NCBI GenBank assembly: GCA_008632985.1
Contig: QPGO01000062.1
Span: 372,001-424,139, forward strand
Direction of reading: 5' to 3'
DNA from: Psammoneis japonica
Taxonomy: Eukaryota
DNA length: 52,139 bases
Shown: positions 1 through 52,139 of the stretch, piece by piece
Layout: each line of letters starts with the position of its first letter
Position numbering within the stretch: position 1 is the first letter of the stretch
The notes under the pieces: model-generated
Databases searched by the model: none
What the model was told of the DNA's origin: nothing
Seen by the model: the letters and a program-made list of their open reading frames with translations, nothing else
Program-made: the position numbers and the translations under genes

Positions 1-149
1 AGGGCACAATGTGCAGCTAAAGTGATTTGAGTTGCAAGCTCACACAGTGACCTGGGGGCCCACAGTGTCTCTCAACAAAAAAAGGAGGCAGGCACAGCCT
101 TGCTCCTTTTCACATTTTTTTTCAAGAAACCAAGTTTGCTTGAAAGAGT

Positions 150-800
150 TGTGGCATGTGGCTGTGCTGCTGGGGGTGTTGAGGTTGTTTTGTGAAGGCA
201 TTGTCACACCAGGGCTGCTCAAGGCAGCAGCATTTGAGCTTGGAGATGACCTGTCAGCAAAACACTTGGGGGGGGNNNGGGGGGGGGGGGGTGGAAGAAA
301 ACTTCCAGCTGACTCTGCCACCACACACACAGCACAGGCTTGCAAAAGCATCAACAACAAGGAGCACCATGATGATGAGCTCATGCCATCAGCGCAAAAG
401 AGCCTCCTGGAGGGCTGCTGCATTTTTGTTTTGGGCACTTTTCTTGAGTGGCTGTTTGGGTGTCATCATGCTGGCTGCTGTTGGCTCATGCACATCTTGT
501 TTCAGCAGCAGAAAAGAATCATCTGCCATGACACCCTTCAACATGACACAAGCTCACGGGCATGCTGGAATGCTGGGACCTGTCTTTTTTGATGATCTGT
601 GACATCTGGCAGTTCTCTGGATTGTGAAGCATCCATGATGCTTGCTGCCACACATGATTTGTGCCACACTGCAAAAAACAAAAACAGAAGACCTGTGCAA
701 AACAAATTTCCCCATCAACTTTGGAGCCTCCCTGGCAATGTTTGCATGCTGGCCAAGGGAGAAATTCAAGGAAGCATGCTGCACTCTTGAAATGAAGCAC
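150..800. repeat. Old degenerate dispersed repeat (copy 1; copy 2 at about 27030-27720)
   Basis: Collinear shared blocks, e.g. gtggctgtgctg..ggggtgttgaggttgttttgtg, ccagctga.tctgcca, ccatgacacccttcaac, atttgtgccaca.tgcaaaaaa, tggccaagg(g)gagaaatt. Almost no TpA or CpG. Family not recognisable. Confidence 0.7.
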
Positions 801-801
801 A

Positions 802-1077
802 TGACAGAAATTGAAGGCAAATGGCAAGAATTCAAACAACAACTCCTTGCTGCTGTCTAAATGGCAGATGAGTCTCCGCTCAGAGACCGTTGCAGGAGCC
901 GAAAGACGTGCAAGTCGGCACAATCGGGCTGCTGTTGTCATTCTTGTGAGCCGTGTGGCTCGAAAGCAAACTGCATCGCATGCGAACGCGCAGAACTAAA
1001 GCACACAAAACTGTGCGCGGCAAACTAAACAGCACGCGACATTTCGCGCGCACCTGAATCCTGTTCAAATCCTGTCA
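802..1077 (-). repeat. 276-bp LTR of Copia family A
   Basis: Inverted copy of 9097-9372, with TGACAG...CTGTCA termini and an adjacent polypurine tract (GGGGAG on the minus strand). Confidence 0.92.
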
Positions 1078-3212
1078 CTCCCCAGTTTGCTTGAGGAGTC
1101 ACAGAAACAGATTCGACTTCGGATGGAATGAAGTTCCAGAACATGAGGGGGCGGAGAAGGTCCCAGACTTGGGAGCAACCCCAATGCTTGCTGAGAATGT
1201 CAGCAGGGTTGCGGGAGCCTTCGATGAAGTGGAGCTCAAGGCAACCAGAGGCAATTGCCTCGCGCACATGGTGGAATGACAGTGTGGTGTGTCGCTTGTG
1301 TGACTTGGAGTGCGGGATGGTGGCACTGTCTACAACCGACTTGTTGTCACCGAACATGTGACTGATGTCACAGATCGGGACGCCGAGGCAGCGCAGGGTG
1401 ATGCGCAGGTCAACAATCTGCTCGACACAAGTCCTTGCGGCAACAAATTCAGAGCCGCAGGTTGCAGTCTCCATGGTGGCTTGCTTCTTAGAGAACCAAT
1501 CAGCCAGGAATTTGTTGAGGAAGTGGAGCATTCCCATGACAGAGCGTCCGGTGAGCATGCAATGGCACAAGTTTGCATCGACGCAGTGGGTGGCAGCAAC
1601 GAACTTGCCAAGGGGTGGTGGAGCGTCCTTCGGGATCATCTCTTCTGCCTTGCCGCACACGGAATGCATCCATTCACAGGCCGGAGCAGGGAGATCCGAA
1701 CAGTCGGGCTCTTCCGTGCGAACGCAGAGAGCGCCGTGTCGCATCTTGGAGAGGTGCCAACAGATGCGTTTGGCACGATCCAAGTGGCCTTGACGGGGCG
1801 CAGCTCGCCGTTCCTGCGCATCCAAATGTCGGGTTCGGCGCGGCAGGGGAAGAAACCTTCAGCTCGCAGGCAGTCGGTGAAGCGCTCATGCCAGCGGAGG
1901 CCGGAGCTGTGCAGTCCATGCAGGGCCTTGTGGATGACAAGAATGTGGCCTTCGAGTTTGCCAAATTCGGGTCCAGCCATGATGCACAGCTTCTCCTTGG
2001 TGGTGGCTTCAAGGTGGGCATTGCCAATGTCGGTGGCCCATGTCTCCAACTCGTTGAGTTCGGCCAGGAAAATCATCAGCCGAAGGCCACGGAGGGAGAC
2101 TGCTCCGGAGCAGACACTGTCGATGGGCACATCCGTGAGGTGCCCATCGGCTGCGAGTCGTGCCTTGTGGCGGCCGTCGTGTTTCACGTCACACACCAGG
2201 TGCACTCGGATCTTCTTGTGTCCCGCAGGAGGAGTGGAAGACTCGGAGGGCCCGCAGTCATGAAAGACTTCGTATTCATCAAGTTGGTCCATCTCGAGAT
2301 TAGTTGCGTCTCCCCATTTGCTGTTGCCGTTGCATTCGTCTAGTGACATGGCGTGTTTGCAGTTCCGGGGAACTTCGCATCCGCACTTGTGGCGAGGTGC
2401 AGTGCGGAAGGAGCAAAGCTTGGCTTGGTTGGCCATGCGGAGCAGCTTCTTCTGGCACCTCGCGATGGTGCGGAACCGCTTCCAGCCATCAGTGTCGAGA
2501 AGTCCGTTCTCTCGTGCACAGATGGCGCAGGTGACAGGGTCGTCCTTGGCGATGATGGCAAGAGGCTTGGACGTGATCTCCCCACTTTCCCATTCGAGCA
2601 TGCTGTTGTAGCTTGAGCCTTTCCAGGTTGGGTCATGAGGCTTCAGAGGTCCTTCGTGTGGCACAATGCATTGAAATTTCCAAACAGTGGTGTCCTCGTC
2701 TTCTTGCTCAATGTGATTCATGATGTCATTGCAGGCCAGGACTTCCTCGCATTCGTCGTTGTTGACAGAGCAGACGAACTTGGTGAGCTCAGGGTTGCCG
2801 TTCACTTTCCATTCGTGGTCTTTGACGGCCTTGACGATGCAAGCTCTGTGGCGTTGTCCATCCTCTTGTGGCTGCATGAGGAAGGTGCGTCCGATGATGT
2901 CTTGTGGATCGAAAACTGGCATCTTGGGTGTCCTGATCTCCCCATCGGGTGAATCGACGGGGTTGTCGTCATGGCGAGATTTGATGATGGGTTCAGGTGG
3001 CTCCCCATCAGGAGGATCAAGACGCAGGTTTCGAACGGCAGGATCGGTGGCAGCGGATCGTACGTTGGACCGGCAGAGGATCTTCTGAGTGTCGTCAGAG
3101 AGAATCTTGAAGGTCATCTGGTGGCCGACGTGCTCAGCAATGCCAACAAAGCGTCCACGCAACTCACGGGATTCGGATGGCCAATCGGAGTCATCGAGGT
3201 GGAAGCACACGG

Positions 3213-3607
3213 GACGCGTTCCAGACGCAGGTGGGAATCCGTGTGACATTGGGCCCGCAGAATTCTGCGTGCGAGCTCCGCAGTAAAATTGTGCGGCAAC
3301 AAAAATGTCAACAGTCGCCAACAGAAAATGAGGCAATTTTGCGAACACACAAACTCGCCCATGATTGAAGTGCATCATTTTTTACTTGGCCAGTTGCATT
3401 CTTCAGACATTGAAGAATGTAACTGTCCCATCATTGTTCCCACAAATTCGTCACATGAAACGTCTGGGGCTTCGCAAAACAGCGAGTCTGGACAATTTTT
3501 TTTAAATGTCACACGTGGAAATGTGCGTGCGAAACACACGACGGATGACAAAAATTTTTGTGTCACACGTCAGTGCTGCGAGCTCCCACCCAGGGCTGGA
3601 ACGTGTC
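3213..3607 (+). mobile_element. 395-bp MITE copy 1 (TpA-hypermutated), inserted in the Copia integrase region
   Basis: TIRs GACGCGTTCCAG...CTGGAACGTGTC. 4-bp TSD ACGG (3209-3212 / 3608-3611). The empty site is visible in the paralogous Copia at about 6541-6560. Confidence 0.95.
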
Positions 3608-3663
3608 ACGGGTTCCCACCAGTGAAAGCAAAGCAATGGGCTGATGTCCGGGGTGGAGCCAAT

Positions 3664-6600
3664 GTGATCCCTTTGCCCCGCAGTTATAAGAACATGTTGT
3701 CAGCTCCAATTGGTCTGCACATTGTCAAAGCACACGAAGGTCTTGACATTGCCAATGACTCCTCGTTGTTCACGCATGACGAGTTCCTTGCCTGCCGCCT
3801 CAGCCCCGACTGCATGTCTTCTGTGTCCGTCAGCAGCTCGCCCCTCGCACCTCCGCATGTCACCAACGCGACCAAGGCACGCGACCCGGCACGAGACTTC
3901 AAACAAGGCATCAAGTGTGACCCCACCGCTTTCACGGCTCTCAAATCCGACAAGCAGTGGCACACTTGGCACACCTCACTTGTGGCACAAGCCCATGTCC
4001 AAGACGTCAAGTGTGTTCTAGACTCATCGTACAAACCGACCAGCCCCGAAGACAAACTGCTCTTTGCTGAACAGCAAAAGCACATGTTCGCCGTCTTCGA
4101 ACGCATCCTTCTCACCAACAAGGGCAAGGCTCTCATTCGCGAAAATGTGGGGTCTTCTGACGCCCAGACCGTCTGCCGCGCCTTGTCTGAGCATGCGCTC
4201 GCCTCCACCCATGCATCTGTCAAGTCCTCCACCTTGCTCACGTGCCTCACCACCGCATGTCTTGGTGATGGCACTTGGAAAGGCCCGACCCACGGGTTCA
4301 TCCTTCATTGGCAAGATCAGTTGCGCAAGTGCGAGGCACTCATCCCGGCCAGTGACCACTTCTCTGAAAGACAGAAGCGCGTCATGCTCGAGAATGCTGC
4401 ACATCCTGTCAAGGAACTCCGTGCTGTCAAGAACCAAGCTGATCAGCATCACACGCAGAGTGGCAAGAGCCTCACATGCGATCAACATTGTGGCTTGCTC
4501 CTCTCCACGGCGGCTCAATGCGACAGTGCGTTTCAACCCAAGACGACACCTCGAGCTCCCTGATGCGCCACACACGCACACGACGTCCACTCCGAGGAAC
4601 CGTCCGATGATGTGTTCTGCGACATTGACAGTGACATTGACGTCCTTCAGGCCAATGCTGCCTGCACCCATGGTCCCAGCCTCACCGGTGACCAATGGAA
4701 ATGTCTGCCTCCCGACCACCAACGGATTTGGGATTCGTTGCCCCATTCCTCCAAGGCAATCATCCTTGAGCATTCTCGTCTGCCTCCCCGCAACCCGCGA
4801 GCCAGCAACTGCCATGAGTCCATTGCGGCCAACCTTCACGACCAACGCCTTGGGAGTGACGGTGATGTCAACTTGTCCAACACGACTCCTGCTGACTCTG
4901 GTGACCCCGCTCCAAATGTGGATGCCACTTTGGACAATCCCATCCTGGCGCACCTCACCAAGTGCAAGCCACTGCCACCCGGTGATCTGCAACGCCTGTT
5001 GTCTCCTGACCAAGCCCCCAATGCCAGTTGACCGGGGCCATCCGCCGCTCCCTCTGCCTCGCCAGCTCCCACCGATGACACAGAACTTAACGGCCGCACT
5101 TGCCGCCGCGTCAATGACCACAATGTCATTTGCTCTGCCTCTGCTCATCGCTCCACACGCACTGGTGCTCCAGTCGATCGTGGGGCCAATGGCGGCATTG
5201 CTGGCGACGACGTTCGCGTCATTGCATGCACCTCTCGCCAAGTCGACGTTCAGGGCATTGACGACCATCAATTGGTGGACATCCCTGTTGTCACCGCTGG
5301 TGCCGTCATTGAGACACAGTGTGGTCCCGTCATCGCCATCCTCCATCAGCACGCATGCACGGGAAAGGGCAAGACCATTCATTCCTGCGGCCAGCTCGAA
5401 TGGTGCAAACAGGATGTCAACGATCGCTCTGTCAAGGTGCCCAACGGCTTGCAATGCATTGCCACCCCTGATGGCCATGTCATCCCAATTGACGTCAAGG
5501 GCGGCCTGCCTTGTGTTGTCATGCGACCTTGCGCTGACGCCAAATGGGACACCCTGCCCCATGTCATCCTTGCCGGTGATGACACATGGGATCCTTCCAC
5601 CTCGATCACTCTGTCACTGACGACGAACAGTGGCACGACGCGATCTCTGACCTGCAGGACGATCCCACTGCCAACCCATTTGACGAATGCGGCAACTGCC
5701 ATCATCGTGTCATTGTCAACAAGACCATCATGTCCGCTTCCTTGTCTGCCGATCACGCGTCCGCCCTCGATGATCACCTCATTCCGAACGACGACGTGTT
5801 CCACGAGTGTCATCTGCACACGATTGACCCCAAGGACGATGACGTTCCGCCCCCGGAGTGCACTGTGCAGCCCAAGGACCCCCCCTTCGAGTCTCTTTGG
5901 CCTTGCTTTGGCTTCCTGCCTGCCGAAGCGGTCAATCGCACTTTTGACTGCACCACGCAGCACGCCCGCATGCCCGCCGGTGCACACCTCAGGAAGGCCT
6001 GCAAATCGCCCAACCTCGCCCTCAATGTGCACCGCCGCAACGAGCCTGTCGCCACTGACACCGTTTGTGCCGACACCCCGGCCATCGACTCTGGTTGCAC
6101 CAGCGCCCAACTGTTTGTTGGCACCGAGTCTGCCGTCACTGACGTCCACGGCACCAAAACGGACAAAGAGTTTGTCAACACACTCGAGGATCAGATCCAT
6201 GAGCGTGGTGCCCCATCCAAACTCATTGGCGACCGTGCTCAAGTTGAGATCAGCAACAAGGTGCTCGGGATCCTACGAGCCCTCTTCATCTCCAGCTGGC
6301 AAAGTGAGCCTCACCAGCAACACCAAAACTTTGCCGAGCGTCAATGCCAGACCGTGAAGCGCATGGCGAACACTGTCATGGATCGTTTCGGTTCACCTGC
6401 CCACACATGGCTGCTGGCACTCATGTGCGTGTGCTTCATGCTCAACCACGCAGCATCCCCACGTCTCCACTGGTGCATGCCCCTCAAGACTCTCACTGGC
6501 TCCACCCCAGACATCAGCCCATTGCTTTGCTTTCACTGGTGGGAACCCGTGTGCTTCCACCTCGATGACTCCGATTGGCCGTCCGAGTCCCGTGAGTTGC

Positions 6601-9372
6601 GTGGACGCTTTGTTGGCATTGCTGAGCACGTCGGCCACCAGATGACCTTCAAGATTCTCTCTGACAACACTCAGAAGATCCTCTGCCGGTCCAACGTATG
6701 ATCCGCTGCCACCGATGCTGCCGTTCGAAACCTGTGTCTTGATCCTCCTGATGGGGAGCCACCTGAACCCATCATCAAATCTCGCCATGACGACAACCCC
6801 GTCGATTCACCTGATGGGGAGATCAGGACACCCAAGATGCCAGTTTTCGATCCGCAAGACATCATCGGACGCACCTTCCTCATGCAGCCACAAGAGGATG
6901 GACAACGCCACAGAGCTCGCATCGTCAAGGCCGTCGAAGACCACGAATGGGAAGTGAACGGCAATCCCGAGCTCACTAAGTTCGTCTGCTCTGTCAACAA
7001 CGACGAATGCGAGGAAGTCCTTGCCTGCAACGACATCATGAATCACATTGAGCAAGAAGACGAAGACACCACTGTTTGGAAATTTCGACGCATTGTGTCA
7101 CACGAAGGACCTCTGAAGCCTCATGACCCAACCTGGAAAGGCTCAAGCTACAACAGCATGCTTGAATGGGAAAGTGGGGAGATCACGTCCGAGCCTCTTG
7201 CCATCATCGCCAAGGACGACCCCGTCACCTGCGCCATCTATGCACGAGAGAACGGACTTCTCGACACTGATGGCTGGAAGCGGTTCCGCACCATTGCGAG
7301 GCGCCAGAAGAAGCCATTCCGCGTGGCCAACCAAGCCAAGCTTTGCTCCTTCCGCACTGCACCTCGCCACAAGTGCGGACACGAAGTTCCCCGGAACTGC
7401 AAACACGCCATGTCACTAGACGAGTGCAACGGCAACCGCAAATGGGGAGACGCAACTAATCTCGAGATGGACCAACTCGAGGAATACGAAGTCTTCCATG
7501 ACTGCGGGCCCTTCGAGTCTTCCACTCCTCCTGCGGGACACAAGAAGATCCGAGTGCACCCAGTGTGCGACGTGAAACACGACGGTTGCCACAAGGCACG
7601 ACTCGTAGCCGATGGGCACCTCACGGACGCACCTGTCGATGGTGTCTACTCCGGAGCAGTCTCCCTCCGTGGCCTTCGGCTGATGATTTTCCTGGCCGAA
7701 CTCAACGAGTTGGAGACATGGGCCACCAACATTGGCAATGCCTGCCTTGAAGCCACCACCAAGGAGAAGCTCTACATTGCAGCCGGACCCGAATTTGGCA
7801 AACTCGAAGGCCACATCCTTGTCATCCACAAGGCCCTGTGTGGACTGCACAGCTCCGGTCTCCGCTGGCACGAGCGCTTCGCCGACTGCCTGCGAGCTGA
7901 AGGCTTCTTCCCCTGCCGCGCCAAACCTGACATTTGGATGCGCAGGAACGGCAGCCACTGTGAGTGCGTTGCCGTTTGTGTGGATGACCTCGCCATTGCT
8001 GTGAAGGACCCTCAATCTTTCGTCGATGCTCTCACGGAAAAGTGCAAGTTCAAGCTCAAGGGTGCGGGACCGATTGAGTTCCATCTGGGCTGCGACTTTT
8101 CCCGGGATCCCAATGGCACCTTGTGCCTGTCTCTGCGCAAGTACATGGAGCGCATGGTCGACAGCTGCACCCGACTGTTTGGGGAGAAACCTGCCACCAA
8201 TGCCCTGTCACCTCTGGAGAAGGGTGACCACCCCAAACTGGACACTTCCGAACTGCTGGGGCCCGATGGCATTCACAAGTTCCAGTCTCTTGTTGGTTCA
8301 CTCCAATGGGCAGTGTCCCTTGGTCGAATTGACATTGCCACGGCCGTCATGTCACTCTCTGGCTTCTGAGCTGCACCCCGTCAAGGCCACTTGGATCGTG
8401 CCAAACGCGTCTGTGGGCACCTCTCCAAGATGCGACACGGCGCTCTCCGCGTTCGCACGGAAGAGCCCAACTGTTCAGATCTCCCTGCTCCGGCCCATGA
8501 ATGGATGCATTCCATGTACGGCGAAGCAGAAGAGATGATCCCGAAGGATGCTCCACCGCCCCTTGGCAAGTTCGTCACCACCACCCACTGCGTTGATGCA
8601 AACTTGCACCATTGCATGCTCACCGGACGCTCTGTCATGGGAATGCTCCACTTCCTCAACAAATTCCCGGCTGATTGGTTCTCTAAGAAGCAAGCCACCA
8701 TGGAGACTGTGACCTGCGGGTCTGAATTTGTTGCCGCAAGGACTTGTGTCGAGCAGATTGTCGACCTGCGCATCACCCTGCGCTGCCTTGGCGTCCCGAT
8801 CCGCAACATCAGTTGCATGTTCGGTGACAACAAGTTGGTTGTAGACAGTGCCACCATCCCGCACTCCAAGTTACACAAGCGACACACCGCACTGTCGTTC
8901 CACCGTGTGCGTGAGGCAATTGCCTCTGGTTGCCTTGAGCTCCACTTCATCGAAGGCTCCCGCAACCCTGCTGACATTCTCAGCAAGCATTGGGGTTGCT
9001 CCCAAGTCTGGGACCTTTTCCGCCCCCTCATGTTCTGGAACTTCATTCCATCTGAAGTCGAATCTGTTTCTGTGGCTCCTCAAGCAAACTGGGGAGTGAC
9101 AGGATTTGAACAGGATTCAGGTGCGCGCGAAATGTCGCGCGCTGTTTAGTTTGCTGCGCACAGTTTTGTGTGCTTTAGTTCCGCGCGTTCGCGCGCGATG
9201 CAGTTTGCTTTCGAGCCACAAGGCTCACAAGAATGACAACAGCAGCCCGATTGTGCCGACTTGCACATCTTTCGGCTCCTGCAATGGTCTCTGAGCGGAG
9301 ACTCATCTGCCATTTAGACAGCAGTGAGGAGTCATTGTTTGAATTCTTGCCATTTGCCTTCAATTTCTGTCA
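3664..9372 (+). mobile_element. Ty1/copia LTR retrotransposon family A, lacking 5' LTR and gag start; gag-PR-IN-RT-RH pseudogene
   Basis: Domain order is gag (about 3690-5030), protease (VDRGANGG, about 5173), integrase (VATDTV, SEPHQQHQNFAE), RT ([Y>C]VDD at 7977-7988), RNase H (VDAN, GSEFVA, NPADILSK), PPT GGGGAG 9091-9096, LTR. In-frame TGA stops at 4561, 6699 and 8367, plus frameshifts. Confidence 0.95.
9097..9372 (+). repeat. 276-bp 3' LTR of Copia family A
   Basis: TGACAG...CTGTCA directly after the PPT. Matches 802-1077 inverted. Confidence 0.93.
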
Positions 9373-9499
9373 CAAGGAGGAGCTCTTGAAGTGCCTGAGA
9401 GGGAGTGCTGCACAGAGCTGCAAGGTCTGGACACTGACTTTGGCTTTCTTGTGCTGCCCCCCCCCCCCCCCCAAGGAGGGTGTTGCAAAAGGGCAGCAC

Positions 9500-9670
9500 A
9501 GCATTGTCCCTCCTTGCAAGGCTGACCAAGCAAAAGGGGAGGGCCTCAAGTCACCAAAGGATTTTGACCACAGAGTGGGCTGAGCCAGATGAAGGCATGA
9601 CAATCACTTCTGACAAGAAGGCAAATGTTTCTGCTGACATTTTGTGCAGTGCTGCAAGGTGTGTGCACGC
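9500..9670. repeat. Degenerate dispersed repeat (second copy at about 35595-35770)
   Basis: Shared string ttgcaag.ctgaccaagc.aaaggg..agggcctcaagt...caaaggattttgaccacagag..tgggctgag.cagatgaagg and cattttgtgcag..ctgcaaggtgtg. Confidence 0.75.
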
Positions 9671-10432
9671 CACTTCAGAGGCCTGCATCCATGAATTGTC
9701 TCATGGTCTGACCAGTGCACATTGCTGTAGACAGCATTTGTGAGTGCCCACACATGCATTCATTTGTGATGAATCATGGCCATTTGACAGCCCACAAATC
9801 TCACCGATTTGCCACAAATGGTCTTGATTGAAAACAAACAAATGTCCACACCAACCAACAAATGTCCAAGGACTTTTACAAACAGTCATCAATCCCAATG
9901 AGTGAGGTGCAACCCAATCAGTTTATGACCCTGAACCAGTTGCTTTGCCGGATTTCACTTTTCTTGTCGCTGCCAACCAGGTGATGACCAAATGCAGTGT
10001 TGTGATTTGTTTTCAATCTTTGCTGTCAAAGTCAATTGGTTGGCTGGTGTGTTCAAACAATGTTTGCCATGGTCCCACCCATTTGTTGCATGTCTCTGCT
10101 GCAATCAATTGTCAACAAGTGTGATCGCAGCTCATGGCTGCCGAGTTGCTCTCGACCAAACCACCGCCGACTCCAGTTTGTAGATTTTGGCACAGTTGAC
10201 CTGGTGGTCATCTTCATCATCCAAGCCATCTTGTGCTTCTTCTGCCACCCGTTGATCTTGCTTGGTTGCAACTGCTCTGCAGAGCTCTTCCCACCATCCG
10301 AGGCACCCGCTTGCAACATCTTGCTTGATCTCCATGACCATGTTGTCAAAGAACTTGTTGGCCTTTGGCGACCACCCTTGGCTCTTCCTTGGTGTCTTGT
10401 GCTTCTGCAATCCCATGCTTCTGTCTGTGTCT

Positions 10433-11749
10433 GATGTGTTTTCATCCTGGGTGAGAAACTTTTGGACACATCACGAGGTTTTCTACGTGTTTCTACGTGA
10501 GACGTACATTCAGCACCAAAAATCTTTGTAAAAATCGCGCTCCATGACAGCAAAAACACATTTTTCCATGTCTCGAACCACAAACCACAATTCGCGCAAA
10601 CCGAAAATGGCACCATGCCGTCGCCATGAACTCGTCCATTCTTGCACCAACGGATGTTGTGACTGAGAAGGCAAGAATGCCGACACAGGTCAACAAGACA
10701 ACACTCAATGCGACAATGTGGTTGAAAATTTGATCTTTGTTTTTTGTTGTGCCTTGTGGACAGCCTTTTGACTCATGACATTTTTGATGCCTCTTTCTCT
10801 CTTCCTCAGCTTGCGAAGTGGGATTCTCATCAACGCGCTGCTCCATCAACTTGACACCAGATGCGGACAACGAAGAATGTTTTTATGACACGTTGCTGTG
10901 ATTCTTACAATGCATCGTCCGCACTTTGAGTCGTTGTGGACGATGCTTTTGGGTCGCGCGACAACATCAGATTTCGCCGCCGACAAGAGAATCGTTGTGT
11001 GTCCAGTTTTGAGGGTGTGTGAGGACAAAGAATCTCAGATGCAAGTGTGACAGTTTCATTGTTGTAAAGTGGAACAACACCATCAGTGATGTCCAAGTGT
11101 TGCAGCCATTTTATTTTATTCTAAGATGGAACCAGTCATTTTGAGCGGTGAAATTTTGTCAACATTTCATCTTTAACTCTGCTTGGGCACATCAGATCAC
11201 ATGGTGACTGGACACACATTTAACTTTGATGCTGCCATTTCAATCCCATTGTTTCATTCACTCAAGTGTCCCACACAGGTCGACAAATCAGTTGATCTTT
11301 GAAATGGCCGATCGCGCAAAAAAATCACGTGCGAAGTCAGTTCCCCCGATTTTTCTCATGCAAACAATGGAGTTAGAACGCCGTTCTTTTTTGGTGTGAG
11401 CTCTTCACACAATGAACAATGCGCACATTCTTTCAAAGCAGTCAGATTCGGTGAAAGAAACAGCAGAACAGTCTCTCAAATGCACCAGAATGACAACAAC
11501 GAGCAGCCAGCTGTCAGTTTCACTCGAAAAAATGCCGCTTTCGAGACAGCGCTTTTCTTGCACGCGCCCTTCAACCAATGAGAACAATGGCTGGCTTTTC
11601 AAAATAAACATGTCTGTGGAAAGAAGAAACGAAAAATCGGGGGAAAGTCCAGTCAGATTTGCTCGCACAAAAAGCACGGCGACGGAAAAGGGACAGACGA
11701 AATGTCTCACCTCCGTGTGCGCGTTTCTCACCTGGGATGAAAACACATC
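10433..11749 (+). mobile_element. ~1.3-kb non-autonomous TIR DNA transposon, copy 1
   Basis: 27-bp TIR GATGTGTTTTCATCC[TG/CA]GGTGAGAAAC at both ends. Flanks GTCT/ATCT fit a 4-bp TSD with one TA->TG change. No recognisable transposase. Confidence 0.88.
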
Positions 11750-12240
11750 ATCTTTTGGCTTTGCCACCGTGAAATGCTTGAGTGTCCTGACTGGCTTTCT
11801 CTTGTTGCTGGATGCACCCACATTGTTTTGGATGTCAACGAGCACTTTTGCAGCCTTGGTCAGAGCCATGACTTGAGCTGCAGTCTTTGGCTCATCTCGG
11901 ATCTTCTTGACCATGGCATCCCGTTTTGCAATGGACTCTGCCCTTGTGTCCTTGAACTTGTGCTTCAGTTCTTGTGCTGACAAACCTTCCTCCTCCAGTG
12001 GCTCTTGTGGATCTTTCTGGAGCAGCACAAACATGCTCTGGCCCTGGTCTTCCTTCTCCTTGGCTGTCGCGAGGTCTGGCATGATGGTCTCACACAAGTC
12101 CTTGCTTTGCTCTTGGTCCATTGGGCCTCCATCATCAACCAACTCCACGTCGCAATCTGACATCAGATTCCCCTGTCCTTGTTTTGGCTCTTGCACTCGG
12201 CACACCACACATTGCTGTTGTTCTTGAGGAGCATGTGGGC

Positions 12241-12635
12241 GACGCGTTCCAGCCCTAGGTGGGAGCTCGTAGCACTGACGTGTGACAACAATAATTTTTA
12301 TCATCCGTCGTATGTTTCGTACGTAGATTTCTACGTGTGATATTTAAAAAAATTGTCCAGACTCGCTGTTTTGCGAAGCCCAAGACGTTTTATATAACAA
12401 ATTTATAGAAACTATAATGCGCCAGTTACATTCTTCAATGTCTGAAGAATGTAACTGGCTAAGTAAAAAATGATGTACTCCAATCATGTGCGAGTTTGTG
12501 CGTTCGCAAAATTGCCTCATTTTCTGTTGGCGATCATTGACATTTTAATTACCGTATAATTTTACTACGGAGCTCGCACGTAGAAGTCTACGGGCCCAAT
12601 GTCACACGGATTCCCACCTGCGTCTGGAACGCGTC
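12241..12635 (-). mobile_element. 395-bp MITE copy 2 (TpA largely intact, young)
   Basis: TIR GACGCGTTCCAG at both ends. TSD GGGC (12237-12240 / 12636-12639). Inverted relative to copies 1 and 3. Confidence 0.95.
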
Positions 12636-13361
12636 GGGCAAACACCTTGGCGCACGCTGTGCCCATCCTCTTTTTCTTGGAGGTGCACTCTTTCCAGTGT
12701 GTGTCTCCAACAATCGGGTGCAGCATGCAGTCACAGAACACTGTCTGCAAAGCTGGGTTTCCCGAGTGATCTTGGAATCTTTCCACCAATGGCAAGATGC
12801 AATTGTTGTCATTGCAGCATGCACAAAGAGCTTCATTTGCGGCAGGGAAAGCAAGTGAGATGACACTTTTGGCAATCACAACAGCCACTCCTGTTTCACT
12901 CTCCATCATCACTCACTGTTGAACTTGTCCCTGCTGCGCCTGGCGTGCATTTAACCTCTTGATTGCCAGCCACTCCTGTTGCATCTTTTTTTGTTTTGTC
13001 GCAAGCCACTGGCAGCGCAGGCATGTTTTTTGCTCTGGCTCGGGCAAATCCTTTGAGCATCCTGTCCATCATCTTGGGGCCGCAATTCTGTTCATGATCT
13101 CTGCAGAGCATGCCCGTTTCCTCCATTTCCTTGTCATTGAATGTGAGTGTGACACTTGGGAACAATGTTTCCTTTGCATGTTCTCTTGCCTTCACCACAT
13201 CTTCCATCACCTTGGCCTGATCCGCCATCCAATTGGTTGAGCTTGCATGCCACTGCACAATGACCATTGTCGTCCACTTCTGCAGCAGTGTTTGTTTCCT
13301 GTGGGTGCTGAATGAAGCACACTGAAGCAATGTGATGGATGTGGTTGAGTCATGCGGATGC

Positions 13362-14677
13362 GATGTGTTTTCATCCCAGGTGAGAAACGCGCGTGCGGAG
13401 GTGAGACGTTTCGTCTGTCCCTTTTCCGTCGACGTGCTTTTTGTGCGAGCAAATCTGACTGGACTTTCCCCCGATTTTTCGTTTCTTCTTTCCACAGACA
13501 TGTTCATTTTGAAAAGCCAGCCGTCACTCTCATTGGTTGAAGGGTGTGCACAAGAAAAGCGCTGTCTCGAAAGCGGCATTTTTTGGAGTGAAACTGACAG
13601 CCATCTGCTCGTTGTTGTCATTCTGGTGCATTTGAGAGACCATTCTGCTGTTTCTTTCACCAAATCTGACTGCTTTGAAAGAATGTGTGCATTGTTCATT
13701 GCACAAAGAGCTCACACCAAAAAAGAACGGCGTTCTAACTCTGTCATTTGCATGAGAAAAATCGGGGGAACTGACTTCGCACGTGATTTTTTTGCACGAT
13801 CGGCCACTTCAAAGATCGACTGATTTGTCGACCTGTGTGGGACACTTGAGTGAATAAAACAATGGGATTGAAATGGCAGTGTCAAAGTTCAATGTGTGTC
13901 CAGTTGTCATGTGATTTGACATGCCCAAGTGGAGTTAAAGATGAAATGTTGACAAAATTTCACCGCTCAAAATGACCAGTTCTATCTTAGAATAAAATGA
14001 AATGGCTGCAACACTGAGATGTGCCAATGGCATTGTTCTACTTTACAACAATGAAACTGTCACACTTGCATCTGAGATTCTTCATCCTCACACACCCTCA
14101 AAACCGAACACACAACGATTCTCTTGTCGGCGGCGAAATCTGATGTTGTCGCGCGACCCAAAAGCATCATCCACAACGACTCAAAGTGCGGACGACACAT
14201 CACAAGAATCACAGCAACGTGTCATAGAAACATTCTTCGTTGTCAGCATCCGGTGTCAAGTGGATGGAGCAGCGCGTTGATGAGAATCCCACTTCGCAAG
14301 CTGAGGAAGAGAGAAAGAGGCATCAAAAATGTCATGAGTCAAAAGGCCACCCACAAGGCACAACAAAAAACAAAGATCAAATTTTCAACCACATCATCGC
14401 ATTGAGCGTTGTCTTGTTGACCTGTCTCGGCATTCTTGCCTTCTCAGTCACAACATCCGTTGGTGCAAGAATGGACGAGTTCATGGCGACGGCATGGCGC
14501 CATTTTCGGTTTGCGCGAATTGTGGTTTGTGGTTCGAGACATGGAAAAACACATTTTTGCTGTCATGGAGCTCGTTTTTTACTGAGATTTTTGGTGCCAA
14601 ATGCACGTCTCATGTAGAAACACGTAGAAAACCTCGTGATGTGTCCAAAAGTTTCTCACCTGGGATGAAAACACATC
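13362..14677 (-). mobile_element. ~1.3-kb non-autonomous TIR DNA transposon, copy 2 (inverted)
   Basis: Reverse complement of 10433-11749 with the same TIRs. Flanks ATGC/ATGG match at 3 of 4 positions. Confidence 0.88.
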
Positions 14678-14699
14678 ATGGCGCGCATGTGATGGTTGT

Positions 14700-17600
14700 C
14701 TTTTTCCCATCCATGTGTGTTGTTTGCTTGCCTGGACGGAGTCTTTCTCCATCATGTTTCTGTTTGTCTGTTCATCTGCGTTCAAATTTAAACAGATCCT
14801 TTCTCCAATTCAAAAATTTTCATCTTTAATTTCTGAACATGTGCGTGCCATGATGTCCAATTGTCTCTTTGTGGCCAACTCTCTAACAGTTGTTGCCACC
14901 ATGCCAAGCAACTCCCATTCAAAAATCAACCGGGTCTGCACCCAATGATTTGGTTCTCAATCCGAAACCTGTGCACCAACAAATGGTTGTGAACAAGCAC
15001 CCAATTGTTTCATCCTGCTTCTGCCGCCTTCCTTGTCTCCAATCAGACTCTTAGCTTGGCATGCCCATTTGCCACTGTCGCTGCCAATGCCCGCAAAATG
15101 CAGCCCATCCCAGTGTGTCTGCCACAACTCAATTGAGCCAGCTGTCGCAAATCACCGTTTTCATTTTCCAAGAACAGCAAATTGCTTGTCAGTTGTCTGT
15201 TTCTGCATCTGAGAATGACAAAGCACCAAGTTGCAGCACAGACTTTAATGGAGATGATGACCCACCCAGTTTCTCACCTGCGGATGACCCGGAGCCCATG
15301 CCTCCCCCGATGAAGAAGTCAAGAAGGAGGAGCAGGAGGAGGGCTGTGATGACAAAGAGCTTGATGATGATTCCTCTCATTGCGAGATGTTCCCTGGCCA
15401 TCTTGCTGTGTCCGTCTCCTCTCCTCCGGATGAGACATCTGAAGAATCAACCAACAACTTGGATCCCTTGAATGGTGAGGCACACCTGATTCACCAACCT
15501 TTTCACTGGCCAAGGAAGCTTCACTTGAGCTGATCATGCTGTGCAACAATTCCAGTGCAACACGTCAATTTTACAGTCAGTTGCTCACCCTGTTGCAATG
15601 ATTTTGCAAGAAGCGGAAATTCAATTGTTTCCAGTGTTTTGGGCGGGAATTTTTGGTGAAGAAACTCTGCAAGAAGGTTTTCCTGCCCCAGCCCGACACT
15701 CGCATCATTGGTGGACGGGGAGTCACTCACTTCCACATGCGGGACATGTTGAGAGATTTGTTTGACGTGCACAATCTCAGCATGAACAAGTCCCTGCTGT
15801 GGGCATGTTTCCACAAGTTTGTTCCTGTCAATGATTGTGATCTCAGCAAGATCATGGGAGAGGCTTTGTTGCCACGCTTGACAGTGGCAAGGATGTCAGC
15901 GGCCATGGCAGGACAAAGGTTTGCAAGGAGACAAAAAAGCTGAGTGCAAGAAGGCAAAACCAAGGTTTTGTGGGAGGAAGTGAGTTTTTCAGATGAGGAT
16001 TTCGACGTAGAATCATGTTGAAATCCTGCCGGAAAGTCGTGACAAGTCAGCAAGCTCCGCTTCACATGACCAGAGTCATGCAAGAGTGGGCCTGCAAGAC
16101 CAAGTGGCAGACAGAGCAGTGTCAAATTTTGGTGAACAGAAAGAAAATGGAGGGATTTCTGATCCCTGCCCCAAGAGTTTGAAAATCGGGAGAGTTGTGG
16201 TCACAATTTTTTGGGCGGGAGGACATGGAATGCGTGGGTGGTGTGCCAGTTGCAGATTGGGAGAGAACACTTGTGGAATCTCCCAGACAAGGGGGTTGAC
16301 AATGAAGACATGCACAAAGTTGGATGAAAAACGTGTGTTTGCACTTCCGTGAAATTGCAAAAGGGAGGTCACATCTTGACCAAGTGCAGAGACATAAATT
16401 TGTTTCATGTCAGAACATGCAACAGAAGTGATTCATGTGCAGCCATTGCAATGGTCAGAATGTGTCATTCTTCATGAATGTCATTGAATGGACGTGAGAT
16501 CTGGTGGCCGCAATGGCGGACGAAGAAAGGAGAGAGAAAGAAACACGGCAAAAAAGCCAGTTTTGGAACAACTTGACAGAGCAAGGTGATGAACTTAAGC
16601 AGCATCAGGCTGTTTGGATGGCGTGCTTGCATTCTGACATTCAGATCAGAAGAGGCGAGGTTGATTGGAGTGCAACCAAGATCAGTGTGATCAAAAAGCA
16701 TGCTTGTGGCAGCGGAAGAATTTTCCTGGCTTGCCAAAGCCAAAGTTGTTAGACTGTTCAGACAGCACACTCAAGTTCTGATGTGCAGAACAGACAAACG
16801 AGGTGGATCGTGTGTGAATCCAGATCAGCTTAGAGCTGGCTTGCTGAGGGCATCCAGATCCAGAGTGATCAGAGAGGGCATTTGCGGCAGCAGGACATGT
16901 TCCAAGCTTGCCAAAAACAAAGACACCCTCAAGCTGCTCAGATGGCATGCTCACGTTCTGACACTCAGATCAGACAAAACGAGGAGGATTGCACTGCAAT
17001 CCGATCAAGTGGCTTGCGGAGGCTGTCTGGATCCAGCATGATCAAGAGGCGTTTGCGGCGATCGGGAACATTCCGATCTGCCAAAACAAAACACCGAACT
17101 GCATTGTTCGCACTCTGATGGAATGAGTCAGAAGTGGCAAGAGCAACGCAGGCATCATGCACAATCGACTTGGCTTGTGGAATCTCTCCGGATCCGAGTC
17201 GACGGCTGACTCATCGTGGCATTGCAGGCTGATCATTGATGACCAAGCCCATCCGCTGTTCGTTGGTGCCACATGTGCAGCTTGTGGGCGATTGTGCAAG
17301 GCATGCCATTCGGCAGAAGCAATGTTTTCAGTGTTGTCGGCCCACATCGGGTCGACGCAACCGACCCCATCATCACCGGCAGTCCGCCAAATGCAATGAG
17401 GGGAACTGGGGCCGGCGGCCTCTCGTCTCGTCCATCGTCTGTCTGTCTCCCACTGCGTGCTGCTGTCACGCGGTGACTCCACCAAGAGCACGACCGCCCA
17501 CAAGGTGTCCTCTCCTTGTGCTGGGCCTGCCGTCTTGGCTCTGACAAAAATCGCCCTTTTCAATTGATGATTTCTCAACCATCATCCGATGAATGACCGC

Positions 17601-18200
17601 CGGAGTTGCTGCAAACAATTGTGTTGGTGCACGAGAATTGAGGGCAAACGCTCTGGAATCTGGAGTTGGGAATTTTTTGGCCTGAAAAAATCGAACCCAA
17701 AAAGTTCGAACTTTTGTCACCAACTTCCTCTCCAGTGTTTTTGGACATTTTTGATGACTTTGAAATGGGGGAACACTTGAGGGTCGTGCATTGGAGTTTT
17801 TGACACCCGGACCCATTTCAGTGCACGCCTTCATGTGTCTGTAGAATGCACTGAAATGTCAAAGGTCCAAATCAAATCGTGTTTGGCGTCTCAAAAACGT
17901 TCCCCCATTTCGGTTCCTCACCAATCAAAGAAATGAGGCGCAACATTCATTGTTCAACAAATGAACATGTTTCAATGATCACACCCAAAACTTGCACCTC
18001 ATCTTCCGAACAAACCGTCAGTGCTTGCCCCCCATTCTCCCCCCCCCATGGAACAAGCAGACTCTCAGCTTTCCATCGATGCATCACATGTGGGGCTGTT
18101 GTTCGTACAAAATTTCAAGTCATCATTGACATTCAACACAACAGCTGGCAGCTAGAAGTGGCAACAGGAATCATTCGAAAATGTCGCATGAGTCACAATT
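14700..18200. other. TpA-depleted relic with broken plus-strand coding-like segments; probable decayed TE
   Basis: Near-absence of TpA. An acidic stretch and fragmented ORFs lie at about 15200-17120. No motif recognised. Confidence 0.35.
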
Positions 18201-18249
18201 GATGTTTTGCACAGGGAAAAACACAAAATTGTGTGGAAATGTGCACAAT

Positions 18250-18512
18250 GTCATACGAGAGAGTGATTAGAGCTAATAACTTTTCGGGAACTGAATTGAA
18301 ATGCTATCTGATCGACGGCATTGGCCTTCACTATGTGAATCAAAATGCCGTCGATCAGACAGCATTTCAATTGATTTCCCGAGAAGTTGACATTCATATA
18401 CGGACTGATGGACAGACTCATTATAATTATTTTTGGTACTGTCCTACACAATTTCTACGTGATGACTCTGAGGACCCGAATGATTCCTATTGTAGAGCTA
18501 GAGTAGAGTACG
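18250..18512 (+). other. Coding-like exon fragment ending at a GTAAGT donor
   Basis: Normal composition and a Tyr-containing open frame (YERVIRANN...CRARVEY), followed by gtaagt at about 18513. The 5' side fades into the TpA-depleted domain. Confidence 0.35.
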
Positions 18513-18589
18513 GTAAGTGCGTCGTTTGTTGTTTGCCATGGTGCGATTTTTTTAGCTTGGTGTTTGTACGTGCGTGCGAGTGACTCACA

Positions 18590-20344
18590 ATGAGCAACAT
18601 GCTGCGTCGATTTGTTGCAAACGCTGCCAAGCAGGCAAAATCTCGAGCATGGTTCAATTTTGGCACAGTCTCCGAAGAGGCGGTTATTGTTCGGTTGAGA
18701 CCACACCGGCGGAGCCAGATTTTTTGTCAAGTCTCGGCTAGTGCCATTGCTCTCTCCTTGTGCGTCTACGTCCTTGGTTCTTCTGATACATGTAAGACTC
18801 ACGGCAGTAAAATAAAGGAAGAGAAGGACGAGCAACTGCATCAGCTACTCATTGGTGCTGCAATATCCGGCGACGGCGAACGCGTCAACGAGCTTCTTCG
18901 GGTAGGCGCAGGACCAACAAATGAGTTGTTAAAGCTTGTGATTCTTTGTGATTATGTTGACGCCCCCCCCGTCGTAGATGCCCTTTTGAAAGATGACTTT
19001 ATTGATCCAAGTAAAGCACTTTTTTACGCTGTGAAAGCCGGAGATATTGAGGTGGTAAAGGTCCTTCTAAAGAATGGTGCCGATCCTAATACTCGAGGTG
19101 TAGAAAAAATATTTTGGGGTCGGACTCCCATGTTTATCGCGGCGGAAATGGGTAATGTAGAAATGGTCGATGTCCTCTTACAACATGGAGCCAATCCCAG
19201 CGAAGTCGACTGGAAAGGGAGGACACCTCTGCATGGAGCAATACGGCATGACCACTATTCAACAGTAAGCTTTCTATTGTCACAGCTTGAAGTGGATACA
19301 AGCGGTGCCTTACAACATGCGTTGAGCTGTGAAATGATCAATTTTCTGCTTGAAAATGGATGTGATGCGCAGGAGTATGGCAGCTCGGAAGATCTGGAAT
19401 GCAAGATAGGTGCTATTCAAGAGGCCAGAAAGAGGCAAGGAGCATCTTCATTTGTTTTACAATCTCAAGGCTGGCGCCCACTTCTTGATATTATGTATGA
19501 CCATCTCAACAATAAGATATCCAGTGCCCGTCGGCGAATGGAAGTTGTTCGTGATGATCCGGCGAACAAACCACTTCTTGAGATTATCAAAAAAGCGTCA
19601 GAGAAAATGGGTGAATTACGAAAGCTGGAAAACAACTTGTACTCAACCGAGTTGAGATTGTCTCAAACCGGCAGCATTGCAGAACAGCAAGCTTTGCTTG
19701 CAAGCAAAGATAAGCTCTTGAGACACGTTGTGGTAGTCTCGCAAGCTCTGGATATGATTAAGTGGGACGAGCAAAATCGACCGACGTGGATTCGGCCTCG
19801 GAAAAGAAGGATTGCAGAACCAGCCATATTTCTAAGTCACACTGGCCAGGATGAGCGTCCGGCCACGTTTGTTGAGTTTCTCCATGAAGCGCTCGTAAAG
19901 GATCACGGGTTAGAAGCATTCTTGGATACCAAAAGCCTCGAAACTGGAGTCACATGGCAGGAAGAGATTGAATATTGTGCGACTCATTGTCGAGTCTTTG
20001 TTTGCGTACTGTCGGATAAATACTTCTCTCGCTACTGGTCTATGCATGAGCTCGACCTTGCCATGCACTCTGGAGTAGAGATTATACCGATATGGCATGG
20101 GTGCAAACCACCCAAAGTCAACAACAACGTGCGGCAAAGCCTTGCTCGGGTTTTGGAAGAGCGCGAAGTTACAGACTCCGAAACGCTGGACCGTTGGTGT
20201 GAGAATCTTCGGAAGCTTGGGATGATTCAAGGTGTTTTCGACGAGTCAACGTCCAAGCATAGCCAAGTGCAATTCCGAGACAAAGCGGCAGCTGACATTG
20301 TCAAGAAGCTAAAGGAGGTTCGAGCTCGCAGTGACACCGAGTAG
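18590..20344 (+). CDS. Ankyrin-repeat / helical linker / C-terminal TIR-domain protein (584 aa)
   Basis: ANK motifs ALFYAVKAGDIEVVKVLLKNGADPN, GRTPMFIAAEMGNVEMVDVLLQHGANP, GRTPLHGA. TIR motifs IFLSHTGQD, AFLD..SL..G..W..EI, VFVCVLSDKYFSRYWSMHEL, IIPIW. Uninterrupted ORF. Confidence 0.9.
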   Translation: MSNMLRRFVANAAKQAKSRAWFNFGTVSEEAVIVRLRPHRRSQIFCQVSASAIALSLCVYVLGSSDTCKTHGSKIKEEKDEQLHQLLIGAAISGDGERVNELLRVGAGPTNELLKLVILCDYVDAPPVVDALLKDDFIDPSKALFYAVKAGDIEVVKVLLKNGADPNTRGVEKIFWGRTPMFIAAEMGNVEMVDVLLQHGANPSEVDWKGRTPLHGAIRHDHYSTVSFLLSQLEVDTSGALQHALSCEMINFLLENGCDAQEYGSSEDLECKIGAIQEARKRQGASSFVLQSQGWRPLLDIMYDHLNNKISSARRRMEVVRDDPANKPLLEIIKKASEKMGELRKLENNLYSTELRLSQTGSIAEQQALLASKDKLLRHVVVVSQALDMIKWDEQNRPTWIRPRKRRIAEPAIFLSHTGQDERPATFVEFLHEALVKDHGLEAFLDTKSLETGVTWQEEIEYCATHCRVFVCVLSDKYFSRYWSMHELDLAMHSGVEIIPIWHGCKPPKVNNNVRQSLARVLEEREVTDSETLDRWCENLRKLGMIQGVFDESTSKHSQVQFRDKAAADIVKKLKEVRARSDTE

Positions 20345-20509
20345 AGTAGAGTCTCTCCTTACTTGCCAGTAGAGGCTACTAACTATGAATATATGTAAGA
20401 CGCCCTGGTTCCTGTTGCTTCGCTTCAACCATCGTAACCATAATCGCCATTAGTCTCGGACGAGATTGCAGAGTTTTGTTGGACTTGCAGTCCTCGAGAC
20501 AATTCTTTC

Positions 20510-21004
20510 ATGTTGTTTCCCGGTAACTTGTTGCATGGAGTGCTGCCGTGTCCCGGCGATCCCGACAATAACAACGACGGCGATAAGGATGAAATCGATT
20601 GGGATCGGCTTTCTGCTCAGACAGGAAGAAAAGCCAAGACTCCTCCAGGTCACCGTTTAACATTTATGGTTGGATTTTGGACGAGACGAGTTCCGGAGAA
20701 AATGAAGGAACGCCGACTGTACGGTCCTTTGCCGCCAGCGACAAGTGACCACACGCGGGTTTCCGAGATTTCCAAGGGTTACAAAGAGACAGGCAACAGC
20801 GCAACACCGGTTGATCCACAAAAGGATTGCGTTCCGCTGCCTAAGATTTTTCCAGCGTGGGAGAGCACACCACATCCAGAAACTGATCGAGATGAAATCG
20901 ATGATCCTCTATTGCGACTCCCAAGTAATGCCCAACGTATCGATCATCGTTTCTTTGTCAAGGGACCACCCAAATGTTTTCACGACAGTCTCTTTGATCC
21001 ATAA
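20510..21004 (+). pseudogene. 3' fragment of a gene with 2OG-Fe(II) oxygenase-like C-terminal motifs
   Basis: FPGNLLHGVLP...HRLTFMVGFW resembles the distal His and Arg strands of the fold. No ATG start or N-terminal half is visible. Confidence 0.4.
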
Positions 21005-21270
21005 CAGGCTTTCAAGATAATATAAGGATAGAATGCTGCGTAAGGTACCATAGAGTGTTCGCTCAGGACCGGCAAAACCGGTGCTCGGGAAACCAACTCG
21101 GCATTTCCCAGCCGACACAAGGGCAGTAATGCTCGAGAGAAGACGAAGGCAGCGTAATTACTTGTGAGAGATGACGAATGGCTAGAAGAGAACATGCTTG
21201 TAGCATTACACCGGTGGCAAGTGGGAACACATCAGCGTGTAGCAAAGGAGCCGTCCGTTGTTGTTGCATC

Positions 21271-21312
21271 AACAAGAGCAAGTTGGGTGCCAATGCCATT
21301 CTCGGAGTTTCG
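21271..21312 (+). pseudogene. 14-codon enolase fragment
   Basis: Translates as NKSKLGANAILGVS, a highly conserved enolase motif. The flanks are not enolase-like. Confidence 0.65.
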
Positions 21313-21753
21313 AGAAGCTTGTCTCCCCACTTATCCCAGATGAGCTCCAGCTTCAAGGTGGGACTCACAGTGGGGAACAGCAACATTTTGCATTTTTTGT
21401 TTCTCAGCGCAAAAATTCATGTGCATTTCCACATGACTTTTGACTCATTTTGCACCAGGTTTCAGTGCAGTTGTTGGGCCATGACTTGCTGAACAACTTG
21501 ACACTCTGGCATGTGCTGCAGCTCCTGCGCCCTCCAACATCTGTGGCTGAGTGCAACAACACACACAAATTTTCCACAATTTTGAGTGTGAAGAGGTGCA
21601 ACAGCACTGCAAAGTGGTCATTGTTTTGATGTCAAAGACAGGTGTGTCTGGTGTGTGACAGCCACAGCGCTTGTGAGGAGTGGAGCTCCATGGTGCAGGG
21701 ACAAATGAGGCCTAGAAATCCCTGCACCTGGAGCTTGGGCACCTCTCCACCAA

Positions 21754-21986
21754 GCTGCAGAAGGCAGCAGCAATGGACAAATGGAGCCACTTGTTGTGTG
21801 CAATGCAGCCCCTTCCTCCTTGCACTGTGGTTTCTGGCATGACCCTCTCCTGGGGCAAACTGGCAGCCCCTGGCTGCAGAAGGCAGTGGCAATGGACAAA
21901 TGGAGCCACTTGTTGTGTGCAATGCAGCCCCCTTTCTCCTTGCACCATGGTTTCTGGAATGACCGTCTCCTGGCAAACCAGCAGCT
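21754..21986. repeat. Two-unit tandem repeat with a period of about 119 bp
   Basis: gctgcagaaggcag..gcaatggacaaatggagccacttgttgtgtgcaatgcagcccc starts at 21754 and 21873. Several unit differences are TG versus CA swaps. Confidence 0.85.
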
Positions 21987-23127
21987 CCTTGTCAAGCCAG
22001 CAGTGCACCCTTTCAGCAGAGGCCAAGTTTGCACACAAATTCCAAATTTTTCAATGCTCAAAAAGAAACTGTCATTGTCAACAAAATGCACCATGCCAGA
22101 TCCATCACAACAACACTCTGATTGAAGCGGGGTTGCACACAAATCTTTGAGCAACACCTTTTTTGTGAAGGGTCAGGAATTGTGGTGCAAAAGAGCAGGG
22201 GAGAGTGTGGACAGACAGAAAGGCAGAAGTTTCAGGAGGCTGAGTCAGGAAGGATGATTGGCAGGTGGCAAGGTGAGCAGAAAAGGTGAGACCAAAGTTG
22301 AGGCGCAAGAGTTGGGTGGCCCAAGATTGAGGGGCAGAGGTGTGGCAGGAAAAAGAGCCAAAACAGTCAGGAGAGAGGTGGTGTCACCAGGTGACATTGG
22401 CTTGGGTGAGAAGATTCATTGGAGAGAGGAGGGAAAATTGGTGGGCTGCAAAGAAGGCATCAGAGTTCAAAAAGTTGGTGAGGTGATTCCAGGGGGGCTT
22501 GGGAGCAGGTGGTGGGACAGAGGAGGAGGAGTCATGAGAATGGCTGCAGAGAAAGACTTGGAAGTGGTGGTCCATGCTGCCAAGGTGGTCAAGGGCAAAA
22601 GGGAGAAGAAGAGAATGCCACATTGGATTGGGGAGTGGCCCAGATGACTCGAACGAATGTTTCAAAACTCGGAGATTTGCCGCAAGGCAGAAATCCAAAG
22701 GTGAGTGGCACAGAACGAAGCTCCCGATCGTTTGCGTTGTCGTCGACATCACCGTTTTTGTCCACACCGTCGCAAAACACATGAACACGAGGAGTGACCT
22801 ATTTATTTATCCTTACTCGATTACTGTTAAAAAATAATTAAAATAGCAACCGTTATCGTATCTATTCGTACTTTCTAAATTGAAATAGTAATTGTTAATA
22901 ATCGGTACATATAAAAGGTCAACTTAAGAATCGATATTTGAATTTCAACTGAGAAGGTATCTACCGTACGGTAGGTAGACTACCGGTAAGTATCGCTTGC
23001 TCACATTTTTCTGCGAACAATCCAAGATCGCACCATCCTGCATTCACTGAAAAGGTAAGGTATCGCTCACAATTCTGCGAAAAATCGAGATCGCAACAAC
23101 AACATCCTCCAACATCCGCTATGTACA

Positions 23128-24288
23128 ATGACGGGGTTTGCTCTTTGCTTACCTGTAAGGCTTCTCCTGGGGATGATCTTGGCGCTCAGCGATGGTGACA
23201 TGCGACAAAACAATATCCCATCAAGACGGAACAGTGGAAAGAAAGCTGTTTCTTCCATGCTCCGTAACGTTTTCGAACAGGATGACGAGAAGGATATCAA
23301 TTATGATGAAAACAACGTCTTTTGGCAGAGACTCTTAGAGAACGTTGGAATGATGAGCGCACCAGTCCCAAATTGTGGACCTCCGCCCGCTCCAACTCCT
23401 GTCCCGGCCTGCACGCCAACAACGGGAGCTTGTGTCTCGACCTTCGTGAGCCTTCAGACGGAGCTGGATGAAGCAGGTCCAAATTCGGTTGTTTCTCTCT
23501 GCGGATCAAACACAATCACTACGCCTTCCGCCGTCTCTGTTACCCAGTCTGGCATTTACTTGTGCTGCGAATCGGAGAATTGCATCATAGAGAGCAGCAC
23601 AACGTCTTCGGATCGGAATCTTGTCGTGACGGGTCAAGACTTTACAATGGCCAAGATGGACATCCGAGGAGGTAGCACTGGGGCAGGACGAGGCGGAGGA
23701 AATGTCGAAATCATCTCCAACGGTACGCATCGTATTTTAGAATGTAGATTTGAAAGCGGTCAACACCAATTCGGTGGTGGAAACTTGTTTATTCAAACAT
23801 CCGGCGGTGTTCTGGTAGATAAGAGCAGGTTCGTCAATGGTGATGCTCCAGGAGGCGGAGGTATGTACGTGTTGGATGCCTCGGATGTTGTCATTACGTC
23901 AAGTGAGTTTTTTGGCAACAACGCTACTGGCACTGGCGGAGGAGGTCTCCTGACAACCCTTTCCACACCGACATCTCCCACGGTGGGACAGCGTATATCC
24001 ATATACAAAACATCCTTTGAAGAGAACACTGCCAGTTTCGGCGGTGGGTATTTGGCGACTGCGATAGGGCAAATGCCTCGTTTGACTATTGTGGATAGTT
24101 TGTTTGAGCAGAACATCGCGTTTGAGGGGGGCGCAGCGGGAATTTTTCTGTATGATGACATTAACACTTTGGATTTATCGCTGTGCTCCAATGATGAGTC
24201 CAAGAACGTTGCAGAGAACGAGTGTGATGACTTTCTCTTCTACTTGGAGGATGACAATCGCTGTATTGCAGTCACTGAGGACTTTTGA
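23128..24288 (+). CDS. Secreted right-handed beta-helix (pectin-lyase-fold / Pmp-repeat-like) protein, 386 aa
   Basis: Hydrophobic N-terminus, Pro-rich linker CGPPPAPTPVPAC, and repeated FxxN..GGG/GGA motifs (FFGNNATGTGGGG, FEENTASFGGG, FEQNIAFEGGAAG). Confidence 0.8.
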   Translation: MTGFALCLPVRLLLGMILALSDGDMRQNNIPSRRNSGKKAVSSMLRNVFEQDDEKDINYDENNVFWQRLLENVGMMSAPVPNCGPPPAPTPVPACTPTTGACVSTFVSLQTELDEAGPNSVVSLCGSNTITTPSAVSVTQSGIYLCCESENCIIESSTTSSDRNLVVTGQDFTMAKMDIRGGSTGAGRGGGNVEIISNGTHRILECRFESGQHQFGGGNLFIQTSGGVLVDKSRFVNGDAPGGGGMYVLDASDVVITSSEFFGNNATGTGGGGLLTTLSTPTSPTVGQRISIYKTSFEENTASFGGGYLATAIGQMPRLTIVDSLFEQNIAFEGGAAGIFLYDDINTLDLSLCSNDESKNVAENECDDFLFYLEDDNRCIAVTEDF

Positions 24289-24652
24289 GAGATTACCGCG
24301 GTTGATTGCAAAGGTCAACTACTGTTGCATGGTGAAACGGAGAACGAGAAAATGAATAAACACAATGCAACAACAATGCTAGGCATGTTATACATAAAAA
24401 CACAATACATGAGCAAAGATCTCGTCTTCTTGTATCCTCACACTGCATCCATACAACATTTCACTGGCCCTGGCATTCGAAGTTCACCGTTGATCGATCA
24501 TGTCATTTAACATCGGGCTAGAGTTCCTACGTTTGCTGCTGACGAGAGAGACATCATCCGACCGCTCAAACGTGCTTCTTGGTAAATTCAAAGCAGACCC
24601 AAAGTCAAGCCTCTCAAGAGGGAGTTACTGACCGGCCTTCTCTTTCTCCAAT

Positions 24653-24657
<5 letters not shown>

Positions 24658-24694
<37 letters not shown>
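24658..24694. repeat. (GA)n microsatellite of about 18 units
   Basis: Perfect GA run. The paralogous site near 37792 has only tagagag. Confidence 0.95.
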
Positions 24695-24696
<2 letters not shown>

Positions 24697-24889
24697 CTGT
24701 GCTCAGCATCCTTTAGAAAGTTCATCTGCAACAGCTGGCTTGTCCTTTTGCAAGACCTTTTTCATGCAGGTCTGAAAGCACATCTGACCAGGCCTGTCAG
24801 GCAGTTGCTGCATGCAGTTTGAAAATGTCTGTCTCTAGAATGGCTGCTGCATTCAGAGGGTGCACTTGCACCTGCTGCCACAATGACAT

Positions 24890-24970
24890 TCAATGCAACT
24901 GAGAACAACAGGGCAGCTTCTTGACATGATGCTTCCTTGCTTTCAAATCTCCTTGCTCTTGTTGTTGCAG
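24890..24970 (-). pseudogene. Hypermutated 3' remnant of the 37981-38430 gene
   Basis: QQQEQGDLKARKHHVKKLPCCSQLH* versus the intact RRQERGDAKTKKRHVKKLPCNSQLY*. Confidence 0.85.
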
Positions 24971-27029
24971 CCATTTTGTGTGTGAATTTTTTTGCACCAA
25001 AGTGGCTTGGTTCTTTGTTTTGCCATGCGGATCCTTCTTTTCCCTGTCTTCTTGTTGCATGACATTGAAACATCCACCTTGCTTTGGGGCGCATCTTGTT
25101 GCAGAAAATGGGATCCCTCCATCCATCCATGTGCTCGTTTGCACATGGAAACTGCACACATGTCAGTTCTGCCAACACCAACAGGGTGGAGACATTTTTT
25201 CTTTCTTGTTCTTGGTGTGACTTGATGTGTTGATGCTGCACACACAAGTCTTGTTGTGTTGCTTTTTTCAATGAAAGAAACACAAAAAAAAGAGAAAGGC
25301 TTGGTGGTTTTTGCTGCTGCAGACCTGATGACCTTAACAAGCTTTGCTCAATGTGACCATCTGTTGCACAAAACAGGCCAAGTTGTTGTTGGGGAACAAT
25401 GCCACACATGCATTGTTGCTGCTTTGCTTGAGAGTGCTGCAGCACCAGCTGCAATGGGTTGCTTGCTGCATGTCCCAAAAAGCCAACAGTTTTTAGAATT
25501 GATGCAACAGGAGAAAAATGTGCTGTGACTTTGTTGGCAGAGCAAAACACAATGCTTGGTTGCCCACTCAGTTTGACAAATTGTGCCACACAGCAGTGCA
25601 TGCCACAAATGCTTTTGGACAAGAATGTGGTGGTGACACACATTGTGCATGTTGAACAATGGGAGCAAAACCCAGTCTGAGCTCCAAACAAGAAGTCAAA
25701 AAGAATCTGGTGCTGCCACCAGAAGAAAGAGTCATCCTGCAGACTGCAGAACAAGCAGCAACAGAGAAATGAGTCTCAAGCAGAGCATGCAGGGTGTCAG
25801 TTTGACTTTTTCAATGCTGGAGTTGAAGAACAACAAAGGTGACAGGGACAACAAACAGTGCGGCACACTTCAGCAGAAAGCAAAACAGACAAGTGCCACA
25901 CCATCAGTTTGTAGCTGGATGTCAACAAATGTGCTGCAGCACAGTCGAGAGGTTTGTTGCCAAGTGACTTGAGTCAAAGCTTCTTGTTGACACATCACAA
26001 AGTTGCTCTGAATCTTCTGTCCTCCTCAGCACTGTGCATTTTCAGAATGGGAGGAGAAAATCCATTTTGACTTTGTTTTGGCAGAGCAAAACCTCATGTG
26101 ATGCTCTTGTGCCACCTCAGTTTCACTTGTTGTGCAACCGCTGTTGGCTGAGAACATTGTGGGTTGATCAGCGGGAACAAACCCCAACCCAGAGTGCCAA
26201 AAAAAAGAATCTGGTGCAAACAAGCAGCAGCAGAGTGCTAAAAAAAGGGTCAAGCCCAGAGAGTGCACCATGTCAGTTGTTTGACTTTTCCCACACCAGA
26301 GCTGTTGATTGAACAGTGTTTGGCAGCAGTGCTGTCAATTGAGTGGCAAATGGCAGGGGGACAACAACAGTGCTGTTTGCTTGGCACAGAGCAAAACAGA
26401 ACACAAGTGGCTGCTGCCATTGGCCTGGTTGCCTTGGACACCACAACTCTCTTGCTCTGCACTCTTTTCTCTGTGTTGATGTCAGTGGACCCTGTCAAAG
26501 CAACAATGCAAAGAGCCTCAAAATGCATGCACAGGGCTTGCAACAAGAACATCCAACAGCAACATTGTGAAGAATTTTGTCCAGCAGCTCAAGTTGCAAG
26601 TTCTCATCCATTGCTCAGACTCCTCTGTCCAAGCTGTTCTCATTGTCCAAACTGTTGTCATTGGATGAACCACAGTTTGATTTTTGATGAGATTTGGTTC
26701 TTAACACCCTCAACACACAAGCAGCAAAGCTGCAAAGTTCTGGAGCTGCCTTTGATGTTGATGATGCAGCAACGCTGGGTGGCCAATCTTGAAGCAAGCA
26801 ATTGGTGCCATCTGTCTTGTGGTGGAAGCAAATGGCTCAAATTGGTGTTGCTGTGAAGCATCAACATGTGCCATTTCCCAACTCAAGCTTTGTTCACACA
26901 GGCACAACATGCAGCCAAAGCAGCTTGAGGAGTTTCAAGCTCATGCACTGGCCTTTGTCCACAGGCAGATGCAGCCATGCTCCTCTTCACATTCTTTGTC
27001 AATCAAGTTTGCTTGAATGGGGGGCTGAT

Positions 27030-27720
27030 GTGTGGCTGTGCTGCGGGGTGTTGAGGTTGTTTTGTGCGCACTTTGTGAGTGCTGTGGGCACACCAGGGCT
27101 GCCCAAGGCAGCCAGCAGCACATTTGTTGAGCTTGGAAATGACCTGTTTTTGCAAAATGCTGGGATGGAGTGAGGAAAGACTCCAGCTGACCCTGCCAAC
27201 ATGCCACCACACACAGGCTTGCAAAAGCAGCAACAAAGAGAAGCACTGTGCTGATGACAAGCTTGCGCCATCAGTGCAAAAGACAAGCCTCCTGGAGGGG
27301 CTGCTGCAATTGCTTGTTTTGGTTGCTTTTTTGGGTGGCTCTTTTGGTTTCATTGTGCTGCTTCTGGCTTGTGCACATCCATTTTCCATGACACCCTTCA
27401 ACCCAACAAACTCACTGTTGGGCTCCATTTTTTAATGACCTGTGGTGCCTGGCAGTTTTCTAGATTGTGGAGAGCATCCATGATTTGCAGTTGCCACAAA
27501 GCTCACCTCTCTGAGTGTGGCTTGAAGTTTCAAGCTTGCAAGCTCACTTGGATTTGTGGCTGCATGTGATTTGTGCCACATTGCAAAAAATAAAAGGCCA
27601 CAAGACCTGTGCAAAACAAATTTCCACATCAACTTTGGAGCCCCCCCCCAAGGCAATGCTTGCGTGGCCAAGGGAGAAATTTGAGGATGCACAGCTGTGG
27701 ACTTAAAATGAAGCAAATGC
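27030..27720. repeat. Old degenerate dispersed repeat (copy 2 of about 150-800)
   Basis: Same collinear blocks as 150-800, in the same orientation. Confidence 0.7.
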
Positions 27721-28105
27721 AACACCAATGGAGCAACCATGACCAAAACTCACTCACAAAACCAGTGCTTGAGCAACGCACCCAGTCAAGGCACTCAGAG
27801 CTCAAAGTTGGATTGTCCGCCGTGTCAGGCAGCTTCCATGACATCTGCTTGTGACTCACTCTGACACCCCCCTGTCATTGGCAAGCCAACTCAGATGCCA
27901 GATGCGTGCGGCAATTGTTGCAGACATTGTCACCACTCTTGCAGGTTGCTCTTGCATCCCCCTGCACTCCCACTCATGGTTGTTTTTTGCTTTTTTCTTC
28001 AGTGGCAGATGCAGGGAGTCTGGGTCACACTGCGCCAGTTCTGGCATCTTCTCTCTGGCCCCTGCCCTCTGCTGTGCTGGCAACAACAAACCTGAGAGGA
28101 AAGAC

Positions 28106-28301
28106 TGACAGAATGCCAAAGGTCAACAGTGACAGAGGCATGAAAGACTCCCTGAAGCACCAGGACTGTGATGACACGAGTGCCAGTAGATGAGAAAGTG
28201 AGAAGCAGATCTCAGAGAGATCTGCTCGTCTGTCTAAATGGTCTGGCCATCATCCGCATCCAGTCTGTCCATCGTACGACATGCAGACAGACAGGCTGAC
28301 A
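28106..28301 (-). repeat. 3' LTR of Copia B (196 bp)
   Basis: TG...CA termini. Direct repeat of 35015-35212. Confidence 0.95.
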
Positions 28302-31300
28302 CCCTCCCCTGATCTGCAATGTCTCAACATAGAGAATGGGGCAGATCAAACCAAAGAACAGGGATGATGTAAGGAAACAGAGAGACCAGACACAGGACAC
28401 GACAAGTGTCCATGCCCAATGCGCCATCAAACAAGGGGGCAATGTGCAGCAGGGAGGCCACCGCGGAAAAAACATCAACAGCAGCGTCCCATCATGCGTC
28501 GAGCGTGGCGGGCATGTGGCACCCAGCCAAGGGCCTTGGCAAGGTCATTGCCAGGGTTGACAATGCCAGGGACATGTCTTGTGACAATCTTGCCCACTTC
28601 CTTCCATTTTTGGATCGCAAAAAACTGGACCTCAACGTGACGGGATCGCTCGGTCGGGATCAAATGATTGACGATCTTGATTGCCGATTCGTTGTCAATG
28701 TGCAATGGGGTTGGCTCCGTCTGAGAGAAGCCTGGTTCATGTGGGATGTGACGAAGGTAAAGGACATGCTTGGCAGTGGTGCCAGCAGCGCAGAATTCAG
28801 CTTCCGCAGAACTCGCAGCAGTCGCCGATTGGGTCTTGCATCAAAAGGATGTGGCAGCACCGGCTAACATGCAAGCACAGCCAGTCACAGAGCGACGGTT
28901 ACGGAGGTCATTGCCACATGCAGCATCCAAAAAGGCAACAAGTTGATGATCATGTTCTGGGAAAGGGAACGATGGTAGGGTCGGGTCCGGAGTGAGACGT
29001 TCGAAGGGGCAGGCGGGCAGTCTTGAGTCTCGGGTGGGCTTCTTGCAGTTCAGTTCCCAATGCTTGGTGCGTCAAAGGCACTTGCATGCTCCCTTGAGTG
29101 CATCACAGTGAACCAAAGCAGGACAGGCAGAGAACTTGGAGAGAGCAGTGATGGCATGTCCAACATCCAATCGACAGACAACATGCGCACACAACAATTC
29201 ACCAAGTGGAGTGCGGCACCCAAAACCAGCAGCTTGTTGTAACTCTGCATGTTCCGGGGTTCCTTCAGCTGGACCAACAGCAGTGCACAGTTCACGAAAA
29301 GAGTCAACCGGGATTGGCGCAGCCTTGCAGTCATCGTCGAGTTCCTCTTCCGTCGGTGTCGACCATCCATGCGAGGTGCAAACCCGATCAACATGGCTGT
29401 GAACAGCAATGCCAACAGAGTCATCATGTTGATGAACATCCACACCATTGAACTCTTCAATCACGCCAAGACACTTGAAAGGCAGGGAGGTTTCCGATTC
29501 CAATTCAAGAGCTTTGCCAATCTTGTCGTGTGTCTTGATCGCAAGGGACTCTTCAGGACACGCAAGGGAGAAGTCATCAACCTGATGGAGGAGCAAGATC
29601 TTGTGTCCCTCAAAAGCAGCAGAACAGATGCATTTGTCATGAGCGGTGTTGCGAAAAAGTGGATTCACATCGGACAAAATGCCGTTGATGTGCATCTCCC
29701 AGAGCACGCTGGCTTCTGGGTGTCCCTGAAGTGCATGTTGCATCGGAAGCACCATGGTCCCATCCAAATCAATGCCAAACCGAGCCTTGTGCCAAGTCGC
29801 GCATGCTTCGTCAACAGCAACACAGACGGGGTGTGACGGTCGTGGAGAGTGTGCACAGGCATCATGAGCATCACCACCAAACACAGGGTAGCTCACAGTC
29901 GCAGCAAGGGCAAAAAACATGCGTTGGACAGGTTGTTCCACACAAGAGGAGTGGGTTGAGTGAAGACAATGGAGGATTGACGCAGCACAAGGAGATCCAT
30001 CGCAGCATTGTCAAGATCGTCGCGTGCCATCATGCTTGAGATCATGTTGCCAATGTGGACAAAGGACTGTGGCATCCTTTGGACATTCAATCGGTGCACC
30101 AAACATCCCCAACTCATGGAATTGGTCAAGTTGTTTGAATTCACCCACATGCCATTCGGGCCAGGTGCCCAGCTTCTTGAGACAATGGCGAGTGAAAGCA
30201 CCTGACGCTTGTTCCTCCGGAGCAATGGCATGAGATGAAATGGTGCAGATGTTGACCACACCATTGTCGCAGTCGACATGGATCAACGGAGGGATGTCAT
30301 CATCGTCCACATCGGAAAAATCAACATCAGGGTGACGGATGGCAGCAACAGCATGCATGTCAGCATTGGCAATTTCCGGGACATGTTCGTCATCAGGGTC
30401 AGGAGTCGGTGCACAGACATTGTGTTCCATCAGGGCACGTTGTAGAGCCTGGGAGTCCAGTTGACGTTCCGGCGCAAACTCGATTTCAAAGTGAGTCTTG
30501 CCAGAATCACAGACTTGTCGAAAACGTTTGATGGCCTCCTCTGCCACAAAGACAGGGTGATCATCAATCAATGCGACACACGCACCCTTGATCTTGTTGC
30601 AGGTTGCCTTCAAAGAACAGAAAAGACGCGCAGCAGGAGAACCATGCTTGACATCAGAGACAAACACTTGCTGATGGAGATCATCCGCAGTCAATGAAAT
30701 TCCAAATGTCGGATCAGCAAACGGCCCCTTCATCGTATGCGCAATGGTCTTGGCAAAAGGATTCCCATGAAAGTGGAGCTCGTCCATCGTAGATTCTTCA
30801 GTCTTGGCAGGTGAAGCCTTGCCATCTTGAGCATGCTCCAAGTGAACCACATTCGGGGGAAGAGAGTCGTGGGGTAGATCATTCATGCCCTCATCATGAT
30901 GAATGTGCTTGGCAAGCTTGACACGCGACGTCTCGGTGTCACACCAAAGGATGTTCTTGGTGGTGTCTGGAAGATGGCCCAAGAAAACACCCTTGCAAGA
31001 GACAGACCGAAATTTTGCTGGGCGGTGATTCGACGCACGCACCCACACTTGGCAACCAAACATGCGAAAGTTCTTGAAATCATCCTTTCGACCAGCTCAG
31101 CAAGAGCAATCGGAGCAGCAGGTTGTCCGCGGGATGGCACAGCGTTGTTGATTCGAGTGAAATGATGAAAAGCACAGGGCCAGAATTTTGTGGGCAAATT
31201 GGCACCAATGAGCATCGCCCGGATGGCATCAGCAACAGTCAAATGACTGCGTTCCACTGGGCCACTCTGGTTTGAAGCATCTTTTCCCGCAGGACAAATT

Positions 31301-33514
31301 GCGCGGTGAAAGTCATCCTCGAAAAGTCACCGAACCTCTGGGTTTTGATGCAATTCACCTCCTTGATCCACAAACACACATTTGTCTGGACATTTTGGTG
31401 AGTGCTCTTCCAGAAAGTGGCGAAGCCAATTCAGAGGGGTTGCCTTGGACGGTGGAGATGCTTCGTTTTATGATCGTAGATGGTGATCCAACAAGTCTCG
31501 CCATTCAATCCAACACAGTCTTTGGTGCGCTCCGAGTTCTTGGACCGCAGGCCAGAGAAAGAAAAATCAACCGCAAGACCTTGGCAGGGTTGGGTGGCAG
31601 CAAGAGCAGTGTTCGGACCAGCAGGTTCCTTTGTCTGCTTTGCTTGTGTGCATGTGGGACAAGTGTCGAGAGGAGAAGTTCCGTGGGCAAACTTGGGGAC
31701 ACCGTGTTCATGGGCATGACAAAGGCAGTGATCACTCGGATGACCAAGTCGCTGATGCCATGAAAGGCATTCCGTGTCAGCCTTGAGAGATTGGACAGGG
31801 ACATTCTTCTCTGCATGCTCTTCAAAAGGAACATCTTGATGCACTCGGGGGATCAACTTGCATTCAGCACGAAGAGCGTCATGTTGGCAGGTGTGACATG
31901 TTTCAATCATGTGCACAGAGACTGCTTCACACTCATCAGCAAAGGAAGGGTCACTGGTCTTGAGGCGCTCAACAGATGCACCCAATTCATCGTTAGATTC
32001 TGGGAGGATGAGAGGGTGAGCAAAGCATTTGCCATTGATCAATTTCCCATGAATGATGATGTCCTGATTCTTGTGCAATCGGTGTCGTGCAACAAACTTG
32101 CAGGTGCCGAGATCATGGAACTTGAGGACACAATCAACATTGTGGTCTGCACGACGAGGGCCATTTTGACGAAGGAGGAGTCGCTCATCAACCAACGTAG
32201 ATTGGATCTGTGGGTGGCAGCAGGCACGAACCTCAACACATCCATCAGAGTTCTCTGCAGGGATGCGAAGACATCCGAACCCAACTGGGACAGCTTGATG
32301 GCCAAGGGCCGGATTGACAGCAAGGGGACAGGGATGGGACGGAGTGAATTCTTGGTGTCGGTGGAGAAGGTCACGGTCGCCTGCACATGCAACATCAGCA
32401 CCAGCATCCAACTGAGCACAACACTCATTCGGAGCAAAATTTGCCCCATTGACAGAACAAGTTGAGCGCAACAGTTCCGGCTCAGGAGAGTGACTCGCTT
32501 GGTGTGGATCGATCGGAGTGACACGAACAGAATTGATGGCAGCAAAACCATCTTCAACAGCCATGTCATTGCAGGTGAGGTCAATGTGTTCCTCAAAATC
32601 CGGTGTTTCTGGGTCTTCCCTCCCCTGTTCCAAAGGATCCGGAGCACAAGCAGCATCGACGGTGTCTTCCATGGGAGCAGGGTCATCATCTGGTAACTTG
32701 CTGGCATCAAATGACACCTTCGTGGCAGTGGAAGGGGTGGCATCCATGTCAATCTGTGAAGAAAGAGGCACTTCAGTGGCAGATGACGAGACGGTTGGTC
32801 CCTCTTTCAAGGTCATCCCGCTGACATCAGTCTTGTCTCGGTGAGGAGAAAAACGGGCAGTGTCGGAGATCCGAAACTAGCTGCGACGGCCCGATTGAAA
32901 ATCCGAGGGCGGAGCACCAGATCTGGGCGGATTTTCAGGGTTTTCATGATGAGGTGGGAGCAGACCTTGGGATCCTTGGAACTCAGAAGCACGCACAGCT
33001 GCTTCCCTCTTTAAGAATTGACAAAAATGGATGTGAAATCCCTTGATGTGTGGGTTGTTCTTCAGGGCCGGACAGTCATCAAACAAATGCTCTCCGGAGC
33101 AGACAAGACATGGTTTCTTGGAGGCTTCATTCGGAGCAACTTTCAGTTTGCAAACTGAAGCCAAACATGCATGGTGCAGAAGTCGATCTTCGTCCGTAGA
33201 AGGGATCTCGAGTTCATGCAATTCGTCACAAAAAGCATCAAAGGTGTCCAGAGGTGGAGATTCCGCACCAGTGTCTTCAGTGGTGGAGTCATCGACTGGT
33301 TCAGGAAGAGATGTCTCAGGGATCTGGAGAGCACTGACATTGACAGCCGTGCGTCGCGCATCCTCAGCTGCTTGATTCCATGTGCGGCGGGGATTGGATT
33401 GCGTCGCACGAGTGGCAAAGGATGGACTGTCCGGTTGGCAGAGGAAATCAGAGAGAGTCTCGACAATCTGTGCATCTGTGCACTTCTTCTGCACAGCTGG
33501 AGACTTCCGTTCAT

Positions 33515-33909
33515 GACGCGTTCCAGACGTAGGTGGGAATCCGTGTGACATTGGGCCCGCAGACTTCTACGTGCGAGCTCCGTAGTAAAATTATACGGTA
33601 ATTAAAATGTCAATGATCGCCAACAGAAAATGAGGCAATTTTGCGAACGCACAAACTCGCACATGATTGAAGTACATCATTTTTTACTTAGCCAGTTACA
33701 TTCTTCAGACATTGAAGAATGTAACTGGCGCATTATTGTTTCTATAAATTTGTTATATAAAACGTCTGGGGCTTCGCAAAACAGCGAGTCTGGACAATTT
33801 TTTTTAAATATCACACGTAGAAATCTACGTACGAAACATACGACGGATGATAAAATTATTGTTGTCACACGTCAGTGCTACGAGCTCCCACCTAGGGCTG
33901 GAACGCGTC
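33515..33909 (+). mobile_element. 395-bp MITE copy 3 (TpA largely intact, young), inserted in Copia B gag
   Basis: TIRs GACGCGTTCCAG...CTGGAACGCGTC. TSD TCAT (33511-33514 / 33910-33913). Confidence 0.95.
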
Positions 33910-35002
33910 TCATCTCTGGTGGCACGAGATGAGAACTTGGAGTGCTTGGTGTTCTTGACAAAGACAGTCATCTCCCGTGGATCGTTCAACGTAGAGTCCG
34001 CATCAAAAATGCAGGCATGCAGCTGTGGGAAATCATTGAAGATCATGTGGCAGTCTGTCAATGATCGATTGCCTTGGACAGGATGGGAGTCAACCAGTCC
34101 AGCAGCATCGTGGTCGAAAGCAGGATGATTCTCACAGACAATCTGCTTGAGAGCCTTGTGTCCATTGCCGCAGCATGATGCAACAATCCGATGACATTTG
34201 CTGTTCTTGGGGAACACACCCGACTTGGATGAGATTTTGTGGAGAGAGCTCTGAGCTTCCTTGCAGTGGACGCACATGCATTGAGGCAAGTCATCATCCT
34301 TGCCGTTTCCGATCTCGAAACCTTTCACACCACCGTGGTCCTCAGCAAAACACCACAATGGATGCATGTGGCATCCTGAATCAAAGGCATGACGTTGGAA
34401 ATTTTGGCACCATGCTCGCATCCCAGGGGGAGAGTCGTCGTGACATGCAGGAGGTTCCCTGAACAACATTTTCTGGTCAGGAGTCAAGCTCATGATGAAA
34501 AGGGTGCCATCGTTGAGGATGATGCAATTGGATGCATCAACACAGTGACGGAATCCATGGTTGCAAGGGACGAGGGAGCTCTGAAGAGCAACTTTTCCGT
34601 TCGTGGATGAAGTGATCACGAAGCATGTCCGCAAAATCTTTCTTGGGTTGCACGCGCTCTGGATCGTCAAAGAACGGGTCGAGATCAGTTGTGGAGTCCG
34701 CACAAATCGCACCCAGGCAGCCATGTAGATGTGGCATCGTTGTGTGTGCCTCGAACTCACAGCAGATCTCTGCAATGGACGGAAGAGTGGGCTTTGTGGG
34801 GTCGGAAGACACCATGGTTTTAGTTGGTGGAGCCATTTTTGGTCATGCACGCGCAGAAATCTGGTGTGTTTCTACGGTCATGAAAAATGCCGGGAAAGCG
34901 AGACAAAAAGTTGTCAGATCAGACGATGAGGCTCGCTCGATCGGCTCACAAAAGAAATGAATCGAAACAGAAAGCTTGGCGCACAGGTCTGTGGCACAGC
35001 AC

Positions 35003-35014
35003 GCGGCCATGACC
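35003..35014 (-). other. Probable primer-binding site of Copia B
   Basis: GGTCATGGCCGC directly follows the 5' LTR. It resembles the GGTTATGG-type PBS of copia elements primed by an internal tRNA-iMet fragment, with TA->CA. Confidence 0.55.
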
Positions 35015-35212
35015 TGACAGAATGCCGAAGGTCAATGGTGACAGAGGCATGAAAGACTCCCTGAAGTGCCAGGACTGTGATGACACGAGCACCAGCAGAT
35101 GAGAAAGTGAGAAGCAGATCTCAGAGAGATCTGCTCTCGTCTGTCTGAATGGTCCAGCCATCATCCACATCCAGTCTGTCCATCATGCGACATGCAGACA
35201 GACAGGCTGACA
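35015..35212 (-). repeat. 5' LTR of Copia B (198 bp)
   Basis: Direct repeat of 28106-28301 with a 2-bp indel. Followed by TSD AAGAC. Confidence 0.95.
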
Positions 35213-36298
35213 AAGACAAGAAGAAAGAGAAGAGGGAAAAGAGGGGGGGGGGGGGGATTTTTGGCCACTGCAGATGCTGCCTTTTGCTGCACTGCTGGAA
35301 GGTTCCAACACACACACACACAGAAGCTCTGTGGCACATGAGGAGCAAGTCACCCACGATGTCGTCAAAGGATTCACCCTGTCAGTGGGTTGGGGGGGGG
35401 GACCAGAGTGCATCACAAACTGGAAGGAAAGTGTTTTTTGCAGGATGCCGCAGCACACACGGCAGCAGTGGTGGCCGTTGATGAGCCCTCCTTCCCCCCC
35501 ACGACCAACGCTTCCCACAACCAGGAGCAGCCTGCCCGCCCCCCCCTCCCCCCATGATCTTTTGCTCCATGTGACTCTGTGAGGCCACCAGCACAATTGT
35601 CCCTTGCAAGACTGACCAAGCCAAAAGGGCAGGGCCTCAAGTTGTCAAAGGATTTTGACCACAGAGAGTGGGCTGAGTCAGATGAAGGAATGATGATGAG
35701 CACTTCAAACAACAAGGCAAGAATTTTTGGTGGCATTTTGTGCAGCACTGCAAGGTGTGGTGCACACCACCATCCAAAAAGATTTTGTTGGTTGTGATGC
35801 ACTTCTTGGATGACACAACTGCCCACACACACAACACTTTGGAAGTGTGCTCCTGTTGTGGTGGTGGTGGTGTGTGTGCTCTTGCTGCTGTCTCCTGCTC
35901 TGCGCCACTTTTTTCTCACCCCACAAACCTGAGAGAGGATTTCCCAACATGAACTCACACGTATGCACCACTTTCTCACTGCATGTGGTTTCCAAGTGCA
36001 TGAGCTTACCAACTGAGAAGGAAGAAGGAGGGATGCCCCCGCCTCCATCCCTCGTCGTTTACTGCAACCATCCTCGCTCTAAAGTGGTGCGAGGATCAAT
36101 GGTCATGACTGTATGATTATCAACCGTTAATATAATTATTAATTCTTTATTAAATTGAAATAGAAATTGCTAATATACGGTACATATAAAATGTGTACTT
36201 AACAACGATATTTTGAATTTCAACTGAAAAGGTATCGCTTGCTCACATTTTTCTGCGAACAATCCAGATCGCAACATCACATGCAACATTCCGCTACA

Positions 36299-37464
36299 AT
36301 GACGGGGTTTGCTCTTTGCTTACCGGTAAGGCTTCTCCTGGGGATGATCTTGGCGCTCAGTGATGGTGACATGCGACAAAACAACATCCCTTCAAGGCGG
36401 AACAGTGGAAAGAAAGCTGTTTCTTCCATGCTCCGTAACACTTTCGAACAGGATGACGAGAGGGATATCAACCATGACGAAAACGATGTCTTTTGGCAAA
36501 GACTCTTAGAGAATGTTGGAATGATGAGTGTATCAGTCCCAAATTGTGGACCTCCGCCCGCTCCAACTCCTGTCCCGGCCTGCACGCCAACAACGGGAGC
36601 TTGTGTCTCGAACTTCGCGAGCCTTCAGACGGAGCTGGATAGAGCAGGCCCAAATTCGGTTGTTTCTCTCTGCGGATCAAACACAATCACTACTCCTTTC
36701 GCCGTCCGTGTTACTCAGTCTGGCATTTACTTGTGCTGCGAATCGGAGAATTGCATCATAGAGAGCAGCACAACGTCTTCGGATCGGAATCTTGTCGTAA
36801 CGGGTCAAGACTTTACAATGGCCAAGATGGACATTCGAGGAGGTAGCACTGGGGAAGGACGAGGCGGAGGAAATGTCAAAATCATCTCCAACGGTACGCA
36901 TCGTATTTTAGAATGTAGATTTGAAAGAGGCCAACACCAATTAAGTGGTGGAAACTTGTTTATTCGGACAACCGGCGGTGTTTTGGTAGACAAGAGCAGG
37001 TTTGCCGAAGGCGATGCTCCAGGAGGTGGAGGTGTGTATGTGGAGGATGCCTTGGATGTTGTCATTACGTCTAGTGAGTTTTTTGGTAACAACGCTACTG
37101 GCACTGGCGGAGGAGGTCTCCTGACAACCCTTACCTCACCGACATCTCTCACGGCGGGACAGCGTATTTCCATATACAAAACATCCTTTGAAGAGAACAC
37201 TGCGAGTTTCGGCGGTGGGTATTTGGCGACTACGATAGGGCAAATGCCTCGATTGACTATTGCGGAGAGTGTGTTTGAGCAGAACATGGCGTTTGAGGGG
37301 GCGCAGCGGGCACTTTTCTGTACGACGACATCAACACCTTGGATTTATCGCTGTGCTCCAATGATGGGACTGAGAATGTTGCAGAGAACGAGTGTGACGA
37401 CTTCCTCTTCTACTTAAAGGATGCTGTGAACACTCGCTGCATTACAGTCACTGAGGACTTTTGA
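36299..37464 (+). CDS. Second copy of the secreted beta-helix gene, with a 1-bp frameshift near the 3' end
   Basis: High identity to 23128-24288. The G run at about 37297-37301 has 5 G versus 6 in copy 1. The homologous C-terminus (..VTEDF*) continues in another frame to 37464. Confidence 0.75.
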
Positions 37465-37980
37465 GAGATTGCCATGTGTGATTGCAAAGGCCATCACTGC
37501 ATGGTGAAAGGGAGAATGAGAAAATGAATAAACACTGCGCAAGAACAATGCTAGTCATGTTATACACAGAAACACAATACATAAAAGCAAAGATCATTTC
37601 TTCTTGCGTTCTCAAGCTGTATCCTTATAACATTTCGCTGGCCCTGGCATTCGAAGTTGCGCACGACCATGTCACTCAACACCGGGCTACTTATGCGTGC
37701 TGACTAGAGAGACATCATTCGAGCGCTCAAACGTGCTTCTTGGTAAATAAAAGCCGGCCTAAAGTCAAGTCTCTCAAGAGTCACCGCAACTAGAGAGCGT
37801 GCTGTGATCAGTATCCTCCGGAAAGTTCATCCGCAAAGCGAAACCTTTTTCTGGCAGATCTGAAACTACATATCTGACTCTAGGCCTATCAGGTAGTCGC
37901 TACGTACAGTTTGAAGATGTCTCTAGACTATAGCTACCGTATTCAAAGCGGCGTGCTTGCGCGTTGTTCCGTAATGGCGT

Positions 37981-38430
37981 TCAATACAATTGAGAATTAC
38001 AGGGCAGCTTCTTGACGTGACGCTTCTTGGTTTTCGCATCTCCTCGCTCTTGTCGTCGCATTCGTTCTTGGTGCAAGCTACCCAACACGTGATTGACTTG
38101 AGAGTAATCCTTTACGGGCGGTTTATTGGGTTCTTCTACCTTTGTTGATGCAGGCTTGCTATAATCCGAGCTCGTGTCTTGACCCGGAACTTGTTGTCGG
38201 TGGTGCTGCTCTTCGTTTTCGTCAATCATCATGTTGTGTTCATCATCTCGTACTGTTGTAACAGAAGCATATTCTTCGATACGCATTCTCTTGAATGAGT
38301 GGCTCGGGTCGTCTTCGACGGCAGCGGCATCTCGTGGGCGCTTGGACGTGTTGTTCTTGTTGGGATGAAAAGAGTGCGTGCTTCGAGGCCTTTTCGTGTG
38401 TGGTTGCAGAGGATGATTGGAAAAACTCAT
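37981..38430 (-). CDS. Hypothetical hydrophilic protein (149 aa)
   Basis: ATG-to-TGA ORF with normal dinucleotide composition and basic NLS-like patches. Its 3' end is duplicated at 24890-24970. Confidence 0.6.
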   Translation of the reverse strand: MSFSNHPLQPHTKRPRSTHSFHPNKNNTSKRPRDAAAVEDDPSHSFKRMRIEEYASVTTVRDDEHNMMIDENEEQHHRQQVPGQDTSSDYSKPASTKVEEPNKPPVKDYSQVNHVLGSLHQERMRRQERGDAKTKKRHVKKLPCNSQLY

Positions 38431-38889
38431 TTTAGAACTCGCCGCGTCTCTGTCTCTATATCAGATAAAGACAGAATCGTTCAATAAAGCGCTCTCTCTG
38501 CACGTAAGAAATCGAGGTGTTTGATCCGATCTTCGCTTATCTCAGACTTTTACGTGAGTTCTTGTCCGTGATAGCTGTACCGGTATTACCAAGCTTTCGG
38601 TAATTTTCGCATTCACAAAAGTAAACAAAAAGCAGACCCCGCGTATCAGCCAAAAAGGCTTATGTTATCAATGGCGATAGAAAAAGTGTATCGTTGCGCT
38701 TATGGGGATGCTCAACGTAACAACCAACAACAAGAAACAACAAGATGTTTGCAGAATGACAACGAAAAGCTCGTCAGACTTGATCGTCCACCGTAGAAAT
38801 CTACGTAGTTTTCCGTACATTATCAATCACCGCGCCTGTCTATCGCGCGATGCAGTTTCAGTCTTCCCGGGGTGTGTTGGCTGCATAGT

Positions 38890-41800
38890 TAGCTGTCATT
38901 GTGTGGTGGTTTCTCAAAAAAGAGGCATGCCCAACAAAAAGCTTGTTTGTGCTCTTGCACATGTGCAACGCAACTCTTTTCAATGAGGCTTGCCTCTGTC
39001 TTCACATTTCAGGCTGTGCTTCTAACAAAATGACAAGGGTCTCAACATGTGGTGTGTCGTGCACTCATTTTTGCAGGCTTTGTGTTTTGTGTCATTGTTG
39101 CTTGCATGCAGCAGCAGCAGCAGCAGCAGAGGTTGTGTGTTGTGTTGACCACAAGCACTGGCATGTCAGTTGAAAAAGGGGTCAAGGGATTTTGTCATTA
39201 GGTGCTCAGTTTTGTCAAATCAGAAAACTTTTTCTGTGATTTGAGATGTGTTCATTGTGGAAAAAGAGCAAGCAAAACAGCTTTTCTTTTGTCACAATCA
39301 CAAACTGCAATGGAGCCATGTCAAAGCAAAGGCCATTCAGTGATGTTGCAGCAGTTTGGAAACAGTTGTGCTGCAGCATGTCATGACATCATTTTTGAAG
39401 TTGTGACATCACAGCCAGTGCAGCCTTTCAACAGCATGGTTGCAGCTGTTGCACCACATTGCATCACATTTTCTCATTCAACAGGAGCACATTTCTTGCA
39501 ACTCATCACGTGCATTTCCCTGTCAAACATTGTCCCTTCTTCACACCATGTGAAGTTGTTGATGTCATTTTTTTTAAAACTTCATGACCCTCCATCTCAA
39601 AAACAAGACAACAGCTTCTCCCCTTTTCCCTCTCCCACCAATGACTCCTTTCATTGCACAACATGACAAAGTGACACAAAAATGTGTGGAGCATTTTTGA
39701 GACACAACCACACTTTTGTGCATTTGTGCAGCATGTCTTGAGCTCTTTCAATGCAAGTGACCCTCCAACTCACTGTCCTGATTTTCTCTCTCACACCTTT
39801 CACACTGACCCAATCACACACACCAGCCTGTTTTCCCTCTCAGTGTGACACAACATCCAAGCAATGTGTCAAATGTGTGTGACATGTTTCAAAAATCATG
39901 ACCCGCCATTTGTGTGCCAAGAGTTCAGCCAGCTCATCAAGTGGGCAGCCCCATCACACATGCCAGGCAGTGACAGCAGTTTTTGCAAAAACCACTGTTT
40001 CTTCAAAAAAAAAAAAACCTCTCAACAACTCCTTGCAGCCACTCAACAAGACAGGGATGAGACAGCACTGGTCTGCCAGCCGGCAGCAGTCACCAAGGGA
40101 GAAAAGGAAGCTGCTGAAGCTCATTTCAAGCAGTTCTCAAGCAGAACCTGATGATTGTGCCTTTTTTGTCATGACATGTCTTGTTTGTCATGATGCTCTT
40201 GGATGCTCTTGGCTTCAGCACTCTTGTCATGAAAAAGGCAGAGACTTGCAACTTCATGCCCTGACAGTGCACACAGCTGCTGTGCAAGCACAGTGCAGCT
40301 GTGATGACAGCTGTTTGCATCACTCAACACACTTGCTCATTCAGAAAATGCATTGCCTCGAAGGAATCAAAAATCTTTCTCCTCCCAATGGTGGCTGGCA
40401 ATGGGCTGTGTTGCCAAGTTTTTGTGGACTTTGTCATGTGTGCACTCATGATCTCCAACAACCCAATGCACAGTGTGCCAGTGACTCCATTGTGCAAAAA
40501 GAGATAAAATGGCAAGAAACACCACAGCACAACTCACTGCAATTGAAGAGTGACAATGTCTGACCCGAGCTTTGTCACACCCATCAATGGAGTGGCATGA
40601 AAGGGGTCAGCCATGCACTTGTGCAAGACTTGTCCTCAATGCATCAAAAACAAGCCACTGTTTGAGCCAGCAGTGGAGCACAAAGAAATTAAGAATGAAA
40701 CCTCAGAAATGAGATGACAAATTGTTGCTTGTGGATGAAGGAAATGCCAATGCCAGCATTCTTTGATGAAGATTTAAACCCATTGGCAAGCAACACAAGC
40801 AGTGACAACCCTGTCAGGCTGGCCAACACCAACGTGCTGAAGGGCTTCTGTGCCCAAAGAGTGTGCTGCAAGGCAAGAAGAGGGGCAAAGAGTGGGCACA
40901 GCACTGCCACAGTTGGTTGCAAGTGGCTGATGCTGGTGGGTGGAAAGAGCTGGACAAGCTTGAGAAACACGTGCAATGCCTGCGGCAGCCCAACAAAAAA
41001 TGTGTCCAAGGCAAGGGTGTGCATCGTGCAGAATGGCTGCATGGATTTGCTTCTCCTGCTGCCACAGAGAATTGTTTGCACAGGTCTGACAACCACTGTG
41101 AGAACAGAGTTGCTGGGCTTGTGTCATGTGACTCTTGTTGCACTCCATGAGCAGAACAAAAGCAGTGCAGCAAAGTTAAAGTGGCTGGTGCGGTTTGTTC
41201 AAATCTGTGACCAGGAATGCCACAAAATTTGCTGGATGCATGCTCCATGTGAAATCAACTTGAAAATTCTCTGTCACCATGCTCTGCACCTCCTGCACTG
41301 GCTCATGCTAAGTTCACATTTTTTGGAGCCTCAAACCTCTTGGCGCTCATGTTGCAGACTCAGATTTAAGGCTGATGGGAGAAATTGCATGTTGTGAACA
41401 TTTCTCTGTTTGTGTTGCAGCCTGGAAGGCTGCTCCCACCCACTTTTGCAAGTGGCAACAGCATTGCTCATCATGTGCCACAATGAGGTGACTTGCAATC
41501 TTGAATCTTGGCCCTGCCTTCAATGCTGTCAGTGGCAAGATGGGCACGCCACTCCTGCACAGAAGGCAGGGGTTGTTGACAGCACTGCCTGTCCAGGTTT
41601 GAGCCTCAAAGCATTGTTGGAGATGTGGCCTCATGTTGTCTTGGAGAACTTTGCACGGCAAAACACTGAGGCAAAGCCAGCTGAGGCCAGCAGCCTTGCA
41701 TTTGTTGCTGCACTGTTGAGCACATTGTTGTCACCACAAACAACAGGTGTGCACCATCAAGAGGAGCCATGCTCAGATTCTTGCACTGCTTGCTCAAGTC

Positions 41801-42920
41801 ATGGCTTGTCCTCAGAGCAACGCACAAGCAACCATGTTTTGCCCATCAGCTGACCACCAACTTGCAACATGAAAATTGACATTTGTGCTTTGCAGCAACA
41901 ACCGCAGCATCTCACATTAAAAATGGCAATGTCTTGCACCCCAGAGGCATTGCTTTGCACTCAGACAACACAGCAGCTGAGCACACAAATGAGACAAAGA
42001 TGAAAACTGCACAAATGCATGCACCCATGGACAGGTCACTTGACAGGAGCTGTGGTTCAAGAAGAAGCAGGGGCTGCAAATGCCAGTGTGCTCGCACCTG
42101 AGTCTCAACCTCCAGTGGCCACAAAAGAAATTGTCAAGAACCAAGGGCACAAAAAGTGTTGTTGTCAGAGGTGCTCAGAAAGATTTGCCACAGAAGAGTG
42201 TCGGCAGCAGAGATGCCATGGAGCAAAGGGTCAAGCTGTCTGCCCTGACTTGGCAAGCAAATGGCACAACATTTCATGAGAGCAGATCTCTGGAGCTGGC
42301 AAAAAGGTGATGAGCAACCAGGAGTGCACACAGTTTGTGAGTGCAAGCAAAGCAACAGACTGGCATTTGCTGGATGCAGGAGCCTTGATGGACAACAAGT
42401 GTCTGGAGAAAATGCACGAATGGCAGGAGTGCATGTCAGAGCAGGCCAAGGATTGTGTTTAAAAAGTTCAAAAACAAAAAGCAGTGCAACAAACTCTCCA
42501 AGAAAAGGGCTCCAAAATCCCTGCTGCTGGGCCTGGCAAAAAGAGTGAAAAAATAAAACAAGAGCAAGCTCAAGGCATCCCTTGACCCAGCCAACTCAAC
42601 AACAGCTGCCAACGTTGTTTTGCAGCCCTCCCGCATCATGTCCAGCAGCTGGAGAGTGCGTTGTTGGCACACAGCAGCCATGGGTGGGGTGGGGAGGAAG
42701 CAGCAGCTGGGTCTTTTGACAACAGCATCAATGGTGTGTCATGCAAACAATGGCAATGGTGTGCACAGCAAGTCCAAGCCACCCTTTGCCGACAGCGTGT
42801 TTCTTTGTTCCAGTCGAGGTTTGAACCCGTGTGTGCCCGTGCCTCCAGTGCGAGTGTTGGCGTGCGTGCGCGAACCTCGAACCTCTCCGACGATCTCTTC
42901 ACATTTTTGCCGAAGCCAGC
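38890..42920. other. Old TpA- and CpG-depleted relic domain
   Basis: Very few TA or CG dinucleotides. TG/CA-rich. The ORFs are Cys/His-rich and unrecognisable. Confidence 0.6.
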
Positions 42921-43111
42921 CGCAACCTAACCAAAAGCAACGATGTGCAAAACAAAACGAGAACATTCATTGGACAGTCTACTGCAGATATATTTGCCAA
43001 AGTACTCATTTGCTCATCTGGCAACCCTTCTCCAACCGATGTTTGGCACACGTTTCAAAGCAAGCAAAACTCGAGAAGAAAGCACGTTGTCATTCGAATA
43101 GCACGAGAAGA

Positions 43112-45157
43112 ATGCTCCTCTTGCGGGTCGTCTGCTTATGCCTCTTCCTTTGCAGTGGTGCAGAGGCGAAGACAAGCGCTACTCGTGGCAACACTCGCAA
43201 ACAAGAAGTTGAAGCTTTGGGAAACAAGGTGACCACCGATGCGGCAACACTCGAGGAAATCCAAGCCTACTCGAAATCGAGTCATCAATTGGTGGTACGT
43301 CATCTTTTATCCTACAAGATTGCTGAAGTCAGCGAGGTTTTTCCACTTTATGGAATGGCACCAATGGATGGAAAGCTCTATTTCTTTGCTGACGATGGAA
43401 GGCATGGAGATGAGCTGTGGGCACATGATTCATTGAGTGGCATTACAGAAATGGTAAAGGATATTCGTCCCGGTAGGAGGAGTTCAAATCCATATTTTTT
43501 GATACCTCTGGATGGAAAACTGTACTTCCAAGCTGATGACGGAAATCATGGATATGAGCTTTGGGTGCACGATCCAGCGATTCAAACAACGGAAATGGTA
43601 AAAGACATCAATCCCGATCGTGATGATTCGGGACCAATTTCTTTGACGCCAATTGACGGAAAGCTGTATTTCACAGCTAATGATGGAATTCATGGAGAGG
43701 AGCCCTGGGTACATGATCCCATGAGTGGCAAAACTGAAATGGTAAAAGACATTAATCAGGGTGCGGGGCATTCGAAACCAGGTGGCTTTACACTCTTAAA
43801 TGGAATGCTGTACTTCACTGCTCGCACTGGAAAGCAGCGCAAATTTGAGCTTTGGGTGCATGATCCGTTGAGTCACGGGACGGAAAAGGCAAAGGATATC
43901 ATCCATCCTGGACGCAAGCCTTTTGATCCAACACAACTCACACCATTGGATGGAAAGCTGTATTTCCGTGCTCATGATGTAACGCATGGACGGGAACTTT
44001 GGATGTACGATCCACTGAGCCAAACAATGGAAATGGTAAAGGATATCCGTCCCGGGGGCTCGGATTCAAACCCAGAATATCTGACGCCCATGGATGGAAA
44101 GCTTTACTTCCAAGCTTATGATGAAATGCATGGACGTGAGCTTTGGATGCACGATCCGTTGAGTCAAACAACGGAAATGGTAAAAGACATCAGTCCTGGT
44201 CATAGTGGTTCGGAACCAGCGAGTTTGACGCCCATGGATGGAAAGCTCTACTTCACTGCTTTTGAAGAAAAGCATGGAAAGGAGCTTTGGGTGCACGATC
44301 CGTTGAGTCAAACAACGGAAATGGTCAAAGATATCTTGCGCGGTCGCTACAGAGGTTCGTCTCCATCAAGTTTGACACCAATAAACGGAAAGCTTTTCTT
44401 TCAAGCCTACACTGAAAGGCATGGGTTTGAGCTTTGGATGCACGATTCGTTGACTCAAACAACTGAAATGGTAAGCGACATTAATCCTGGTCGTGATGGT
44501 TCGGGTCCACGCTATTTGACGCCCATGGATGGAAAGTTGTACTTTACGGCAAATGATGATGGAACAAGATATAAGCTTTTCAAGCTGGAGTTGTTGCAAG
44601 AGGATCCCAATGATGTTGACAGCGACGGAGTGCCGGATGACTTGGACAACTGTCCCTCGGTTCCCAATGCTAATCAGGCGGATAGTGACGGGGACGGCAT
44701 TGGAGATGCTTGTGATGACTGTCCCTTGCATTCTACCCGCCAGCTCAAGGTTGTCAGCAGAGGACCCATGGGAAGAGTGAGGATCCGTTCATCCCCGCGA
44801 TATTGGTTTGACACTTGTCCACCTCACACAATGAAAAAGGCGGCTAATAGCACGTCTCCTAAGCTTCTGTTAAAGATTCAGTTCAAGGACTGCAACAACA
44901 AGACGGTTACGGATGGATTCGACGAGCAGCCTGAGTTGTATCGTGTCGTCAAAGTAAACGAAAATGGCACCTTTCAAGATACGGGCCTTTCGGGCGGTAA
45001 GATGCGAATTGCCAAGAAAAATGGAAATTGGGTCTTCAAGGTGAAGAATCCAAAAGATTCTCTTGGTGGAGTTGGTTGTTTTGCGGCGGAATTCAAGTTT
45101 TCGAAAAGAGCAGGAGGAGAGCCAGTGTATGGCAGCTCGTCGTTCTATCTAAAGTAA
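43112..45157 (+). CDS. Secreted ELWxxD(GT)-type repeat beta-propeller protein with thrombospondin type-3 repeats (about 681 aa)
   Basis: Signal peptide [19 protein letters not shown]. About 8-9 repeats of ~48 aa ([20 protein letters not shown]....TEMVKDI.PG), then [33 protein letters not shown]. Intronless. Confidence 0.88.
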
Positions 45158-45628
45158 AGTCGTCTTGCTGTTGTTGGTGACGTATCTCTCTAGAGCGTAT
45201 GGTAAAATGTCAATTTCCATGTTGCAGGAATAAGAACGATTGTGGGTATGGCTCACCGAGTAAATTCTACTGGTCTCACCCTGTCCTTTGACGAATAAAG
45301 TCTACAAAAGAGAGTAAAGAACAAACAGCCTCTCCCCACCTCCTCCTCACGGTTAGAGAGAGTAAACGAAAGAAAATTGCGCACCGCATTTTCAGTCGTC
45401 CGAGTTAATCCGCTTCGTCAACCACATCAATGGATAAGACTCATACGGTACGAACTCTCTCCTACCGGTAGAGAGAGGTACGGCCCTCTAGAGAGGAAGG
45501 GGGCAACGATCATAGGCGGAGGGGCAAGAATAAGACTGCAGTGCACAGGCCGAGTAAAACACAAAGATAAGCTATTAAAACTCTTGCTAATCTCTCTACA
45601 AAATACAGCACTGTTCTCCCCCTTAGTT

Positions 45629-48600
45629 TCATGATGACAGGCCCAGCGTGGTTTTGAGCAACTCCTTGTTTGCTTCTACGGTTTCGCTGTCTTGGTCACT
45701 AAAGTCCAGTGCATCGTATACGTTGTAAATTTGGTTCGCAAGTGCTTCCGGCACGTCCAAGTCAAGATCGCCCTCCACAAAGGCGGCATAGCGGACCAAT
45801 TCTTTGATTGGTTCAACCGCTGTGTCTTGACGGCCACGCATCAATTCACCCTTGATCAAGTCATATGCCGTGCTGGAGAGTTTCATCAACATGCCTTCAA
45901 ACAATCGCTCTGTTTCTTCTTGCTCTAGTCCAAGACTCTCTTGGACTTCTCGCACCAACTCACCGCCATTCTCGGTAGAAACCTCACCCGACTTGAGTGG
46001 AGGAATGACTTCGGCTTCGAACATGCGGGACAAGCGCGTCTTGGAAATACCAACGTCCTCCGAAAGACTCATGCCAATGGAATTGCACTTTTCACGGAAG
46101 GCCTTGACGCCTTGTGGGGTAGGCTCGTCCATGAGCGCATCGACTTCTTCGCTCAGAACCTTTCGTTGAGAAGCCATCAACATTTTCTCGCCCTGCTCTG
46201 ACGAGAGACCGAGTTTGGACTGGATATTGGCCAAGAACATCAAGTCCTGTTGGTCCATTTCACCCTTGGTCTTCATGGCGTTGGTTACAAAGTTGTCGTA
46301 AACCGTGCTTCCAATGTTGCTGCCAATCTCTTCCATCTTTTCGCTCGTCAAACCCAAGATTCCACCAAAGGTGGCCTTGGCACCCTCGTATCGCTCTCCC
46401 TGTGGACCCTGCGTTGTGAAGCCTCCTACTACAAACTGACGATAAAGCAATTCGGCAATCTCATTGTCAATGCAATCTTCGCCGAGAGCCGTCACAGGAT
46501 AAGTCGTTTCAAACACGGGCACTTCTTCCTCGACAATTTCGTCCTCGCCGTCCTCCTCCTCGGCAGGGATTCTCTTTTCGACCGTCTTTGTTCCAACCTC
46601 CTTTTGCTCGCAAATATCATTCTCCAAGTAGAAGTCAACAAGATTCATAATATCACTCATAATGTTTGCCTCCGCGCCAAGACCAAGAACCCCCTGTCAA
46701 GAAGAAGAAAGAATAAAGGGCGACGAACGTTAATGGGTATATCTAACAGTCGTAAAATCTCTGCAAGTGAACGCTTCAACATCCTTACCGTTGCGCCCTT
46801 GCCAGTTTGGAAGAGATCTTCGCCCATATCCTTCTTGCGTCGCTGTGAGAGTTGTTGTTGCGTAAGCATAGTTCGCTCCAGCTCACTTGCAATCCATTCA
46901 ACCATTGGCACCATCTTTTCTCGGACTGCATCCAAGAAAATACTCTTTGTCGATTCTTCTGAAACACCAAGTCTGTCACGGAGCTCTTCCAACGGCTTTC
47001 TGAACTCAGGGAGAATCACGCCCGTGCTGCCCATGGATTCCAAAACGCTCTTTTTGTATACCGGGGCGAAGGAATTAATGTGAGCGGCGTAGGTGTCCTC
47101 CTTCTCCAACTGAAACAACGATCGCAAGGCATCAAGAGCAGCGTTCTGCTCTTCCGTTGGAACCCCAGCCGGGGTCTATATATTCGAACATGAGCGCATG
47201 TGAGCAAACCCAACGACAACTCAGAAAAAAAGTATGTGCTCTCCAGGAAATCTTGTGCACGTACCTTCTCGCTAACAATAGCAACAGCCTTTGCGTACAA
47301 ACCACTACCAATTTCTTCCAAAAACTGGGTCGATAGCTTGTAGCTGTCCATTACTTCCTCAATGTTCTTCTGAGGTTTTTGGCAAGCTCTGGAGTGTAAT
47401 CATCTAGAATCTCAGCCATGGCCGTCTTCATCGCCTTTTGCAATTCAGGTCCAAAGGAGGTTCTGGCTTCATTCTCAGCTTCGGCATCGGTAATTCCCAG
47501 CAAGCCCTTCACCTCCATGACCTTATCGTACATTTCCTTGGTGAGCTTACCGTCCTCGCTCTTACGCACGGTCCTGATCAAAAAGATCTTATACATTTTG
47601 AGACGTTCCGTGTCTTCCAGGAATCCACAAGCAGAATTTTTGTTCCGGGGATCACAAAAGGTCTCGTCAAACTTTTCAAACTCGTCAAAGCCACTTTTCG
47701 ACAAGACAGCAATAAGAGCTTCCTTTGCCTCGAGCGCTTCCAACAAGTGTTCATAGGTCGCGGCCTCGTTGTTGACCTTGGCAAACTTGTTGGTTTCCTC
47801 GAGAGGACCACCAAGAGCCTGCATTACCATGGAGCTCAACAAATCCTTTGAGCTGCTCTCCATCAACAAGAGTTCCTCGCGGCGTTTTTCCAATAGAGTC
47901 CAGGCTTCATCGGGGGTCTTGCTTCCGGCCAGGACGTCCTTCATGGCAGCCAGAGCAGTCTGTTGGAATAGAGGCGTCGCTTCAACCGTGACTTCGTACT
48001 CAACGTCAGCTTCAGACAATCCGAAAACTTGGGAGAGTCTTGCAAGCTGTAAGAGAAAGAGTAGTCCAAACGGCGAAAGAATAAGGACATATCAATACAC
48101 AACGTATGAAACGAAGAACATGCAAGGCACCAAACTTACGCGCTCAATCGCATCTTGTGAGAATTTCAAGTCATCCATATCCTCGGTCTTGACCTCGTTT
48201 CCATCCTTGTCGACTTTTCCTAAAAGTTCTCTGACATCGTCGTTGAGAGCACTAATGTGCAGGTCTTTTGCTGTACTTTCCGACAAGCCCAAGGTGTTGC
48301 GGGCACGCTGTAGCATTTCTGGCGAAACCTTGTCGCTGTCCAGCTTTGCCCGAACAGACTTGAGGGCCTTCATGTAAAACGGTTCAGTCACGTCCGAAAC
48401 ATGATCCATTGCAGTCAACAGAGAAAGATTCATTGCCTTGGCCACTCTAGTCATTTCATACGTAAACGCTTCTTGTGTCTCGCCTCCCTGTCGCAAAACT
48501 CCTTCCGTGAGGAACAGCATCTTGTCCATGGCAACACGATCAGGATGCTCTGGGTCGTCCAACTCTTCCTCGGGAGTTACAAGAGTGGTGGTTCTGTACC

Positions 48601-49308
48601 ATTCAGCCGCAGCAGCGGCATGGGCCTCACCGACGGCAAGATTCTCCAAGCCAAGACACTGCTTGAGCTTATCCAGTTCCTTGAGTTCCCGTGTGCTAGG
48701 TTCCATATTGTGTTTCACCATGCCCAATAGGTATTTTGCGTAAATGTCTGTGCACAAGGCCGTAAAGTCTTCCTCCAAGACTCCATAGTCTTGTTGGACT
48801 TGTAGGACAGCCTCGTGTGTAACAGATGGCTCATCGACACCATTGTCAATCAAAACTTGCGCAAGTGCCGGTTTCGCAGCCGTCTCTGCCATTTCATCCA
48901 TTTTCGACTTGCCCACGGCGCCCGCAATACCCGATACCATGGCACCTACCGTGTTGGCTGCAATCCCCGAGGCGGGACCAATCCAAAGCCCAAGGCGGCA
49001 GACACTGGAATCGTGGCCAGGCCTGCAATTTTCCACATTTTTGGAGATTTCACAACAATTTGCTTTGTCACCTTGGGAGATGCGTCGACCAGTGTCTGAA
49101 GCTCTTCGATACCACCACCCGCGAGTGAAAACATGCTCATGGATCCTCGAGTAGGAGGAGGCGTAGACGAAACTGTAGCGGAAAGGACTGTGCGTGGAAC
49201 AAACGCACTTCCCATTTTTGTAGGAGACGGCAGCATGGCGAAACTAGCCACTTCATTCGAAGCTGTTGCAGCCACCAACGTAGCGAGGGCTGCCGAGTGA
49301 AACTTCAT
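45629..49308 (-). CDS. TIC110: Plastid-targeted Tic110-like inner-envelope translocon protein; 4 exons, two apparent 1-bp frameshifts
   Basis: Signal peptide followed by VASF (ASAF-like). Two N-terminal hydrophobic segments, then a long acidic helical region (ELKELDKLKQCLGL..AVGEAH, DKMLFL). GT-AG introns 48047-48139, 47176-47264 and 46694-46788 restore the frame. Frame breaks near 48975 and 47372. The family call is from recalled architecture, not a search. Confidence 0.7.
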
Positions 49309-49859
49309 TATTTTGTGATGTGCTTATTAATTTTCGTGCTGTAAGCATCAACAGCGTAAGCGAGTTAAGAAAGAACTAGTAAGTTTCAAAAAGTTCAGTT
49401 CAGCAGCATGCGATTTTTTCTACTGCTTCACTCGTCTTTCTCGAGCCATCAAACAAAAACACACGTTTTCTGTACATACCGTCGAAAGATGAAAGAAAGA
49501 CGTCGGGGATTCACGGTAATTTAACCCACAAAATTAATTCAAGATCTAAAACTAAATGGTCAAAGGAGCAGCAATAGAGTTTGATGCTCACGTCACACTT
49601 GTTGTTGCGCTCTCTCGAAGAAATAAAGGAGATTCAAGAACAACAGCAGCAATCACTCGTTGCTTTTTTCGTTTGTCGTTTTTTCTACTCTACGAATTTG
49701 TGCGGCTCCACGCGTCACTGCTCCATCAACTTGCGTCAGTATTGGTTCCACGTAGAATCTACGCCAAGTTGAAGTCTGTCGGCGCTTGGATGGGAACGTT
49801 CACACATCACCCGATCTATCCGACCAACCCGAATCGATTTCAGGATATGAGCTCATCTA

Positions 49860-50055
49860 ACGAGAACTCTCTATCTACTCTAGAGCCTAGCTAGCTAGTC
49901 TCTACTCTAGCTAGAGTAGAGCTAGCTACTCTAGCTAGTACTTATTAGGCCATCCTACTAGCTAGTAGAGAGGTCTACTCTAGAGCTAGTAGCTGAAGGT
50001 ATTCTCTACCCTTTACTCTACTAGCTACGGTACGGTAGAGAGTAGAGTAGAGCGA
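49860..50055. repeat. Low-complexity CTAG/TAGAG/CTACT-rich tract
   Basis: ctctagagcctagctagctagtctctactctagctagagtagagctagctactctagctagta... Very dense in TpA. Confidence 0.8.
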
Positions 50056-50226
50056 GGCTCCCCTCTCACTTCGGGTGTATCATAAACATGGCAGGGCGTA
50101 ACGTGGTTTAGTTTAATTTATACTAAAATGTGTCATCTTGCTTGCTTTAGAAATAGTACTCCAAGACGAAGGACAGCAAGCTTACTAACTAAAGGGAATG
50201 ACGATCATGCTACTACTCGTGGCGCG

Positions 50227-51585
50227 CTATTTCTGCGGCTTCAAGCACTTCTTAATGAATTGACGCGACACTTTTCGTGGCCTTGTATCACAATGAGACA
50301 CGATCCTCGGTTTAGCTGCCATTTGTTGTTCAAGGGCTTGGGCAAAGTGAAGCATTCGATCATCTTGGTAGTTGTTGGCGTAGGTTTGGAACAAGTCAAA
50401 GTAGCTCGCGGGTGAACAGCCCTTGCATCGACGAAACTTGTCCACGAATTCGGATGCGCAGGTTCGTTCATAAAATTCTTGTCGACTCTTGGTCCTATAA
50501 TGAAATATCTGTATATCGTTTCCAACAACCTTTTCATCAAGATACCTTGGATCGGAAGCCTCTTGTTTGCCGTCGGTAAAGGTTGCGATTTTGGTCGATA
50601 CATCATCGGCCAGTTTGTGTCTGTGAGGATTGTGGCACTTGGCTCTGCTCGTTTTCGTCTTTTTTAGCTTGGTCTCAAGACGACGGCATTTCAGTGCCAT
50701 GTCTGTCACCAAAGTCATGCTCTTGGTATTGTCAAAGGAATGTCGAGTATGGTGCGTTTCGCAGTACGAATTCGGCGCGGTTTTGTTGAACAGTCGTCGA
50801 CGCTGCTGGTGCTTACCACCACGAGTGCAATTCTTAACCTCGAAACGACGAGTAAAGCGTTTCATCACCATTTCATTTTCATATTTCTCTTGACCAGAAG
50901 CGCCAAAGGTAAGTCTAGGAATACGCACGCTCCTTGTCAAACTGTTGGATTTTAGCATCAGCCGCACAGCATGCTTGATGGTTGGAACACCAAACCTTAC
51001 GTTGAACCAAACAAATTCGTCCGGATCTTGAGTCAACATCCACGTCCGATTCGCTTCTTTTTGTTTCAACAAATGATTGGCACACGAGGTAAAGACGGCG
51101 CTTTCTCCACCACTGTGGTAACTGTCTTTGTCAATGTCGTCGGGAAGCCGAGTTACAATGCCTTGCTCTGCATACGAGTCTAAAACACACTGTGTCGAAT
51201 CCGAGCTTTCGTGATTGAGCAGCAAAAAAGAGTCAAAGCCAATCATTCGGTGATGTTCGATCCACTCTTCAAGATATGGTGCCTCGTTTCTGATCATAAA
51301 GTCGACACGAACGGGACAAATATACGTGAGTAACATCGGACTCTGAAAGCGTAGCAAATTAGCGCCGCAGCTATATTTACGTGTAGCTCTTTGACGTACC
51401 GCACGCGAGCACAGATAACGAGTTTCAATCATTGTCAGAAGACTCGCTTCTGTTCCTTTGGTTTTCTTGGCGGCGGTTTTATCTTGTTTTGACACTTCAC
51501 CATCACGTTCAACCGCCGCTGTCCCGGCAAGGAAATACATGGCGTTTGTAAATACAAGAAAGGAACACACCGCAGCAATAAGCAT
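50227..51585 (-). CDS. Type II membrane GT-A glycosyltransferase (GT92 / GT2-like)
   Basis: N-terminal TM segment (LIAAVCSFLVFTNAMYFLAG), MIRNEAPYLEEWIEHH..IGFDSFLL....SSDST, DPDEF (DxD) and IFHYRTKS.QEF. Exact start and a possible intron near 51343-51399 are uncertain. Confidence 0.8.
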   Translation of the reverse strand: MLIAAVCSFLVFTNAMYFLAGTAAVERDGEVSKQDKTAAKKTKGTEASLLTMIETRYLCSRAVRQRATRKYSCGANLLRFQSPMLLTYICPVRVDFMIRNEAPYLEEWIEHHRMIGFDSFLLLNHESSDSTQCVLDSYAEQGIVTRLPDDIDKDSYHSGGESAVFTSCANHLLKQKEANRTWMLTQDPDEFVWFNVRFGVPTIKHAVRLMLKSNSLTRSVRIPRLTFGASGQEKYENEMVMKRFTRRFEVKNCTRGGKHQQRRRLFNKTAPNSYCETHHTRHSFDNTKSMTLVTDMALKCRRLETKLKKTKTSRAKCHNPHRHKLADDVSTKIATFTDGKQEASDPRYLDEKVVGNDIQIFHYRTKSRQEFYERTCASEFVDKFRRCKGCSPASYFDLFQTYANNYQDDRMLHFAQALEQQMAAKPRIVSHCDTRPRKVSRQFIKKCLKPQK

Positions 51586-52139
51586 GCGTAAGCCCAAATG
51601 GATCCATGGTGCTTGGCTCTTTTGAATGGAATGATAGTTCAAGAACAACACGAAAACGGTATGTTGTGAGGTTGAATCGGATTTGATTTGTTGTTTTTGT
51701 GAAGTTGTTTTTTGTCTCCACTGTTTGCTTTTTGAATTTCATAATACATATCCAGCTTTTAAGAAAGTATTTATGTTAATGGCGGGAACGTCTATAAATA
51801 ATAATTATTCATTACCTAATAAACCTTTAATTGATGTGAAATTAACAATATATTCAAGTTTGTATTTATTTATTTACATCCTTGAGAAATGGGAAAACTG
51901 TGGTCATCAGATTCATCAGCGCTCACTTTTTTTTGCTTTGTACACTGTTTTGGTGTTGTCCATCACAGGCGCTGCTAGTTGGGAAAAACCTACATACACT
52001 TGCCGCCATTGAATGTCGTCGTGGCGAAGAAAGGCAAGTGCGCGAAAAGAGGCAAACTCCTCACGCGGATGGACGGGTGGACGAAAGCAATAACTCCTCT
52101 GTCTGTCGGTCAGCAAGTGCGCACAATCGAGTTTCCAGT

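Follow-up and report, generated by a model that had tools for sequence, protein, structure and literature searches.

Apparent TpA-to-TpG/CpA hypermutation of transposon-rich domains beside spared genes in a probable diatom-like ochrophyte

The window, by which we mean the whole 52-kb stretch of DNA analyzed, contains gene islands and blocks of mobile-element and unclassified sequence (Table 1). The Tic110-like plastid gene of the last island carries an ASAFAP-type presequence. The LTR-copia element is bounded by LTRs at 28105-28301 and 35014-35212 that are 92% identical, and its family is multi-copy (k-mer depth 2,000-5,000), while the MITE family reaches a k-mer depth of about 82,000. Next to this element, the DNA at 24.7-28.1 kb has the k-mer depth of single-copy sequence and is poor in CpG as well. 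A domain search recognized no domain in 21243-22795, and domain and homologue searches gave no match for 38894-42975.

Table 1. Features of the window in order of position (obs/exp, observed over expected frequency)
Feature	Position	Strand	Remarks
TpA-depleted domain 1	5-12250		TA obs/exp 0.087, CG 0.73; inverted-orientation copia fragments, old MITE copy, unclassified repeats
Copia (RVT_2) fragment	802-3213	-	About 95% identical to 6546-9372, inverted
Old hypermutated copy of 395-bp MITE	3213-3607	+
Copia fragment	6546-9372	+	RT ORF 6702-8369, Cys/His in conserved Tyr columns
1.3-kb inverted pair, arm 1	10432-11749	-	92.7% identical to 13362-14678
Young MITE copy in depleted DNA	12241-12635	-	TpA normal, obs/exp 0.92
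TpA-depleted block	12597-13930		TA obs/exp 0.034
1.3-kb inverted pair, arm 2	13362-14678	+
TpA-depleted block	14046-18252		TA obs/exp 0.063
Step border	18253		Adjoins 111-bp palindrome 18278-18388
Gene island	18254-21240	+	TpA 0.62; ankyrin-TIR gene, ORF 18584-20344
TpA-depleted block	21243-22795		TA obs/exp 0.022, CG 0.24
Gene island	22800-24714	+	Normal TpA; beta-helix gene, ORF 23059-24288, paralogue of 36203-37417
(GA)n microsatellite	24650-24704		At normal/hypermutated border
Host-derived flank, hypermutated	24723-24969	+	Colinear paralogue of island sequence ending at 38060
TpA-depleted domain	24723-33524		TA obs/exp 0.06
LTR-copia element	28105-35212	-	Gag-pre-integrase, SH3 and RVT_2 domains
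Young MITE copy within hypermutated LTR element	33515-33909	+	TpA normal, 0.87
TpA-depleted block	33899-36001		TA obs/exp 0.041
Gene island	36007-38890	+	TpA 0.66; second beta-helix gene and flank
TpA- and CpG-depleted domain	38894-42975		TA obs/exp 0.047, CG 0.17; single-copy by k-mer depth
Gene island	42980-52136		TpA 0.56; TSP3-repeat ORF, Tic110-like plastid gene, GT92 glycosyltransferase

Blocks were called across the window from per-kb dinucleotide counts and a two-state HMM (TA versus TG/CA). TpA-poor DNA makes up 34.3 kb in seven blocks. This DNA holds 131 TA (obs/exp 0.06; 0.38% of dinucleotides), where base composition predicts about 2,070, and 200 mononucleotide shuffles of it gave a mean of 2,068 (sd 34, minimum 1,983). 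The normal blocks hold 782 TA in 17.8 kb (obs/exp 0.61), with 0.56-0.66 in the gene islands. In the depleted blocks, TG and CA rise to obs/exp 1.62 and 1.66, and CG falls to 0.54. AT, AA and TT are the same in both compartments (AT 0.89 in each), and TC steps, at 1.09, show no depletion. Since TA, CG, TG and CA together account for a near-constant share of dinucleotides (23.8% in normal and 24.4% in depleted DNA), the gain of TG and CA approximately equals the loss of TA and CG. GC content rises from 46.3% to 50.9%. The borders are step-like, are resolved to a few YpR steps and mostly coincide with element ends; at one of them, the (GA)n microsatellite falls exactly between normal and hypermutated DNA. 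The TpA-poor regions listed in a preliminary description of this DNA are confirmed to within about 110 bp, but that map overlooked three short stretches of normal TpA inside depleted DNA, at 12256-12589, 33530-33893 and 13936-14044. The first two are young MITE insertions and the third is a 109-bp patch.

Three independent polarity tests, comparing young with old MITE copies, a gene-flank paralogue across a border, and the copia RT with 52 homologues, show TA as the ancestral state and TG/CA as the derived one. Judged against two young copies, the old MITE had 27 ancestral TA, of which 12 are now TG, 9 are now CA, 4 remain TA and 2 have changed in other ways. Transitions to TG or CA thus account for 21 of the 23 changed TA dinucleotides, and only 15 of 335 non-TA sites changed (Fisher p = 2e-22). 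The paralogue has a background divergence of 13.9% on either side of the 24.7-kb border. To the left of this border, 9 of 17 TA are kept; to the right, none of 16 is kept and 12 are now TG or CA. Seventeen Tyr columns conserved among the copia homologues read 9 Cys, 2 His, 5 Tyr and 1 Phe in the window, so that Cys or His fills 11 of the 12 lost columns and the YVDD motif reads CVDD. Other conserved columns were kept in 236 of 257 cases. The changes are restricted to TpA and run from A:T to G:C. The preliminary description had proposed exactly this change, on either strand, and the MITE, the paralogue tail and the RT all support it: the excess of A>G at TpA over other contexts proved very large, and the outgroups have Tyr (TA) where the window has Cys or His.

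The changes arose in place, after insertion or duplication. Four pairs of duplicates differ by CA versus TG at 26, 10, 9 and 4 dinucleotides, where double CpG decay would give about 0.5-1.5 per pair by a hand estimate from CpG counts. The 26 belong to the 1.3-kb inverted pair, whose arms were hit independently of each other once the duplication had occurred. The 95%-identical copia pair has most TG/CA states in common, and these must therefore be heritable substitutions copied as DNA. The depleted blocks contain 3,402 TG and 3,634 CA, close to strand symmetry, and a runs test for strand-coordinated tracts found none (10 runs versus 11.3 expected). LTR elements, a DNA transposon (the MITE) and host-derived flank are all affected, as the preliminary description had stated when it placed the process on genomic DNA. 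We are highly confident that the process is real, acts in place at the DNA level and is specific to TpA.

Alongside this process CpG decays too, separately and more slowly. TpA obs/exp falls to 0.02-0.18 at 1-9 kb, where CpG stands at 0.70-0.90, and the old MITE, with most of its TA lost, has kept 23 of 26 CpG. Elsewhere the two losses coincide: CpG obs/exp is 0.05-0.25 at 21.2-22.8, 25-28 and 39-42 kb, and the paralogue tail at 24723-24969 has kept none of 17 CG, 15 of which became TG or CA. The decay of 5mC at CpG resembles the TpA process in that a palindromic YpR is lost to TpG/CpA in silenced DNA, but removal of TpA is beyond its reach. As the cause of TA loss it is rejected, and it is weak at 1-9 kb, where TA loss is complete.

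Contigs assembled from publicly available reads (run X1; k-mer depth 34-67) agree with the assembly without a difference over 38782-44000 and 26299-27649 and with two differences over 24705-26325, and one of them covers both depleted and normal sequence at an even depth. The comparison with reads called for earlier is thus favorable for contigs, as distinct from raw reads; it is not fully independent, since the run may come from the source sample of the assembly, and its platform is not on record. Related environmental copia loci point the same way. Three of 49 have TA obs/exp of 0.13-0.31 and show Tyr>Cys/His at 10 of 13, 10 of 14 and 8 of 21 positions, whereas the remaining 46 range from 0.52 to 1.02 and show no more than three such changes.

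Two well-known systems resemble this pattern in part. RIP in Neurospora and other fungi likewise makes transitions at one dinucleotide in transposon-rich DNA with sharp edges, inactivating elements and leaving compositional domains. RIP, however, converts C to T, mostly CpA to TpA, which creates TpA and lowers GC, and it requires duplicated sequence. Here TpA is destroyed and GC is raised, a mirror image, and RIP is rejected on this opposite direction. A duplication trigger of the RIP kind also fails: the two beta-helix genes, duplicates with 83% identity over 1.9 kb, have escaped mutation, and depletion extends to segments that k-mer depth shows to be single-copy (24.7-28.1 and 38.9-43.0 kb), although old divergence could mask past repetition. 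In animals, APOBEC and ADAR hypermutate retroelement copies, and only these, through RNA or cDNA intermediates in a strand-asymmetric manner. The clusters of deaminase-type transitions in mobile elements and the 5' U preference of ADAR recall the window, but the changes here extend to both strands, to a DNA transposon and to host flank. Such editing is rejected, since TG approximately equals CA, the MITE and host flank are mutated, and strand-coordinated tracts are lacking. The earlier view that neither RIP, 5mC decay nor ADAR/APOBEC editing of retroelements is at work therefore stands on direction, the MITE, the host flank and strand symmetry.

The further claim that no described system has this signature is overturned by a report on the chlorarachniophyte Bigelowiella natans, an unrelated alga of the Rhizaria. 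So far, a TpA-erasing signature has otherwise been reported only in this preprint, from which the following is taken as far as its accessible part goes (Mettrop et al., 2026, bioRxiv 10.64898/2026.01.13.699255). In mutation-accumulation lines, hypermutation from A:T to G:C occurred only at TpA. In two viral inserts, A>G or T>C, always at TpA, accounted for 230 of 231 mutations. The events were seen in some lines only, so the process is not constitutive; they were called from Illumina data and arose during culture in integrated single-copy DNA. The genome also has TpA-depleted, CpA+TpG-enriched clusters rich in transposon (reverse-transcriptase, DDE) domains. The authors propose an adenine deaminase and argue for ADAT2 as the candidate.

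The two cases share GC-raising A>G/T>C change at TpA, which gives TpG/CpA, confinement to bounded stretches of foreign or silent DNA, and a footprint that is TpA-depleted, CpA+TpG-enriched and associated with reverse-transcriptase/DDE domains. In the window, almost only A>G/T>C is seen (MITE 21/23, tail 12/16, Tyr 11/12). It falls on TpA (in the MITE, 23/27 TA versus 15/335 other sites), within seven step-bordered blocks with copia, LTR and MITE sequence, whose silence is presumed. The targets in B. natans are NCLDV and virophage inserts that are still TA-rich (TpA 3.3% and 9.2%), whereas here transposons and adjacent flank are near saturation in step-bordered blocks that cover two thirds of the window. 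The rate was measured in lines there; here the process is known from its sequence footprint. Since the host, to judge from the ASAFAP-type presequence and gene structure, appears to be a diatom-like ochrophyte and not a chlorarachniophyte, the window would represent a second lineage with TpA hypermutation, in which transposons are the main, near-saturated target.

On balance, we favor a targeted mutational process at the DNA level that turns TpA into TpG or CpA on either strand with about equal chance. Its targets are transposon-rich, presumably silenced nuclear domains, with adjacent genes spared across the step-like borders. Our leading, tentative candidate for the enzyme is an adenine deaminase of the TadA/ADAT type with DNA as its substrate. 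It would convert A to inosine, read as G, and would find its targets by recruitment to silenced chromatin or by sequence guidance. TadA/ADAT enzymes deaminate A34 following the invariant U33 of tRNA. To our knowledge, ADAT2 is universal in eukaryotes, which leaves the restriction of the signature to some lineages unexplained. The TadA-type enzymes known to us require a single-stranded substrate, and this counts against a deaminase, as the targets look silent. The step-like borders are easier to reconcile with targeting guided by sequence than with chromatin that spreads, and the deaminase model gives no account of them. The effect is probably genome defence; the loss of TpA would destroy Tyr codons and TA-containing signals and remove TAA and TAG stops. 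The process may work in episodes, as suggested by only two MITE insertions in depleted DNA that keep their TA.

The main rival, which we consider unlikely, is thymine hypermodification. A TET/JBP-type oxygenase would convert T at TpA in silenced DNA to 5hmU or a further oxidised or glycosylated base. This base would sometimes pair with G and give T>C, in analogy to 5mC decay at CpG. Dinoflagellate 5hmU, which preferentially replaces T in TA and TC, offers a model, a TpA-preferring modification in an alga whose TET/JBP enzyme silences transposons (PMC11572971), and a possible route to T>C. Since TpA is palindromic, the mark could lie on both strands, which fits TG approximating CA, and in some domains TpA loss accompanies CpG decay, itself the decay of an epigenetic mark. 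On the other hand, neither ochrophytes nor chlorarachniophytes are known to us to carry 5hmU or base J, and 5hmU itself is regarded as weakly mutagenic. The dinoflagellate mark also prefers TpC, which here shows no depletion, and the accessible part of that account reports no mutational footprint (PMC11572971). Excision repair of the base would give transversions, whereas the changed TA of the MITE are almost all transitions.

Less probable still is a route through modified adenine or through biased repair. In the first case, silent DNA would carry N6-methyladenine at TpA, and this base would undergo deamination or misreading. In the second, T:G and A:C mispairs at TpA would be resolved to G:C by a mismatch-specific glycosylase or by short-patch repair. 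The strictly A:T>G:C outcome, the palindromic dinucleotide and the strand symmetry agree with both, and very-short-patch repair in E. coli, which depletes CTAG, is a precedent for the second. However, in eukaryotes 6mA is known from ApT and not from TpA, and AT is equally frequent in both compartments. Biased repair would need a very high supply of mispairs, since about 95% of TA is removed against 4.5-14% divergence elsewhere, and would leave the step borders unexplained.

Editing of transposition intermediates, in which ADAR- or deaminase-type restriction hypermutates copies as RNA or cDNA before integration, is very improbable. The pattern would then mark dead-on-arrival insertions. This would suit borders that mostly match element ends, the independent TG/CA choices among copies of one family and the 5' U preference of ADAR (Mettrop et al., 2026), but not a mutated MITE of the cut-and-paste type, host-derived flank colinear with its gene and mutated up to the microsatellite, balanced TG and CA or mutated single-copy segments. 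The B. natans events likewise arose in integrated single-copy DNA (Mettrop et al., 2026). Finally, systematic miscalling of a modified base, for example in nanopore base-calling, could be shared by a read set from the source sample, and, at a palindrome, miscalls confined to one strand could pass for random TG/CA choices, but this is hardly credible and largely refuted by the uniform contig without differences, the states shared by 95%-identical duplicates, the TA retained in young MITEs, the Tyr>Cys/His pattern in three unrelated environmental contigs and the Illumina-based signature of B. natans (Mettrop et al., 2026).

A minor observation concerns sequence context. The accessible part of the B. 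natans account gives no trinucleotide context for its TpA changes. The TA sites that survive in the window hint at a preference for the 3' neighbour in the order T>C>A,G, an order that matches no deaminase known to us and to which newly created TA may contribute.

The depleted DNA of the window records a process that is TpA-specific, transition-only, strand-symmetric and domain-limited, and that acts in place on DNA. In per-kb counts, the TpA observed/expected ratio is 0.02-0.18 across most of 1-18, 25-33, 34-36 and 39-43 kb, and 0.4-0.77 in the gene-bearing stretches. A two-state HMM that sets TA against TG/CA was used to call the borders of the depleted blocks. All the blocks lie within about 110 bp of the domains claimed in the preliminary description, confirming them. 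Together they hold 131 TA in 34.3 kb (observed/expected 0.06), compared with a mean of 2,068 and a minimum of 1,983 in 200 mononucleotide shuffles of the same DNA. The remaining 17.8 kb contains 782 TA, an ordinary ratio of 0.61. TA, CG, TG and CA together account for 23.8% of all dinucleotides in normal and 24.4% in depleted DNA. Within this sum, TG+CA goes up from 14.1% to 20.5% at the expense of TA (4.4% to 0.38%) and CG (5.3% to 3.5%); the GC content is 46.3% in normal and 50.9% in depleted DNA. The two products are balanced between strands in the depleted blocks (3,402 TG and 3,634 CA). The borders are steps, at which the TA share of YpR dinucleotides climbs from roughly 1% to roughly 30% over just a few of them. 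A 109-bp patch of normal TpA (13936-14044, 6 TA) inside depleted DNA may be another small recent insertion. At the 18253 border, a 111-bp imperfect palindrome (18278-18388, 83% self-complementary) lies about 25 bp inside the gene island.

Coordinates of depleted blocks, duplicated features and environmental copia loci with the same signature
Feature	Coordinates	TA obs/exp	Remarks
Depleted blocks (HMM)	5-12250, 12597-13930, 14046-18252, 21243-22795, 24723-33524, 33899-36001, 38894-42975		
Young MITE copies	12241-12635, 33515-33909		98% identical, normal TpA, inserted in depleted DNA
Old MITE copy	3213-3607		embedded in depleted copia
Duplicated beta-helix gene and flank	36223-38060, 23046-24969		83% identical
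L035, environmental	1-1943	0.13	Tyr>Cys/His 10/13
L033, environmental	1-1884	0.27	Tyr>Cys/His 10/14
L023, environmental	1-2759	0.31	Tyr>Cys/His 8/21

By sequence comparison, three independent tests (MITE copies, a paralogue that crosses a border, and outgroups) agree that TA is the ancestral state. The first is given by a 395-bp MITE with terminal inverted repeats of about 12 bp, present in three copies in the window. At the 27 TA that both young copies share, the old copy has 12 TG, 9 CA, 4 TA and 2 other states, while only 15 of its 335 non-TA sites differ (Fisher p=2e-22); CpG is kept at 23/26. The two young insertions retain TA and have step borders. The family reaches a k-mer depth of about 82,000 in X1, a public read set in which single-copy DNA is at 34-67; this puts its copy number at roughly a thousand or more. 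From the near identity of the two young copies, which are not hypermutated, it was apparently active recently; either the young copies were inserted very recently or the process is episodic.

The second test uses the beta-helix duplicate, which crosses a depletion border on a (GA)n tract. To the left of this border, 9/17 TA and 8/15 CG of the island copy are kept. To the right, none of 16 TA (6 TG, 6 CA, 4 other) and none of 17 CG (8 TG, 7 CA, 2 other) is kept. Divergence at other sites is 13.9% on both sides (47/337 and 25/180). The microsatellite (24650-24704) lies within the duplicated host segment, exactly where normal meets hypermutated DNA, and is a candidate barrier element.

For the third test, the copia reverse transcriptase (RT) ORF at 6702-8369 was aligned with 52 homologues (P0123-P0174) from 120 matches listed of 1,269; P0121 and P0122 were excluded because they are tandem-duplicated ORFs. 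At 17 columns with at least 80% Tyr in the homologues, the window has 9 Cys, 2 His, 5 Tyr and 1 Phe, and its motif reads CVDD in place of YVDD. Other conserved columns are kept at 236/257 (p=5e-9 against the Tyr columns). A TAY codon turns into a Cys codon as TGY and into a His codon as CAY, which makes TA the ancestral state; the alternative considered in the preliminary description, that outgroups show TG or CA to be ancestral, is not borne out. The excess of Cys over His (9 vs 2, p=0.07) is too weak for use. The top copia matches on megabase contigs (P0121, P0122, P0125 and P0144) were considered as hypermutated relatives and rejected, as their Tyr content is normal.

CpG>TpG/CpA decay is also present and is separable from TpA loss. 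At 1-9 kb, TpA is at 0.02-0.18 of expectation while CpG is at 0.70-0.90; in the stretches 25-28 and 39-42 kb, both ratios are under 0.2. The old MITE has changed at 85% of its TA but at only 12% of its CpG, so that TpA loss is faster than CpG decay and independent of it. Survival of TA, calculated for each NTAN as density in depleted over density in normal DNA, is lowest for ATAT (0 vs 64), ATAC (1 vs 45) and CTAT (1 vs 32), and highest for TTAG (0.32), TTAA (0.29), CTAA (0.27) and GTAG (0.20). Nineteen TA survive in both members of duplicate pairs, and the MITE adds four. Most of these sites have a purine on the 3' side, few have an A on the 5' side, and several are TAGA. In a 1.3-kb inverted pair, nine TA survive in both copies and seven in one, a pattern more in keeping with a class of resistant sites than with a uniform risk. 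These counts suggest a context preference of TAT > TAC > TAA, TAG; the evidence is weak, because some survivors are perhaps newly created TA.

The same TpA-only signature is reported for Bigelowiella natans in a preprint (Mettrop et al., bioRxiv 10.64898/2026.01.13.699255). In 15 mutation-accumulation lines, 231 of 302 nuclear single-nucleotide mutations fell in NCLDV (186 kb) and virophage (25 kb) inserts, and 230 of these 231 were A>G or T>C, all at TpA. The insert rate is about 6e-7 per site per generation, approximately 1,000-fold over background, and events were limited to 11 lines for the NCLDV insert and 6 for the virophage insert. That genome also has 124 clusters of 1-kb windows depleted in TpA and enriched in CpA+TpG, and its TpA-poor coding sequences are enriched in reverse-transcriptase and DDE domains. 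The authors propose an ADAT2-like DNA adenine deaminase (bioRxiv 10.64898/2026.01.13.699255). The system can thus no longer be called undescribed, as it was in the preliminary description; the direction of change and the in-place action on DNA proposed there hold. This preprint is the only work with the signature that a search of full-text literature found, and no report in diatoms or other stramenopiles came up in it, subscription journals being outside the coverage of the search. Compared with B. natans, the window comes from a probable second lineage with transposons as the dominant target, and if this lineage assignment holds, it is a second, phylogenetically distant example of this very recently described mutational defence. 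It adds the separation from CpG decay and the context hierarchy. Beyond the B. natans study, it shows that the process can reach near saturation, that ordinary transposons are its main long-term targets, and that it halts at step-like borders no more than a few bases in width.

TadA/ADAT-family enzymes naturally target an A that follows U, and inosine gives a pure A>G outcome. On these two grounds, the first of which is also argued in the preprint, adenine deamination by an enzyme of this family is the chemistry that we favour, with a confidence that stops short of even. The main rival is a mispairing thymine modification that prefers TpA. A parallel is the 5hmU of dinoflagellates, a transposon-silencing base with a preference for TA and TC (PMC11572971), but TC is not depleted in the window, and we regard this route as rather unlikely. 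A modified-adenine route or biased repair fits worse and is improbable.

Editing of transposition intermediates fits worse too, and we consider it very improbable. The targets include a DNA transposon, a gene-colinear host flank and two segments that are single-copy by k-mer depth (24.0-28.0 kb, depth 60-83; 38.7-43.3 kb, depth 34-49). These argue for action on chromosomal DNA, as the preliminary description proposed, and not for RNA or cDNA editing. CA and TG are each one step from TA and two steps from each other. In duplicates that both lie in depleted DNA, the 1.3-kb inverted pair at 10.4-14.7 kb has 26 aligned dinucleotides that are CA in one copy and TG in the other. The two parts of the copia inverted pair have 10 and 9 of them, and the 199-bp LTRs of the 28105-35212 element have 4. 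Double CpG decay accounts for only about 0.5-1.5 of these per pair, by a hand estimate from CpG counts of the same alignments. Therefore, TA was hit independently in each copy after duplication, on either strand. In the copia pair, which is 95% identical, most TG/CA states are in common, so part of the change was copied as DNA and consists of heritable substitutions. A processive single-strand deaminase would leave strand-coordinated tracts; runs tests for such tracts are non-significant in 4/4 sets, and are weak with only 9-26 sites each. Both arms of the inverted pair 10432-11749/13362-14678 tend to CA on the + strand at the 26 discordant sites (19 vs 7, p=0.03, too weak for use), possibly a replication- or transcription-strand bias. 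The copia fragments at 802-3667 and 6491-9372, with part of the sequence adjoining the old MITE, form a long inverted repeat with a 2.8-kb spacer, which would give a hairpin RNA if transcribed.

A base-calling or assembly artefact is the least credible explanation, given that TG/CA states are inherited between duplicates and that three environmental loci have the same pattern, both marks of a real signal. The preliminary description had asked whether reads carry TA where the assembly has TG or CA. Contigs built from X1, a run of unrecorded platform that is possibly the source sample of the assembly, match the window at k-mer depth 34-67, the comparison being with contigs and not raw reads. One contig spans depleted and normal DNA (38782-44000) with 0 differences, another covers 26299-27649 with 0, and a third covers 24705-26325 with 2, both CpG/TpG. 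The RT protein retrieved 49 environmental copia loci, three of which carry the signature; the other 46 have TA observed/expected of 0.52-1.02 and at most three Tyr>Cys/His changes. None exceeds 69% DNA identity to the window elements, so they provide no direct ancestors for these; by sequence, they are separate families, probably from other organisms. L002, an environmental locus sharing an accession series with L033 and L035, is intact, with TA observed/expected of 0.84.

The step borders, of which one falls on the (GA)n tract, suggest that targeting is guided or insulated, a feature that none of the models yet explains. The observations could jointly reflect a widespread defence of SAR-clade algae (stramenopiles and rhizarians) by guided, TpA-directed chromosomal editing with a new enzyme class, a combination that we put forward tentatively and with more doubt than belief. 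Such a defence would be a mirror image of RIP, clearing TA out of transposons and viral inserts and out of the DNA directly flanking them. Because targeting is near base-pair precise, it would call for sequence or boundary guidance, whether by small RNA, by homology or by insulators, for example the (GA)n tract at 24.65 kb. Its enzyme would be a naturally occurring adenine deaminase of DNA or a thymine modifier specific for TpA, in either case of a class that is not known so far to act on the chromosomal DNA of eukaryotes. A natural A:T>G:C enzyme for chromosomal TpA would be biochemically new and of obvious interest to base editing.

Mobile DNA would be disabled through the loss of Tyr codons and of TATA-like and other TA-containing signals. 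TAA and TAG stops would be removed as part of the same loss, which would account for the open frames seen in all six phases. The resulting footprint (TpA observed/expected <0.1, TG/CA >1.5, Tyr to Cys/His and six-phase open frames) is easily scanned, and in genomes that carry it, gene prediction, the dating of transposons and substitution models are all distorted. The two depleted domains that are single-copy and CpG-poor (24.7-28.1 and 38.9-43.0 kb) yielded little, as did other depleted ORFs. Among 22 ORFs of depleted and other DNA, two matched Pfam domains (a weak Tic110 piece in a gene island, and RVT_2). In depleted DNA, no homologue was found for a 232-aa ORF, nor for a 337-aa ORF among 1.84 billion representatives.

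Several genes of the window are long single ORFs. The first exon of a Tic110-like plastid protein starts at 49308 (-) and opens with a signal peptide whose end is an ...ASF-AMLP junction. We take this to be the ASAFAP-type motif that diatoms share with other algae whose complex plastids are red-derived. The closest homologues of the protein, 50-60% identical to it and likewise among themselves, have ..SAF.. or ..DAF.. junctions. The 36.6-38.7 kb island contains allelic differences of every kind, and the X1 contigs have k-mer depths of about 34 over 38782-44000 and about 56-67 over 24003-28155; this suggests a diploid that is heterozygous and has haplotype-specific stretches. From the motif, the long single ORFs and the depths, we take the host to be probably a diatom-like ochrophyte, distinct from the chlorarachniophyte of the preprint. 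An intron-less ORF of the first gene island (18584-20344, +) encodes a TIR domain after ankyrin repeats, an architecture of immune type. At 43361-44558 (+), tandem units of about 144-147 bp, 67-73% mutually identical, lie in an 866-aa ORF with a thrombospondin type-3 repeat match.

Follow-up and report, generated by a model that had tools for sequence, protein, structure and literature searches.

In transposon-rich DNA of a raphid pennate diatom, TpA dinucleotides have very probably been converted to TpG or CpA in place, rapidly and in a context-specific manner. One MITE copy in this DNA appears to be an old element that was purged with its host, and two sister copies appear to have inserted recently. 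We analyzed a single 52-kb window (the whole stretch of 52,139 nt), mapped in 1-kb and 250-nt bins, together with unphased contigs. Comparison of the sequences established the TpA signature, its direction, the domain structure, the flanking-base preference, and the independence of the changes in two Copia copies. The change would be a transition from A:T to G:C, made in place at TpA of either strand, and the purge would near completion within sharply bounded blocks while adjoining genes are spared.

Three full-length copies of the MITE lie in the window, and low-stringency blastn revealed no fourth copy there. Copy 1 (3213..3607, plus strand) represents the "after" state, with 4 TpA, 41 CpA, 35 TpG, and 24 CpG. 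Copy 2 (12241..12635, minus strand) and copy 3 (33515..33909, plus strand) represent the "before" state, with 30 and 29 TpA, respectively, and the host of copy 3 is a purged Copia element. Each copy is flanked by a 4-bp target duplication, namely ACGG for copy 1 (3209-3212 and 3608-3611), GCCC for copy 2 (12636-12639 and 12237-12240), and TCAT for copy 3 (33511-33514 and 33910-33913). The partner Copia copy, arm 2, carries the exact empty target site as a single ACGG (6547-6550, minus strand), at the position that copy 1 occupies in the other arm. The terminal inverted repeats span 24 nt at 83-92% identity, and copies 2 and 3 are identical over the 12 terminal bases of these ends. AG|GT-like and AG|G-like motifs within the inverted ends bring intron-like use of the element to mind, but its hosts here are dead Copia copies. 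The element is short (395 nt), apparently non-coding, and high in copy number (2005 aligned contig pieces), and its depth in one public run was 20-200x that of its repeated flanks. When metagenomes were searched with a 22-nt conserved MITE word, 2 loci were returned whose resemblance was confined to the word itself. Rfam gave no match in the window.

Copies 2 and 3 share 98% identity, and copy 1 is 89-90% identical to each of them. A three-way table gave 27 columns with C or G in copy 1 versus T or A in both other copies. At 22 sites, a clean TpA shared by copies 2 and 3 reads CpA (10) or TpG (12) in copy 1, and these A>G or T>C changes on TpA constitute 22 of the 32 copy 1 substitutions relative to the state common to the other two. 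Only three transitions run in the opposite direction, two of them being CpG in copies 2 and 3 and CpA or TpG in copy 1. The table also contains 7 transversions. Relative to copy 3, 24 of 38 differences fall within TpA columns, which make up 56 of the 394 columns (hypergeometric p = 8e-14), and the transition directions are split 28 to 3 (binomial p = 5e-6). The initial annotation had put the conversion at about 23 of about 30 TA sites, split between TG and CA, which is correct within one. It had proposed aligning the three window copies with all genomic copies and tabulating substitutions by context; for the three window copies, such an alignment bore out the TpA loss. It had also described CpG as mostly retained in copy 1, in agreement with the counts of 24 in copy 1 and 26 in each of copies 2 and 3. 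Just 2 CpG of copies 2 and 3 read CpA or TpG in copy 1, and CpG methylation decay does not account for the copy 1 pattern, given 24 CpG versus 26 in copy 3. The four TpA that survive in copy 1 (GTAAA, TTTACT, GTAAC, and TTTAAA) are in the TAA/TTA contexts that had been named for them.

The loss depends on the flanking bases. Copy 1 has lost 6/6 RTAY sites, 14/18 mixed sites, and 2/4 YTAR sites. In purged DNA of the window, TpA survival relative to normal DNA is 0 at ATAT, 0.027 at ATAC/GTAT, 0.29 at CTAA/TTAG, and 0.33 at TTAA, with ATAT occurring 0 times versus ~117 expected. TpA loss peaks at RTAY and is lowest at YTAR, and the copy 1 hits share this preference with the whole purged domain. 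The mutated A in copy 1 has C as its next base at 10/17 sites and A at 3/16. Strand runs in copy 1 numbered 11 versus 11.9 expected (z = -0.4), giving no sign of a processive enzyme.

Purged domains occupy most of the window. They are found at 1..18253 (1-9 TpA per kb, MITE copy 2 excepted), at 21241..22799 between two gene blocks (one TpA, at 21332), at 24715..36006 (MITE copy 3 excepted; CpG observed/expected 0.05-0.15 in 25-28 kb), and at 38891..42927 (CpG-poor, observed/expected 0.06-0.36; CA+TG ~1.75-2.0). TpA-normal gene blocks are found at 18254..21240 (ankyrin-TIR ORF, 18590-20344), 22800..24714 (beta-helix ORF, 23128-24288), ~36007-38890 (a duplicate of the beta-helix block), and 42928..52139 (repeat protein, Tic110 exons, and a GT92-type glycosyltransferase). 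The purged blocks total 33,562 nt and hold 132 TpA (observed/expected 0.065; CA 1.66, TG 1.62, CG 0.53), versus 718 TpA in 17,389 nt of gene blocks (0.585; CA 1.17, TG 1.12, CG 0.97). The GC fraction is 0.51 in purged DNA versus 0.47 in gene blocks, and stop triplets per kb are 1.5 for TAA and 1.2 for TAG versus 10.0 and 8.5, respectively. The block edges are sharp (<100 nt). Positions 21333 to 22799 are without TpA, and from 22800 it occurs ~1 per 5 nt. Purged DNA carries long ORFs on both strands, which are false and arise because the purge removes TAA and TAG. ORFs in purged DNA encode 0-1.2% Tyr, versus 3.6-5.6% in Copia homologues. Among 68 additional ORFs of the purged DNA, 67 lacked a Pfam match, and recognisable transposon proteins occur in only two purged blocks. 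Because few purged ORFs match Pfam, the label "transposon DNA" rests partly on dispersed repeats.

The MITE copies differ in their relation to this DNA. Compared with their own 2-kb flanks, copy 1 has 4 TpA versus 9, copy 2 has 30 versus 3, and copy 3 has 29 versus 8. Copies 2 and 3 are young, since they are nearly identical TA-rich islands in purged DNA. Copy 1 would be an old insertion in a Copia element, purged along with its host, and copies 2 and 3 would have arrived recently, from a source that was still rich in TA, in DNA that had already been purged. Duplicated beta-helix segments (22876-24990 and 36151-38080) extend over 2 kb at 75-94% identity and are both TpA-normal, so duplication alone is no trigger of the purge. 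They differ by 152 transitions and 87 transversions, and TpA loss between them is not one-sided (10 vs 22).

Copia elements in the window provided the direction of change. Arm 1 (802..3667, minus strand) is split by MITE copy 1, holds 10 TpA in 2467 nt, and has an RVT_2 match in which Tyr columns read His or Cys. Arm 2 (6491..9372, plus strand) is inverted, 95% identical to arm 1, and holds 18 TpA in 2882 nt. Its reverse transcriptase ORF spans 6837-8369, and its YVDD motif reads CVDD (7977-7988). A second purged Copia-like element (29075..34850, minus strand), the host of MITE copy 3, has RVT_2, SH3_retrovirus, and gag-pre-integrase matches, with 0-0.3% Tyr in its ORFs. Arm 2 was compared with 19 full-span homologues picked among 150 matches listed, a Tyr column being one with Tyr in at least 60%. 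At the 14 conserved Tyr columns, arm 2 reads Y at 4, C at 7, H at 2, and F at 1, versus retention of the other conserved residues in 175/195 columns (Fisher p = 6e-7). Because conserved Copia Tyr codons read Cys or His, the direction is fixed as TA to TG or CA.

The two arms also reveal independent changes. Two columns in which 18/19 and 19/19 homologues carry Tyr are coded by TGC and TGT in arm 2 but by CAC and CAT in arm 1. Such different outcomes at the same Tyr codons of two inverted arms mean that the hits were independent and occurred in place. The ORF contains 10 CA-versus-TG doublets, none of which clearly favours a CpG ancestor. All 7 single differences between TA and CA or TG have TA in arm 2. 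CpG versus TpG/CpA accounts for 56 of 127 differences between the arms, and CpG decay is present in the flanking Copia sequence as a separate process. As a rough estimate that assumes visible doublets to be half of double losses, ~39/49 TpA were lost in arm 1 since the arms split. Per site, and again as a rough estimate, the TpA purge in the arms outpaced CpG decay several-fold. Copy 1 inserted after the arm split, because arm 2 keeps the empty site.

Variation in the wider MITE family was followed in an independent public run, from which 2005 unphased contig pieces were aligned to copy 3. Identity to copy 3 was at least 99% in 300 pieces, 95-99% in 567, 90-95% in 714, and <90% in 424. Among the 40 variant rows listed, out of 56, 27 were at copy 3 TpA positions, and 26/27 were T>C or A>G. 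The listed variants touched 19/29 TpA of copy 3, with CA and TG variants both present at 8 TpA. The C of the 51 CpA/TpG in copy 3 was variant at only 1 among the rows listed, and the same rows held no variant in its purged 60-nt flanks. Some family variants had 40-70% frequency and were one-sided at palindromic sites, which looks like subfamily inheritance rather than pure recurrence. At 33831, A>G reached 64%, with no T>C at 33830 among the rows listed. Three non-TpA variants of copy 1 (33564, 33661, and 33825) are common to 14-87% of the family, and copy 1 belongs to a sublineage distinct from copies 2 and 3 because it carries them. Copy 1-like CA/TG states were also found in contigs of two sediment metagenome runs from other studies.

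These results bear on the broader claims of the initial annotation. It had placed the change in DNA, in place, and in the direction from TpA to TpG or CpA. The Copia Tyr codons, which read TGY or CAY with the arms differing, agree with this, and the TpA state of the flanks and the flanking-base preference common to copy 1 and its domain back the same claim. It had treated copy 1 as a single before/after case; the pattern is real, but it is not special to copy 1 and forms part of a domain-wide purge. It had further reasoned that a copy 1 pattern common to many genomic copies would indicate a subfamily. This was partly borne out, as 15 copy 1 states were present at 11-69% of family depth. State sharing is also expected by recurrence, because each TpA has only two outcomes and both were found at 8 family TpA sites.

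Copy 1 might instead have transposed from a source that already carried its TG and CA states, in which case the purge happened in DNA but at another locus. The 15 shared TpA-site states, the two sediment metagenomes with copy 1-like states, the A of copy 1 at non-TpA marker 33564 in 87% of family depth, and the still mostly intact inverted ends of copy 1 speak for such inheritance. We nevertheless consider it unlikely. The copy 1 loss of 25/29 TpA matches that of host arm 1 (~39/49, a rough estimate), and the empty site in arm 2 dates the insertion after the arm split. Moreover, 8 family TpA show CA as well as TG outcomes, and the copy 1 flanking-base preference is that of the surrounding domain. 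We infer that all copy 1 changes arose after insertion, although some may come from a source copy that had been purged beforehand. The polarity itself could be reversed if the ancestor of copies 2 and 3 had undergone C-to-T changes at CpA, as in RIP, or had lost non-CG methylcytosine to deamination, leaving copy 1 as the original. The raw comparison of copy 1 with copies 2 and 3 is direction-symmetric, and DNMT4 enzymes related to fungal RID are described in diatoms (PMC9998398). Columns 16 and 46, private to copy 2 or copy 3, even resemble CpA to TpA change if polarised by the other two copies, but three-copy polarisation is unreliable at column 46 (33560), where the family has a polymorphism at 59%. 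Reversal is made very improbable by the Cys or His at conserved Tyr codons of the host Copia and by the youth of copies 2 and 3, which are 98% identical and stand as TA-rich islands in TA-free DNA. It also conflicts with listed TpA variants at 1/51 CpA/TpG of copy 3 versus variation at 19/29 TpA, and with TG and CA variants at one site, which cannot both derive from C-to-T. A double hit that turned ancestral CpG into TpA was rejected too, as copy 3 retains 26 CpG and a TA ancestor is indicated by the doublets of CA and TG at Tyr codons.

Modified bases cause motif-specific consensus errors, and a long-read basecaller could systematically have called TA as CA or TG where a base in heterochromatin is modified, and so have passed the errors into the assembly. 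Such an artefact is hard to reconcile with the two Copia arms, nearly identical in sequence, reading TGC and CAC at one shared codon, or with copies 2 and 3 being unaffected within the same domains. The same CA/TG variants occur in k-mer contigs of the public run and of two metagenome runs of other studies, and the purged 60-nt flanks of copy 3 are free of variants among the rows listed. Copia reverse transcriptases without Tyr are also present in public protein sets from other sources (3/150 and 1/118 among matches listed), and in P0083, a public protein from a metagenome contig, the Tyr columns read C or H at 12/12. Sequencing error is thus a highly improbable source of the pattern. Viruses and mRNAs commonly avoid UpA, and TpA is below expectation in gene blocks too (0.585). 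Transposon transcripts could be imagined to be under selection against TpA or UpA, with nuclease avoidance as one possible cause, without any mutational process. The purge, however, destroyed conserved residues, a catalytic-motif Tyr included, and arose independently in two dead Copia copies. It affects both strands, in unannotated DNA as well as in the apparently non-coding MITE, and leaves ATAT at 0 versus ~117 expected, so that the probability of selection as the cause is close to negligible. A dinoflagellate origin with 5-hydroxymethyluracil at TpA was considered and rejected, since the spliced-leader motif gave 0 matches and Tic110 points to pennate diatoms. In the literature searched for 5-hydroxymethyluracil and diatoms, the reports were all on dinoflagellates.

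In-place mutation at TpA has a counterpart in Bigelowiella natans, where TpA-only A:T-to-G:C hypermutation of integrated viral DNA was seen directly in mutation-accumulation lines (Mettrop et al., bioRxiv 10.64898/2026.01.13.699255, 2026). The de novo rate was raised ~1000-fold in some lines only, and an ADAT2-like deaminase was proposed as the candidate enzyme (10.64898/2026.01.13.699255). In both organisms, TpA becomes TpG or CpA on either strand, the changes stay within local blocks of DNA that is foreign or selfish and leave TpA-poor, CpA+TpG-rich clusters, and the bias is GC-ward, against the usual mutation bias. The preprint cluster cut-offs are TpA of at most 0.43 and CpA+TpG of at least 1.52 (10.64898/2026.01.13.699255); the purged blocks in the window are likewise local and exceed both. 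TpA-depleted coding sequences of B. natans are enriched in reverse-transcriptase and DDE domains (10.64898/2026.01.13.699255). B. natans is a chlorarachniophyte (rhizarian), whereas the DNA studied here is from a pennate diatom (stramenopile), and the main text of the preprint does not mention diatoms. The targets there are giant-virus and virophage inserts, compared with Copia, MITE, and unannotated repeats here. The TpA observed/expected of the virus region is 0.45, versus a far fuller purge here (0.065). The process was seen in mutation-accumulation lines there and is deduced from sequence comparison here. The preference for RTAY over YTAR and the Tyr to Cys/His read-out are found here and are absent from the main text on B. 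natans. By analogy with the proposal for that organism, the chemistry would most likely be adenine deamination in DNA at TpA, with thymine modification as a possible alternative. None of the literature searched described a loss of TpA from transposons of diatoms.

Fungal RIP resembles the diatom purge as an in-place hypermutation of transposons that makes only transitions, in a dinucleotide context and with sharp limits. Both inactivate coding capacity and leave a dinucleotide footprint that separates old from young copies. The direction is opposite, as RIP changes C:G to T:A, mostly making TpA from CpA with a TpA excess, raises AT, and creates stops, whereas here TpA is destroyed, GC goes up, and TAA and TAG vanish. 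A duplication trigger as in RIP is contradicted by the two TpA-normal beta-helix segments. To our knowledge, no link between the diatom TpA purge and the sexual cycle is known. CpG methylation decay (5-methylcytosine deamination) is active in the same blocks and also feeds CpA and TpG, with CpG observed/expected down to 0.05-0.15 in the oldest blocks. It removes CpG, whereas copy 1 keeps CpG (24 vs 26) and loses TpA (4 vs 29). In selfish elements, ADAR and APOBEC likewise leave clusters of a single type of transition that resemble the work of a deaminase, and the base that ADAR prefers ahead of its target A is U (as cited in 10.64898/2026.01.13.699255). Those footprints are made in RNA or cDNA prior to integration and mark one strand, in contrast to changes here on both strands, in a cut-and-paste DNA element, and independently in two integrated Copia copies after their divergence.

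The pattern may reflect active, element-targeted editing that serves as genome defence. With this diatom, TpA-specific A:T-to-G:C hypermutation would be known from two organisms, and for the first time from a stramenopile. Its action on transposons, to near-saturation, would make what had been a curiosity of one species a candidate for a widespread genome defence. Handles for the enzyme are the preference for RTAY over YTAR, action on both strands, edges of <100 nt, the sparing of duplicated genes, and a rate faster than CpG decay. Transposon ages in a diatom study were computed from divergence with one genome-wide rate, and such single-rate ages would be badly overestimated for purged elements. 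False ORFs of purged DNA reach protein databases as Tyr-free reverse transcriptases, and Tyr to Cys/His change at conserved columns offers a simple protein-level screen for any genome or metagenome.

More tentatively, diatoms might possess a dedicated DNA-editing defence that mirrors RIP. New transposons would be recognised, probably through small RNA or heterochromatin, and adenine would be deaminated, or T:A otherwise converted to C:G, at RTAY until TpA is gone. Tyr codons and catalytic motifs would be killed without stop codons, by a pathway that would be the same as in Bigelowiella, old, and SAR-wide. If this proposal of a dedicated defence is true, the thousands of MITE family copies, at all decay stages, would be a natural time series.

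All three MITE copies, copy 1 (3213-3607, + strand), copy 2 (12241-12635, - strand) and copy 3 (33515-33909, + strand), were 395 nt long, had inverted ends, and were flanked by 4-bp duplications of the target (ACGG, GCCC, and TCAT, respectively); low-stringency blastn found no fourth copy in the window. Copies 2 and 3 were 98% identical, and copy 1 matched either at 89-90%. A three-way table gave 27 columns with C or G in copy 1 and T or A in both others. At 22 of these, copies 2 and 3 had a clean TpA and copy 1 read CpA (10) or TpG (12). Only 3 transitions ran in the opposite direction, and 7 transversions were found. The copies held 4, 30, and 29 TpA and 24, 26, and 26 CpG, respectively. Between copies 1 and 3, 24 of 38 differences fell within the 56 TpA columns out of 394 (p = 8e-14), and transitions ran 28 to 3. 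The initial annotation, which described these copies and the loss of TpA to TG and CA in copy 1, was accurate. Either strand can carry the change, which is a transition at TpA; strand choice in copy 1 was random (11 runs vs 11.9 expected).

A dinucleotide map divided the window into two classes of DNA, widening the finding from copy 1 to a domain-scale purge of TpA from diatom transposon DNA. Purged blocks (33,562 nt) contained 132 TpA, with observed/expected ratios of 0.065 for TpA, 1.66 for CA, 1.62 for TG, and 0.53 for CG, vs 718 TpA and ratios of 0.585, 1.17, 1.12, and 0.97, respectively, in gene blocks (17,389 nt). The purge is confined to its blocks, and the edges were sharp: zero TpA at 21333-22799, for example, then about 1 per 5 nt from 22800. 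Copy 1 resembles its surroundings, where 2 kb of flanking DNA hold 9 TpA; copies 2 and 3 form islands between flanks holding 3 and 8 TpA, respectively. Two AT-rich stretches with TA about every 5 nt, 22800-22991 and 36112-36233, lie directly upstream of the two duplicated beta-helix genes and immediately adjoin DNA free of TpA. These probable promoters illustrate the sharpness of the purge boundary.

Purged DNA contained 1.5 TAA and 1.2 TAG per kb vs 10.0 and 8.5 in gene blocks. Because these triplets are almost gone, long ORFs overlap on both strands (window 1-9400 and elsewhere), such as 4024-5562 (-, 512 aa) and 4064-5620 (+, 518 aa), neither with a Pfam match. With any gene caller, such ORFs would likely yield false genes.

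Copy 1 interrupts one arm of an inverted Copia pair, arm 1 (802-3667), which is 95% identical to the MITE-free arm 2 (6491-9372). Arm 2 retains the exact empty site, a single ACGG, so copy 1 entered after the arms had diverged. Copy 1 has lost 25 of 29 TpA, and over the same interval arm 1 lost an estimated 39 of about 49, a rough figure that assumes visible doublets to be half of all double losses. Arm 1 lacks 415 nt held by arm 2 at 7953-8367, a deletion in the reverse-transcriptase region. The centre between the arms (3668-6490) is unique, GC-rich, 2.8-kb DNA in which no recognisable domain was found. The 4.2-kb structure at 10432-14678 may be an element of the foldback type; copy 2 lies near its centre, between inverted arms of 1.3 kb (10432-11749 and 13362-14678), and it gave no Pfam match. 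Its arms are 93-94% identical and, as in the Copia arms, differ largely by CA-vs-TG doublets.

Since a comparison of two copies is silent on direction, the surroundings, protein polarity, and arm independence were used. The arm 2 reverse-transcriptase ORF (6837-8369, RVT_2) had 18,975 relatives at E ≤0.001 in a representative library, and the 19 that spanned the whole query among the 150 matches listed were used. At the 14 columns with Tyr in at least 60% of these homologues, arm 2 encodes Tyr 4 times, Cys (TGY) 7 times, His (CAC) twice, and Phe once. The remaining conserved residues were retained in 175 of 195 columns (Fisher p = 6e-7 vs the Tyr columns). The catalytic YVDD reads CVDD (7977-7988), and Tyr made up 0-1.2% of purged-DNA ORFs vs 3.6-5.6% of homologues. 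Those Tyr codons must have been present while the Copia still worked, and TA therefore changed to TG or CA. In two columns where 18/19 and 19/19 homologues have Tyr, arm 1 has CAC and CAT against TGC and TGT in arm 2. Such different outcomes at shared codons indicate that the arms were hit separately, after divergence, as integrated DNA; the change acted in place. None of the 10 CA-vs-TG doublets in the ORF clearly supported a CpG ancestor, and all 7 single differences between TA and CA or TG have TA in arm 2. The loss of TpA in DNA proposed for copy 1 is confirmed as an observation and supported in direction and in level. An initial reading, in which copies 2 and 3 descend from an ancestor that underwent RIP-like CpA to TpA change, was overturned by the same three lines of evidence.

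The purge prefers RTAY. Relative to gene blocks, TpA survival in purged blocks was 0 for ATAT, 0.027 for ATAC/GTAT, 0.29 for CTAA/TTAG, and 0.33 for TTAA. Copy 1 obeys this domain-wide preference, with losses at 6/6 RTAY, 14/18 mixed, and 2/4 YTAR sites; the base after a mutated A was C at 10/17 sites and A at 3/16. The preference explains why the survivors first noticed in copy 1 stand in TAA and TTA contexts.

Several other causes were considered. CpG decay was ruled out for copy 1, which keeps its CpG. It is also active in purged blocks, where it accounts for 56 of 127 arm differences and has brought CpG observed/expected to 0.05-0.15 in the oldest blocks; the TpA purge is the faster process. 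RIP was rejected, since its direction is opposite and the purge has spared a duplicated gene segment of 2 kb; fungal RIP makes stop triplets appear, whereas purged DNA loses TAA and TAG. Selection was excluded because conserved catalytic residues and non-coding DNA were hit alike. An assembly artefact creating the CA and TG states is unlikely: the same codon has different outcomes in the two Copia arms, copies 2 and 3 are unaffected inside purged blocks, and CA/TG variants occur in independent contig sets. Tyr-free Copia reverse transcriptases were also found in public protein sets (3/150 and 1/118 among the matches listed). Four such proteins (P0083, P0115, P0197, and P0223), predicted from other public contigs, have zero Tyr, Cys or His at conserved Tyr columns, and HVDD in place of YVDD; P0083, from a metagenome assembly, has C or H at 12/12 Tyr columns. 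The same purge therefore exists outside the window.

Copy 1 could instead have inherited most of its changes from an already purged source, as copies sharing its TG/CA pattern would indicate. The MITE was present in one public run, and small parts occurred in two sediment metagenome runs of other studies. Unphased contigs aligned to copy 3 at 80% likeness gave 2005 pieces from the public run, with 300 at ≥99% identity, 567 at 95-99%, 714 at 90-95%, and 424 below 90%; depth was 20-200x that of copy 3's flanks, themselves repeated. Among the 40 of 56 variant rows listed, 27 lay at the T or A of a copy 3 TpA, 26 of them T>C or A>G. These rows touched 19 of its 29 TpA, with both CA and TG variants at 8, and only one row lay at a C of its 51 CpA/TpG. 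TpA are thus the family's variable sites, changing away from TA. Sharing was seen in part: 15 copy 1 states each occurred in 11-69% of depth, its non-TpA markers are common to the family's majority lineage, and some one-sided, high-frequency variants look inherited. However, each TpA has two possible outcomes only, so recurrence also produces sharing, and we regard inheritance of most copy 1 changes as quite improbable.

The purge may reflect a system that actively edits selfish DNA once it has integrated. Because duplication alone is no trigger, aiming via chromatin state or small RNA is conceivable. Editing may continue until TpA is exhausted, in which case elements inserted afterwards, copies 2 and 3 among them, would indicate how long ago the last purge took place. 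As to chemistry, we tentatively favour adenine deamination in DNA, at somewhat less than an even chance; thymine oxidation to a mispairing base is an unlikely candidate, and repair or polymerase bias is a further alternative. A full-text literature search returned a single directly relevant paper, a Bigelowiella natans preprint from 2026 (10.64898/2026.01.13.699255). The diatom case is a new instance of a kind of hypermutation described once before, in that other alga. According to the preprint, two integrated viral regions in mutation-accumulation lines mutate about 1000 times as fast as the rest of the genome; 230/231 changes there were A>G or T>C, every one at a TpA, and they arose in some lines only. 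Scattered 1-kb clusters in that genome are TpA-poor and CpA+TpG-rich, and its authors hypothesise that an ADAT2-like deaminase acts on adenine in DNA; the text makes no mention of diatoms. The signature is the same in both lineages, which differ within SAR, but the window's targets are transposons rather than viral inserts and its purge has come much nearer saturation. Passages of PMC9998398, a paper on diatom methyltransferases, relate DNMT4 of diatoms to fungal RID, describe its function as unknown, and contain nothing on TpA.

Contigs of the public run joining the MITE body at 33544 have a left end that differs yet is related, with an identical GTTCCAG...CAGGTGGGA core, which suggests a second MITE family sharing the transposase-binding end. 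Splice-site-like motifs lie in the inverted ends (3230-3236 and 3585-3592, and the equivalent positions of copies 2 and 3): AG|GTGGGA lies close to the left end, and close to the right end a pyrimidine-rich run terminates in AG|G.

The gene blocks hold an ankyrin-TIR ORF, two beta-helix ORFs, a repeat protein, Tic110 exons, and a glycosyltransferase. An 845-aa ORF at 42620-45157 (+), in TpA-normal DNA, has at least 8 tandem repeats of 144-147 nt (48-49 aa) at 60-80% identity and a weak thrombospondin type 3 match. Best named matches of the Tic110 exon ORF (48092-49036, -) were raphid pennate diatoms, Nitzschia inconspicua, Phaeodactylum, Cylindrotheca, Pseudo-nitzschia, and Seminavis at 60%, 57%, 55%, 54%, and 53%, respectively; the highest identity of any match was 65%. 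Glycosyltransferase matches, a Thalassiosira among them, were at 38-44%. The window therefore comes from a pennate diatom other than those named. The intron-less ORF at 18590-20344 (+, 584 aa) joins ankyrin repeats to a C-terminal TIR domain, giving this diatom an architecture of the immune type.

Follow-up and report, generated by a model that had tools for sequence, protein, structure and literature searches.

Transposon DNA of the diatom Psammoneis japonica has very probably been hypermutated in place, as DNA and at the self-complementary dinucleotide 5'-TA-3', in the manner of the process described in Bigelowiella natans (Mettrop et al., bioRxiv 10.64898/2026.01.13.699255). The window analyzed here, that is, the whole stretch of 52,139 nt on contig QPGO01000062.1, displays specificity for TpA, a direction of change, symmetry between the strands, immunity after a single hit, action on DNA already inserted, and confinement to sharply bounded non-genic blocks; this support is a mutational footprint, not mutation seen in progress.

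In the process that we propose, one base of a TpA would be changed by transition on either strand, yielding TG (A>G) or CA (T>C), after which the site would no longer be TpA on either strand and would be immune. Because of this single-hit immunity, a Tyr codon would end as Cys or His and almost never as Arg (CG), and the same Tyr codon could become Cys in one copy and His in another. Since Tyr is the only sense-codon family starting with TA, the protein read-out would be Tyr>Cys/His, including YVDD>CVDD in the catalytic motif of reverse transcriptase (RT), and since TAA and TAG are destroyed and no stop can be created, dead elements would retain long open frames. A slower, ordinary decay of CpG to TpG/CpA would act in the same blocks, turning Arg codons into Cys, His, or stop and causing most of what distinguishes the two copies.

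TpA-depleted blocks in the window

About 33 of the 52 kb consist of sharp blocks with a TpA o/e of 0.02-0.09, TG and CA o/e of 1.5-1.9, and raised GC; in the blocks with host genes (Tic110, Ank-TIR, and GT92) the TpA o/e is 0.46-0.75, and block edges are sharp to tens of bases. The similarity of Tic110, a single gene, points to a raphid pennate diatom as host. The block at 1..12000 (TpA o/e 0.09, TG 1.57, CA 1.50) contains two inverted copies of a retrotransposon, Copia A, with their flanks, and the block at 13001..18000 (0.07) includes low-copy DNA, e.g., 15671-16927. A small block with sharp edges at 21501..22500 (TpA o/e 0.02, CpG o/e 0.08) lies in a stretch with a single TpA from 21332 to 22800. 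Blocks 24501-33500 and 34001-36000 (0.07 and 0.03) contain a second family, Copia B, and the sole interruption within 24501..36000 is a young miniature element (MITE) described below. The block at 39001..43000 is depleted of both TpA and CpG (o/e 0.06 and 0.17; TG and CA 1.9).

Low-copy, non-Copia DNA is equally TpA-free in the same blocks, and most of the depleted DNA lacks a recognizable domain: of 45 ORFs searched with Pfam in the depleted blocks outside Copia A, 42 had no match, the remaining three being Copia B hits. The hypermutation is found in six discrete blocks, with two Copia families and a MITE inside, and the host-gene blocks are spared. Duplication as the trigger is unsupported, because two host-gene copies that are 88% identical (23046-24969 and 36223-38060) are not TpA-depleted and low-copy DNA is. 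The first-pass annotation had described Tyr codons of Copia A as being systematically altered; Tyr codons are indeed affected, but they are not the unit of the process, since the dinucleotide TpA is mutated far beyond Copia A. TAA and TAG are lost from the hypermutated elements (5.9 versus 35.9 per kb), which therefore keep long ORFs, and gene finders can be expected to annotate the dead transposons, along with spurious ORFs on the antisense strand, in such regions.

Loss of conserved tyrosines in two Copia families

Judging from its RVT_2-type RT and from a polyprotein colinear with that of a relative of 1933 aa (P0010), Copia A is a Ty1/Copia (Pseudoviridae-like) element. The plus copy (3670..9372, plus strand), delimited by a tblastn map, Pfam, and stops, is a 5'-truncated polyprotein region that corresponds to aa 79-1911 of P0010; its frame shifts near 5601, TGA stops lie in frame at 4561, 5029, 6699, and 8367, and its TpA o/e is 0.05-0.13. 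The minus copy (802..3667, minus strand) is inverted and comprises only the RT-RNase H part (aa 1070-1911 of P0010). Over an alignment of 2412 bases, plus 6491-9372 and minus 802-3667 share 94.9% identity; the minus copy has no equivalent of 7953-8367 and contains a 395-bp insert at 3213-3607. Pfam detected RVT_2 (E 2.7e-21) but no integrase core in Copia A, and the upstream ORFs of Copia A had no Pfam match. Self-BLAST found no direct repeat flanking either copy; both are truncated, so that this does not inform on the LTR status of the family.

Copia B (28487..32432, minus strand) is an unrelated, likewise hypermutated Copia family with the Pfam domain order gag_pre-integrase, SH3_retrovirus, RVT_2.

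As a reference for Copia A we used 40 full-length relatives of ~60% identity with intact ORFs of 1800-2000 aa, and a column was taken as conserved when one residue was common to at least 70% of them; for the plus copy the count spans the whole element (3670-9149). By this measure the ancestral residue is Tyr and the direction is Tyr to Cys/His, as the first-pass annotation had claimed. At 50 Tyr columns the plus copy has Cys at 26 (TGC 21, TGT 5), His at 10 (CAC 7, CAT 3), Tyr at 8, Phe at 5, and Trp at 1; at 25 such columns the minus copy has 14 Cys, 6 His, 2 Tyr, 2 Phe, and 1 Trp; and at 31 in Copia B there are 16 Cys, 10 His, 3 Phe, 1 Arg, and 1 Tyr. Tyr has therefore been lost from 42/50, 23/25, and 30/31 conserved columns, respectively, with Cys or His as the outcome in 62 of the 72 losses of the plus copy and Copia B together, and Tyr>Arg in 1 of the 106 columns of all three.

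The other residues were retained. Tyr is kept at 8/50 columns of the plus copy versus 728/860 for other residues (Fisher p 1.2e-24), and non-Tyr residues of Copia B are kept at 478/616 (Fisher p 8e-18 versus Tyr). Non-Tyr residue classes of Copia A are retained at 71-100% (H 32/33, W 23/25, Q 25/26, C 6/6, R 51/66), with Lys, Asn, Phe, His, and Gln at 83-97% in the plus copy.

The first column of the YVDD motif is Tyr in 97% of the 40 relatives, and in the plus copy the motif reads CVDD (TGT GTG GAT GAC, 7977..7988, plus strand), exactly as first noticed. The replacement of this catalytic Tyr, together with the loss of conserved Tyr columns, bears out the earlier claim that the process is inactivating. 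The nine pairs of peptides reported to differ between the plus and minus copies were all recovered in both translations.

Tyr makes up 1.08% and 0.38% of the Copia A ORFs in the window and Cys 4.14% and 3.85%. Tyr content is 2.9-5.0% in all 120 Copia A relatives among the matches listed, Cys content is 0.5-1.4% in the 73 relatives of at least 1800 aa, and Tyr content is also normal in all 65 Copia B relatives among the matches listed. Because their Tyr is normal and their Cys low, active-looking relatives do not carry these Cys and His residues, the finding that would have spoken against Tyr as the starting residue.

The mutated A is followed by a 3' pyrimidine in 56 of the 62 Tyr events in the window. 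The Cys:His ratio is 42:20 overall, 24:6 where a purine stands 3' of the rival A, and 18:14 where pyrimidines stand 3' of both.

Ancestral state and timing of the mutations

The 395-bp insert of the minus copy (3213..3607, plus strand) is a MITE-like element with terminal inverted repeats, flanked on both sides (3209-3212 and 3608-3611) by the duplicated 4-bp target ACGG. The plus copy retains the empty site at ~6546-6551, and the MITE therefore entered the minus copy after the two Copia A copies had separated. Two young copies, 98.7% identical to each other, have intact TpA and serve as a reference for the ancestral state: one (12241..12635, minus strand) lies within an otherwise TpA-free block, and the other (33515..33909, plus strand) is inserted in Copia B with a TCAT target duplication. 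At the 27 TpA sites common to both young copies, the nested copy has 12 TG, 9 CA, 4 TA, and 2 transversions, so that A>G or T>C accounts for 21 of the 23 TpA sites that changed; only 14 changes occurred at ~341 non-TpA positions versus 21/27 at TpA (p about 1e-19). Because the nested MITE has lost TpA that the young copies kept, the mutation took place in DNA, in place, and from TA. The two young MITEs are unmutated inside TpA-free blocks, and the process is therefore episodic or no longer active there.

The two Copia A copies show TG versus CA at 19 sites, which implies independent hits on the two copies after duplication, with strand outcomes of 8 versus 11; in a further inverted pair (10432-11749 and 13362-14678) the outcomes are 19 versus 7. 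TA versus TG/CA was found at 7 sites, with TA always in the plus copy and 0 reverse cases, and TA versus CG in 0 cases in both the Copia A and the MITE comparison. Both copies are mutated at 16 Tyr columns, with the same outcome at 12 and reciprocal outcomes at 4, the agreement expected under independence at the observed Cys:His ratio being 56% (one-sided p 0.10); this is compatible with a partly mutated progenitor of both copies, and by a rough estimate about half of the TpA was mutated after they separated.

Other genomic copies and environmental relatives

Public sequencing was available as four runs from one sample of one study. Contigs from a public run, at a depth of ~55-63, match seven single-copy stretches of the window with 0 differences, including the TpA-poor 15671-16927, and may derive from the assembly's own sample. 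The depth summed over contigs matching Copia A is ~30,000-139,000, versus ~55-61 for single-copy bins, which suggests that the family is very abundant, although summed contig depth does not measure copy number. In a sample of 40 out of 454 variant places, TA is retained by other genomic copies at 7 where the window has CA or TG. At position 5802, CAC in the window, TAC accounts for 54,816 of the 55,249 summed depth.

Among 88 environmental loci encoding relatives (80 metagenome loci and 8 genome-contig loci), the signature of TpA loss was found in two, L080 and L045. L080 has a TpA o/e of 0.02 and keeps Tyr at 1/39 columns, with 8 Cys and 16 His; L045 has a TpA o/e of 0.31, with 16 Tyr, 14 Cys, and 6 His among 40. 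Two control loci (L003 and L027) have 0 Cys. TpA is normal in the other 86 loci, with a median o/e of 0.71 across the 80 from metagenomes; the 8 genome-contig loci sit in mis-binned MAG contigs, and 0 of them are TpA-depleted. No locus in the environmental set is more than 70% identical to L080 or L045, and a scan of viral contigs for relatives found none. Cys:His varies by locus, at 42:20 in the window, 14:6 in L045, and 8:16 in L080. L045 fits the 3'-pyrimidine pattern of the window (TGC 13, TGT 1), and L080 is opposite to it, with 3:10 where the rival A has a 3' G; no single neighbor-base or strand rule fits the ratio across these three.

The GC3 of Copia A (0.63-0.67) exceeds that of all 55 environmental relatives (maximum 0.59), an excess for which TpA loss alone is insufficient.

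Chemistry and alternative explanations

The chemistry may well be adenine deamination in DNA to hypoxanthine, which would be read as G. From sequence alone, A>G on one strand is indistinguishable from T>C on the other, and a TpA-preferring enzyme that modifies thymine, e.g., by oxidation to 5-hydroxymethyl- or 5-formyluracil, would give T>C. Oxidized thymines can mispair, pairing with G. The symmetric outcomes (12 TG to 9 CA in the MITE, and 8 versus 11 in Copia A after duplication) would also suit such thymine-side chemistry. We nevertheless consider it unlikely: the literature searched offered no support for thymine modification in diatoms, and adenine deamination, with an ADAT2-like enzyme as the only candidate, is what the sole paper on the process proposes (Mettrop et al.).

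It is very improbable that A-to-I editing of Copia RNA before reverse transcription produced copies that were inserted already mutated. RNA adenosine deaminases prefer U-A, according to the discussion in the B. natans preprint, and Cys, the product of sense A>G, is indeed more frequent than His in the window. However, His, the product of sense T>C, accounts for 20/62 events, and editing of genomic RNA cannot produce T>C. Moreover, the MITE, a DNA transposon, acquired mutations of both kinds once it had inserted, flanks and non-Copia low-copy DNA in the same blocks are TpA-free as well, and the adjacent Copia A copies took different outcomes at the same sites after separation. RNA editing is thus contradicted by the His events, the mutated MITE, and the flanks.

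Hypermutation of DNA at TpA has also to be distinguished from decay of methylated CpG, which would turn Arg CGY codons into TGY or CAY and so create reciprocal Cys and His. This decay is a real contributor. The Copia A copies differ mostly by CG versus TG/CA, at 55 sites; conserved Arg columns of the plus copy have become Cys (5), His (4), or TGA stops (2), and 18/48 were lost in Copia B. Arg>Cys/His/stop changes do arise from CGN codons through CpG decay and account for a minority of Cys and His, so that the earlier explanation of all such residues by TAY>TGY or CAY stands at Tyr columns but not as their sole source. As the main cause CpG decay is contradicted and barely tenable, since the relatives have Tyr rather than Arg at these columns, Arg is kept at 51/66 versus Tyr at 8/50, CpG decay alone predicts ~3 of the 19 TG-versus-CA sites, and the ancestral state of the MITE is TA, not CG. 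By our estimate, TpA loss outpaces it 5- to 8-fold per site in this DNA, a figure that rests on an inferred 49 TpA intact at duplication.

Some sequencing platforms make region-specific, strand-symmetric miscalls at modified bases, and a base-calling artifact at modified TpA would leave the real DNA as TA. We give this scarcely any credence: the public-run contigs agree with the window without differences, albeit perhaps from the same sample, the footprint recurs in the unrelated metagenome contigs L080 and L045, and Tyr>Cys/His stands alongside real decay in the form of stops, a frame shift, and a deletion. That TpA avoidance is an intrinsic, selected trait of these transposon families can hardly be entertained at all, being contradicted by the normal Tyr content of the 120 and 65 listed relatives of Copia A and Copia B, the 86/88 TpA-normal environmental loci, the replaced catalytic Tyr of YVDD, and the TpA-rich young MITEs.

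Significance and comparison with known systems

As far as our searches reach, TpA hypermutation as seen in this diatom is a process previously described only in one 2026 preprint, on B. natans, and in the literature searched TpA>TpG/CpA hypermutation was not reported from diatoms. The occurrence in diatom retrotransposons, a MITE, and two unrelated environmental contigs suggests that the process is not confined to one species. We would tentatively raise the possibility that TpA editing is an old, SAR-wide genome defense, shared at least by diatoms and chlorarachniophytes and carried out by one conserved enzyme, which would permanently silence transposons and integrated viruses, leave their frames open, and have reached saturation in diatoms. 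If so, a Tyr>Cys/His index of RT genes would be a simple map of TpA editing across eukaryotes, and a comparison of lineages that have the footprint with those that lack it would help to identify the enzyme, which might be a naturally occurring adenine deaminase of double-stranded DNA. The diatom provides a second lineage in which comparative genomics can look for it, and genetic tools exist for some pennate diatoms. A natural enzyme editing A in double-stranded DNA would be of interest for base editing. In annotation, an ORF low in Tyr and high in Cys/His can be flagged at little cost as coming from a hypermutated element.

In B. natans, according to the preprint, TpA hypermutation affects integrated giant-virus and virophage DNA, 230/231 mutations in two viral regions of mutation-accumulation lines were A>G/T>C, all at TpA and giving TpG/CpA, and TpA-poor CDS are enriched for RT and DDE domains (Mettrop et al.). 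Both cases share the near-exclusive A>G/T>C change at TpA, to TpG or CpA by strand, and the discrete foreign or mobile regions with TpA depletion and gain of CpA and TpG. By this analogy, the process in P. japonica is presumably the same and would serve as genome defense. Unlike B. natans, a chlorarachniophyte (rhizarian), the host here is a diatom (stramenopile); the targets are Copia elements, a MITE, and unidentified repeats rather than giant-virus and virophage inserts; depletion is near saturation (o/e 0.02-0.09 versus 0.45 in the NCLDV region of B. natans); and ours is a footprint only, whereas de novo mutation was measured there. The accessible text of the preprint makes no mention of diatoms, retrotransposons, or the Tyr>Cys/His read-out.

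Methylated-CpG decay gives the same products, TpG/CpA and Arg>Cys/His, and is at work here too, with CpG o/e falling as low as 0.08 in the blocks, but TpA loss starts from TA, not CG. As in animal deaminase editing by APOBEC3 and ADAR, a footprint with a neighbor-base preference is fixed in retroelement copies. APOBEC3 makes G>A changes on cDNA and ADAR A>G changes on RNA, both before integration and strand-specifically. Unlike these, the process here acts on both strands after integration and affects a DNA transposon and flanks.

The likeness with repeat-induced point mutation (RIP) of ascomycetes lies in transition hypermutation of repeats or mobile elements at a preferred dinucleotide, which leaves transposons dead and blocks of distinct composition. 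RID-like DNMT4 enzymes occur in diatoms, their function being given as unknown (PMC9998398). The RIP signature, C>T at CpA with TpA-enriched, AT-rich blocks, is ruled out here by the depleted TpA and raised GC. RIP acts mainly at CpA, creates TpA, lowers GC, and makes stops; in P. japonica TA is ancestral, TpA is destroyed, GC goes up, and no stop can arise, so that this A:T>G:C dinucleotide hypermutation is the mirror image of fungal RIP.

Tyrosine loss in the Copia elements

The hypermutated Ty1/Copia element Copia A is present as an inverted pair, a plus arm at 6491–9372 and a minus arm at 802–3667, which showed 94.9% identity across 2412 aligned bases in a self-comparison of the window. 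An RVT_2 ORF lies at 6702–8369 on the plus strand (Pfam match, E 2.7e-21), and amino acids 79–1911 of P0010, a 1933-aa relative used as the reference, align colinearly with 3670–9038, interrupted by a single frame shift near 5601. The minus arm corresponds only to amino acids 1070–1911 of this relative and lacks the counterpart of 7953–8367. Both arms stop at an equivalent base (802 and 9372), and contigs of other genomic copies extend beyond it with reverse-complementary loose ends. All four internal stops in the plus copy are TGA.

A protein search returned 1269 relatives of Copia A, the best 120 of which are ~60% identical; many of these 120 are intact 1800–2000-aa polyproteins encoded on environmental contigs of 6–8 kb. 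Conserved columns, with at least 70% agreement, were taken from 40 aligned sequences of the 73 relatives of at least 1800 aa. Over the whole plus element, the 50 conserved Tyr columns were occupied by Cys (26), His (10), Tyr (8), Phe (5), and Trp (1), and the 25 such columns of the minus copy by Cys (14), His (6), Tyr (2), Phe (2), and Trp (1). Other residue classes were retained at 71–100% of their conserved columns, so that retention in the plus copy was 8/50 for Tyr vs 728/860 for all others (Fisher p 1.2e-24). The first-pass annotation had read Tyr codons as turned into Cys or His, and the loss of Tyr was borne out: all nine peptide pairs that it gave as differing between the copies were found in the translations, 7977–7988 indeed reads CVDD at the reverse transcriptase motif, and the same Cys and His residues are not a feature of the relatives, since Tyr makes up 2.9–5.0% of every one of the best 120 of 1269. 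Its scope was much too narrow, however, because the unit that is struck is the TpA dinucleotide and not the codon.

Copia B (28487–32432, minus strand), a distinct family with gag_pre-integrase, SH3_retrovirus, and RVT_2 domains, repeats this result. Aligned with 34 relatives of this second family, it has 31 conserved Tyr columns, which hold Cys (16), His (10), Phe (3), Arg (1), and Tyr (1).

TpA-depleted blocks and host genes

TpA o/e (observed/expected) is 0.02–0.09 within six sharp-edged blocks (1–12000, 13001–18000, 21501–22500, 24501–33500, 34001–36000, and 39001–43000) that together make up ~33 of the 52 kb, and TpG and CpA are raised there to 1.5–1.9. Their edges are abrupt, with one TpA in 21332–22800 and one per few bases beyond that, and their low-copy DNA is just as TpA-free (e.g., 15671–16927, a single contig at depth 63). 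TAA and TAG on both strands amount to 5.9 per kb in the depleted blocks vs 35.9 in the gene blocks (TGA, 46.7 vs 37.4), and this scarcity produces long spurious ORFs on both strands, such as the opposed pair of ~530 aa each at 4022–5620 (plus) and 4024–5613 (minus), which risk being annotated as genes.

The intervening blocks, with TpA o/e of 0.46–0.75, carry host genes including a GT92-like gene. Tic110, the plastid inner-envelope translocon, occupies four long ORF segments at 45629–49243 on the minus strand; all named ones among the 54 matches to its fragments are diatoms, and the best are raphid pennates (identity 60% to Nitzschia inconspicua, 57% to Phaeodactylum, 55% to Cylindrotheca, and 53% to both Seminavis and Pseudo-nitzschia). 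The host was assigned to this group by Tic110. At 18584–20344 (plus strand), in a normal block between two hypermutated ones, is an intact ORF of 586 aa in which ankyrin repeats precede a TIR domain, a candidate immune-type host gene. The 866-aa ORF at 42557–45157 (plus strand), with ~8 tandem units of ~48 aa and a C-terminal thrombospondin type 3 repeat, spans a boundary: it begins in a depleted block at its 5′ part, while the repeats (43359–44558, DNA period ~144 bp, 67–73% identity) fall in a normal one. A gene region with beta-helix repeats occurs twice, at 23046–24969 and 36223–38060, 13 kb apart and at 88% identity; both copies have normal TpA, with 39 TpA in common, indicating that duplication as such does not attract hypermutation.

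Direction and timing of the change

The minus arm of Copia A is interrupted at 3213–3607 by a 395-bp insert whose sequence is found again at 12241–12635 and 33515–33909. This repeat is MITE-like, with terminal inverted repeats of ~12–15 bp and 4-bp target duplications (ACGG for the nested copy, with the filled site at 3209–3611, GCCC for 12241–12635, and TCAT for 33515–33909). Because the empty site persists in the plus arm at about 6546–6551, the insertion postdates the separation of the Copia A copies. The two young MITE copies are 98.7% identical and have 27 TpA in common, which in the nested copy read TG (12), CA (9), TA (4), or a transversion (2), while the remaining ~341 positions hold 14 differences (TpA excess, p about 1e-19). 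These counts show that TA is the ancestral state, that mutation is specific to TpA, and that both strands are struck about equally. They also show that the change was made to DNA in place, in a DNA transposon as well as in retroelements. Both young copies are unmutated although they lie inside TpA-free blocks, so hypermutation was episodic or has ended there. A summed contig depth of ~57,000 over 12007–12673 suggests that the MITE family is very abundant.

Editing of the RNA ahead of reverse transcription is excluded, since T>C changes occur on the sense strand, the MITE is mutated, and the flanks are depleted as well.

The Copia A pair may have arisen by a single truncated insertion and then an inverted duplication. 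Between plus and minus copies, aligned dinucleotides were TA/TA at 10 sites, TA in plus with TG or CA in minus at 7, the converse at 0, TG vs CA at 19, CG/CG at 129, CG vs TG or CA at 55, and TA vs CG at 0. A simple CpG-decay model fitted on the CG counts predicts only ~3 of the 19 TG-vs-CA sites, and most of them are thus TpA sites struck independently in each copy after separation; by a rough estimate, about half of the TpA sites were struck after that event. A single hit converts TA to TG or CA, neither of which is TpA on either strand, leaving the site immune, and this explains the lack of CG outcomes (Tyr>Arg at 1 of 106 Tyr columns). Where Tyr columns are mutated in both copies, 12/16 agree and 4/16 are reciprocal, compared with 56% agreement expected under independence (p 0.10). 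The progenitor may have carried some of these changes before the duplication.

The Cys:His ratio in the window, 42:20 (p 0.007), is consistent with a bias toward striking an A that is followed by a pyrimidine (24:6 vs 18:14); the environmental locus L045 shows the same tendency, while L080 is reversed. Another inverted pair, 10432–11749 and 13362–14678 (92.8% identical), brackets a young MITE and has 26 TG-vs-CA sites split 19:7, the same genomic strand being favoured in both arms; replication or transcription asymmetry is a possible cause. No such genomic-strand bias was seen in the Copia A pair.

CpG decay

CpG decay is the slower process. The plus Copia A has Cys (5), His (4), Gln (1), Trp (1), and TGA (2) at conserved Arg columns, and Copia B has lost 18/48; Arg codons are nearly all CGN in both elements, almost exclusively so in Copia A. 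We estimate that TpA loss per site since the duplication was 5–8x faster than CpG loss, with an inferred 49 TpA intact at that time. CpG o/e falls from 0.85 in Copia A to 0.08–0.17 at 21501–22500, 26001–28000, and 39001–43000 (TG/CA 1.9–2.1), which are poor in both dinucleotides, hold no recognisable protein domains, and are presumably the oldest inserts. TpA loss does not explain the raised GC3 of Copia A (3670–9146), 0.63–0.67 against a median of 0.49 and a maximum of 0.59 in 55 environmental relatives and 0.46–0.57 in host genes of the window.

Other genomic copies and environmental loci

Contigs of a public run, from one sample that is possibly the assembly source itself, showed 0 differences from seven single-copy stretches of the window. 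Summed depth over Copia A was 30,000–139,000 vs about 55–61 in single-copy bins, and 358/426 of the X1 variant places between these contigs and the window were transitions. At 18 of the 40 variant places listed, CA or TG in the window corresponds to CG in other copies, and at 7 it corresponds to TA; at 6, CG in the window is CA in the others. Position 5802, CAC in the window, is TAC in 54,816 of 55,249 summed depth, indicating that the Copia A family at large retains Tyr codons gone from the window copy.

Relatives are encoded at 88 loci (80 metagenome and 8 in MAG contigs), 86 of which have ordinary TpA (the 80 metagenome loci have a median o/e of 0.71). The other two, L080 and L045, carry related Copia elements on environmental contigs. 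L080 (1–2766) is saturated, with TpA o/e of 0.02, 3 TpA left, and His (16), Cys (8), and Tyr (1) at 39 Tyr positions of P0010. L045 (1–2759; TpA o/e 0.31) is about half mutated, with Tyr (16), Cys (14), and His (6) at 40 such positions, and its TAC codons were struck far more than TAT (TGC 13, TGT 1; remaining TAT 11, TAC 5). Control loci of similar divergence have no Cys at Tyr positions.

Comparison with known systems

Transposon-derived DNA in this pennate diatom has undergone TpA-targeted A:T>G:C hypermutation, acting on DNA and atop CpG decay; the leading hypothesis for its chemistry is adenine deamination in DNA. Fungal RIP works in the opposite sense, generating TpA from CpA by C>T, and the window lacks the features that define it. 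Our literature search found no published report of TpA hypermutation in diatoms.

The only other description of this kind of process so far is a preprint on Bigelowiella natans, an alga unrelated to diatoms; its text makes no mention of diatoms or retrotransposons (10.64898/2026.01.13.699255). As reported there, 231/302 new mutations in mutation-accumulation lines fell in two integrated viral regions, and 230/231 of these were A>G or T>C changes, every one at a TpA that became TpG or CpA; TpA-poor coding sequences were enriched in RT and DDE domains, and an ADAT2-like protein was proposed as the candidate enzyme. Every sequence-level feature in that account is found in the window, which holds the footprint only. 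B. natans is a chlorarachniophyte with integrated viral targets, whereas the window comes from a diatom with Copia, MITE, and unidentified repeats, and its TpA depletion is near saturation, compared with o/e 0.45 for the B. natans viral region (10.64898/2026.01.13.699255).

Follow-up and report, generated by a model that had tools for sequence, protein, structure and literature searches.

How narrowly can a mutational process be confined within genomic DNA, and what places its limit? The question is raised by a 52,139-nucleotide stretch of the genome of Psammoneis japonica (contig QPGO01000062.1, positions 372,001 to 424,139, hereafter the window), in which a segment of about 2.1 kb is present twice and one of the two copies changes its dinucleotide content abruptly at a (GA)n tract. 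Throughout, TpA or CpG is called converted when the aligned dinucleotide of the other copy is TG or CA. The features on which the comparison rests are the following.

22876 to 24982, forward strand: duplicated segment, copy 1, with promoter region, beta-helix ORF and 3′ flank.
36151 to 38073, forward strand: duplicated segment, copy 2, unconverted throughout and used as the internal reference.
23059 to 24288, forward strand: beta-helix ORF of copy 1, 409 codons from stop to stop (Pfam PF13229, E = 7e-7).
36203 to 37464, forward strand: beta-helix ORF of copy 2, with a one-base frame shift relative to copy 1 at a G run near 37297.
24654 to 24694, forward strand: (AG)21 microsatellite (TRF score 75), with the edge in or beside the tract.
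24695 to 24975, forward strand: converted part of copy 1, in which 2 TpA and no CpG remain.
37797 to 38065, forward strand: unconverted counterpart in copy 2, with 14 TpA and 18 CpG in aligned positions.

The limits of copy 1 were drawn from repeat families (D3, D5, D7, D8, D10, D11, and D13), a colinear chain of purine/pyrimidine-coded words, and alignment. About 700 bases of 3′ flank beyond the beta-helix ORF belong to the duplication. A search for further homology with 24-base purine/pyrimidine-coded words, which are insensitive to TpA and CpG transitions, returned only three isolated word matches past 24982 and 38073 (22700-28500 against 35950-42500). Copy 2 lies inside a TpA-normal segment, 36007-38890, as delimited by a two-state segmentation. 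On translation, the ORF of copy 1 has an ATG near 23128 with a signal-peptide-like start, and its relatives among assembled public reads are 40-64% identical to it. A dN/dS of 0.64 between the two ORFs was discounted, as the tail of copy 2 is out of frame. A conserved AATAAA is found about 70 bases 3′ of the beta-helix stop codon and about 300 bases before the edge. Other long ORFs of the window encode a Tic110 homologue, an ankyrin-TIR protein, a glycosyltransferase, and the genes of Copia-type retrotransposons. The best named relatives of the Tic110 homologue are from diatoms (Nitzschia, Phaeodactylum, Seminavis, Pseudo-nitzschia, and Cylindrotheca, 53-60% identity), and the DNA is taken to be nuclear.

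Left of the tract, both dinucleotides have survived in both copies. The left part (22876-24657) aligns over 1632 bases at 90.8% identity by pairwise alignment. Copy 2 has 66 TpA in this part, 49 of which are kept in copy 1 and 10 of which appear there as TG or CA; read in the opposite direction, 49 of the 63 TpA of copy 1 are kept and 10 are TG or CA in copy 2. CpG follows the same pattern, with 64 of 85 copy-2 sites kept and 14 converted, and 64 of 86 copy-1 sites kept and 15 converted. A preliminary description of this DNA had called TpA and CpG intact on this side; the losses there are symmetric.

Right of the tract (24695-24975), 260 bases align at 78.5% identity and the picture is entirely one-sided. 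A single one of the 14 TpA of copy 2 is kept in copy 1, while 12 have become TG or CA (6 + 6) and one AA. None of the 18 CpG is kept: 16 have become TG or CA (8 + 8), one TA, and one CC. Not one TpA or CpG of copy 1 corresponds to TG or CA in copy 2. The individual differences quoted in the preliminary description are present as described, with TA, TA, CG, and TACGTA near 37883 in copy 2 against TG, CA, TG, and TGCATG near 24790 in copy 1, and with tcaaTAcaa (TA near 37986) against tcaaTGcaa (TG near 24891). The contrast between kept and converted sites left and right of the tract has Fisher p values of 4.6e-7 for TpA and 3.2e-10 for CpG; with the left side restricted to its non-coding flank (24290-24657), these become 0.001 and 0.0002. 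The alignment of the two copies, which the preliminary description had proposed as its own check, thus confirms a real and directional change, confined to copy 1 and far beyond chance.

The position of the edge can be read nearly base by base. The last kept TpA of copy 1 is at 24653-24654 and its last CpG at 24633-24634, and the first converted TpA is at 24707-24708. The edge therefore lies between 24654 and 24707, an interval of 53 bases of which 41 are filled by the (AG)21 tract, and the earlier claim of a border placed to within tens of bases holds. Across these 53 bases the count goes from no converted sites to 12 of 14 TpA. Conversion is full from the first informative site, which makes the edge stepwise and not graded. 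At this edge the borders of TpA loss and of CpG loss share an interval of at most 75 bases, whereas elsewhere in the window they can be up to about 150 bases apart (22645 against 22795; 42787 against 42923). Their coincidence at the tract points to a determinant common to both processes and does not tie the edge to any single enzyme. The tract itself is, as had been noticed, expanded in copy 1 only, with (AG)21 facing three AG units in copy 2; TRF reports it as the sole long microsatellite of the window.

Several features of the alignment show that the two sides of the edge have a common history. Untargeted divergence, defined as all mismatches other than TpA or CpG changed to TG or CA, is 25 of 260 bases (9.6%) right of the edge, compared with 36 of 324 (11.1%) for the non-coding flank to its left, and this likeness places both parts in the same duplication. 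Since homology extends about 285 bases past the edge, the latter cannot be the junction of an insertion, with sequences of different origin on its two sides. Since the edge lies inside duplicated sequence, the mutation postdates the duplication, regardless of which copy is the parent.

Both ectopic recombination and assembly misjoins occur at microsatellites, and copy 1 might accordingly be a chimera of two paralogous loci joined at the tract. Public reads bear on this directly. Contigs of run X1 (depth about 60), built from exact 31-base words and derived from a library of unrecorded type that is possibly the assembly's own sample, match 24003-24649 without a difference and 24705-26325 with two. 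They end at 24649 and resume at 24705, and none bridges 24650-24704, so that continuity across the tract comes from the assembly alone; contigs of runs X2 and X3 give no coverage at the tract. The missing bridge would fit a chimera. The remaining evidence speaks against one: the sequence on either side of the tract is colinear with that around the three-unit proto-tract of copy 2, the untargeted divergence from copy 2 is similar left and right, and contig depth is that of single-copy DNA on both sides (60 and 64) and shows no rise across copy 2 (37-53), in a comparison limited to contigs at least 90% alike. Furthermore, a recombinant would still require a converted paralog produced by the same process. 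A chimeric origin of copy 1 is thus improbable, and the edge is better read as the limit of a mutational domain.

The edge is one of several in the window. Two-state segmentation delimits four TpA-depleted domains with seven main edges (5-18252, 21243-22795, 24723-36001, and 38894-42923), which together make up about two thirds of the window. The first informative site places the start of the third domain at 24707.

5 to 18252, unstranded: TpA-depleted domain with two inverted Copia copies and further inverted repeats.
21243 to 22795, unstranded: TpA-depleted domain left of copy 1, with 2 TpA among 325 sites.
24707 to 36001, unstranded: TpA-depleted domain in which 33 of 1892 TA/TG/CA sites, then 5 of 439, are TpA.
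38894 to 42923, unstranded: TpA- and CpG-depleted domain right of copy 2, with 12 TpA among 971 sites.
24649 to 28175, unstranded: single-copy DNA of unrecognisable family, poor in both CpG and TpA, with 18 CpG among 839 CG/TG/CA sites.

The depleted domains hold 137 TpA in 34,407 bases, compared with 765 in 17,632 bases elsewhere, which corresponds to 0.40% against 4.37% of dinucleotides, or an approximately 11-fold reduction. TG and CA together rise from 14.1% of dinucleotides elsewhere to 20.5% in the domains. In 1-kb windows, the observed/expected ratio of TpA is 0.02-0.18 over large parts and 0.39-0.77 elsewhere, and in the low-TpA windows those of TpG and CpA are 1.4-2.2. The domains contain Copia elements and single-copy DNA without an identifiable family, and the genes occupy islands of normal TpA. 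CpG depletion extends less far than TpA depletion: it takes in stretches between Copia elements (e.g., 24649-28175 and 38873-42787) and spares the elements themselves. The only stop codon left in depleted domains is TGA, and ORFs are consequently long by composition there, which misleads gene and repeat finders. Among the ORFs of at least 110 codons in 24649-28175, 9 of 13 were scanned and all fall under the Pfam cut-off, as do all 20 ORFs scanned across the doubly depleted stretches and the copy-2 flank; a 337-codon ORF at 24762-25775 is among those without a Pfam match above cut-off.

These data revise how the converted flank had been described. The preliminary description held that host-gene sequence can be hit when engulfed by a repeat domain. 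DNA that is not transposon is indeed converted; what is hit is a non-coding 3′ flank, about 366 bases past the stop codon, and not the gene. Nor is the flank engulfed; it occupies the outer margin of the domain. The 3.2 kb next to the edge have a contig depth of 62-82, compared with 52-75 over the gene, and are thus single copy by depth and no repeat domain. Conversion of sequence outside any transposon means that the process acts in place and is not limited to the bounds of repeats.

The direction of change can be assessed independently of the duplicated segment from the transposable elements of the window.

28105 to 35212, reverse strand: Copia-type retrotransposon with terminal direct repeats (repeats D6 and D9; Pfam RVT_2, gag_pre-integrs, and SH3_retrovirus).
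33515 to 33908, forward strand: MITE-like element, about 395 bases long, whose 29 TpA are intact, inserted in the Copia element.
12241 to 12634, reverse strand: second MITE copy, sharing 98.7% identity with that at 33515, its TpA intact.
3213 to 3606, forward strand: third MITE copy, converted, with 23 of 29 TpA changed (12 TG, 11 CA).

The MITE at 33515 forms the one TpA-normal island, 364 bases long, of domain 24707-36001. Both intact copies keep 29-30 TpA although they lie inside depleted domains, and the converted copy still holds 24 CpG compared with 26 in an intact one. Contig depth over the MITE is about 80,000, and an exact 26-base MITE word had no match in the metagenome contigs. Five repeat pairs within depleted domains provide a second view. 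Their mismatches fall mostly in pyrimidine-purine dinucleotides, and they show 10, 9, 10, 14, and 4 sites with CA in one copy facing TG in its partner, the outcome expected if one ancestral TpA (or CpG) had been converted independently in each copy. One of these pairs comprises the terminal repeats of a single Copia element, which were identical at insertion.

Outgroups supply the third view. Among 49 related Copia loci recovered from metagenome contigs, 46 have ordinary TpA ratios, mostly 0.6-1.0. At 19 columns in which those 46 have Tyr, the Copia reverse transcriptase of the window has Cys at 10, His at 1, Tyr at 6, Trp at 1, and Phe at 1; the same comparison shows no loss of Phe (14 of 14 columns) or Trp (8 of 8) and retention of His at 11 of 12. 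The YVDD motif of the enzyme reads CVDD. The Copia element at 28105-35212 is depleted of TpA and keeps its CpG, at a contig depth of 1400-5000. With ordinary TpA in the outgroups and the loss of Tyr in the window, the Copia family is not inherently TpA-free and the window copies are dead. The MITE, the repeat pairs, and the outgroups thus form three independent lines of sequence comparison that show TpA to have changed to TpG or CpA in place. Partial TpA depletion is seen in 4 of the 49 metagenome loci (L004, L023, L033, and L035). As metagenome assemblies can join converted and unconverted copies, these were not counted as edges.

A trivial source of such changes has to be considered as well. 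Some long-read base callers misread methylated bases as A to G and C to T, and modified bases in silent DNA could in principle simulate the whole pattern. The X1 contigs agree with the window over 24705-28155 save for two sites, an agreement to be read with the caveat that the sample may be that of the assembly. X1 and window differ by CpG/TpG at 25467 and 25946 and by CpA/TpA at 22518, the last within a depleted domain; these differences are at most hints of a raised de novo mutation rate. Moreover, of the three MITE copies, two that lie in depleted domains retain every TpA and the other is converted, and converted copies differ from each other at CA-versus-TG sites. A sequencing artefact is, on this evidence, hardly credible.

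Two biological alternatives would dispense with a process acting on DNA in place, or with a process confined to the right side. The first is A-to-I editing of RNA by an ADAR-type enzyme followed by reverse transcription, and it draws some support from the Copia reverse transcriptase, whose changes are strongly biased towards the sense strand (10 Tyr to Cys against 1 Tyr to His). The converted flank, on the other hand, lies outside any retroelement and runs colinear with its paralog. Its changes are shared evenly by the strands (TG 6-7 and CA 6 from TpA; TG and CA 8-9 each from CpG, the exact figure varying with the way of counting), and editing leaves the loss of CpG unexplained. The second is purifying selection that would have preserved the left side. 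The left non-coding flank diverges as fast at untargeted sites as the right (11.1% against 9.6%), which means that selection is not the reason for its kept TpA and CpG. Both alternatives are very unlikely, and conversion of genomic DNA in place remains the preferred reading.

What, then, sets the edge? The preliminary description offered the GA tract, or alternatively the 3′ end of the transcribed gene, as a barrier. As a homopurine/homopyrimidine sequence, the tract might halt a spread from the right by being triplex-prone, by disfavouring nucleosomes, or by binding a GAGA-type factor, and its placement invites the idea: the edge interval is nearly all tract, and the expansion is found in the converted copy only. 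A second edge, at 36004, is 11 bases from a 19-base purine run. Purine runs of at least 18 bases lie within 60 bases of two of the seven edges, compared with about 0.13 expected for the eight such runs on a rough post hoc estimate. Were the edge free to fall at any point of the 2.1-kb segment, it would hit a given 53-base interval in about 2.5% of cases, also estimated post hoc, and on that figure the tract may have had some causal part.

The remaining edges argue against a barrier of this kind. A microsatellite is found at one of the seven main edges only, where it is at most a putative barrier. The other five edges have no purine or pyrimidine run longer than 6-10 bases within 60 bases, and edges without a tract are equally sharp. 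Conversely, six of the eight long runs lie inside domains away from edges, including a 40-base run at 35218-35257 that has no edge; this run abuts the end of a Copia element, and its two sides may have mutated separately. Over seven edges in one window, the distribution expected of an insulator, an element present at edges and absent from interiors, was not seen. The GA tract is therefore neither necessary nor sufficient for an edge. A barrier formed by the tract itself is unlikely, and a contribution of the tract to the edge at 24654-24707 is possible.

The edges can also be set against the genes. In three gene islands the 5′ edge falls some 300 bases ahead of the start (22797 against the copy 1 ATG at 23128, a distance of 331 bases; 36004 against 36299; and 18253 against an ORF start at 18584). 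On the 3′ side the margin ranges between about 370 and about 1400 bases.

The best reading of the locus is consequently the step edge of a TpA-erasing domain, CpG-erasing as well at 24654-24707. An explanation to which a probability of about 0.6 is assigned is that the edge marks the limit, beside an active gene, of a mutation domain produced by a regional process acting in place on copy 1 after the duplication. After the 2.1-kb segment had been duplicated, such a process would have changed TpA of copy 1 to TpG or CpA, that is, A:T to G:C, the change expected of an adenine deaminase that works on both DNA strands. Over the same stretch, CpG would have changed to TpG or CpA, most simply through deamination of methylated cytosine. 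Both processes would have run near to saturation from the first informative site right of (AG)21 and neither to its left. They would have been confined to silent, non-genic chromatin, and the edge would mark the limit of protection around the active gene next to it; the GA tract would be the place where this limit happened to fall, or a helper in fixing it, and not a barrier alone. The direction of change, its action in place, the step, and the equal age of the two sides are seen in the alignments themselves. For the determinant of the edge, the favoured candidate is a domain limit of chromatin type beside an active gene, while the deaminase and the chromatin state are inferred from the pattern of changes. 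Relative to background divergence, CpG loss right of the edge (none of 18 kept) has been much faster than in the Copia pairs, a pace that points to something beyond slow decay.

The wider implication can be put forward only tentatively, and is somewhat more likely to fail than to hold: diatoms may run a TpA mutator of the Bigelowiella natans type genome-wide, one that irreversibly strips all DNA, transposon or not, outside the protected chromatin of active genes and leaves edges that step over less than a nucleosome, about 300 bases upstream of gene starts and at long GA tracts. If so, the TpA mutator would be old and common to the SAR group (stramenopiles, alveolates, and Rhizaria), and past chromatin borders would be legible directly in DNA sequence. 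The process could explain the killing of transposons in diatoms, and its known range, so far a rhizarian alga described in one 2026 preprint, would come to include diatoms, which are major primary producers. The duplicated flank is particularly informative in this respect, being a natural experiment with its own control in which the paralog gives the unmutated state of every base. Action in place, independence from transposon limits and from repetition, and a step-like edge are the points that would separate a chromatin-guided DNA mutator from editing during retrotransposition. A literature search that included papers on diatom transposons returned no report of TpA erasure in diatoms.

Four known systems share part of this pattern. 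RIP, in ascomycete fungi, changes CpA to TpA, lowers G+C, and requires duplicated sequence. It resembles the window in its irreversible, dinucleotide-specific transitions of transposons in place and in its leakage into adjoining single-copy DNA. RIP, however, makes TpA, whereas the process in the window destroys it, and RIP requires repeats, whereas here 3.2 kb of single-copy DNA and one of two duplicates are hit. C-to-T change at CpA in both copies, the hallmark to be expected of RIP, is not what the alignment contains; TpA is lost, and in copy 1 only.

ADAR-type hyper-editing has a 5′ U preference and resembles the window in changing A to G next to a 5′ T/U, and the sense-strand bias in Copia would fit it. 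It differs in that the converted flank is genomic DNA changed on both strands, without an RNA or reverse-transcription step.

Decay of methylated CpG would account for the CpG part. It is like the window in turning CpG into TpG or CpA with strand balance in non-genic DNA, and right of the edge 16 of 18 CpG have changed in this way on both strands (8 + 8). LTR retrotransposons of the diatom Phaeodactylum are described as cytosine-methylated, with preliminary bisulfite data pointing to a CpG context (PMC2806351). Methylated-CpG decay nevertheless leaves the loss of TpA unexplained, and the two losses are separable in the window, where Copia elements and the converted MITE lose TpA and keep CpG.

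The closest counterpart is found in Bigelowiella natans, a chlorarachniophyte, whereas the host of the window is a diatom. In mutation-accumulation lines of B. natans, two integrated viral regions are reported to mutate about 1000-fold faster; the mutations, which only some of the lines show, are nearly all A to G or T to C and fall without exception on TpA (Mettrop et al., bioRxiv 10.64898/2026.01.13.699255). The same preprint counts 124 clusters of 1-kb windows in the genome that are depleted in TpA and enriched in CpA and TpG, proposes an ADAT2-like deaminase, and discusses both RIP and ADAR-type editing as comparisons (10.64898/2026.01.13.699255). As far as its main text describes them, the likenesses to the window are (i) change of TpA only, to TpG or CpA depending on the strand, in delimited regions, which in B. 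natans are silent or foreign, (ii) TpA depletion with CpA and TpG gain, enriched in reverse-transcriptase and transposase sequences, (iii) a single-copy region as a possible target, and (iv) an episodic appearance, with some lines only affected in B. natans and young MITE copies spared in the window. A:T to G:C change at TpA is found here in the flank (12 of 14), the MITE (23 of 29), and 11 of the 19 Tyr columns (10 Cys, 1 His), and delimited regions with unaffected flanks are found as four domains with seven main edges. Targets in the window comprise Copia elements and a MITE, and also single-copy DNA without a Pfam family and the 3′ flank of a gene.

The differences are equally distinct. TpA loss in the window is near saturation and includes DNA without a recognisable family and a gene flank; CpG loss joins it in some domains, whereas CpG, borders, and boundaries do not feature in the main text of the B. 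natans preprint. Edges in the window can be placed to tens of bases. B. natans offers a measured mutation rate, and the window is read from its sequence. Judged from that sequence, the signature appears to be the same as that reported for B. natans, with host lineage, near-saturation, the gene flank, CpG loss, and sharp edges setting the diatom locus apart.

Within the depleted domains, the stretches of the window in which TpA has given way to TpG or CpA, the flanking context of the remaining TpA is non-random. CTAA/TTAG and TTAA persist at approximately 0.30 of their normal density, ATAC, ATAG, and ATAA at 0.03–0.07, and ATAT does not survive at all (0 vs 64 in normal DNA). This dependence of survival on context suggests a mutator with a flanking-base preference.

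The strand distribution of the changes differs among targets, including a MITE-like element that is approximately 395 bases long, carries 12-base terminal inverted repeats, and is present in three copies:

12241-12634 (-), TpA-intact
33515-33908 (+), TpA-intact
3213-3606 (+), converted

TpA changes are strand-balanced in the MITE-like element (12:11) and in the gene flank (6–7:6), whereas the Copia reverse transcriptase (6702-8369 (+), also 1636-3381 (-)) exhibits a strong sense-strand bias, with its conserved Tyr changed to Cys in 10 cases and to His in 1. On the basis of this disparity, part of the Copia signal may stem from another route, e.g., alteration of the non-template strand while transcription is under way, or of the RNA of the element.

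The two unchanged MITE copies (12241-12634 and 33515-33908) are 98.7% identical, and both reside within TpA-free domains. Their unaltered state suggests either that the mutator is episodic or that the two insertions are very recent. The summed contig depth over this element is approximately 80,000, compared to approximately 60 for single-copy DNA, and thus its copy number in the genome is probably of the order of one thousand. Already converted elements also make up two large inverted duplications:

802-3213 and 6546-9372, arms of the first
10432-11749 and 13362-14678, arms of the second

The arms are 93–95% complementary and have the majority of their TpA conversions in common; converted DNA therefore kept being duplicated.

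Two domain edges that face gene 5′ ends carry strips of approximately 140–150 bases (22650-22797 and 42790-42925) that are devoid of TpA and rich in CpG, such that the TpA edge is offset from the CpG edge by about one nucleosome length. At three gene islands, the 5′ edges (18253, 22797, and 36004) precede the start codon or the beginning of the ORF by 295–331 bases, which makes the length of the protected promoter nearly constant.

Relative to copy 1 of the duplicated segment, the beta-helix gene of copy 2 lacks one base of a G run at ~37297, which shifts its final ~55 codons into a different frame (ORF 37297-37464). Either this gene copy is a pseudogene, or the missing base is an assembly error in the homopolymer. 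In the copy-2 flank (37966-38683), a contig from the public sequencing run X1 has 11 listed differences from the window in ~720 bases, mostly transversions, which are probably allelic variation; a contig from run X2 (same sample) shows no letter other than the window's across 37971-38738.

One further repeat lies within an 866-codon ORF (42557-45157), which weakly matches the thrombospondin type 3 repeat:

43514-44493, tandem array of 6.7 copies of a 144-base unit (68% matches)

Of the 49 metagenome contigs that carry related Copia elements, four contain TpA-depleted stretches:

L035, 1-1943 (whole-contig TpA observed/expected ratio of 0.13)
L033, 696-1501
L004, 2594-2862
L023

Chimeric metagenome assembly is a possible alternative source of these stretches; otherwise, other environmental relatives may bear the same TpA signature.

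Follow-up and report, generated by a model that had tools for sequence, protein, structure and literature searches.

The element at positions 28,106 to 35,212 of the window (the whole 52,139-nt stretch of Psammoneis japonica DNA analyzed here) is a dead Ty1/copia retrotransposon of a diatom, in minus-strand orientation. Its two LTRs have diverged mainly through changes of TA to CA or TG that occurred after integration, and the LTR pair is one instance of a window-wide erasure of TpA. The evidence comprises fixed differences, not new mutations. Overall, the pattern is very probably explained by in-place TA to CA/TG hypermutation of the inserted element, which may be a host defence like that reported for Bigelowiella natans and may work by enzymatic deamination of DNA adenine at TA.

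The copia element and its LTR pair

The element has the Ty1/copia hallmarks: LTR ends TG...CA, a 5-bp target-site duplication (TSD) and a polypurine tract. The minus-strand domain order, gag_pre-integrs, SH3_retrovirus, then RVT_2, places the integrase upstream of the reverse transcriptase (RT), as in Ty1/copia (Table 1). The RT is 45–54% identical to those of 80 metagenome relatives. No match to the RNase H-like pol end was found in the Pfam search, and no standard tRNA primer-binding site was recognized by eye in the sequence after the 5′ LTR. AAGAC is found on both sides, as noted in the initial annotation, where a single insertion was read from it.

Table 1. Coordinates of the repeats, element parts and TpA-depleted blocks in the window (o/e, observed/expected ratio)
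Feature	Position	Strand	Basis or remarks
TpA-depleted block	1..12200	.	o/e 0.09; contains the old MITE and an inverted pair of copies from a different copia family
Old, mutated MITE copy	3213..3607		within depleted block 1..12200
Second young MITE copy, TpA-normal island	12241..12635	-	98% identity to 33515..33909
TpA-depleted block, unannotated	12601..18100	.	o/e 0.07; one inverted-repeat arm
TpA-depleted block	21301..22800	.	o/e 0.02, CpG 0.23
TpA-depleted block holding the copia element	24701..36000	.	TA o/e 0.04–0.06, CA+TG about 1.7, CpG 0.44–0.48; young MITE is the sole interruption
TSD AAGAC, left	28101..28105	.	identical to 35213..35217
Copia 3′ LTR, 196 bp	28106..28301	-	TG...CA ends; 3 TpA remaining; orientation from adjoining polypurine tract and domain order
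Polypurine tract, CAGGGGAGGG on the minus strand	28302..28311	-	immediately upstream of 3′ LTR
RNase H-like pol end	28475..28840	-	by-eye likeness to C-terminal consensus of aligned homologues (KTQS.TATSSTEAEF...)
Reverse transcriptase RVT_2, degenerate	29072..30010	-	Pfam E=1e-5, under gathering score
Integrase C-terminal SH3-like domain region (SH3_retrovirus)	30011..31096	-	PF25597, E=2.4e-9
GAG-pre-integrase/integrase region (gag_pre-integrs)	31431..32876	-	PF13976, E=7.7e-7
Gag-side open frame between pre-integrase region and MITE insertion	32877..33514	-	position alone; no Pfam family match
Young 395-bp MITE nested in the copia element	33515..33909	+	TA o/e 0.84; 98% identity to 12241..12635
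Gag-side open frame upstream of MITE insertion	33910..34871	-	position alone; no Pfam family match
Copia 5′ LTR, 198 bp	35015..35212	-	TG...CA ends; 0 TpA remaining; LTR alignment
TSD AAGAC, right	35213..35217	.	directly outside the LTR
TpA-depleted block, CpG lost as well	38901..42900	.	TA 0.04, CG 0.16, CA+TG 1.91

The two LTRs (28106–28301 and 35015–35212) are separated by 14 substitutions and by a single indel of 2 bp (CT, 35134–35135), and every difference listed in the initial annotation, the indel included, is found in the sequence. All 14 substitutions are transitions, and all 14 fall within YpR dinucleotides, which make up only 49% of LTR positions: four adjacent CA/TG double differences (further, doubles; 28127–8, 28158–9, 28181–2, 28244–5), three CG/CA sites (28118, 28256, 28274), one TA/CA site (28187) and two TA/TG sites (28236, 28276). 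When 14 positions were drawn at random in 200,000 trials, the probability of all 14 being in YpR was 3e-5, and that of at least four adjacent Y–R double hits, 1.5e-5 (mean expected 0.23, observed 4). This agrees well with the earlier suggestions that the LTRs differ almost only at TA- and CG-derived sites, that these sites mutated after integration, and that TG/CA pairs result from independent hits on opposite strands.

Eleven of the 14 substitutions come from the TA to CA/TG process, namely three sites with TA preserved in one of the copies and the four opposite-strand doubles. The remaining three (CG/CA) are ordinary CpG decay, the CpG probably being methylated. The per-copy conversion of TA sites is about 84%, while of the 100 positions that are YpR in neither copy, none has changed. 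LTR dating is thus invalid for this pair (K2P = 0.077), and the inflation of its apparent age, anticipated from the sequence alone, is borne out.

The ancestor of the TG/CA pairs, originally proposed to be TA or CG, appears to be mainly TA, since CpG decay predicts too few doubles, TA loss in the surrounding DNA is near saturation, and TA is ancestral in the MITE, in the RT Tyr codons (see below) and at LTR site 28236/35147. At the latter site all eight contigs from the rest of the family have A, hence TA is ancestral and TG derived; this is the one of ten LTR difference sites polarized directly with other family copies, among the 40 variant places listed out of 1195, a list biased toward sites at which all other copies agree. 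Among these 40 of 1195 places, 16 of 20 private A-to-G or T-to-C changes lie outside TpA, and 8 create CpG; of the 40 private changes listed, 11 are CG to TG or CA. The private non-TpA changes show that further processes, or differences between subfamilies, contribute as well.

TpA content of the window and its repeats

A two-state segmentation of the window, based on the number of TAs in each 100 bp, gives six TpA-depleted blocks, transposon-rich or unannotated and covering 34.1 of 52.1 kb (TpA o/e 0.02–0.09), and six TpA-normal segments totaling 18 kb, formed by genes and young MITEs (0.56–0.87; genes alone, 0.56–0.65). The boundaries between adjacent blocks are sharp, with a ten-fold step in TpA. 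In the pooled depleted blocks the o/e ratios are 0.07 for TA, 1.65 for CA and 1.62 for TG, compared to 0.60, 1.17 and 1.11 in normal DNA; out of the 16 dinucleotides only TA collapses, while CG is reduced to 0.54 (0.16–0.73 across the blocks vs 0.98 in normal DNA). TAA and TAG occur at 1.5 and 1.1 per kb in depleted blocks vs 10.6 and 8.8 in normal DNA. As these triplets are erased, long false open frames, reaching approximately 530–580 codons, arise on both strands of the dead transposon DNA. Three copia RT regions are located inside depleted blocks. The Pfam search of window ORFs yielded no matches in blocks 12601..18100 and 38901..42900, and no viral genes among the ORFs scanned; as several blocks have no recognizable transposon, the mobile origin of some of them is putative.

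The MITE copies allow for polarizing the changes. At the 27 sites where both young copies carry TA, the old one reads TG at 12, CA at 9, TA at 4 and other dinucleotides at 2, that is, 21 of the 23 changed sites became TG or CA. Other dinucleotides are mostly retained in the old copy (CG 23/26, CA 26/27, TG 19/21), and by our arithmetic TA is lost approximately 15 times faster than CG.

The young MITE at 33515..33909, with the terminal inverted repeat GACGCGTTCCAG and the 4-bp duplication TCAT, belongs to a very abundant type; it is nested in a depleted block and yet nearly unmutated. Such a near-intact copy inside a depleted block requires either episodic activity or a very recent insertion. 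Duplication is insufficient as a trigger: both a 1.9-kb gene duplicate pair and the 98%-identical MITE copies are spared.

An ordinary spectrum, which according to the initial annotation would speak against the proposal, is not seen in other repeats: all four non-genic pairs compared within the window (three other repeat pairs and the old-vs-young MITE comparison) share the spectrum of the LTRs. A uniform-rate TA model also fails: for the two large repeat pairs it predicts 0.6–0.7 doubles, so that some surviving TAs must be resistant or new. The ancestral TA density, back-calculated by us as (2 × doubles + remaining)/length, is 0.056 in the LTR, 0.050 in the 10432 repeat and thus close to the 0.043 of undepleted window DNA.

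In the RT, we considered 13 columns with Tyr in at least 70% of 11 homologues. The element has His (CAY) in six, Cys (TGY) in six and Tyr in one of them, while the control residues are all retained (His 9/9, Phe 8/8, Glu 7/7, Trp 3/3). Among the 80 related metagenome loci, TpA o/e is at least 0.6 in 55 and below 0.4 in eight, so that, judging by these sequences, the copia clade is not natively TA-poor. The low-TpA relatives also demonstrate replacement of Tyr by His or Cys, one locus (L037) having 1 Tyr, 6 His and 13 Cys at 23 positions.

Candidate mutation processes

Under the favored explanation, a DNA-level process acted after insertion and converted 5′-TA-3′ in place into CA or TG. Either base pair of this palindromic dinucleotide can undergo the A:T to G:C transition, and the strands are hit approximately equally. 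Whole transposon-rich blocks are affected nearly to saturation, with genes and very recent insertions spared. DNA adenine at TA may be deaminated enzymatically to inosine, which would be read as G, and the deamination may be directed to silenced mobile DNA. Elements would be inactivated through missense changes (e.g., Tyr to His or Cys) and loss of TA-containing signals; stop codons cannot arise from this conversion.

A broader version, possible but at present somewhat doubtful, is a diatom defence that would mirror RIP chemically, using a DNA adenine deaminase or an equivalent that targets silenced mobile DNA, driving TpA to near zero without creating stops, and being both old and widespread in nature. 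Elements would die as their TA-containing codons, those for Tyr among them, are rewritten and as TA-rich promoter and processing signals are lost. Its occurrence in both diatoms and Rhizaria would make it old within the SAR supergroup. Wide action is suggested by microbial-mat and marine metagenomes, in which copia copies are converted in part or in full.

The attacked base could instead be thymine: modified thymine (5-hydroxymethyluracil or similar) pairing with G would yield targeted T to C hypermutation of TpA, and the signature is blind to this difference, as TA to CA on one strand is TA to TG on the other. In dinoflagellate DNA 5-hydroxymethyluracil occurs preferentially at TpA and TpC, but we know of no report of modified thymine in diatoms; the order of TA loss by the 3′ neighbor, TAY > TAG > TAA, based on small counts, is neutral between the two routes, and we consider the thymine route unlikely. 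A TA-poor composition intrinsic to the blocks, or selection against TA, would require no mutation process, and genes in the window also have TpA o/e of about 0.6, TpA being under-represented in most genomes. Still, it is hardly compatible with the ten-fold step between neighboring blocks, the loss of catalytically conserved Tyr in a dead element, and relatives with normal TpA. It is also contradicted by the MITE comparison and by the LTRs, two copies from one insertion that diverged at exactly these sites, and is extremely improbable.

Decay of methylated CpG alone, with doubles produced by CG hit on both strands and TA sites being secondary, is very unlikely, although it fits the three CG/CA LTR sites and the lowered CpG o/e in depleted blocks, and Phaeodactylum transposons are CpG-methylated, according to PMC9998398. 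CGs intact in both copies number 3 of 6 in the LTRs and 129 and 52 in the two large repeat pairs, and as most CpGs survive, CpG-derived double hits should be rare: 0.4, 2.9 and 0.5 are predicted, respectively, whereas 4, 19 and 25 are observed. In the MITE, changes affect 3 of 26 CGs vs 23 of 27 TAs, and CpG decay can neither remove TpA nor convert Tyr codons to His or Cys codons. Double counts, MITE and Tyr codons largely refute it, and CpG decay is a minor component, accounting only for the three CG/CA LTR sites. RIP-like C-to-T mutation at CpA, with TA derived and CA/TG ancestral, has TA/CA and TA/TG pairs as its expected trace, and diatoms have DNMT4 enzymes akin to fungal RID, as stated in PMC9998398. 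However, its probability is negligible, being refuted by the direction of change: RIP enriches TpA, whereas the affected blocks are nearly devoid of it; functional Tyr codons of relatives match His/Cys codons of the element, not the reverse; and TA is the family state at LTR site 35147. ADAR-like A-to-I editing of transposon transcripts before reverse transcription would be passed to new copies, but both LTRs are copied from one template, and so pre-integration changes cannot cause LTR–LTR differences. Moreover, TA to TG and TA to CA changes are equally frequent, and a DNA-transposon MITE copy and unannotated flanking DNA are affected as well. ADAR typically makes A-to-G changes and prefers a 5′ U, according to 10.64898/2026.01.13.699255, and RNA editing might contribute to divergence at the family level; as the source of the LTR differences it is refuted, and as the explanation it is scarcely credible.

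Implications and comparison with known systems

If the proposed hypermutation at TpA operates here, a process described in 2026 for a single species would extend to diatoms, major primary producers, and to ordinary transposons, and comparisons between diatoms that have the signature and diatoms that lack it could lead to the enzyme. In such genomes LTR-divergence ages are meaningless, and the false frames will mislead gene callers and homology searches. Replacement of Tyr by His/Cys and CA/TG doubles provide simple diagnostics for any assembly or metagenome.

TpA hypermutation was described in the chlorarachniophyte B. natans (Mettrop et al., bioRxiv 10.64898/2026.01.13.699255). According to that report, 231 of 302 new mutations in mutation-accumulation lines fell in integrated viral DNA; 230 of these 231 were GC-biased, all at TpA and yielding TpG or CpA, at approximately 1e-7 to 1e-6 per site per generation, and TpA-poor coding sequences were enriched for reverse transcriptase and DDE domains. 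Both systems have A:T to G:C transitions limited to TpA, with TpG or CpA as the product according to which strand is hit, are confined to certain blocks of an otherwise ordinary genome, demonstrate long-term TpA loss with CpA+TpG gain, and look episodic. By contrast, the host here is a diatom (Stramenopiles) and not a member of Rhizaria, the process affects LTR retrotransposons, a MITE and repeat blocks without annotation instead of giant-virus or virophage inserts, depletion is deeper (o/e 0.02–0.09 vs 0.45 in the B. natans viral region), and the evidence comes from fixed differences in the LTR pair, between repeat copies and at Tyr codons rather than from measured new mutations. We found no report of TpA-only hypermutation in diatoms or LTR retrotransposons.

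RIP of ascomycete fungi changes C to T, mainly at CpA, creating TpA and stop codons. Both processes hypermutate the DNA itself, at specific dinucleotides and through transitions alone, so that transposons are ruined where they sit and LTR dates become unreliable, but direction and chemistry are reversed: instead of the TpA excess and stops by which fungal RIP is recognized, TpA is depleted approximately ten-fold, no stop codon can arise, and duplication alone is no trigger. Methylated-CpG decay likewise yields TG and CA on opposite strands and is present as a minor part (3 of 14 LTR differences, CpG o/e 0.54), but leaves the TpA loss unexplained. Animal APOBEC and ADAR resemble the proposed mechanism in deaminase-driven hypermutation of mobile elements with a neighbor-base preference; their substrate is the cDNA or RNA of an element not yet integrated, of which a single strand is edited, whereas the changes observed here are post-integration, occur on both strands and affect a DNA transposon as well.

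LTR divergence and the state of the copia element

Between the two LTRs of the minus-strand copia insertion there are 14 substitutions, every one a transition within a pyrimidine-purine (YpR) dinucleotide (TA, CA, TG or CG), and a single CT indel. YpR dinucleotides constitute 49% of the LTR; no differences are observed among the 100 positions outside any YpR. With 14 positions placed at random on the LTR, the probability that all fall in YpR is 3e-5, and that of at least four adjacent Y-R double hits, as in the four sites with CA in one copy and TG in the other (CA/TG doubles), is 1.5e-5. The initial annotation had listed these differences, and every item on its list is found in the sequence, as is the AAGAC duplication immediately outside both LTRs. 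Its reading of the TA/CA and TA/TG pairs as post-integration mutations, and of the TG/CA pairs as independent hits on opposite strands, also holds. The same is true of its warning about LTR dating: the K2P distance of the pair is 0.077, while the non-YpR positions show no differences (95% upper bound 0.03), and hence LTR-divergence dating fails for this element.

The long minus-strand frames follow the order gag_pre-integrs, SH3-like, RVT_2, which assigns the element to Ty1/copia, and the polypurine tract CAGGGGAGGG, adjoining 28301 on the minus strand, identifies the copy at the higher coordinates as the 5' LTR. In-frame stops, frame changes and a nested 395-bp MITE mark the element as dead. 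A search for closely related proteins of its copia family, meant to polarise the sites, found none, the best match having 54% identity.

Coordinates of features in the window
Feature	Position	Strand	Remarks
LTR direct repeat	28106-28301; 35015-35212		196 bp; 198 bp; TG...CA ends
Target-site duplication AAGAC	28101-28105; 35213-35217		directly flanks both LTR copies
LTR CA/TG doubles (n=4)	28127-8, 28158-9, 28181-2, 28244-5
LTR CG/CA sites (n=3)	28118, 28256, 28274
LTR TA/CA site (n=1)	28187
LTR TA/TG sites (n=2)	28236, 28276
gag_pre-integrs	31431-32876	minus	Pfam
Integrase SH3-like domain	30011-31096	minus	Pfam
RVT_2	29072-30010	minus	Pfam E=1e-5, below gathering score
TpA-depleted blocks	1-12200, 12601-18100, 21301-22800, 24701-33500, 33901-36000, 38901-42900		two-state segmentation
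TpA and CpG both lost	25001-28000; 38901-42900
Young MITE copy, nested in the copia element	33515-33909		target duplication TCAT
Young MITE copy	12241-12635		
Old MITE copy	3213-3607		
Second copia family, inverted copies	802-3667; 6491-9372		RVT_2 matches
1.3-kb inverted repeat	10432-11749; 13362-14678
Beta-helix gene duplicates	23046-24969; 36223-38060
Ank-TIR frame	18584-20344		586 codons
TSP3-repeat frame	42557-45157		866 codons; internal repeats 43359-44558
Tic110 frame	48092-49243
Three N	276-278

TpA depletion across the window

What the LTR pair shows is a small part of a much larger pattern. The 1-kb bins of the window form two groups by TpA o/e, 0.02-0.18 and 0.4-0.8, and two-state segmentation yields six depleted blocks, constituting 34.1 kb with TpA o/e 0.02-0.09, and six normal segments, constituting 18 kb with 0.56-0.87. 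Depleted DNA has more CA (1.65 vs. 1.17 in normal segments) and TG (1.62 vs. 1.11), CG is down to 0.54, and other dinucleotides shift little. The normal segments hold the recognisable genes (Ank-TIR, two beta-helix paralogues, the TSP3-repeat frame, Tic110, a glycosyltransferase) and both young MITE copies. The depleted blocks contain three copia RT regions, several intra-window repeats and stretches without a family match; Pfam search of frames from the unannotated depleted blocks yielded no match. A mobile-DNA origin holds for part of the depleted blocks, some being without a demonstrable transposon. In two regions both TpA (0.03-0.06) and CpG (0.05-0.16) are lost and nearly every YpR is CA or TG (o/e 1.8-2.2); these may be the oldest relics, in which the slower CpG decay has also been completed.

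As only TA is touched, the genetic code makes conversion of a sense codon to a stop impossible, and existing stops become rare: TAA and TAG occur at 1.5 and 1.1 per kb in depleted DNA, vs. 10.6 and 8.8 in normal DNA. Due to this erasure, frames of approximately 530-580 codons are open on both strands of dead DNA. Long stop-free frames in dead transposon DNA are observed at 1636-3381, 4022-5620 (both strands), 6702-8369 and elsewhere, and gene callers would mistake them for genes.

The Ank-TIR frame is intron-free, with a TIR domain downstream of its ankyrin repeats, and is TpA-normal between two depleted blocks. The TSP3-repeat frame matches the thrombospondin type 3 repeat and carries internal repeats of approximately 145 bp at about 70% identity. 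The host is a diatom and, judged by the best matches of Tic110, probably a raphid pennate: identity reaches 53-65% with the proteins from Nitzschia, Pseudo-nitzschia, Cylindrotheca, Phaeodactylum and Seminavis, vs. 44-48% with centric ones. The scores of Tic110 against the ESM Atlas are below 0.9 and favour no particular taxon. A dinoflagellate origin, suggested by 5-hydroxymethyluracil, was dropped: a motif search of the window for the spliced leader gave no matches, and the nearest Tic110 proteins are those of pennate diatoms.

The initial annotation would have been contradicted by an ordinary spectrum in repeat pairs; among pairs inside the window, to which the test was applied, the other non-genic ones share the LTR spectrum. 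The alignment of 802-3213 with 9372-6546 has 116 transitions, 8 transversions and 19 CA/TG doubles; that of 10432-11749 with 14678-13362, 81 transitions, 14 transversions and 25 doubles; and that of 86-803 with 26963-27719, 11 doubles. In the gene duplicates there are just two. The first of these pairs belongs to a second copia family, whose inverted copies are about 95% alike, the left one being broken by the old MITE copy; 55 CG/CA and CG/TG sites accompany its doubles. The arms of the 1.3-kb inverted repeat, 92.7% alike, lie on either side of a young MITE; 50 of its 81 transitions belong to doubles, and frames within it have no family match. The right-handed beta-helix duplicates, 83.5% alike and with normal TpA, flank the copia block.

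Ancestral state and the source of CA/TG doubles

Four lines of evidence (MITE copies, the RT alignment, related loci and family contigs) argue that TA is ancestral and CA and TG are derived. The 395-bp MITE ends in 12-bp inverted repeats (GACGCGTTCCAG), and its insertions are flanked by target duplications of 4 bp (TCAT, GCCC, ACGG). Its two young copies, 98% alike, are TA-normal islands, whereas the old copy sits in depleted DNA and is heavily converted: at 27 TAs common to the young copies, which are unmutated, it has TG in 12, CA in 9, TA in 4 and other dinucleotides in 2. It retains CG at 23/26, CA at 26/27 and TG at 19/21 sites, so that by simple arithmetic TA was lost approximately 15 times faster than CG. 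In run X1 (public DNA reads and contigs) the depth of MITE bins is about 100,000, vs. 1,000-7,000 for copia bins, which makes the MITE very abundant; it has probably been active recently.

In the RT alignment of the element with 11 homologues of 38-54% identity, 13 columns are Tyr in at least 70% of homologues; here the element has His in six (CAC/CAT), Cys in six (TGC/TGT) and Tyr in one, while control residues are retained (His 9/9, Phe 8/8, Glu 7/7, Trp 3/3). Among 80 metagenome loci related to this RT, TpA o/e is at least 0.6 in 55, 0.4-0.6 in 17, 0.2-0.4 in seven and below 0.2 in one, so the copia clade is not natively TA-poor. The low-TpA loci show the same Tyr replacement by His or Cys. 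Against the reference P0058, Tyr/His/Cys counts are 1/9/8 of 23 in the window copy, 3/11/6 in L077, 2/8/9 of 22 in L039, 1/6/13 in L037 and 2/6/12 in L054; most loci retain 12-18 Tyr, and intermediate states are present. Within the contigs of L053 and L054, TA steps from approximately 4-11 to 16-32 per 500 bp. Conversion with partial TpA loss is seen in L037, L038, L039, L053, L054, L076 and L077, from microbial-mat and other metagenomes, several of which may share one sampling campaign.

Run X1 contigs contain 5638 pieces of the family to which this copia element belongs, including 761 that are 99% or more alike; runs X2 and X3 have essentially no coverage of it. At LTR position 35147, the sole LTR site polarised from 40 of 1195 variant places, 8/8 family contigs read A, so TA, kept at 28236, is ancestral and TG derived. 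At these 40 best-supported places, where the window copy departs from nearly all family contigs and which are biased towards sites where other family copies agree, its changes include 11 CG to TG/CA and 4 TA to TG, along with 8 in which CA or TG became CG and a further 8 outside TpA that are A to G or T to C. Subfamily differences or other processes are therefore also present in this copy.

The doubles could descend from CG as well as from TA. Calculated from CG/CG and CG/x counts per repeat pair, CG origin predicts 0.4 doubles vs. 4 observed in the LTR, and 2.9 vs. 19 and 0.5 vs. 25 in the large pairs; CpG is too well preserved to yield such numbers, and we reject both CG as the source and CpG decay as the process. 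This sharpens the initial reading, which had left TA and CG as alternatives, by tracing the doubles mainly to TA, and assigns 11 of the 14 LTR substitutions to the TpA process and three (CG/CA) to CpG decay. A uniform-rate two-hit model for TA was dropped as well, for it gives too few doubles (0.6-0.7 in the two large pairs); we attribute this shortfall to rates that vary from TA to TA, and do not count it in favour of CG. The few TAs surviving in both copies must then be resistant or new, the bulk having been lost at saturation. Under saturation, twice the number of doubles plus the number of remaining TA sites, divided by length, gives the ancestral TA density; it is 0.056 in the LTR and 0.050 in the 1.3-kb inverted repeat, near the 0.043 of undepleted window DNA, and the ratio of four doubles to three single hits in the LTR gives a per-copy chance of a TA hit of about 0.84.

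Properties of the process and comparison with published systems

Strand outcomes of TA conversion are balanced (12 TG and 9 CA in the MITE, six His and six Cys in the RT, 2:2 in the LTR doubles), and in all three TG and CA are interspersed, not in runs. Tetranucleotide survival relative to normal DNA (ATAT 0, GTAC 0.011, CTAG 0.056, TTAA 0.25; counts are small and the sequence classes differ in kind) fits a 3'-neighbour preference TAY > TAG > TAA.

The signature, polarity and domain structure of the TpA process are visible in the DNA itself; its chemistry would be of the DNA adenine deaminase type, acting as a defence. A modified thymine (5-hydroxymethyluracil) could leave the same signature, and is a rival to the deaminase in mechanism only. 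The process is not RIP, which runs in the direction opposite to the TpA loss in the window. Both LTRs of a retrotransposon are copied from one template, which rejects editing before integration. Duplication is not the trigger, since the gene duplicates of 1.9 kb escape, as do the MITE copies, which are very abundant and 98% identical.

Full-text searches of the literature turned up no description of TpA hypermutation for any diatom. The mutable contexts in the accessible part of a P. tricornutum mutation-accumulation study are CG, CC and TG, without TA (PMC6604790), and that of a diatom DNMT study reports no RIP-like process (PMC9998398). According to the accessible part of a 2026 preprint, in mutation-accumulation lines of Bigelowiella natans 231 of 302 new nuclear mutations fell in integrated giant-virus and virophage regions, all hit TpA, turning A into G or T into C, and arose in some lines only, at approximately 6e-7 per site per generation; TpA-poor coding sequences were enriched in reverse transcriptase and DDE domains, and an ADAT2-like DNA adenine deaminase was proposed (10.64898/2026.01.13.699255). 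The window shares the TpA signature with B. natans, as far as the latter is described there, but the targets are LTR retrotransposons and a MITE instead of giant-virus and virophage DNA, the depletion is far deeper (o/e 0.02-0.09 vs. 0.45), and the LTR pair provides a direct post-integration record.

What the first reader, a model, noticed from the sequence alone, without database searches (positions are those of the whole stretch)
28106..35212. Surviving TpA sites are strongly enriched in TAGA/TCTA context: an enzyme-like sequence preference
Outside the MITE, about 13 of about 27 residual TA sites in Copia B are TAGA/TCTA (e.g. cgTAGAt near 30790, 31476, 32198; cgTAGAa 33197; cgTAGAg 33992; tgTAGAt 34725; tTCTAc 34874), versus roughly 1 in 8 by chance. 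The same context survives near 1330, 8842, 9727, 10181, 16008 and 17841, and in the CACGTAGAAA subterminal motifs of both 1.3-kb elements. TAA/TTA sites also survive often. This could fingerprint the mutator or mark a protective DNA-binding protein.
Basis: seen in the sequence. Interest (0 to 1): 0.7.

Follow-up and report, generated by a model that had tools for sequence, protein, structure and literature searches.

The report
Flanking rule of diatom TpA mutator
In this diatom's transposons almost every TA step has been mutated to CA or TG, and TAGA sites survive because the mutating process is slowed by particular neighbouring bases, probably including methylated cytosine, which gives a fingerprint for the still unknown enzyme.

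Summary
Confirmed: 13 of 27 residual TA sites in Copia B are TAGA/TCTA. The bias holds after correcting for ancestral context: 12 of 46 survive versus 14 of 314. TAGA is not a motif of its own. A flank model over four repeat families (402 sites) predicts TAGA survival without a TAGA term, also in a held-out family; TAAA is usually better protected; no footprint was found. The cause is a post-insertion TpA-to-TpG/CpA mutator of repeats, like that reported in Bigelowiella natans. It is fast when the A is followed by a pyrimidine. It is slowed on both strands by T two bases upstream of the TA. A CpG cytosine at that position acts like T; other cytosines do not. This suggests a duplex-acting enzyme hindered by C5-methyl groups, and it explains the cgTAGA survivors; methylation was not measured. 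The scan noted this mutator, its TAY preference and CpG-adjacent protection before on other pieces of this genome. I did not see the 'CpG cytosine equals T' rule in those notes. Enzyme unidentified.

The parts
28106..35212 (-). Copia LTR retrotransposon copy ('Copia B'), TpA almost erased; 27 TA left outside the MITE
   Evidence: RVT_2, SH3_retrovirus and gag_pre-integrase matches on the minus strand, RVT_2 below the curated cut-off; 5-bp duplication AAGAC on both sides; TA counts
28106..28301 (-). 3' LTR
   Evidence: 92% identical to 35015-35212; all 14 substituted columns lie in TA/CA/TG/CG steps
35015..35212 (-). 5' LTR
33515..33909 (.). young 395-bp MITE inserted after the Copia was mutated; keeps 29 TA
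   Evidence: 4-bp duplication TCAT, 98-99% identity to many copies
32196..32201 (+). cgTAga site, doubly protected context; TA kept in 23 of 24 other copies
33990..33995 (+). cgTAga site; TA kept in 24 of 24 other copies
34871..34876 (-). cgTAga site on the minus strand; TA kept in 20 of 20 other copies
30788..30793 (+). cgTAga site that is mostly lost elsewhere (TA in 6 of 23 other copies): the context slows but does not stop mutation
3213..3607 (.). old copy of the same MITE, 4 TA left; direct before/after comparison
12241..12635 (.). second young MITE copy, 30 TA
10433..11749 (.). 1.3-kb terminal-inverted-repeat element, 14 TA left; subterminal TCTACG sites at 10484 and 10494
13362..14677 (.). 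second 1.3-kb element, 12 TA left; subterminal TAGAAA sites at 14615 and 14625
4000..6500 (-). inner stretch of the other Copia family ('Copia A'), used as held-out test

Best explanation
A repeat-targeted process converts TpA to TpG or CpA in each transposon copy after insertion (shown). One change destroys the target, so a TA survives only if the event is slow on both strands. Written on the strand where A becomes G, the event is fast for T-A-pyrimidine and slow for T-A-purine, and it is slowed about three- to fourfold by T two bases 5' of the TA, equivalently A two bases 3' of it, on either strand (shown, statistically). A cytosine at that position slows it just as much when it is in CpG and not otherwise (shown). 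TAGA has a purine after the A on one strand and the blocking T on the other; cgTAga has a block on both sides. Inferred: the block is the C5-methyl group shared by T and 5-methylcytosine, read on double-stranded, CG-methylated DNA. Inferred, weaker: the chemistry is adenine deamination by an unidentified enzyme; the data cannot tell A-to-G from T-to-C on the other strand.
For: Spectrum in the 1.3-kb family: A after T changed to G in 2013 of 5250 cells, other A in 68 of 9745, 35 of 6471 and 25 of 6723. CA/TG choice is independent between copies (mean excess agreement -0.013, -0.006, -0.016). Flanks at +-1 gain 458 and +-2 a further 450 cross-validated log units; TAGA adds none. Held-out Copia A: TAGA sites 96 of 251 kept versus 100.8 predicted. 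Window copy predicted from the three other families: 9.0 TAGA survivors versus 12 seen (P=0.14), context-free 3.3. Making +-2 strand-symmetric costs nothing (3.9, CI -23 to 30), making +-1 symmetric costs 159. Reading a CpG cytosine as T at -2, with no extra parameter, gains 189 versus 195 for free CpG terms; three control recodings lose 48-157. Relative survival: cgTA 1.68, tgTA 1.20, agTA/ggTA 0.46; ccTA/caTA 0.68 versus 0.56 for purines and 1.68 for T. Survival with 0, 1, 2 blocks: 280 of 4788, 838 of 3958, 531 of 1333. Alignment-free data on 190,400 masked bases, run before the idea arose, show the same order (TACG 0.095, TACA 0.060, TACC 0.019, TACT 0.013). CpG decays in these repeats (268 of 4676 versus 16 of 14,426 other C), the usual sign of methylation.
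Against: The methyl reading was formed after seeing the fitted numbers; leave-one-family-out gains are clear for two families (85, 160) but not for the MITE (3.6, CI -23 to 30) or Copia A (26, CI -9 to 65). Decay rate of the neighbouring CpG does not track protection (rho -0.004, 58 sites). The direct contrast 'CpG decayed to blocking T' versus 'inner base changed' is not significant (OR 1.8, p=0.24). The strand carrying a single block takes 0.39-0.40 of events, so symmetry is approximate. The model explains only part of site variation (Spearman 0.66; 0.55 held out) and missed TAAA in Copia A (3 sites, 3 of 63 kept, 0.32 predicted). Columns changed to one product in nearly all copies escape detection, which biases rates. 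No methylation data and no enzyme.
Confidence: 0.72

Rival explanations
1. Same mutator, but the CpG effect is pure sequence or DNA shape, with no role for methyl groups.
For: No methylation was measured; CpG decay rate does not correlate with protection; A-tract contexts are the slowest, which fits a shape effect.
Against: C at -2 matches T only inside CpG and a parameter-free recoding captures the whole effect; caTA, also a pyrimidine-purine step, is not protected (105 of 1411); GC instead of CG gives no gain.
Confidence: 0.3
2. A sequence-specific protein (for example a transposase on CACGTAGAAA) shields TAGA sites.
For: In the 1.3-kb element the two subterminal sites are kept in 32 and 35 of 36 copies versus 23 and 24 predicted; ten sites at that end have a mean residual of +0.17 (p=0.014, post hoc).
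Against: No protection of neighbours within 12 bases; the same motif in the MITE is kept as predicted (16 and 14 of 27 versus 15.5); CpG effect vanishes one base further out; no TAGA-specific gain.
Confidence: 0.06
3. Selection on the Copia protein, or descent of copies from already mutated parents, preserves these sites.
For: Some sites are kept in nearly all copies; one pair of Copia B copies shares states (excess 0.32).
Against: CA/TG choices are otherwise independent between copies; the two LTRs of one copy differ at such steps; the rule learned on the non-coding elements predicts Copia B (rho 0.42 survival, 0.39 direction).
Confidence: 0.04
4. Base-calling or assembly artefact at modified bases.
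For: The sequencing method of the assembly is not known to me; run X1 may be the same sample.
Against: Contigs of run X1 match mutated stretches (30449-30648, 33202-33460) without a difference at single-copy depth; a twin of this copy on another contig has the same counts; young MITEs inside depleted DNA keep their TA.
Confidence: 0.02

Closest known systems
TpA hypermutation of integrated NCLDV and virophage DNA in Bigelowiella natans (Mettrop et al., bioRxiv 10.64898/2026.01.13.699255)
   Same: TpA to TpG/CpA only, confined to foreign or repeated DNA, enzyme unknown, adenine deamination proposed.
   Different: Here a diatom, acting on Copia elements, MITEs and TIR elements to near saturation. 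The preprint's text gives no flanking rule ('flank', 'context', 'trinucleotide': 0 occurrences); its Figure 2B and supplements were not seen.
Repeat-induced point mutation (RIP) of fungi
   Same: Repeat-targeted transition hypermutation with a dinucleotide target; diatoms carry RID-like DNMT4 enzymes of unknown function (PMC9998398 passages).
   Different: RIP is C to T and creates TpA (abstract); this process removes TpA.
TadA/ADAT adenosine deaminases
   Same: Preference for 5' U/T and for pyrimidine neighbours; UAU best for TadA8.20 (PMC12027372 passages). Rare non-TA A-to-G changes here also prefer a 3' pyrimidine.
   Different: TA selectivity here is 55-fold or more versus 5- to 10-fold reported; UAG was edited well there while TAG is slow here; the two-strand effect at +-2 is not expected from a single-strand substrate (inference).
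CG methylation of diatom transposons by DNMT5 (PMC9998398)
   Same: CpG decay in these repeats and C5-methyltransferase genes in the genome.
   Different: Explains CpG loss, not TpA loss; no DNMT5 was identified here.

Membership tests
Bigelowiella-type TpA hypermutation | A:T to G:C transitions confined to TpA | tested here: met
   38% versus 0.4-0.7% per A
Bigelowiella-type TpA hypermutation | confined to foreign or repeated DNA, genes spared | tested here: met
   TpA o/e 0.02-0.2 in repeat zones, 0.4-0.8 in gene zones
Bigelowiella-type TpA hypermutation | acts on integrated DNA after insertion | tested here: met
   LTR differences, young versus old MITEs, independent choices per copy
Bigelowiella-type TpA hypermutation | about 1000-fold raised rate, active in only some lines | not testable with these tools
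   needs mutation-accumulation lines
Bigelowiella-type TpA hypermutation | same enzyme and same flanking rule | not testable with these tools
   enzyme unknown in both; the preprint's mutation table was not seen
RIP | C:G to T:A transitions that create TpA | tested here: not met
   CpA to TpA in 10 of 6473 cells
RIP | RID/DNMT4 dependence and premeiotic timing | not testable with these tools
   27 methylase matches, not classified
TadA/ADAT DNA deamination | 5' T and 3' pyrimidine preference | tested here: met
   +1 weights A 0.42, C 2.00, G 0.64, T 1.88
TadA/ADAT DNA deamination | a dedicated DNA-acting deaminase gene | tested here: inconclusive
   five MafB19-deam matches (four distinct genes) and two A_deamin loci, all explicable as ordinary enzymes
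TadA/ADAT DNA deamination | the altered base is adenine | not testable with these tools
   TpA is palindromic; A-to-G and T-to-C are indistinguishable in assembled DNA
Protective sequence-specific binding protein | protection extends over a footprint of neighbouring sites | tested here: not met
Protective sequence-specific binding protein | motif-specific excess over single-base effects | tested here: not met
Polymerase eta WA signature (recalled, no call) | A to G at both TA and AA | tested here: not met
   AA 0.7% versus TA 38%

The most novel reading that the evidence does not exclude
Diatoms have a natural enzyme system that edits TpA in double-stranded, CG-methylated repeat DNA and senses C5-methyl groups (thymine or 5-methylcytosine) two bases from the target on either strand, so that the surviving TAs record both its recognition geometry and the past methylation state of each neighbouring CpG.
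Probability: 0.4. Interest if true: 0.82.

Novelty: new variant of a known kind. Interest (0 to 1): 0.6.

Why it matters
TpA hypermutation has one report that I could find, in an unrelated alga, with no enzyme and no flanking rule in its text. A quantitative rule that predicts held-out families gives a benchmark for testing candidate enzymes, and a way to ask whether the diatom and Bigelowiella processes are the same. If the methyl reading holds, the mutator works on methylated duplex DNA, unlike the single-strand adenine deaminases used in base editing, and links genome defence in diatoms to CG methylation.

Tried and rejected
TAGA-, cgTAga- and TNTANA-specific terms: no cross-validated gain. 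CpG one or two bases further out, and GC in place of CG: no gain. Positions +-4: no gain. Clustering of residuals along elements: none (p=0.24, 0.17). YTAR alone describes the window copy weakly (OR 2.8, p=0.04). Tet_JBP search: no match, but the control was silent too, so uninformative. Deaminase searches gave no stand-out candidate. Homolog search with the Tic110 gene gave no names of use. No RNA holder listed. A random genome-wide sample was not obtained; flanks of held loci were used, which are biased to repeat-rich places. Whether mutation is episodic cannot be told, since MITE copies were picked by two queries. Paper searches for a diatom report or a flanking rule found none besides the Bigelowiella preprint; subscription journals are largely not covered. 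PMC12398605 (passages) and bioRxiv 10.64898/2026.08.24.746577 (outline) were opened and were not relevant.
Full report
Setting. The window lies in a 91-Mb eukaryotic assembly with many silicon-transporter genes (24 matches, best E 2e-208) and a Tic110 gene, so the host is most likely a diatom. Repeat zones have TpA observed/expected of about 0.02-0.2 and raised CA+TG; gene zones have 0.4-0.8. 28106-35212 is a Copia element on the minus strand with two LTRs, a 5-bp target duplication and a young MITE at 33515-33909.

Observation. 13 of the 27 TA outside the MITE are TAGA/TCTA, against 96 of 658 in genes (p=3.6e-5). For the ancestral correction I projected other copies on the window copy (25 of 30 loci; left out: the copy itself, its twin, two divergent copies, one near-duplicate). 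Of 360 TA-derived columns the window keeps 12 of 46 in TAGA/TCTA context and 14 of 314 others (OR 7.6, p=1.2e-5). An alignment-free count on 190,400 depleted bases of flanking DNA, with three families masked, gives 191 of 656 survivors in TAGA/TCTA versus 301 of 2109 in undepleted DNA; TAAA/TTTA is more enriched (47.6% versus 16.6%).

The process. The MITE has young copies with 27-32 TA and old copies with as few as 3, so direction is seen directly: TA goes to CA or TG. In 36 copies of the 1.3-kb element, A after T changed to G in 2013 of 5250 cells, other A in 0.4-0.7%; CpG cytosines decayed in 268 of 4676 cells, other C in 16 of 14,426. The CA/TG choice is independent between copies, and all 14 substituted columns between the two LTRs lie in TA/CA/TG/CG steps. 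So each copy was mutated after insertion. Contigs of a public run match mutated stretches exactly (that run may be the assembly's own sample).

The flanking rule. I fitted competing per-strand rates with one exposure per copy to the 1.3-kb element (36 copies, 73 sites), the MITE (60, 31), Copia B (27 copies, one dropped as non-independent, 223 sites) and later Copia A (21 copies: 20 of 40 hits plus the window's; 75 sites). Weights on the strand where A becomes G: +1 A 0.42, C 2.00, G 0.64, T 1.88; -1 A 1.64, T 0.64; -2 T 0.47 versus A 1.49, C 1.43; +2 A 0.51 versus 1.1-1.35. Cross-validation by site: TAGA alone gains 155, +-1 gains 458, +-2 a further 450, +-3 80; TAGA on top of +-3 changes it by -14. 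Trained on three families, the model predicts 100.8 kept cells at TAGA sites of Copia A versus 96 of 251 seen, but overpredicts its three TAAA sites. Trained without Copia B it expects 9.0 TAGA survivors in the window copy versus 12 seen and 3.3 without context. TAGA is thus the second-slowest half-site after TAAA in the model (0.14 and 0.10 of the fastest), not a separate signal.

Two further features. First, the +-2 effect can be made strand-symmetric at no cost, the +-1 effect cannot: T at -2 slows the event on both strands, though the strand bearing it takes somewhat under half of events (0.39-0.40). Second, a directly adjacent CpG slows the rate to 0.26-0.43, the largest of 16 dinucleotide terms. 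The product of the C weight and the CpG term came close to the T weight, which suggested, after the fact, that a methylated C acts like T. Recoding it so, with no extra parameter, gains 189 versus 195 for free terms, while recoding the inner base, recoding to a purine, or recoding non-CpG cytosines loses. Model-free: cgTA equals tgTA (p=0.25) and exceeds agTA/ggTA (p=4e-9); ccTA/caTA equals purine contexts (p=0.35) and falls below T (p=2e-5; sites are counted once per flank). With 0, 1 or 2 such blocks survival is 5.8%, 21% and 40%; in the window copy 5 of 181, 11 of 148 and 10 of 31. Copies whose CpG lost its inner base keep the TA less often than those with CpG intact (OR 4.2, p=2e-5); those that turned the outer base to T do not differ (OR 1.4, p=0.31); the two decayed classes do not differ significantly (p=0.24). 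Against: two of four held-out families give no clear gain, CpG decay rate does not track protection, and methylation is inferred from decay and from passages of PMC9998398, not measured.

Protective protein. No footprint beside retained TAGA sites, no motif-specific excess, and the CACGTAGAA motif behaves as predicted in the MITE. The end of the 1.3-kb element that carries the motif is somewhat more protected than predicted, which leaves room for a small local effect.

Enzyme. Searches found a TadA-like, an ADAT2-like, a dCMP-deaminase-like and a deaminase-oxygenase fusion gene (labels from Pfam matches and my reading of the sequences) and two A_deamin loci. None stands out. TadA-type preference for U/T before and pyrimidine after the A (PMC12027372 passages) resembles the inner rule, but the two-strand effect points to a duplex substrate (inference). 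Thymine chemistry on the other strand is not excluded.

Comparison and verdict. The process works like the TpA hypermutation of Bigelowiella natans (bioRxiv 10.64898/2026.01.13.699255; read parts 1-3 of 5, abstract to conclusion, plus a term search; figures and supplements not seen) and meets the features I could test. It is not RIP. I found no paper on it in diatoms or on its flanks. Earlier scan notes on this genome report the mutator, the TAY/YTAR rule and CpG-adjacent protection; they gave me the preprint lead. Two word searches of the notes for the methyl-mimic idea returned nothing, and only short extracts were visible. Verdict: real, a by-product of the mutator's flank rule, with a testable mechanistic hint. 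New variant of a known kind; interest 0.6.

Noticed in passing
G000, 27 matches; L165-L171: Many C5 cytosine methyltransferase matches, at least five with a full-length domain in intact frames; looks like more than the handful listed for model diatoms. Not classified.
   Followed up: partly
L172:1112-2652, L173:503-2219: Two separate A_deamin (ADAT1/ADAR-type) genes; the second could be tested as a mutator candidate.
   Followed up: partly
L163:316-1791: Zinc deaminase domain fused to a 2OG-Fe(II) oxygenase in one frame.
   Followed up: no
1.3-kb element family: Rare A-to-G changes outside TA also prefer a 3' pyrimidine (67 of 5716 before T, 37 of 4675 before C, 12 of 8519 before A), suggesting off-target action of the same process.
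   Followed up: partly
window 33515-33909, 10433-11749: The MITE and the 1.3-kb element both have 4-bp target duplications and share CACGTAGAA and CCACCTAGG motifs near an end; they may use related transposases.
   Followed up: no
window 25000-28000, 39000-42000: Zones that have lost CpG as well as TpA (CpG o/e 0.05-0.15), probably older than the Copia copies, which keep most CpG.
   Followed up: no
window 23046-24969 versus 36223-38060: Duplicated beta-helix gene region; the end of the first copy (about 24750 onward) is TpA-depleted while the matching stretch of the second is not, so the mutator may reach non-transposon DNA.
   Followed up: no
window 1025-9149 and other repeat zones: Long open frames on both strands, an expected side effect of losing TAA and TAG; they should not be read as genes.
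   Followed up: no
window 43356-44559: Gene with about eight 48-residue repeats and thrombospondin type 3 repeats.
   Followed up: no
window 18590-20344: Ankyrin-repeat plus TIR-domain gene.
   Followed up: no
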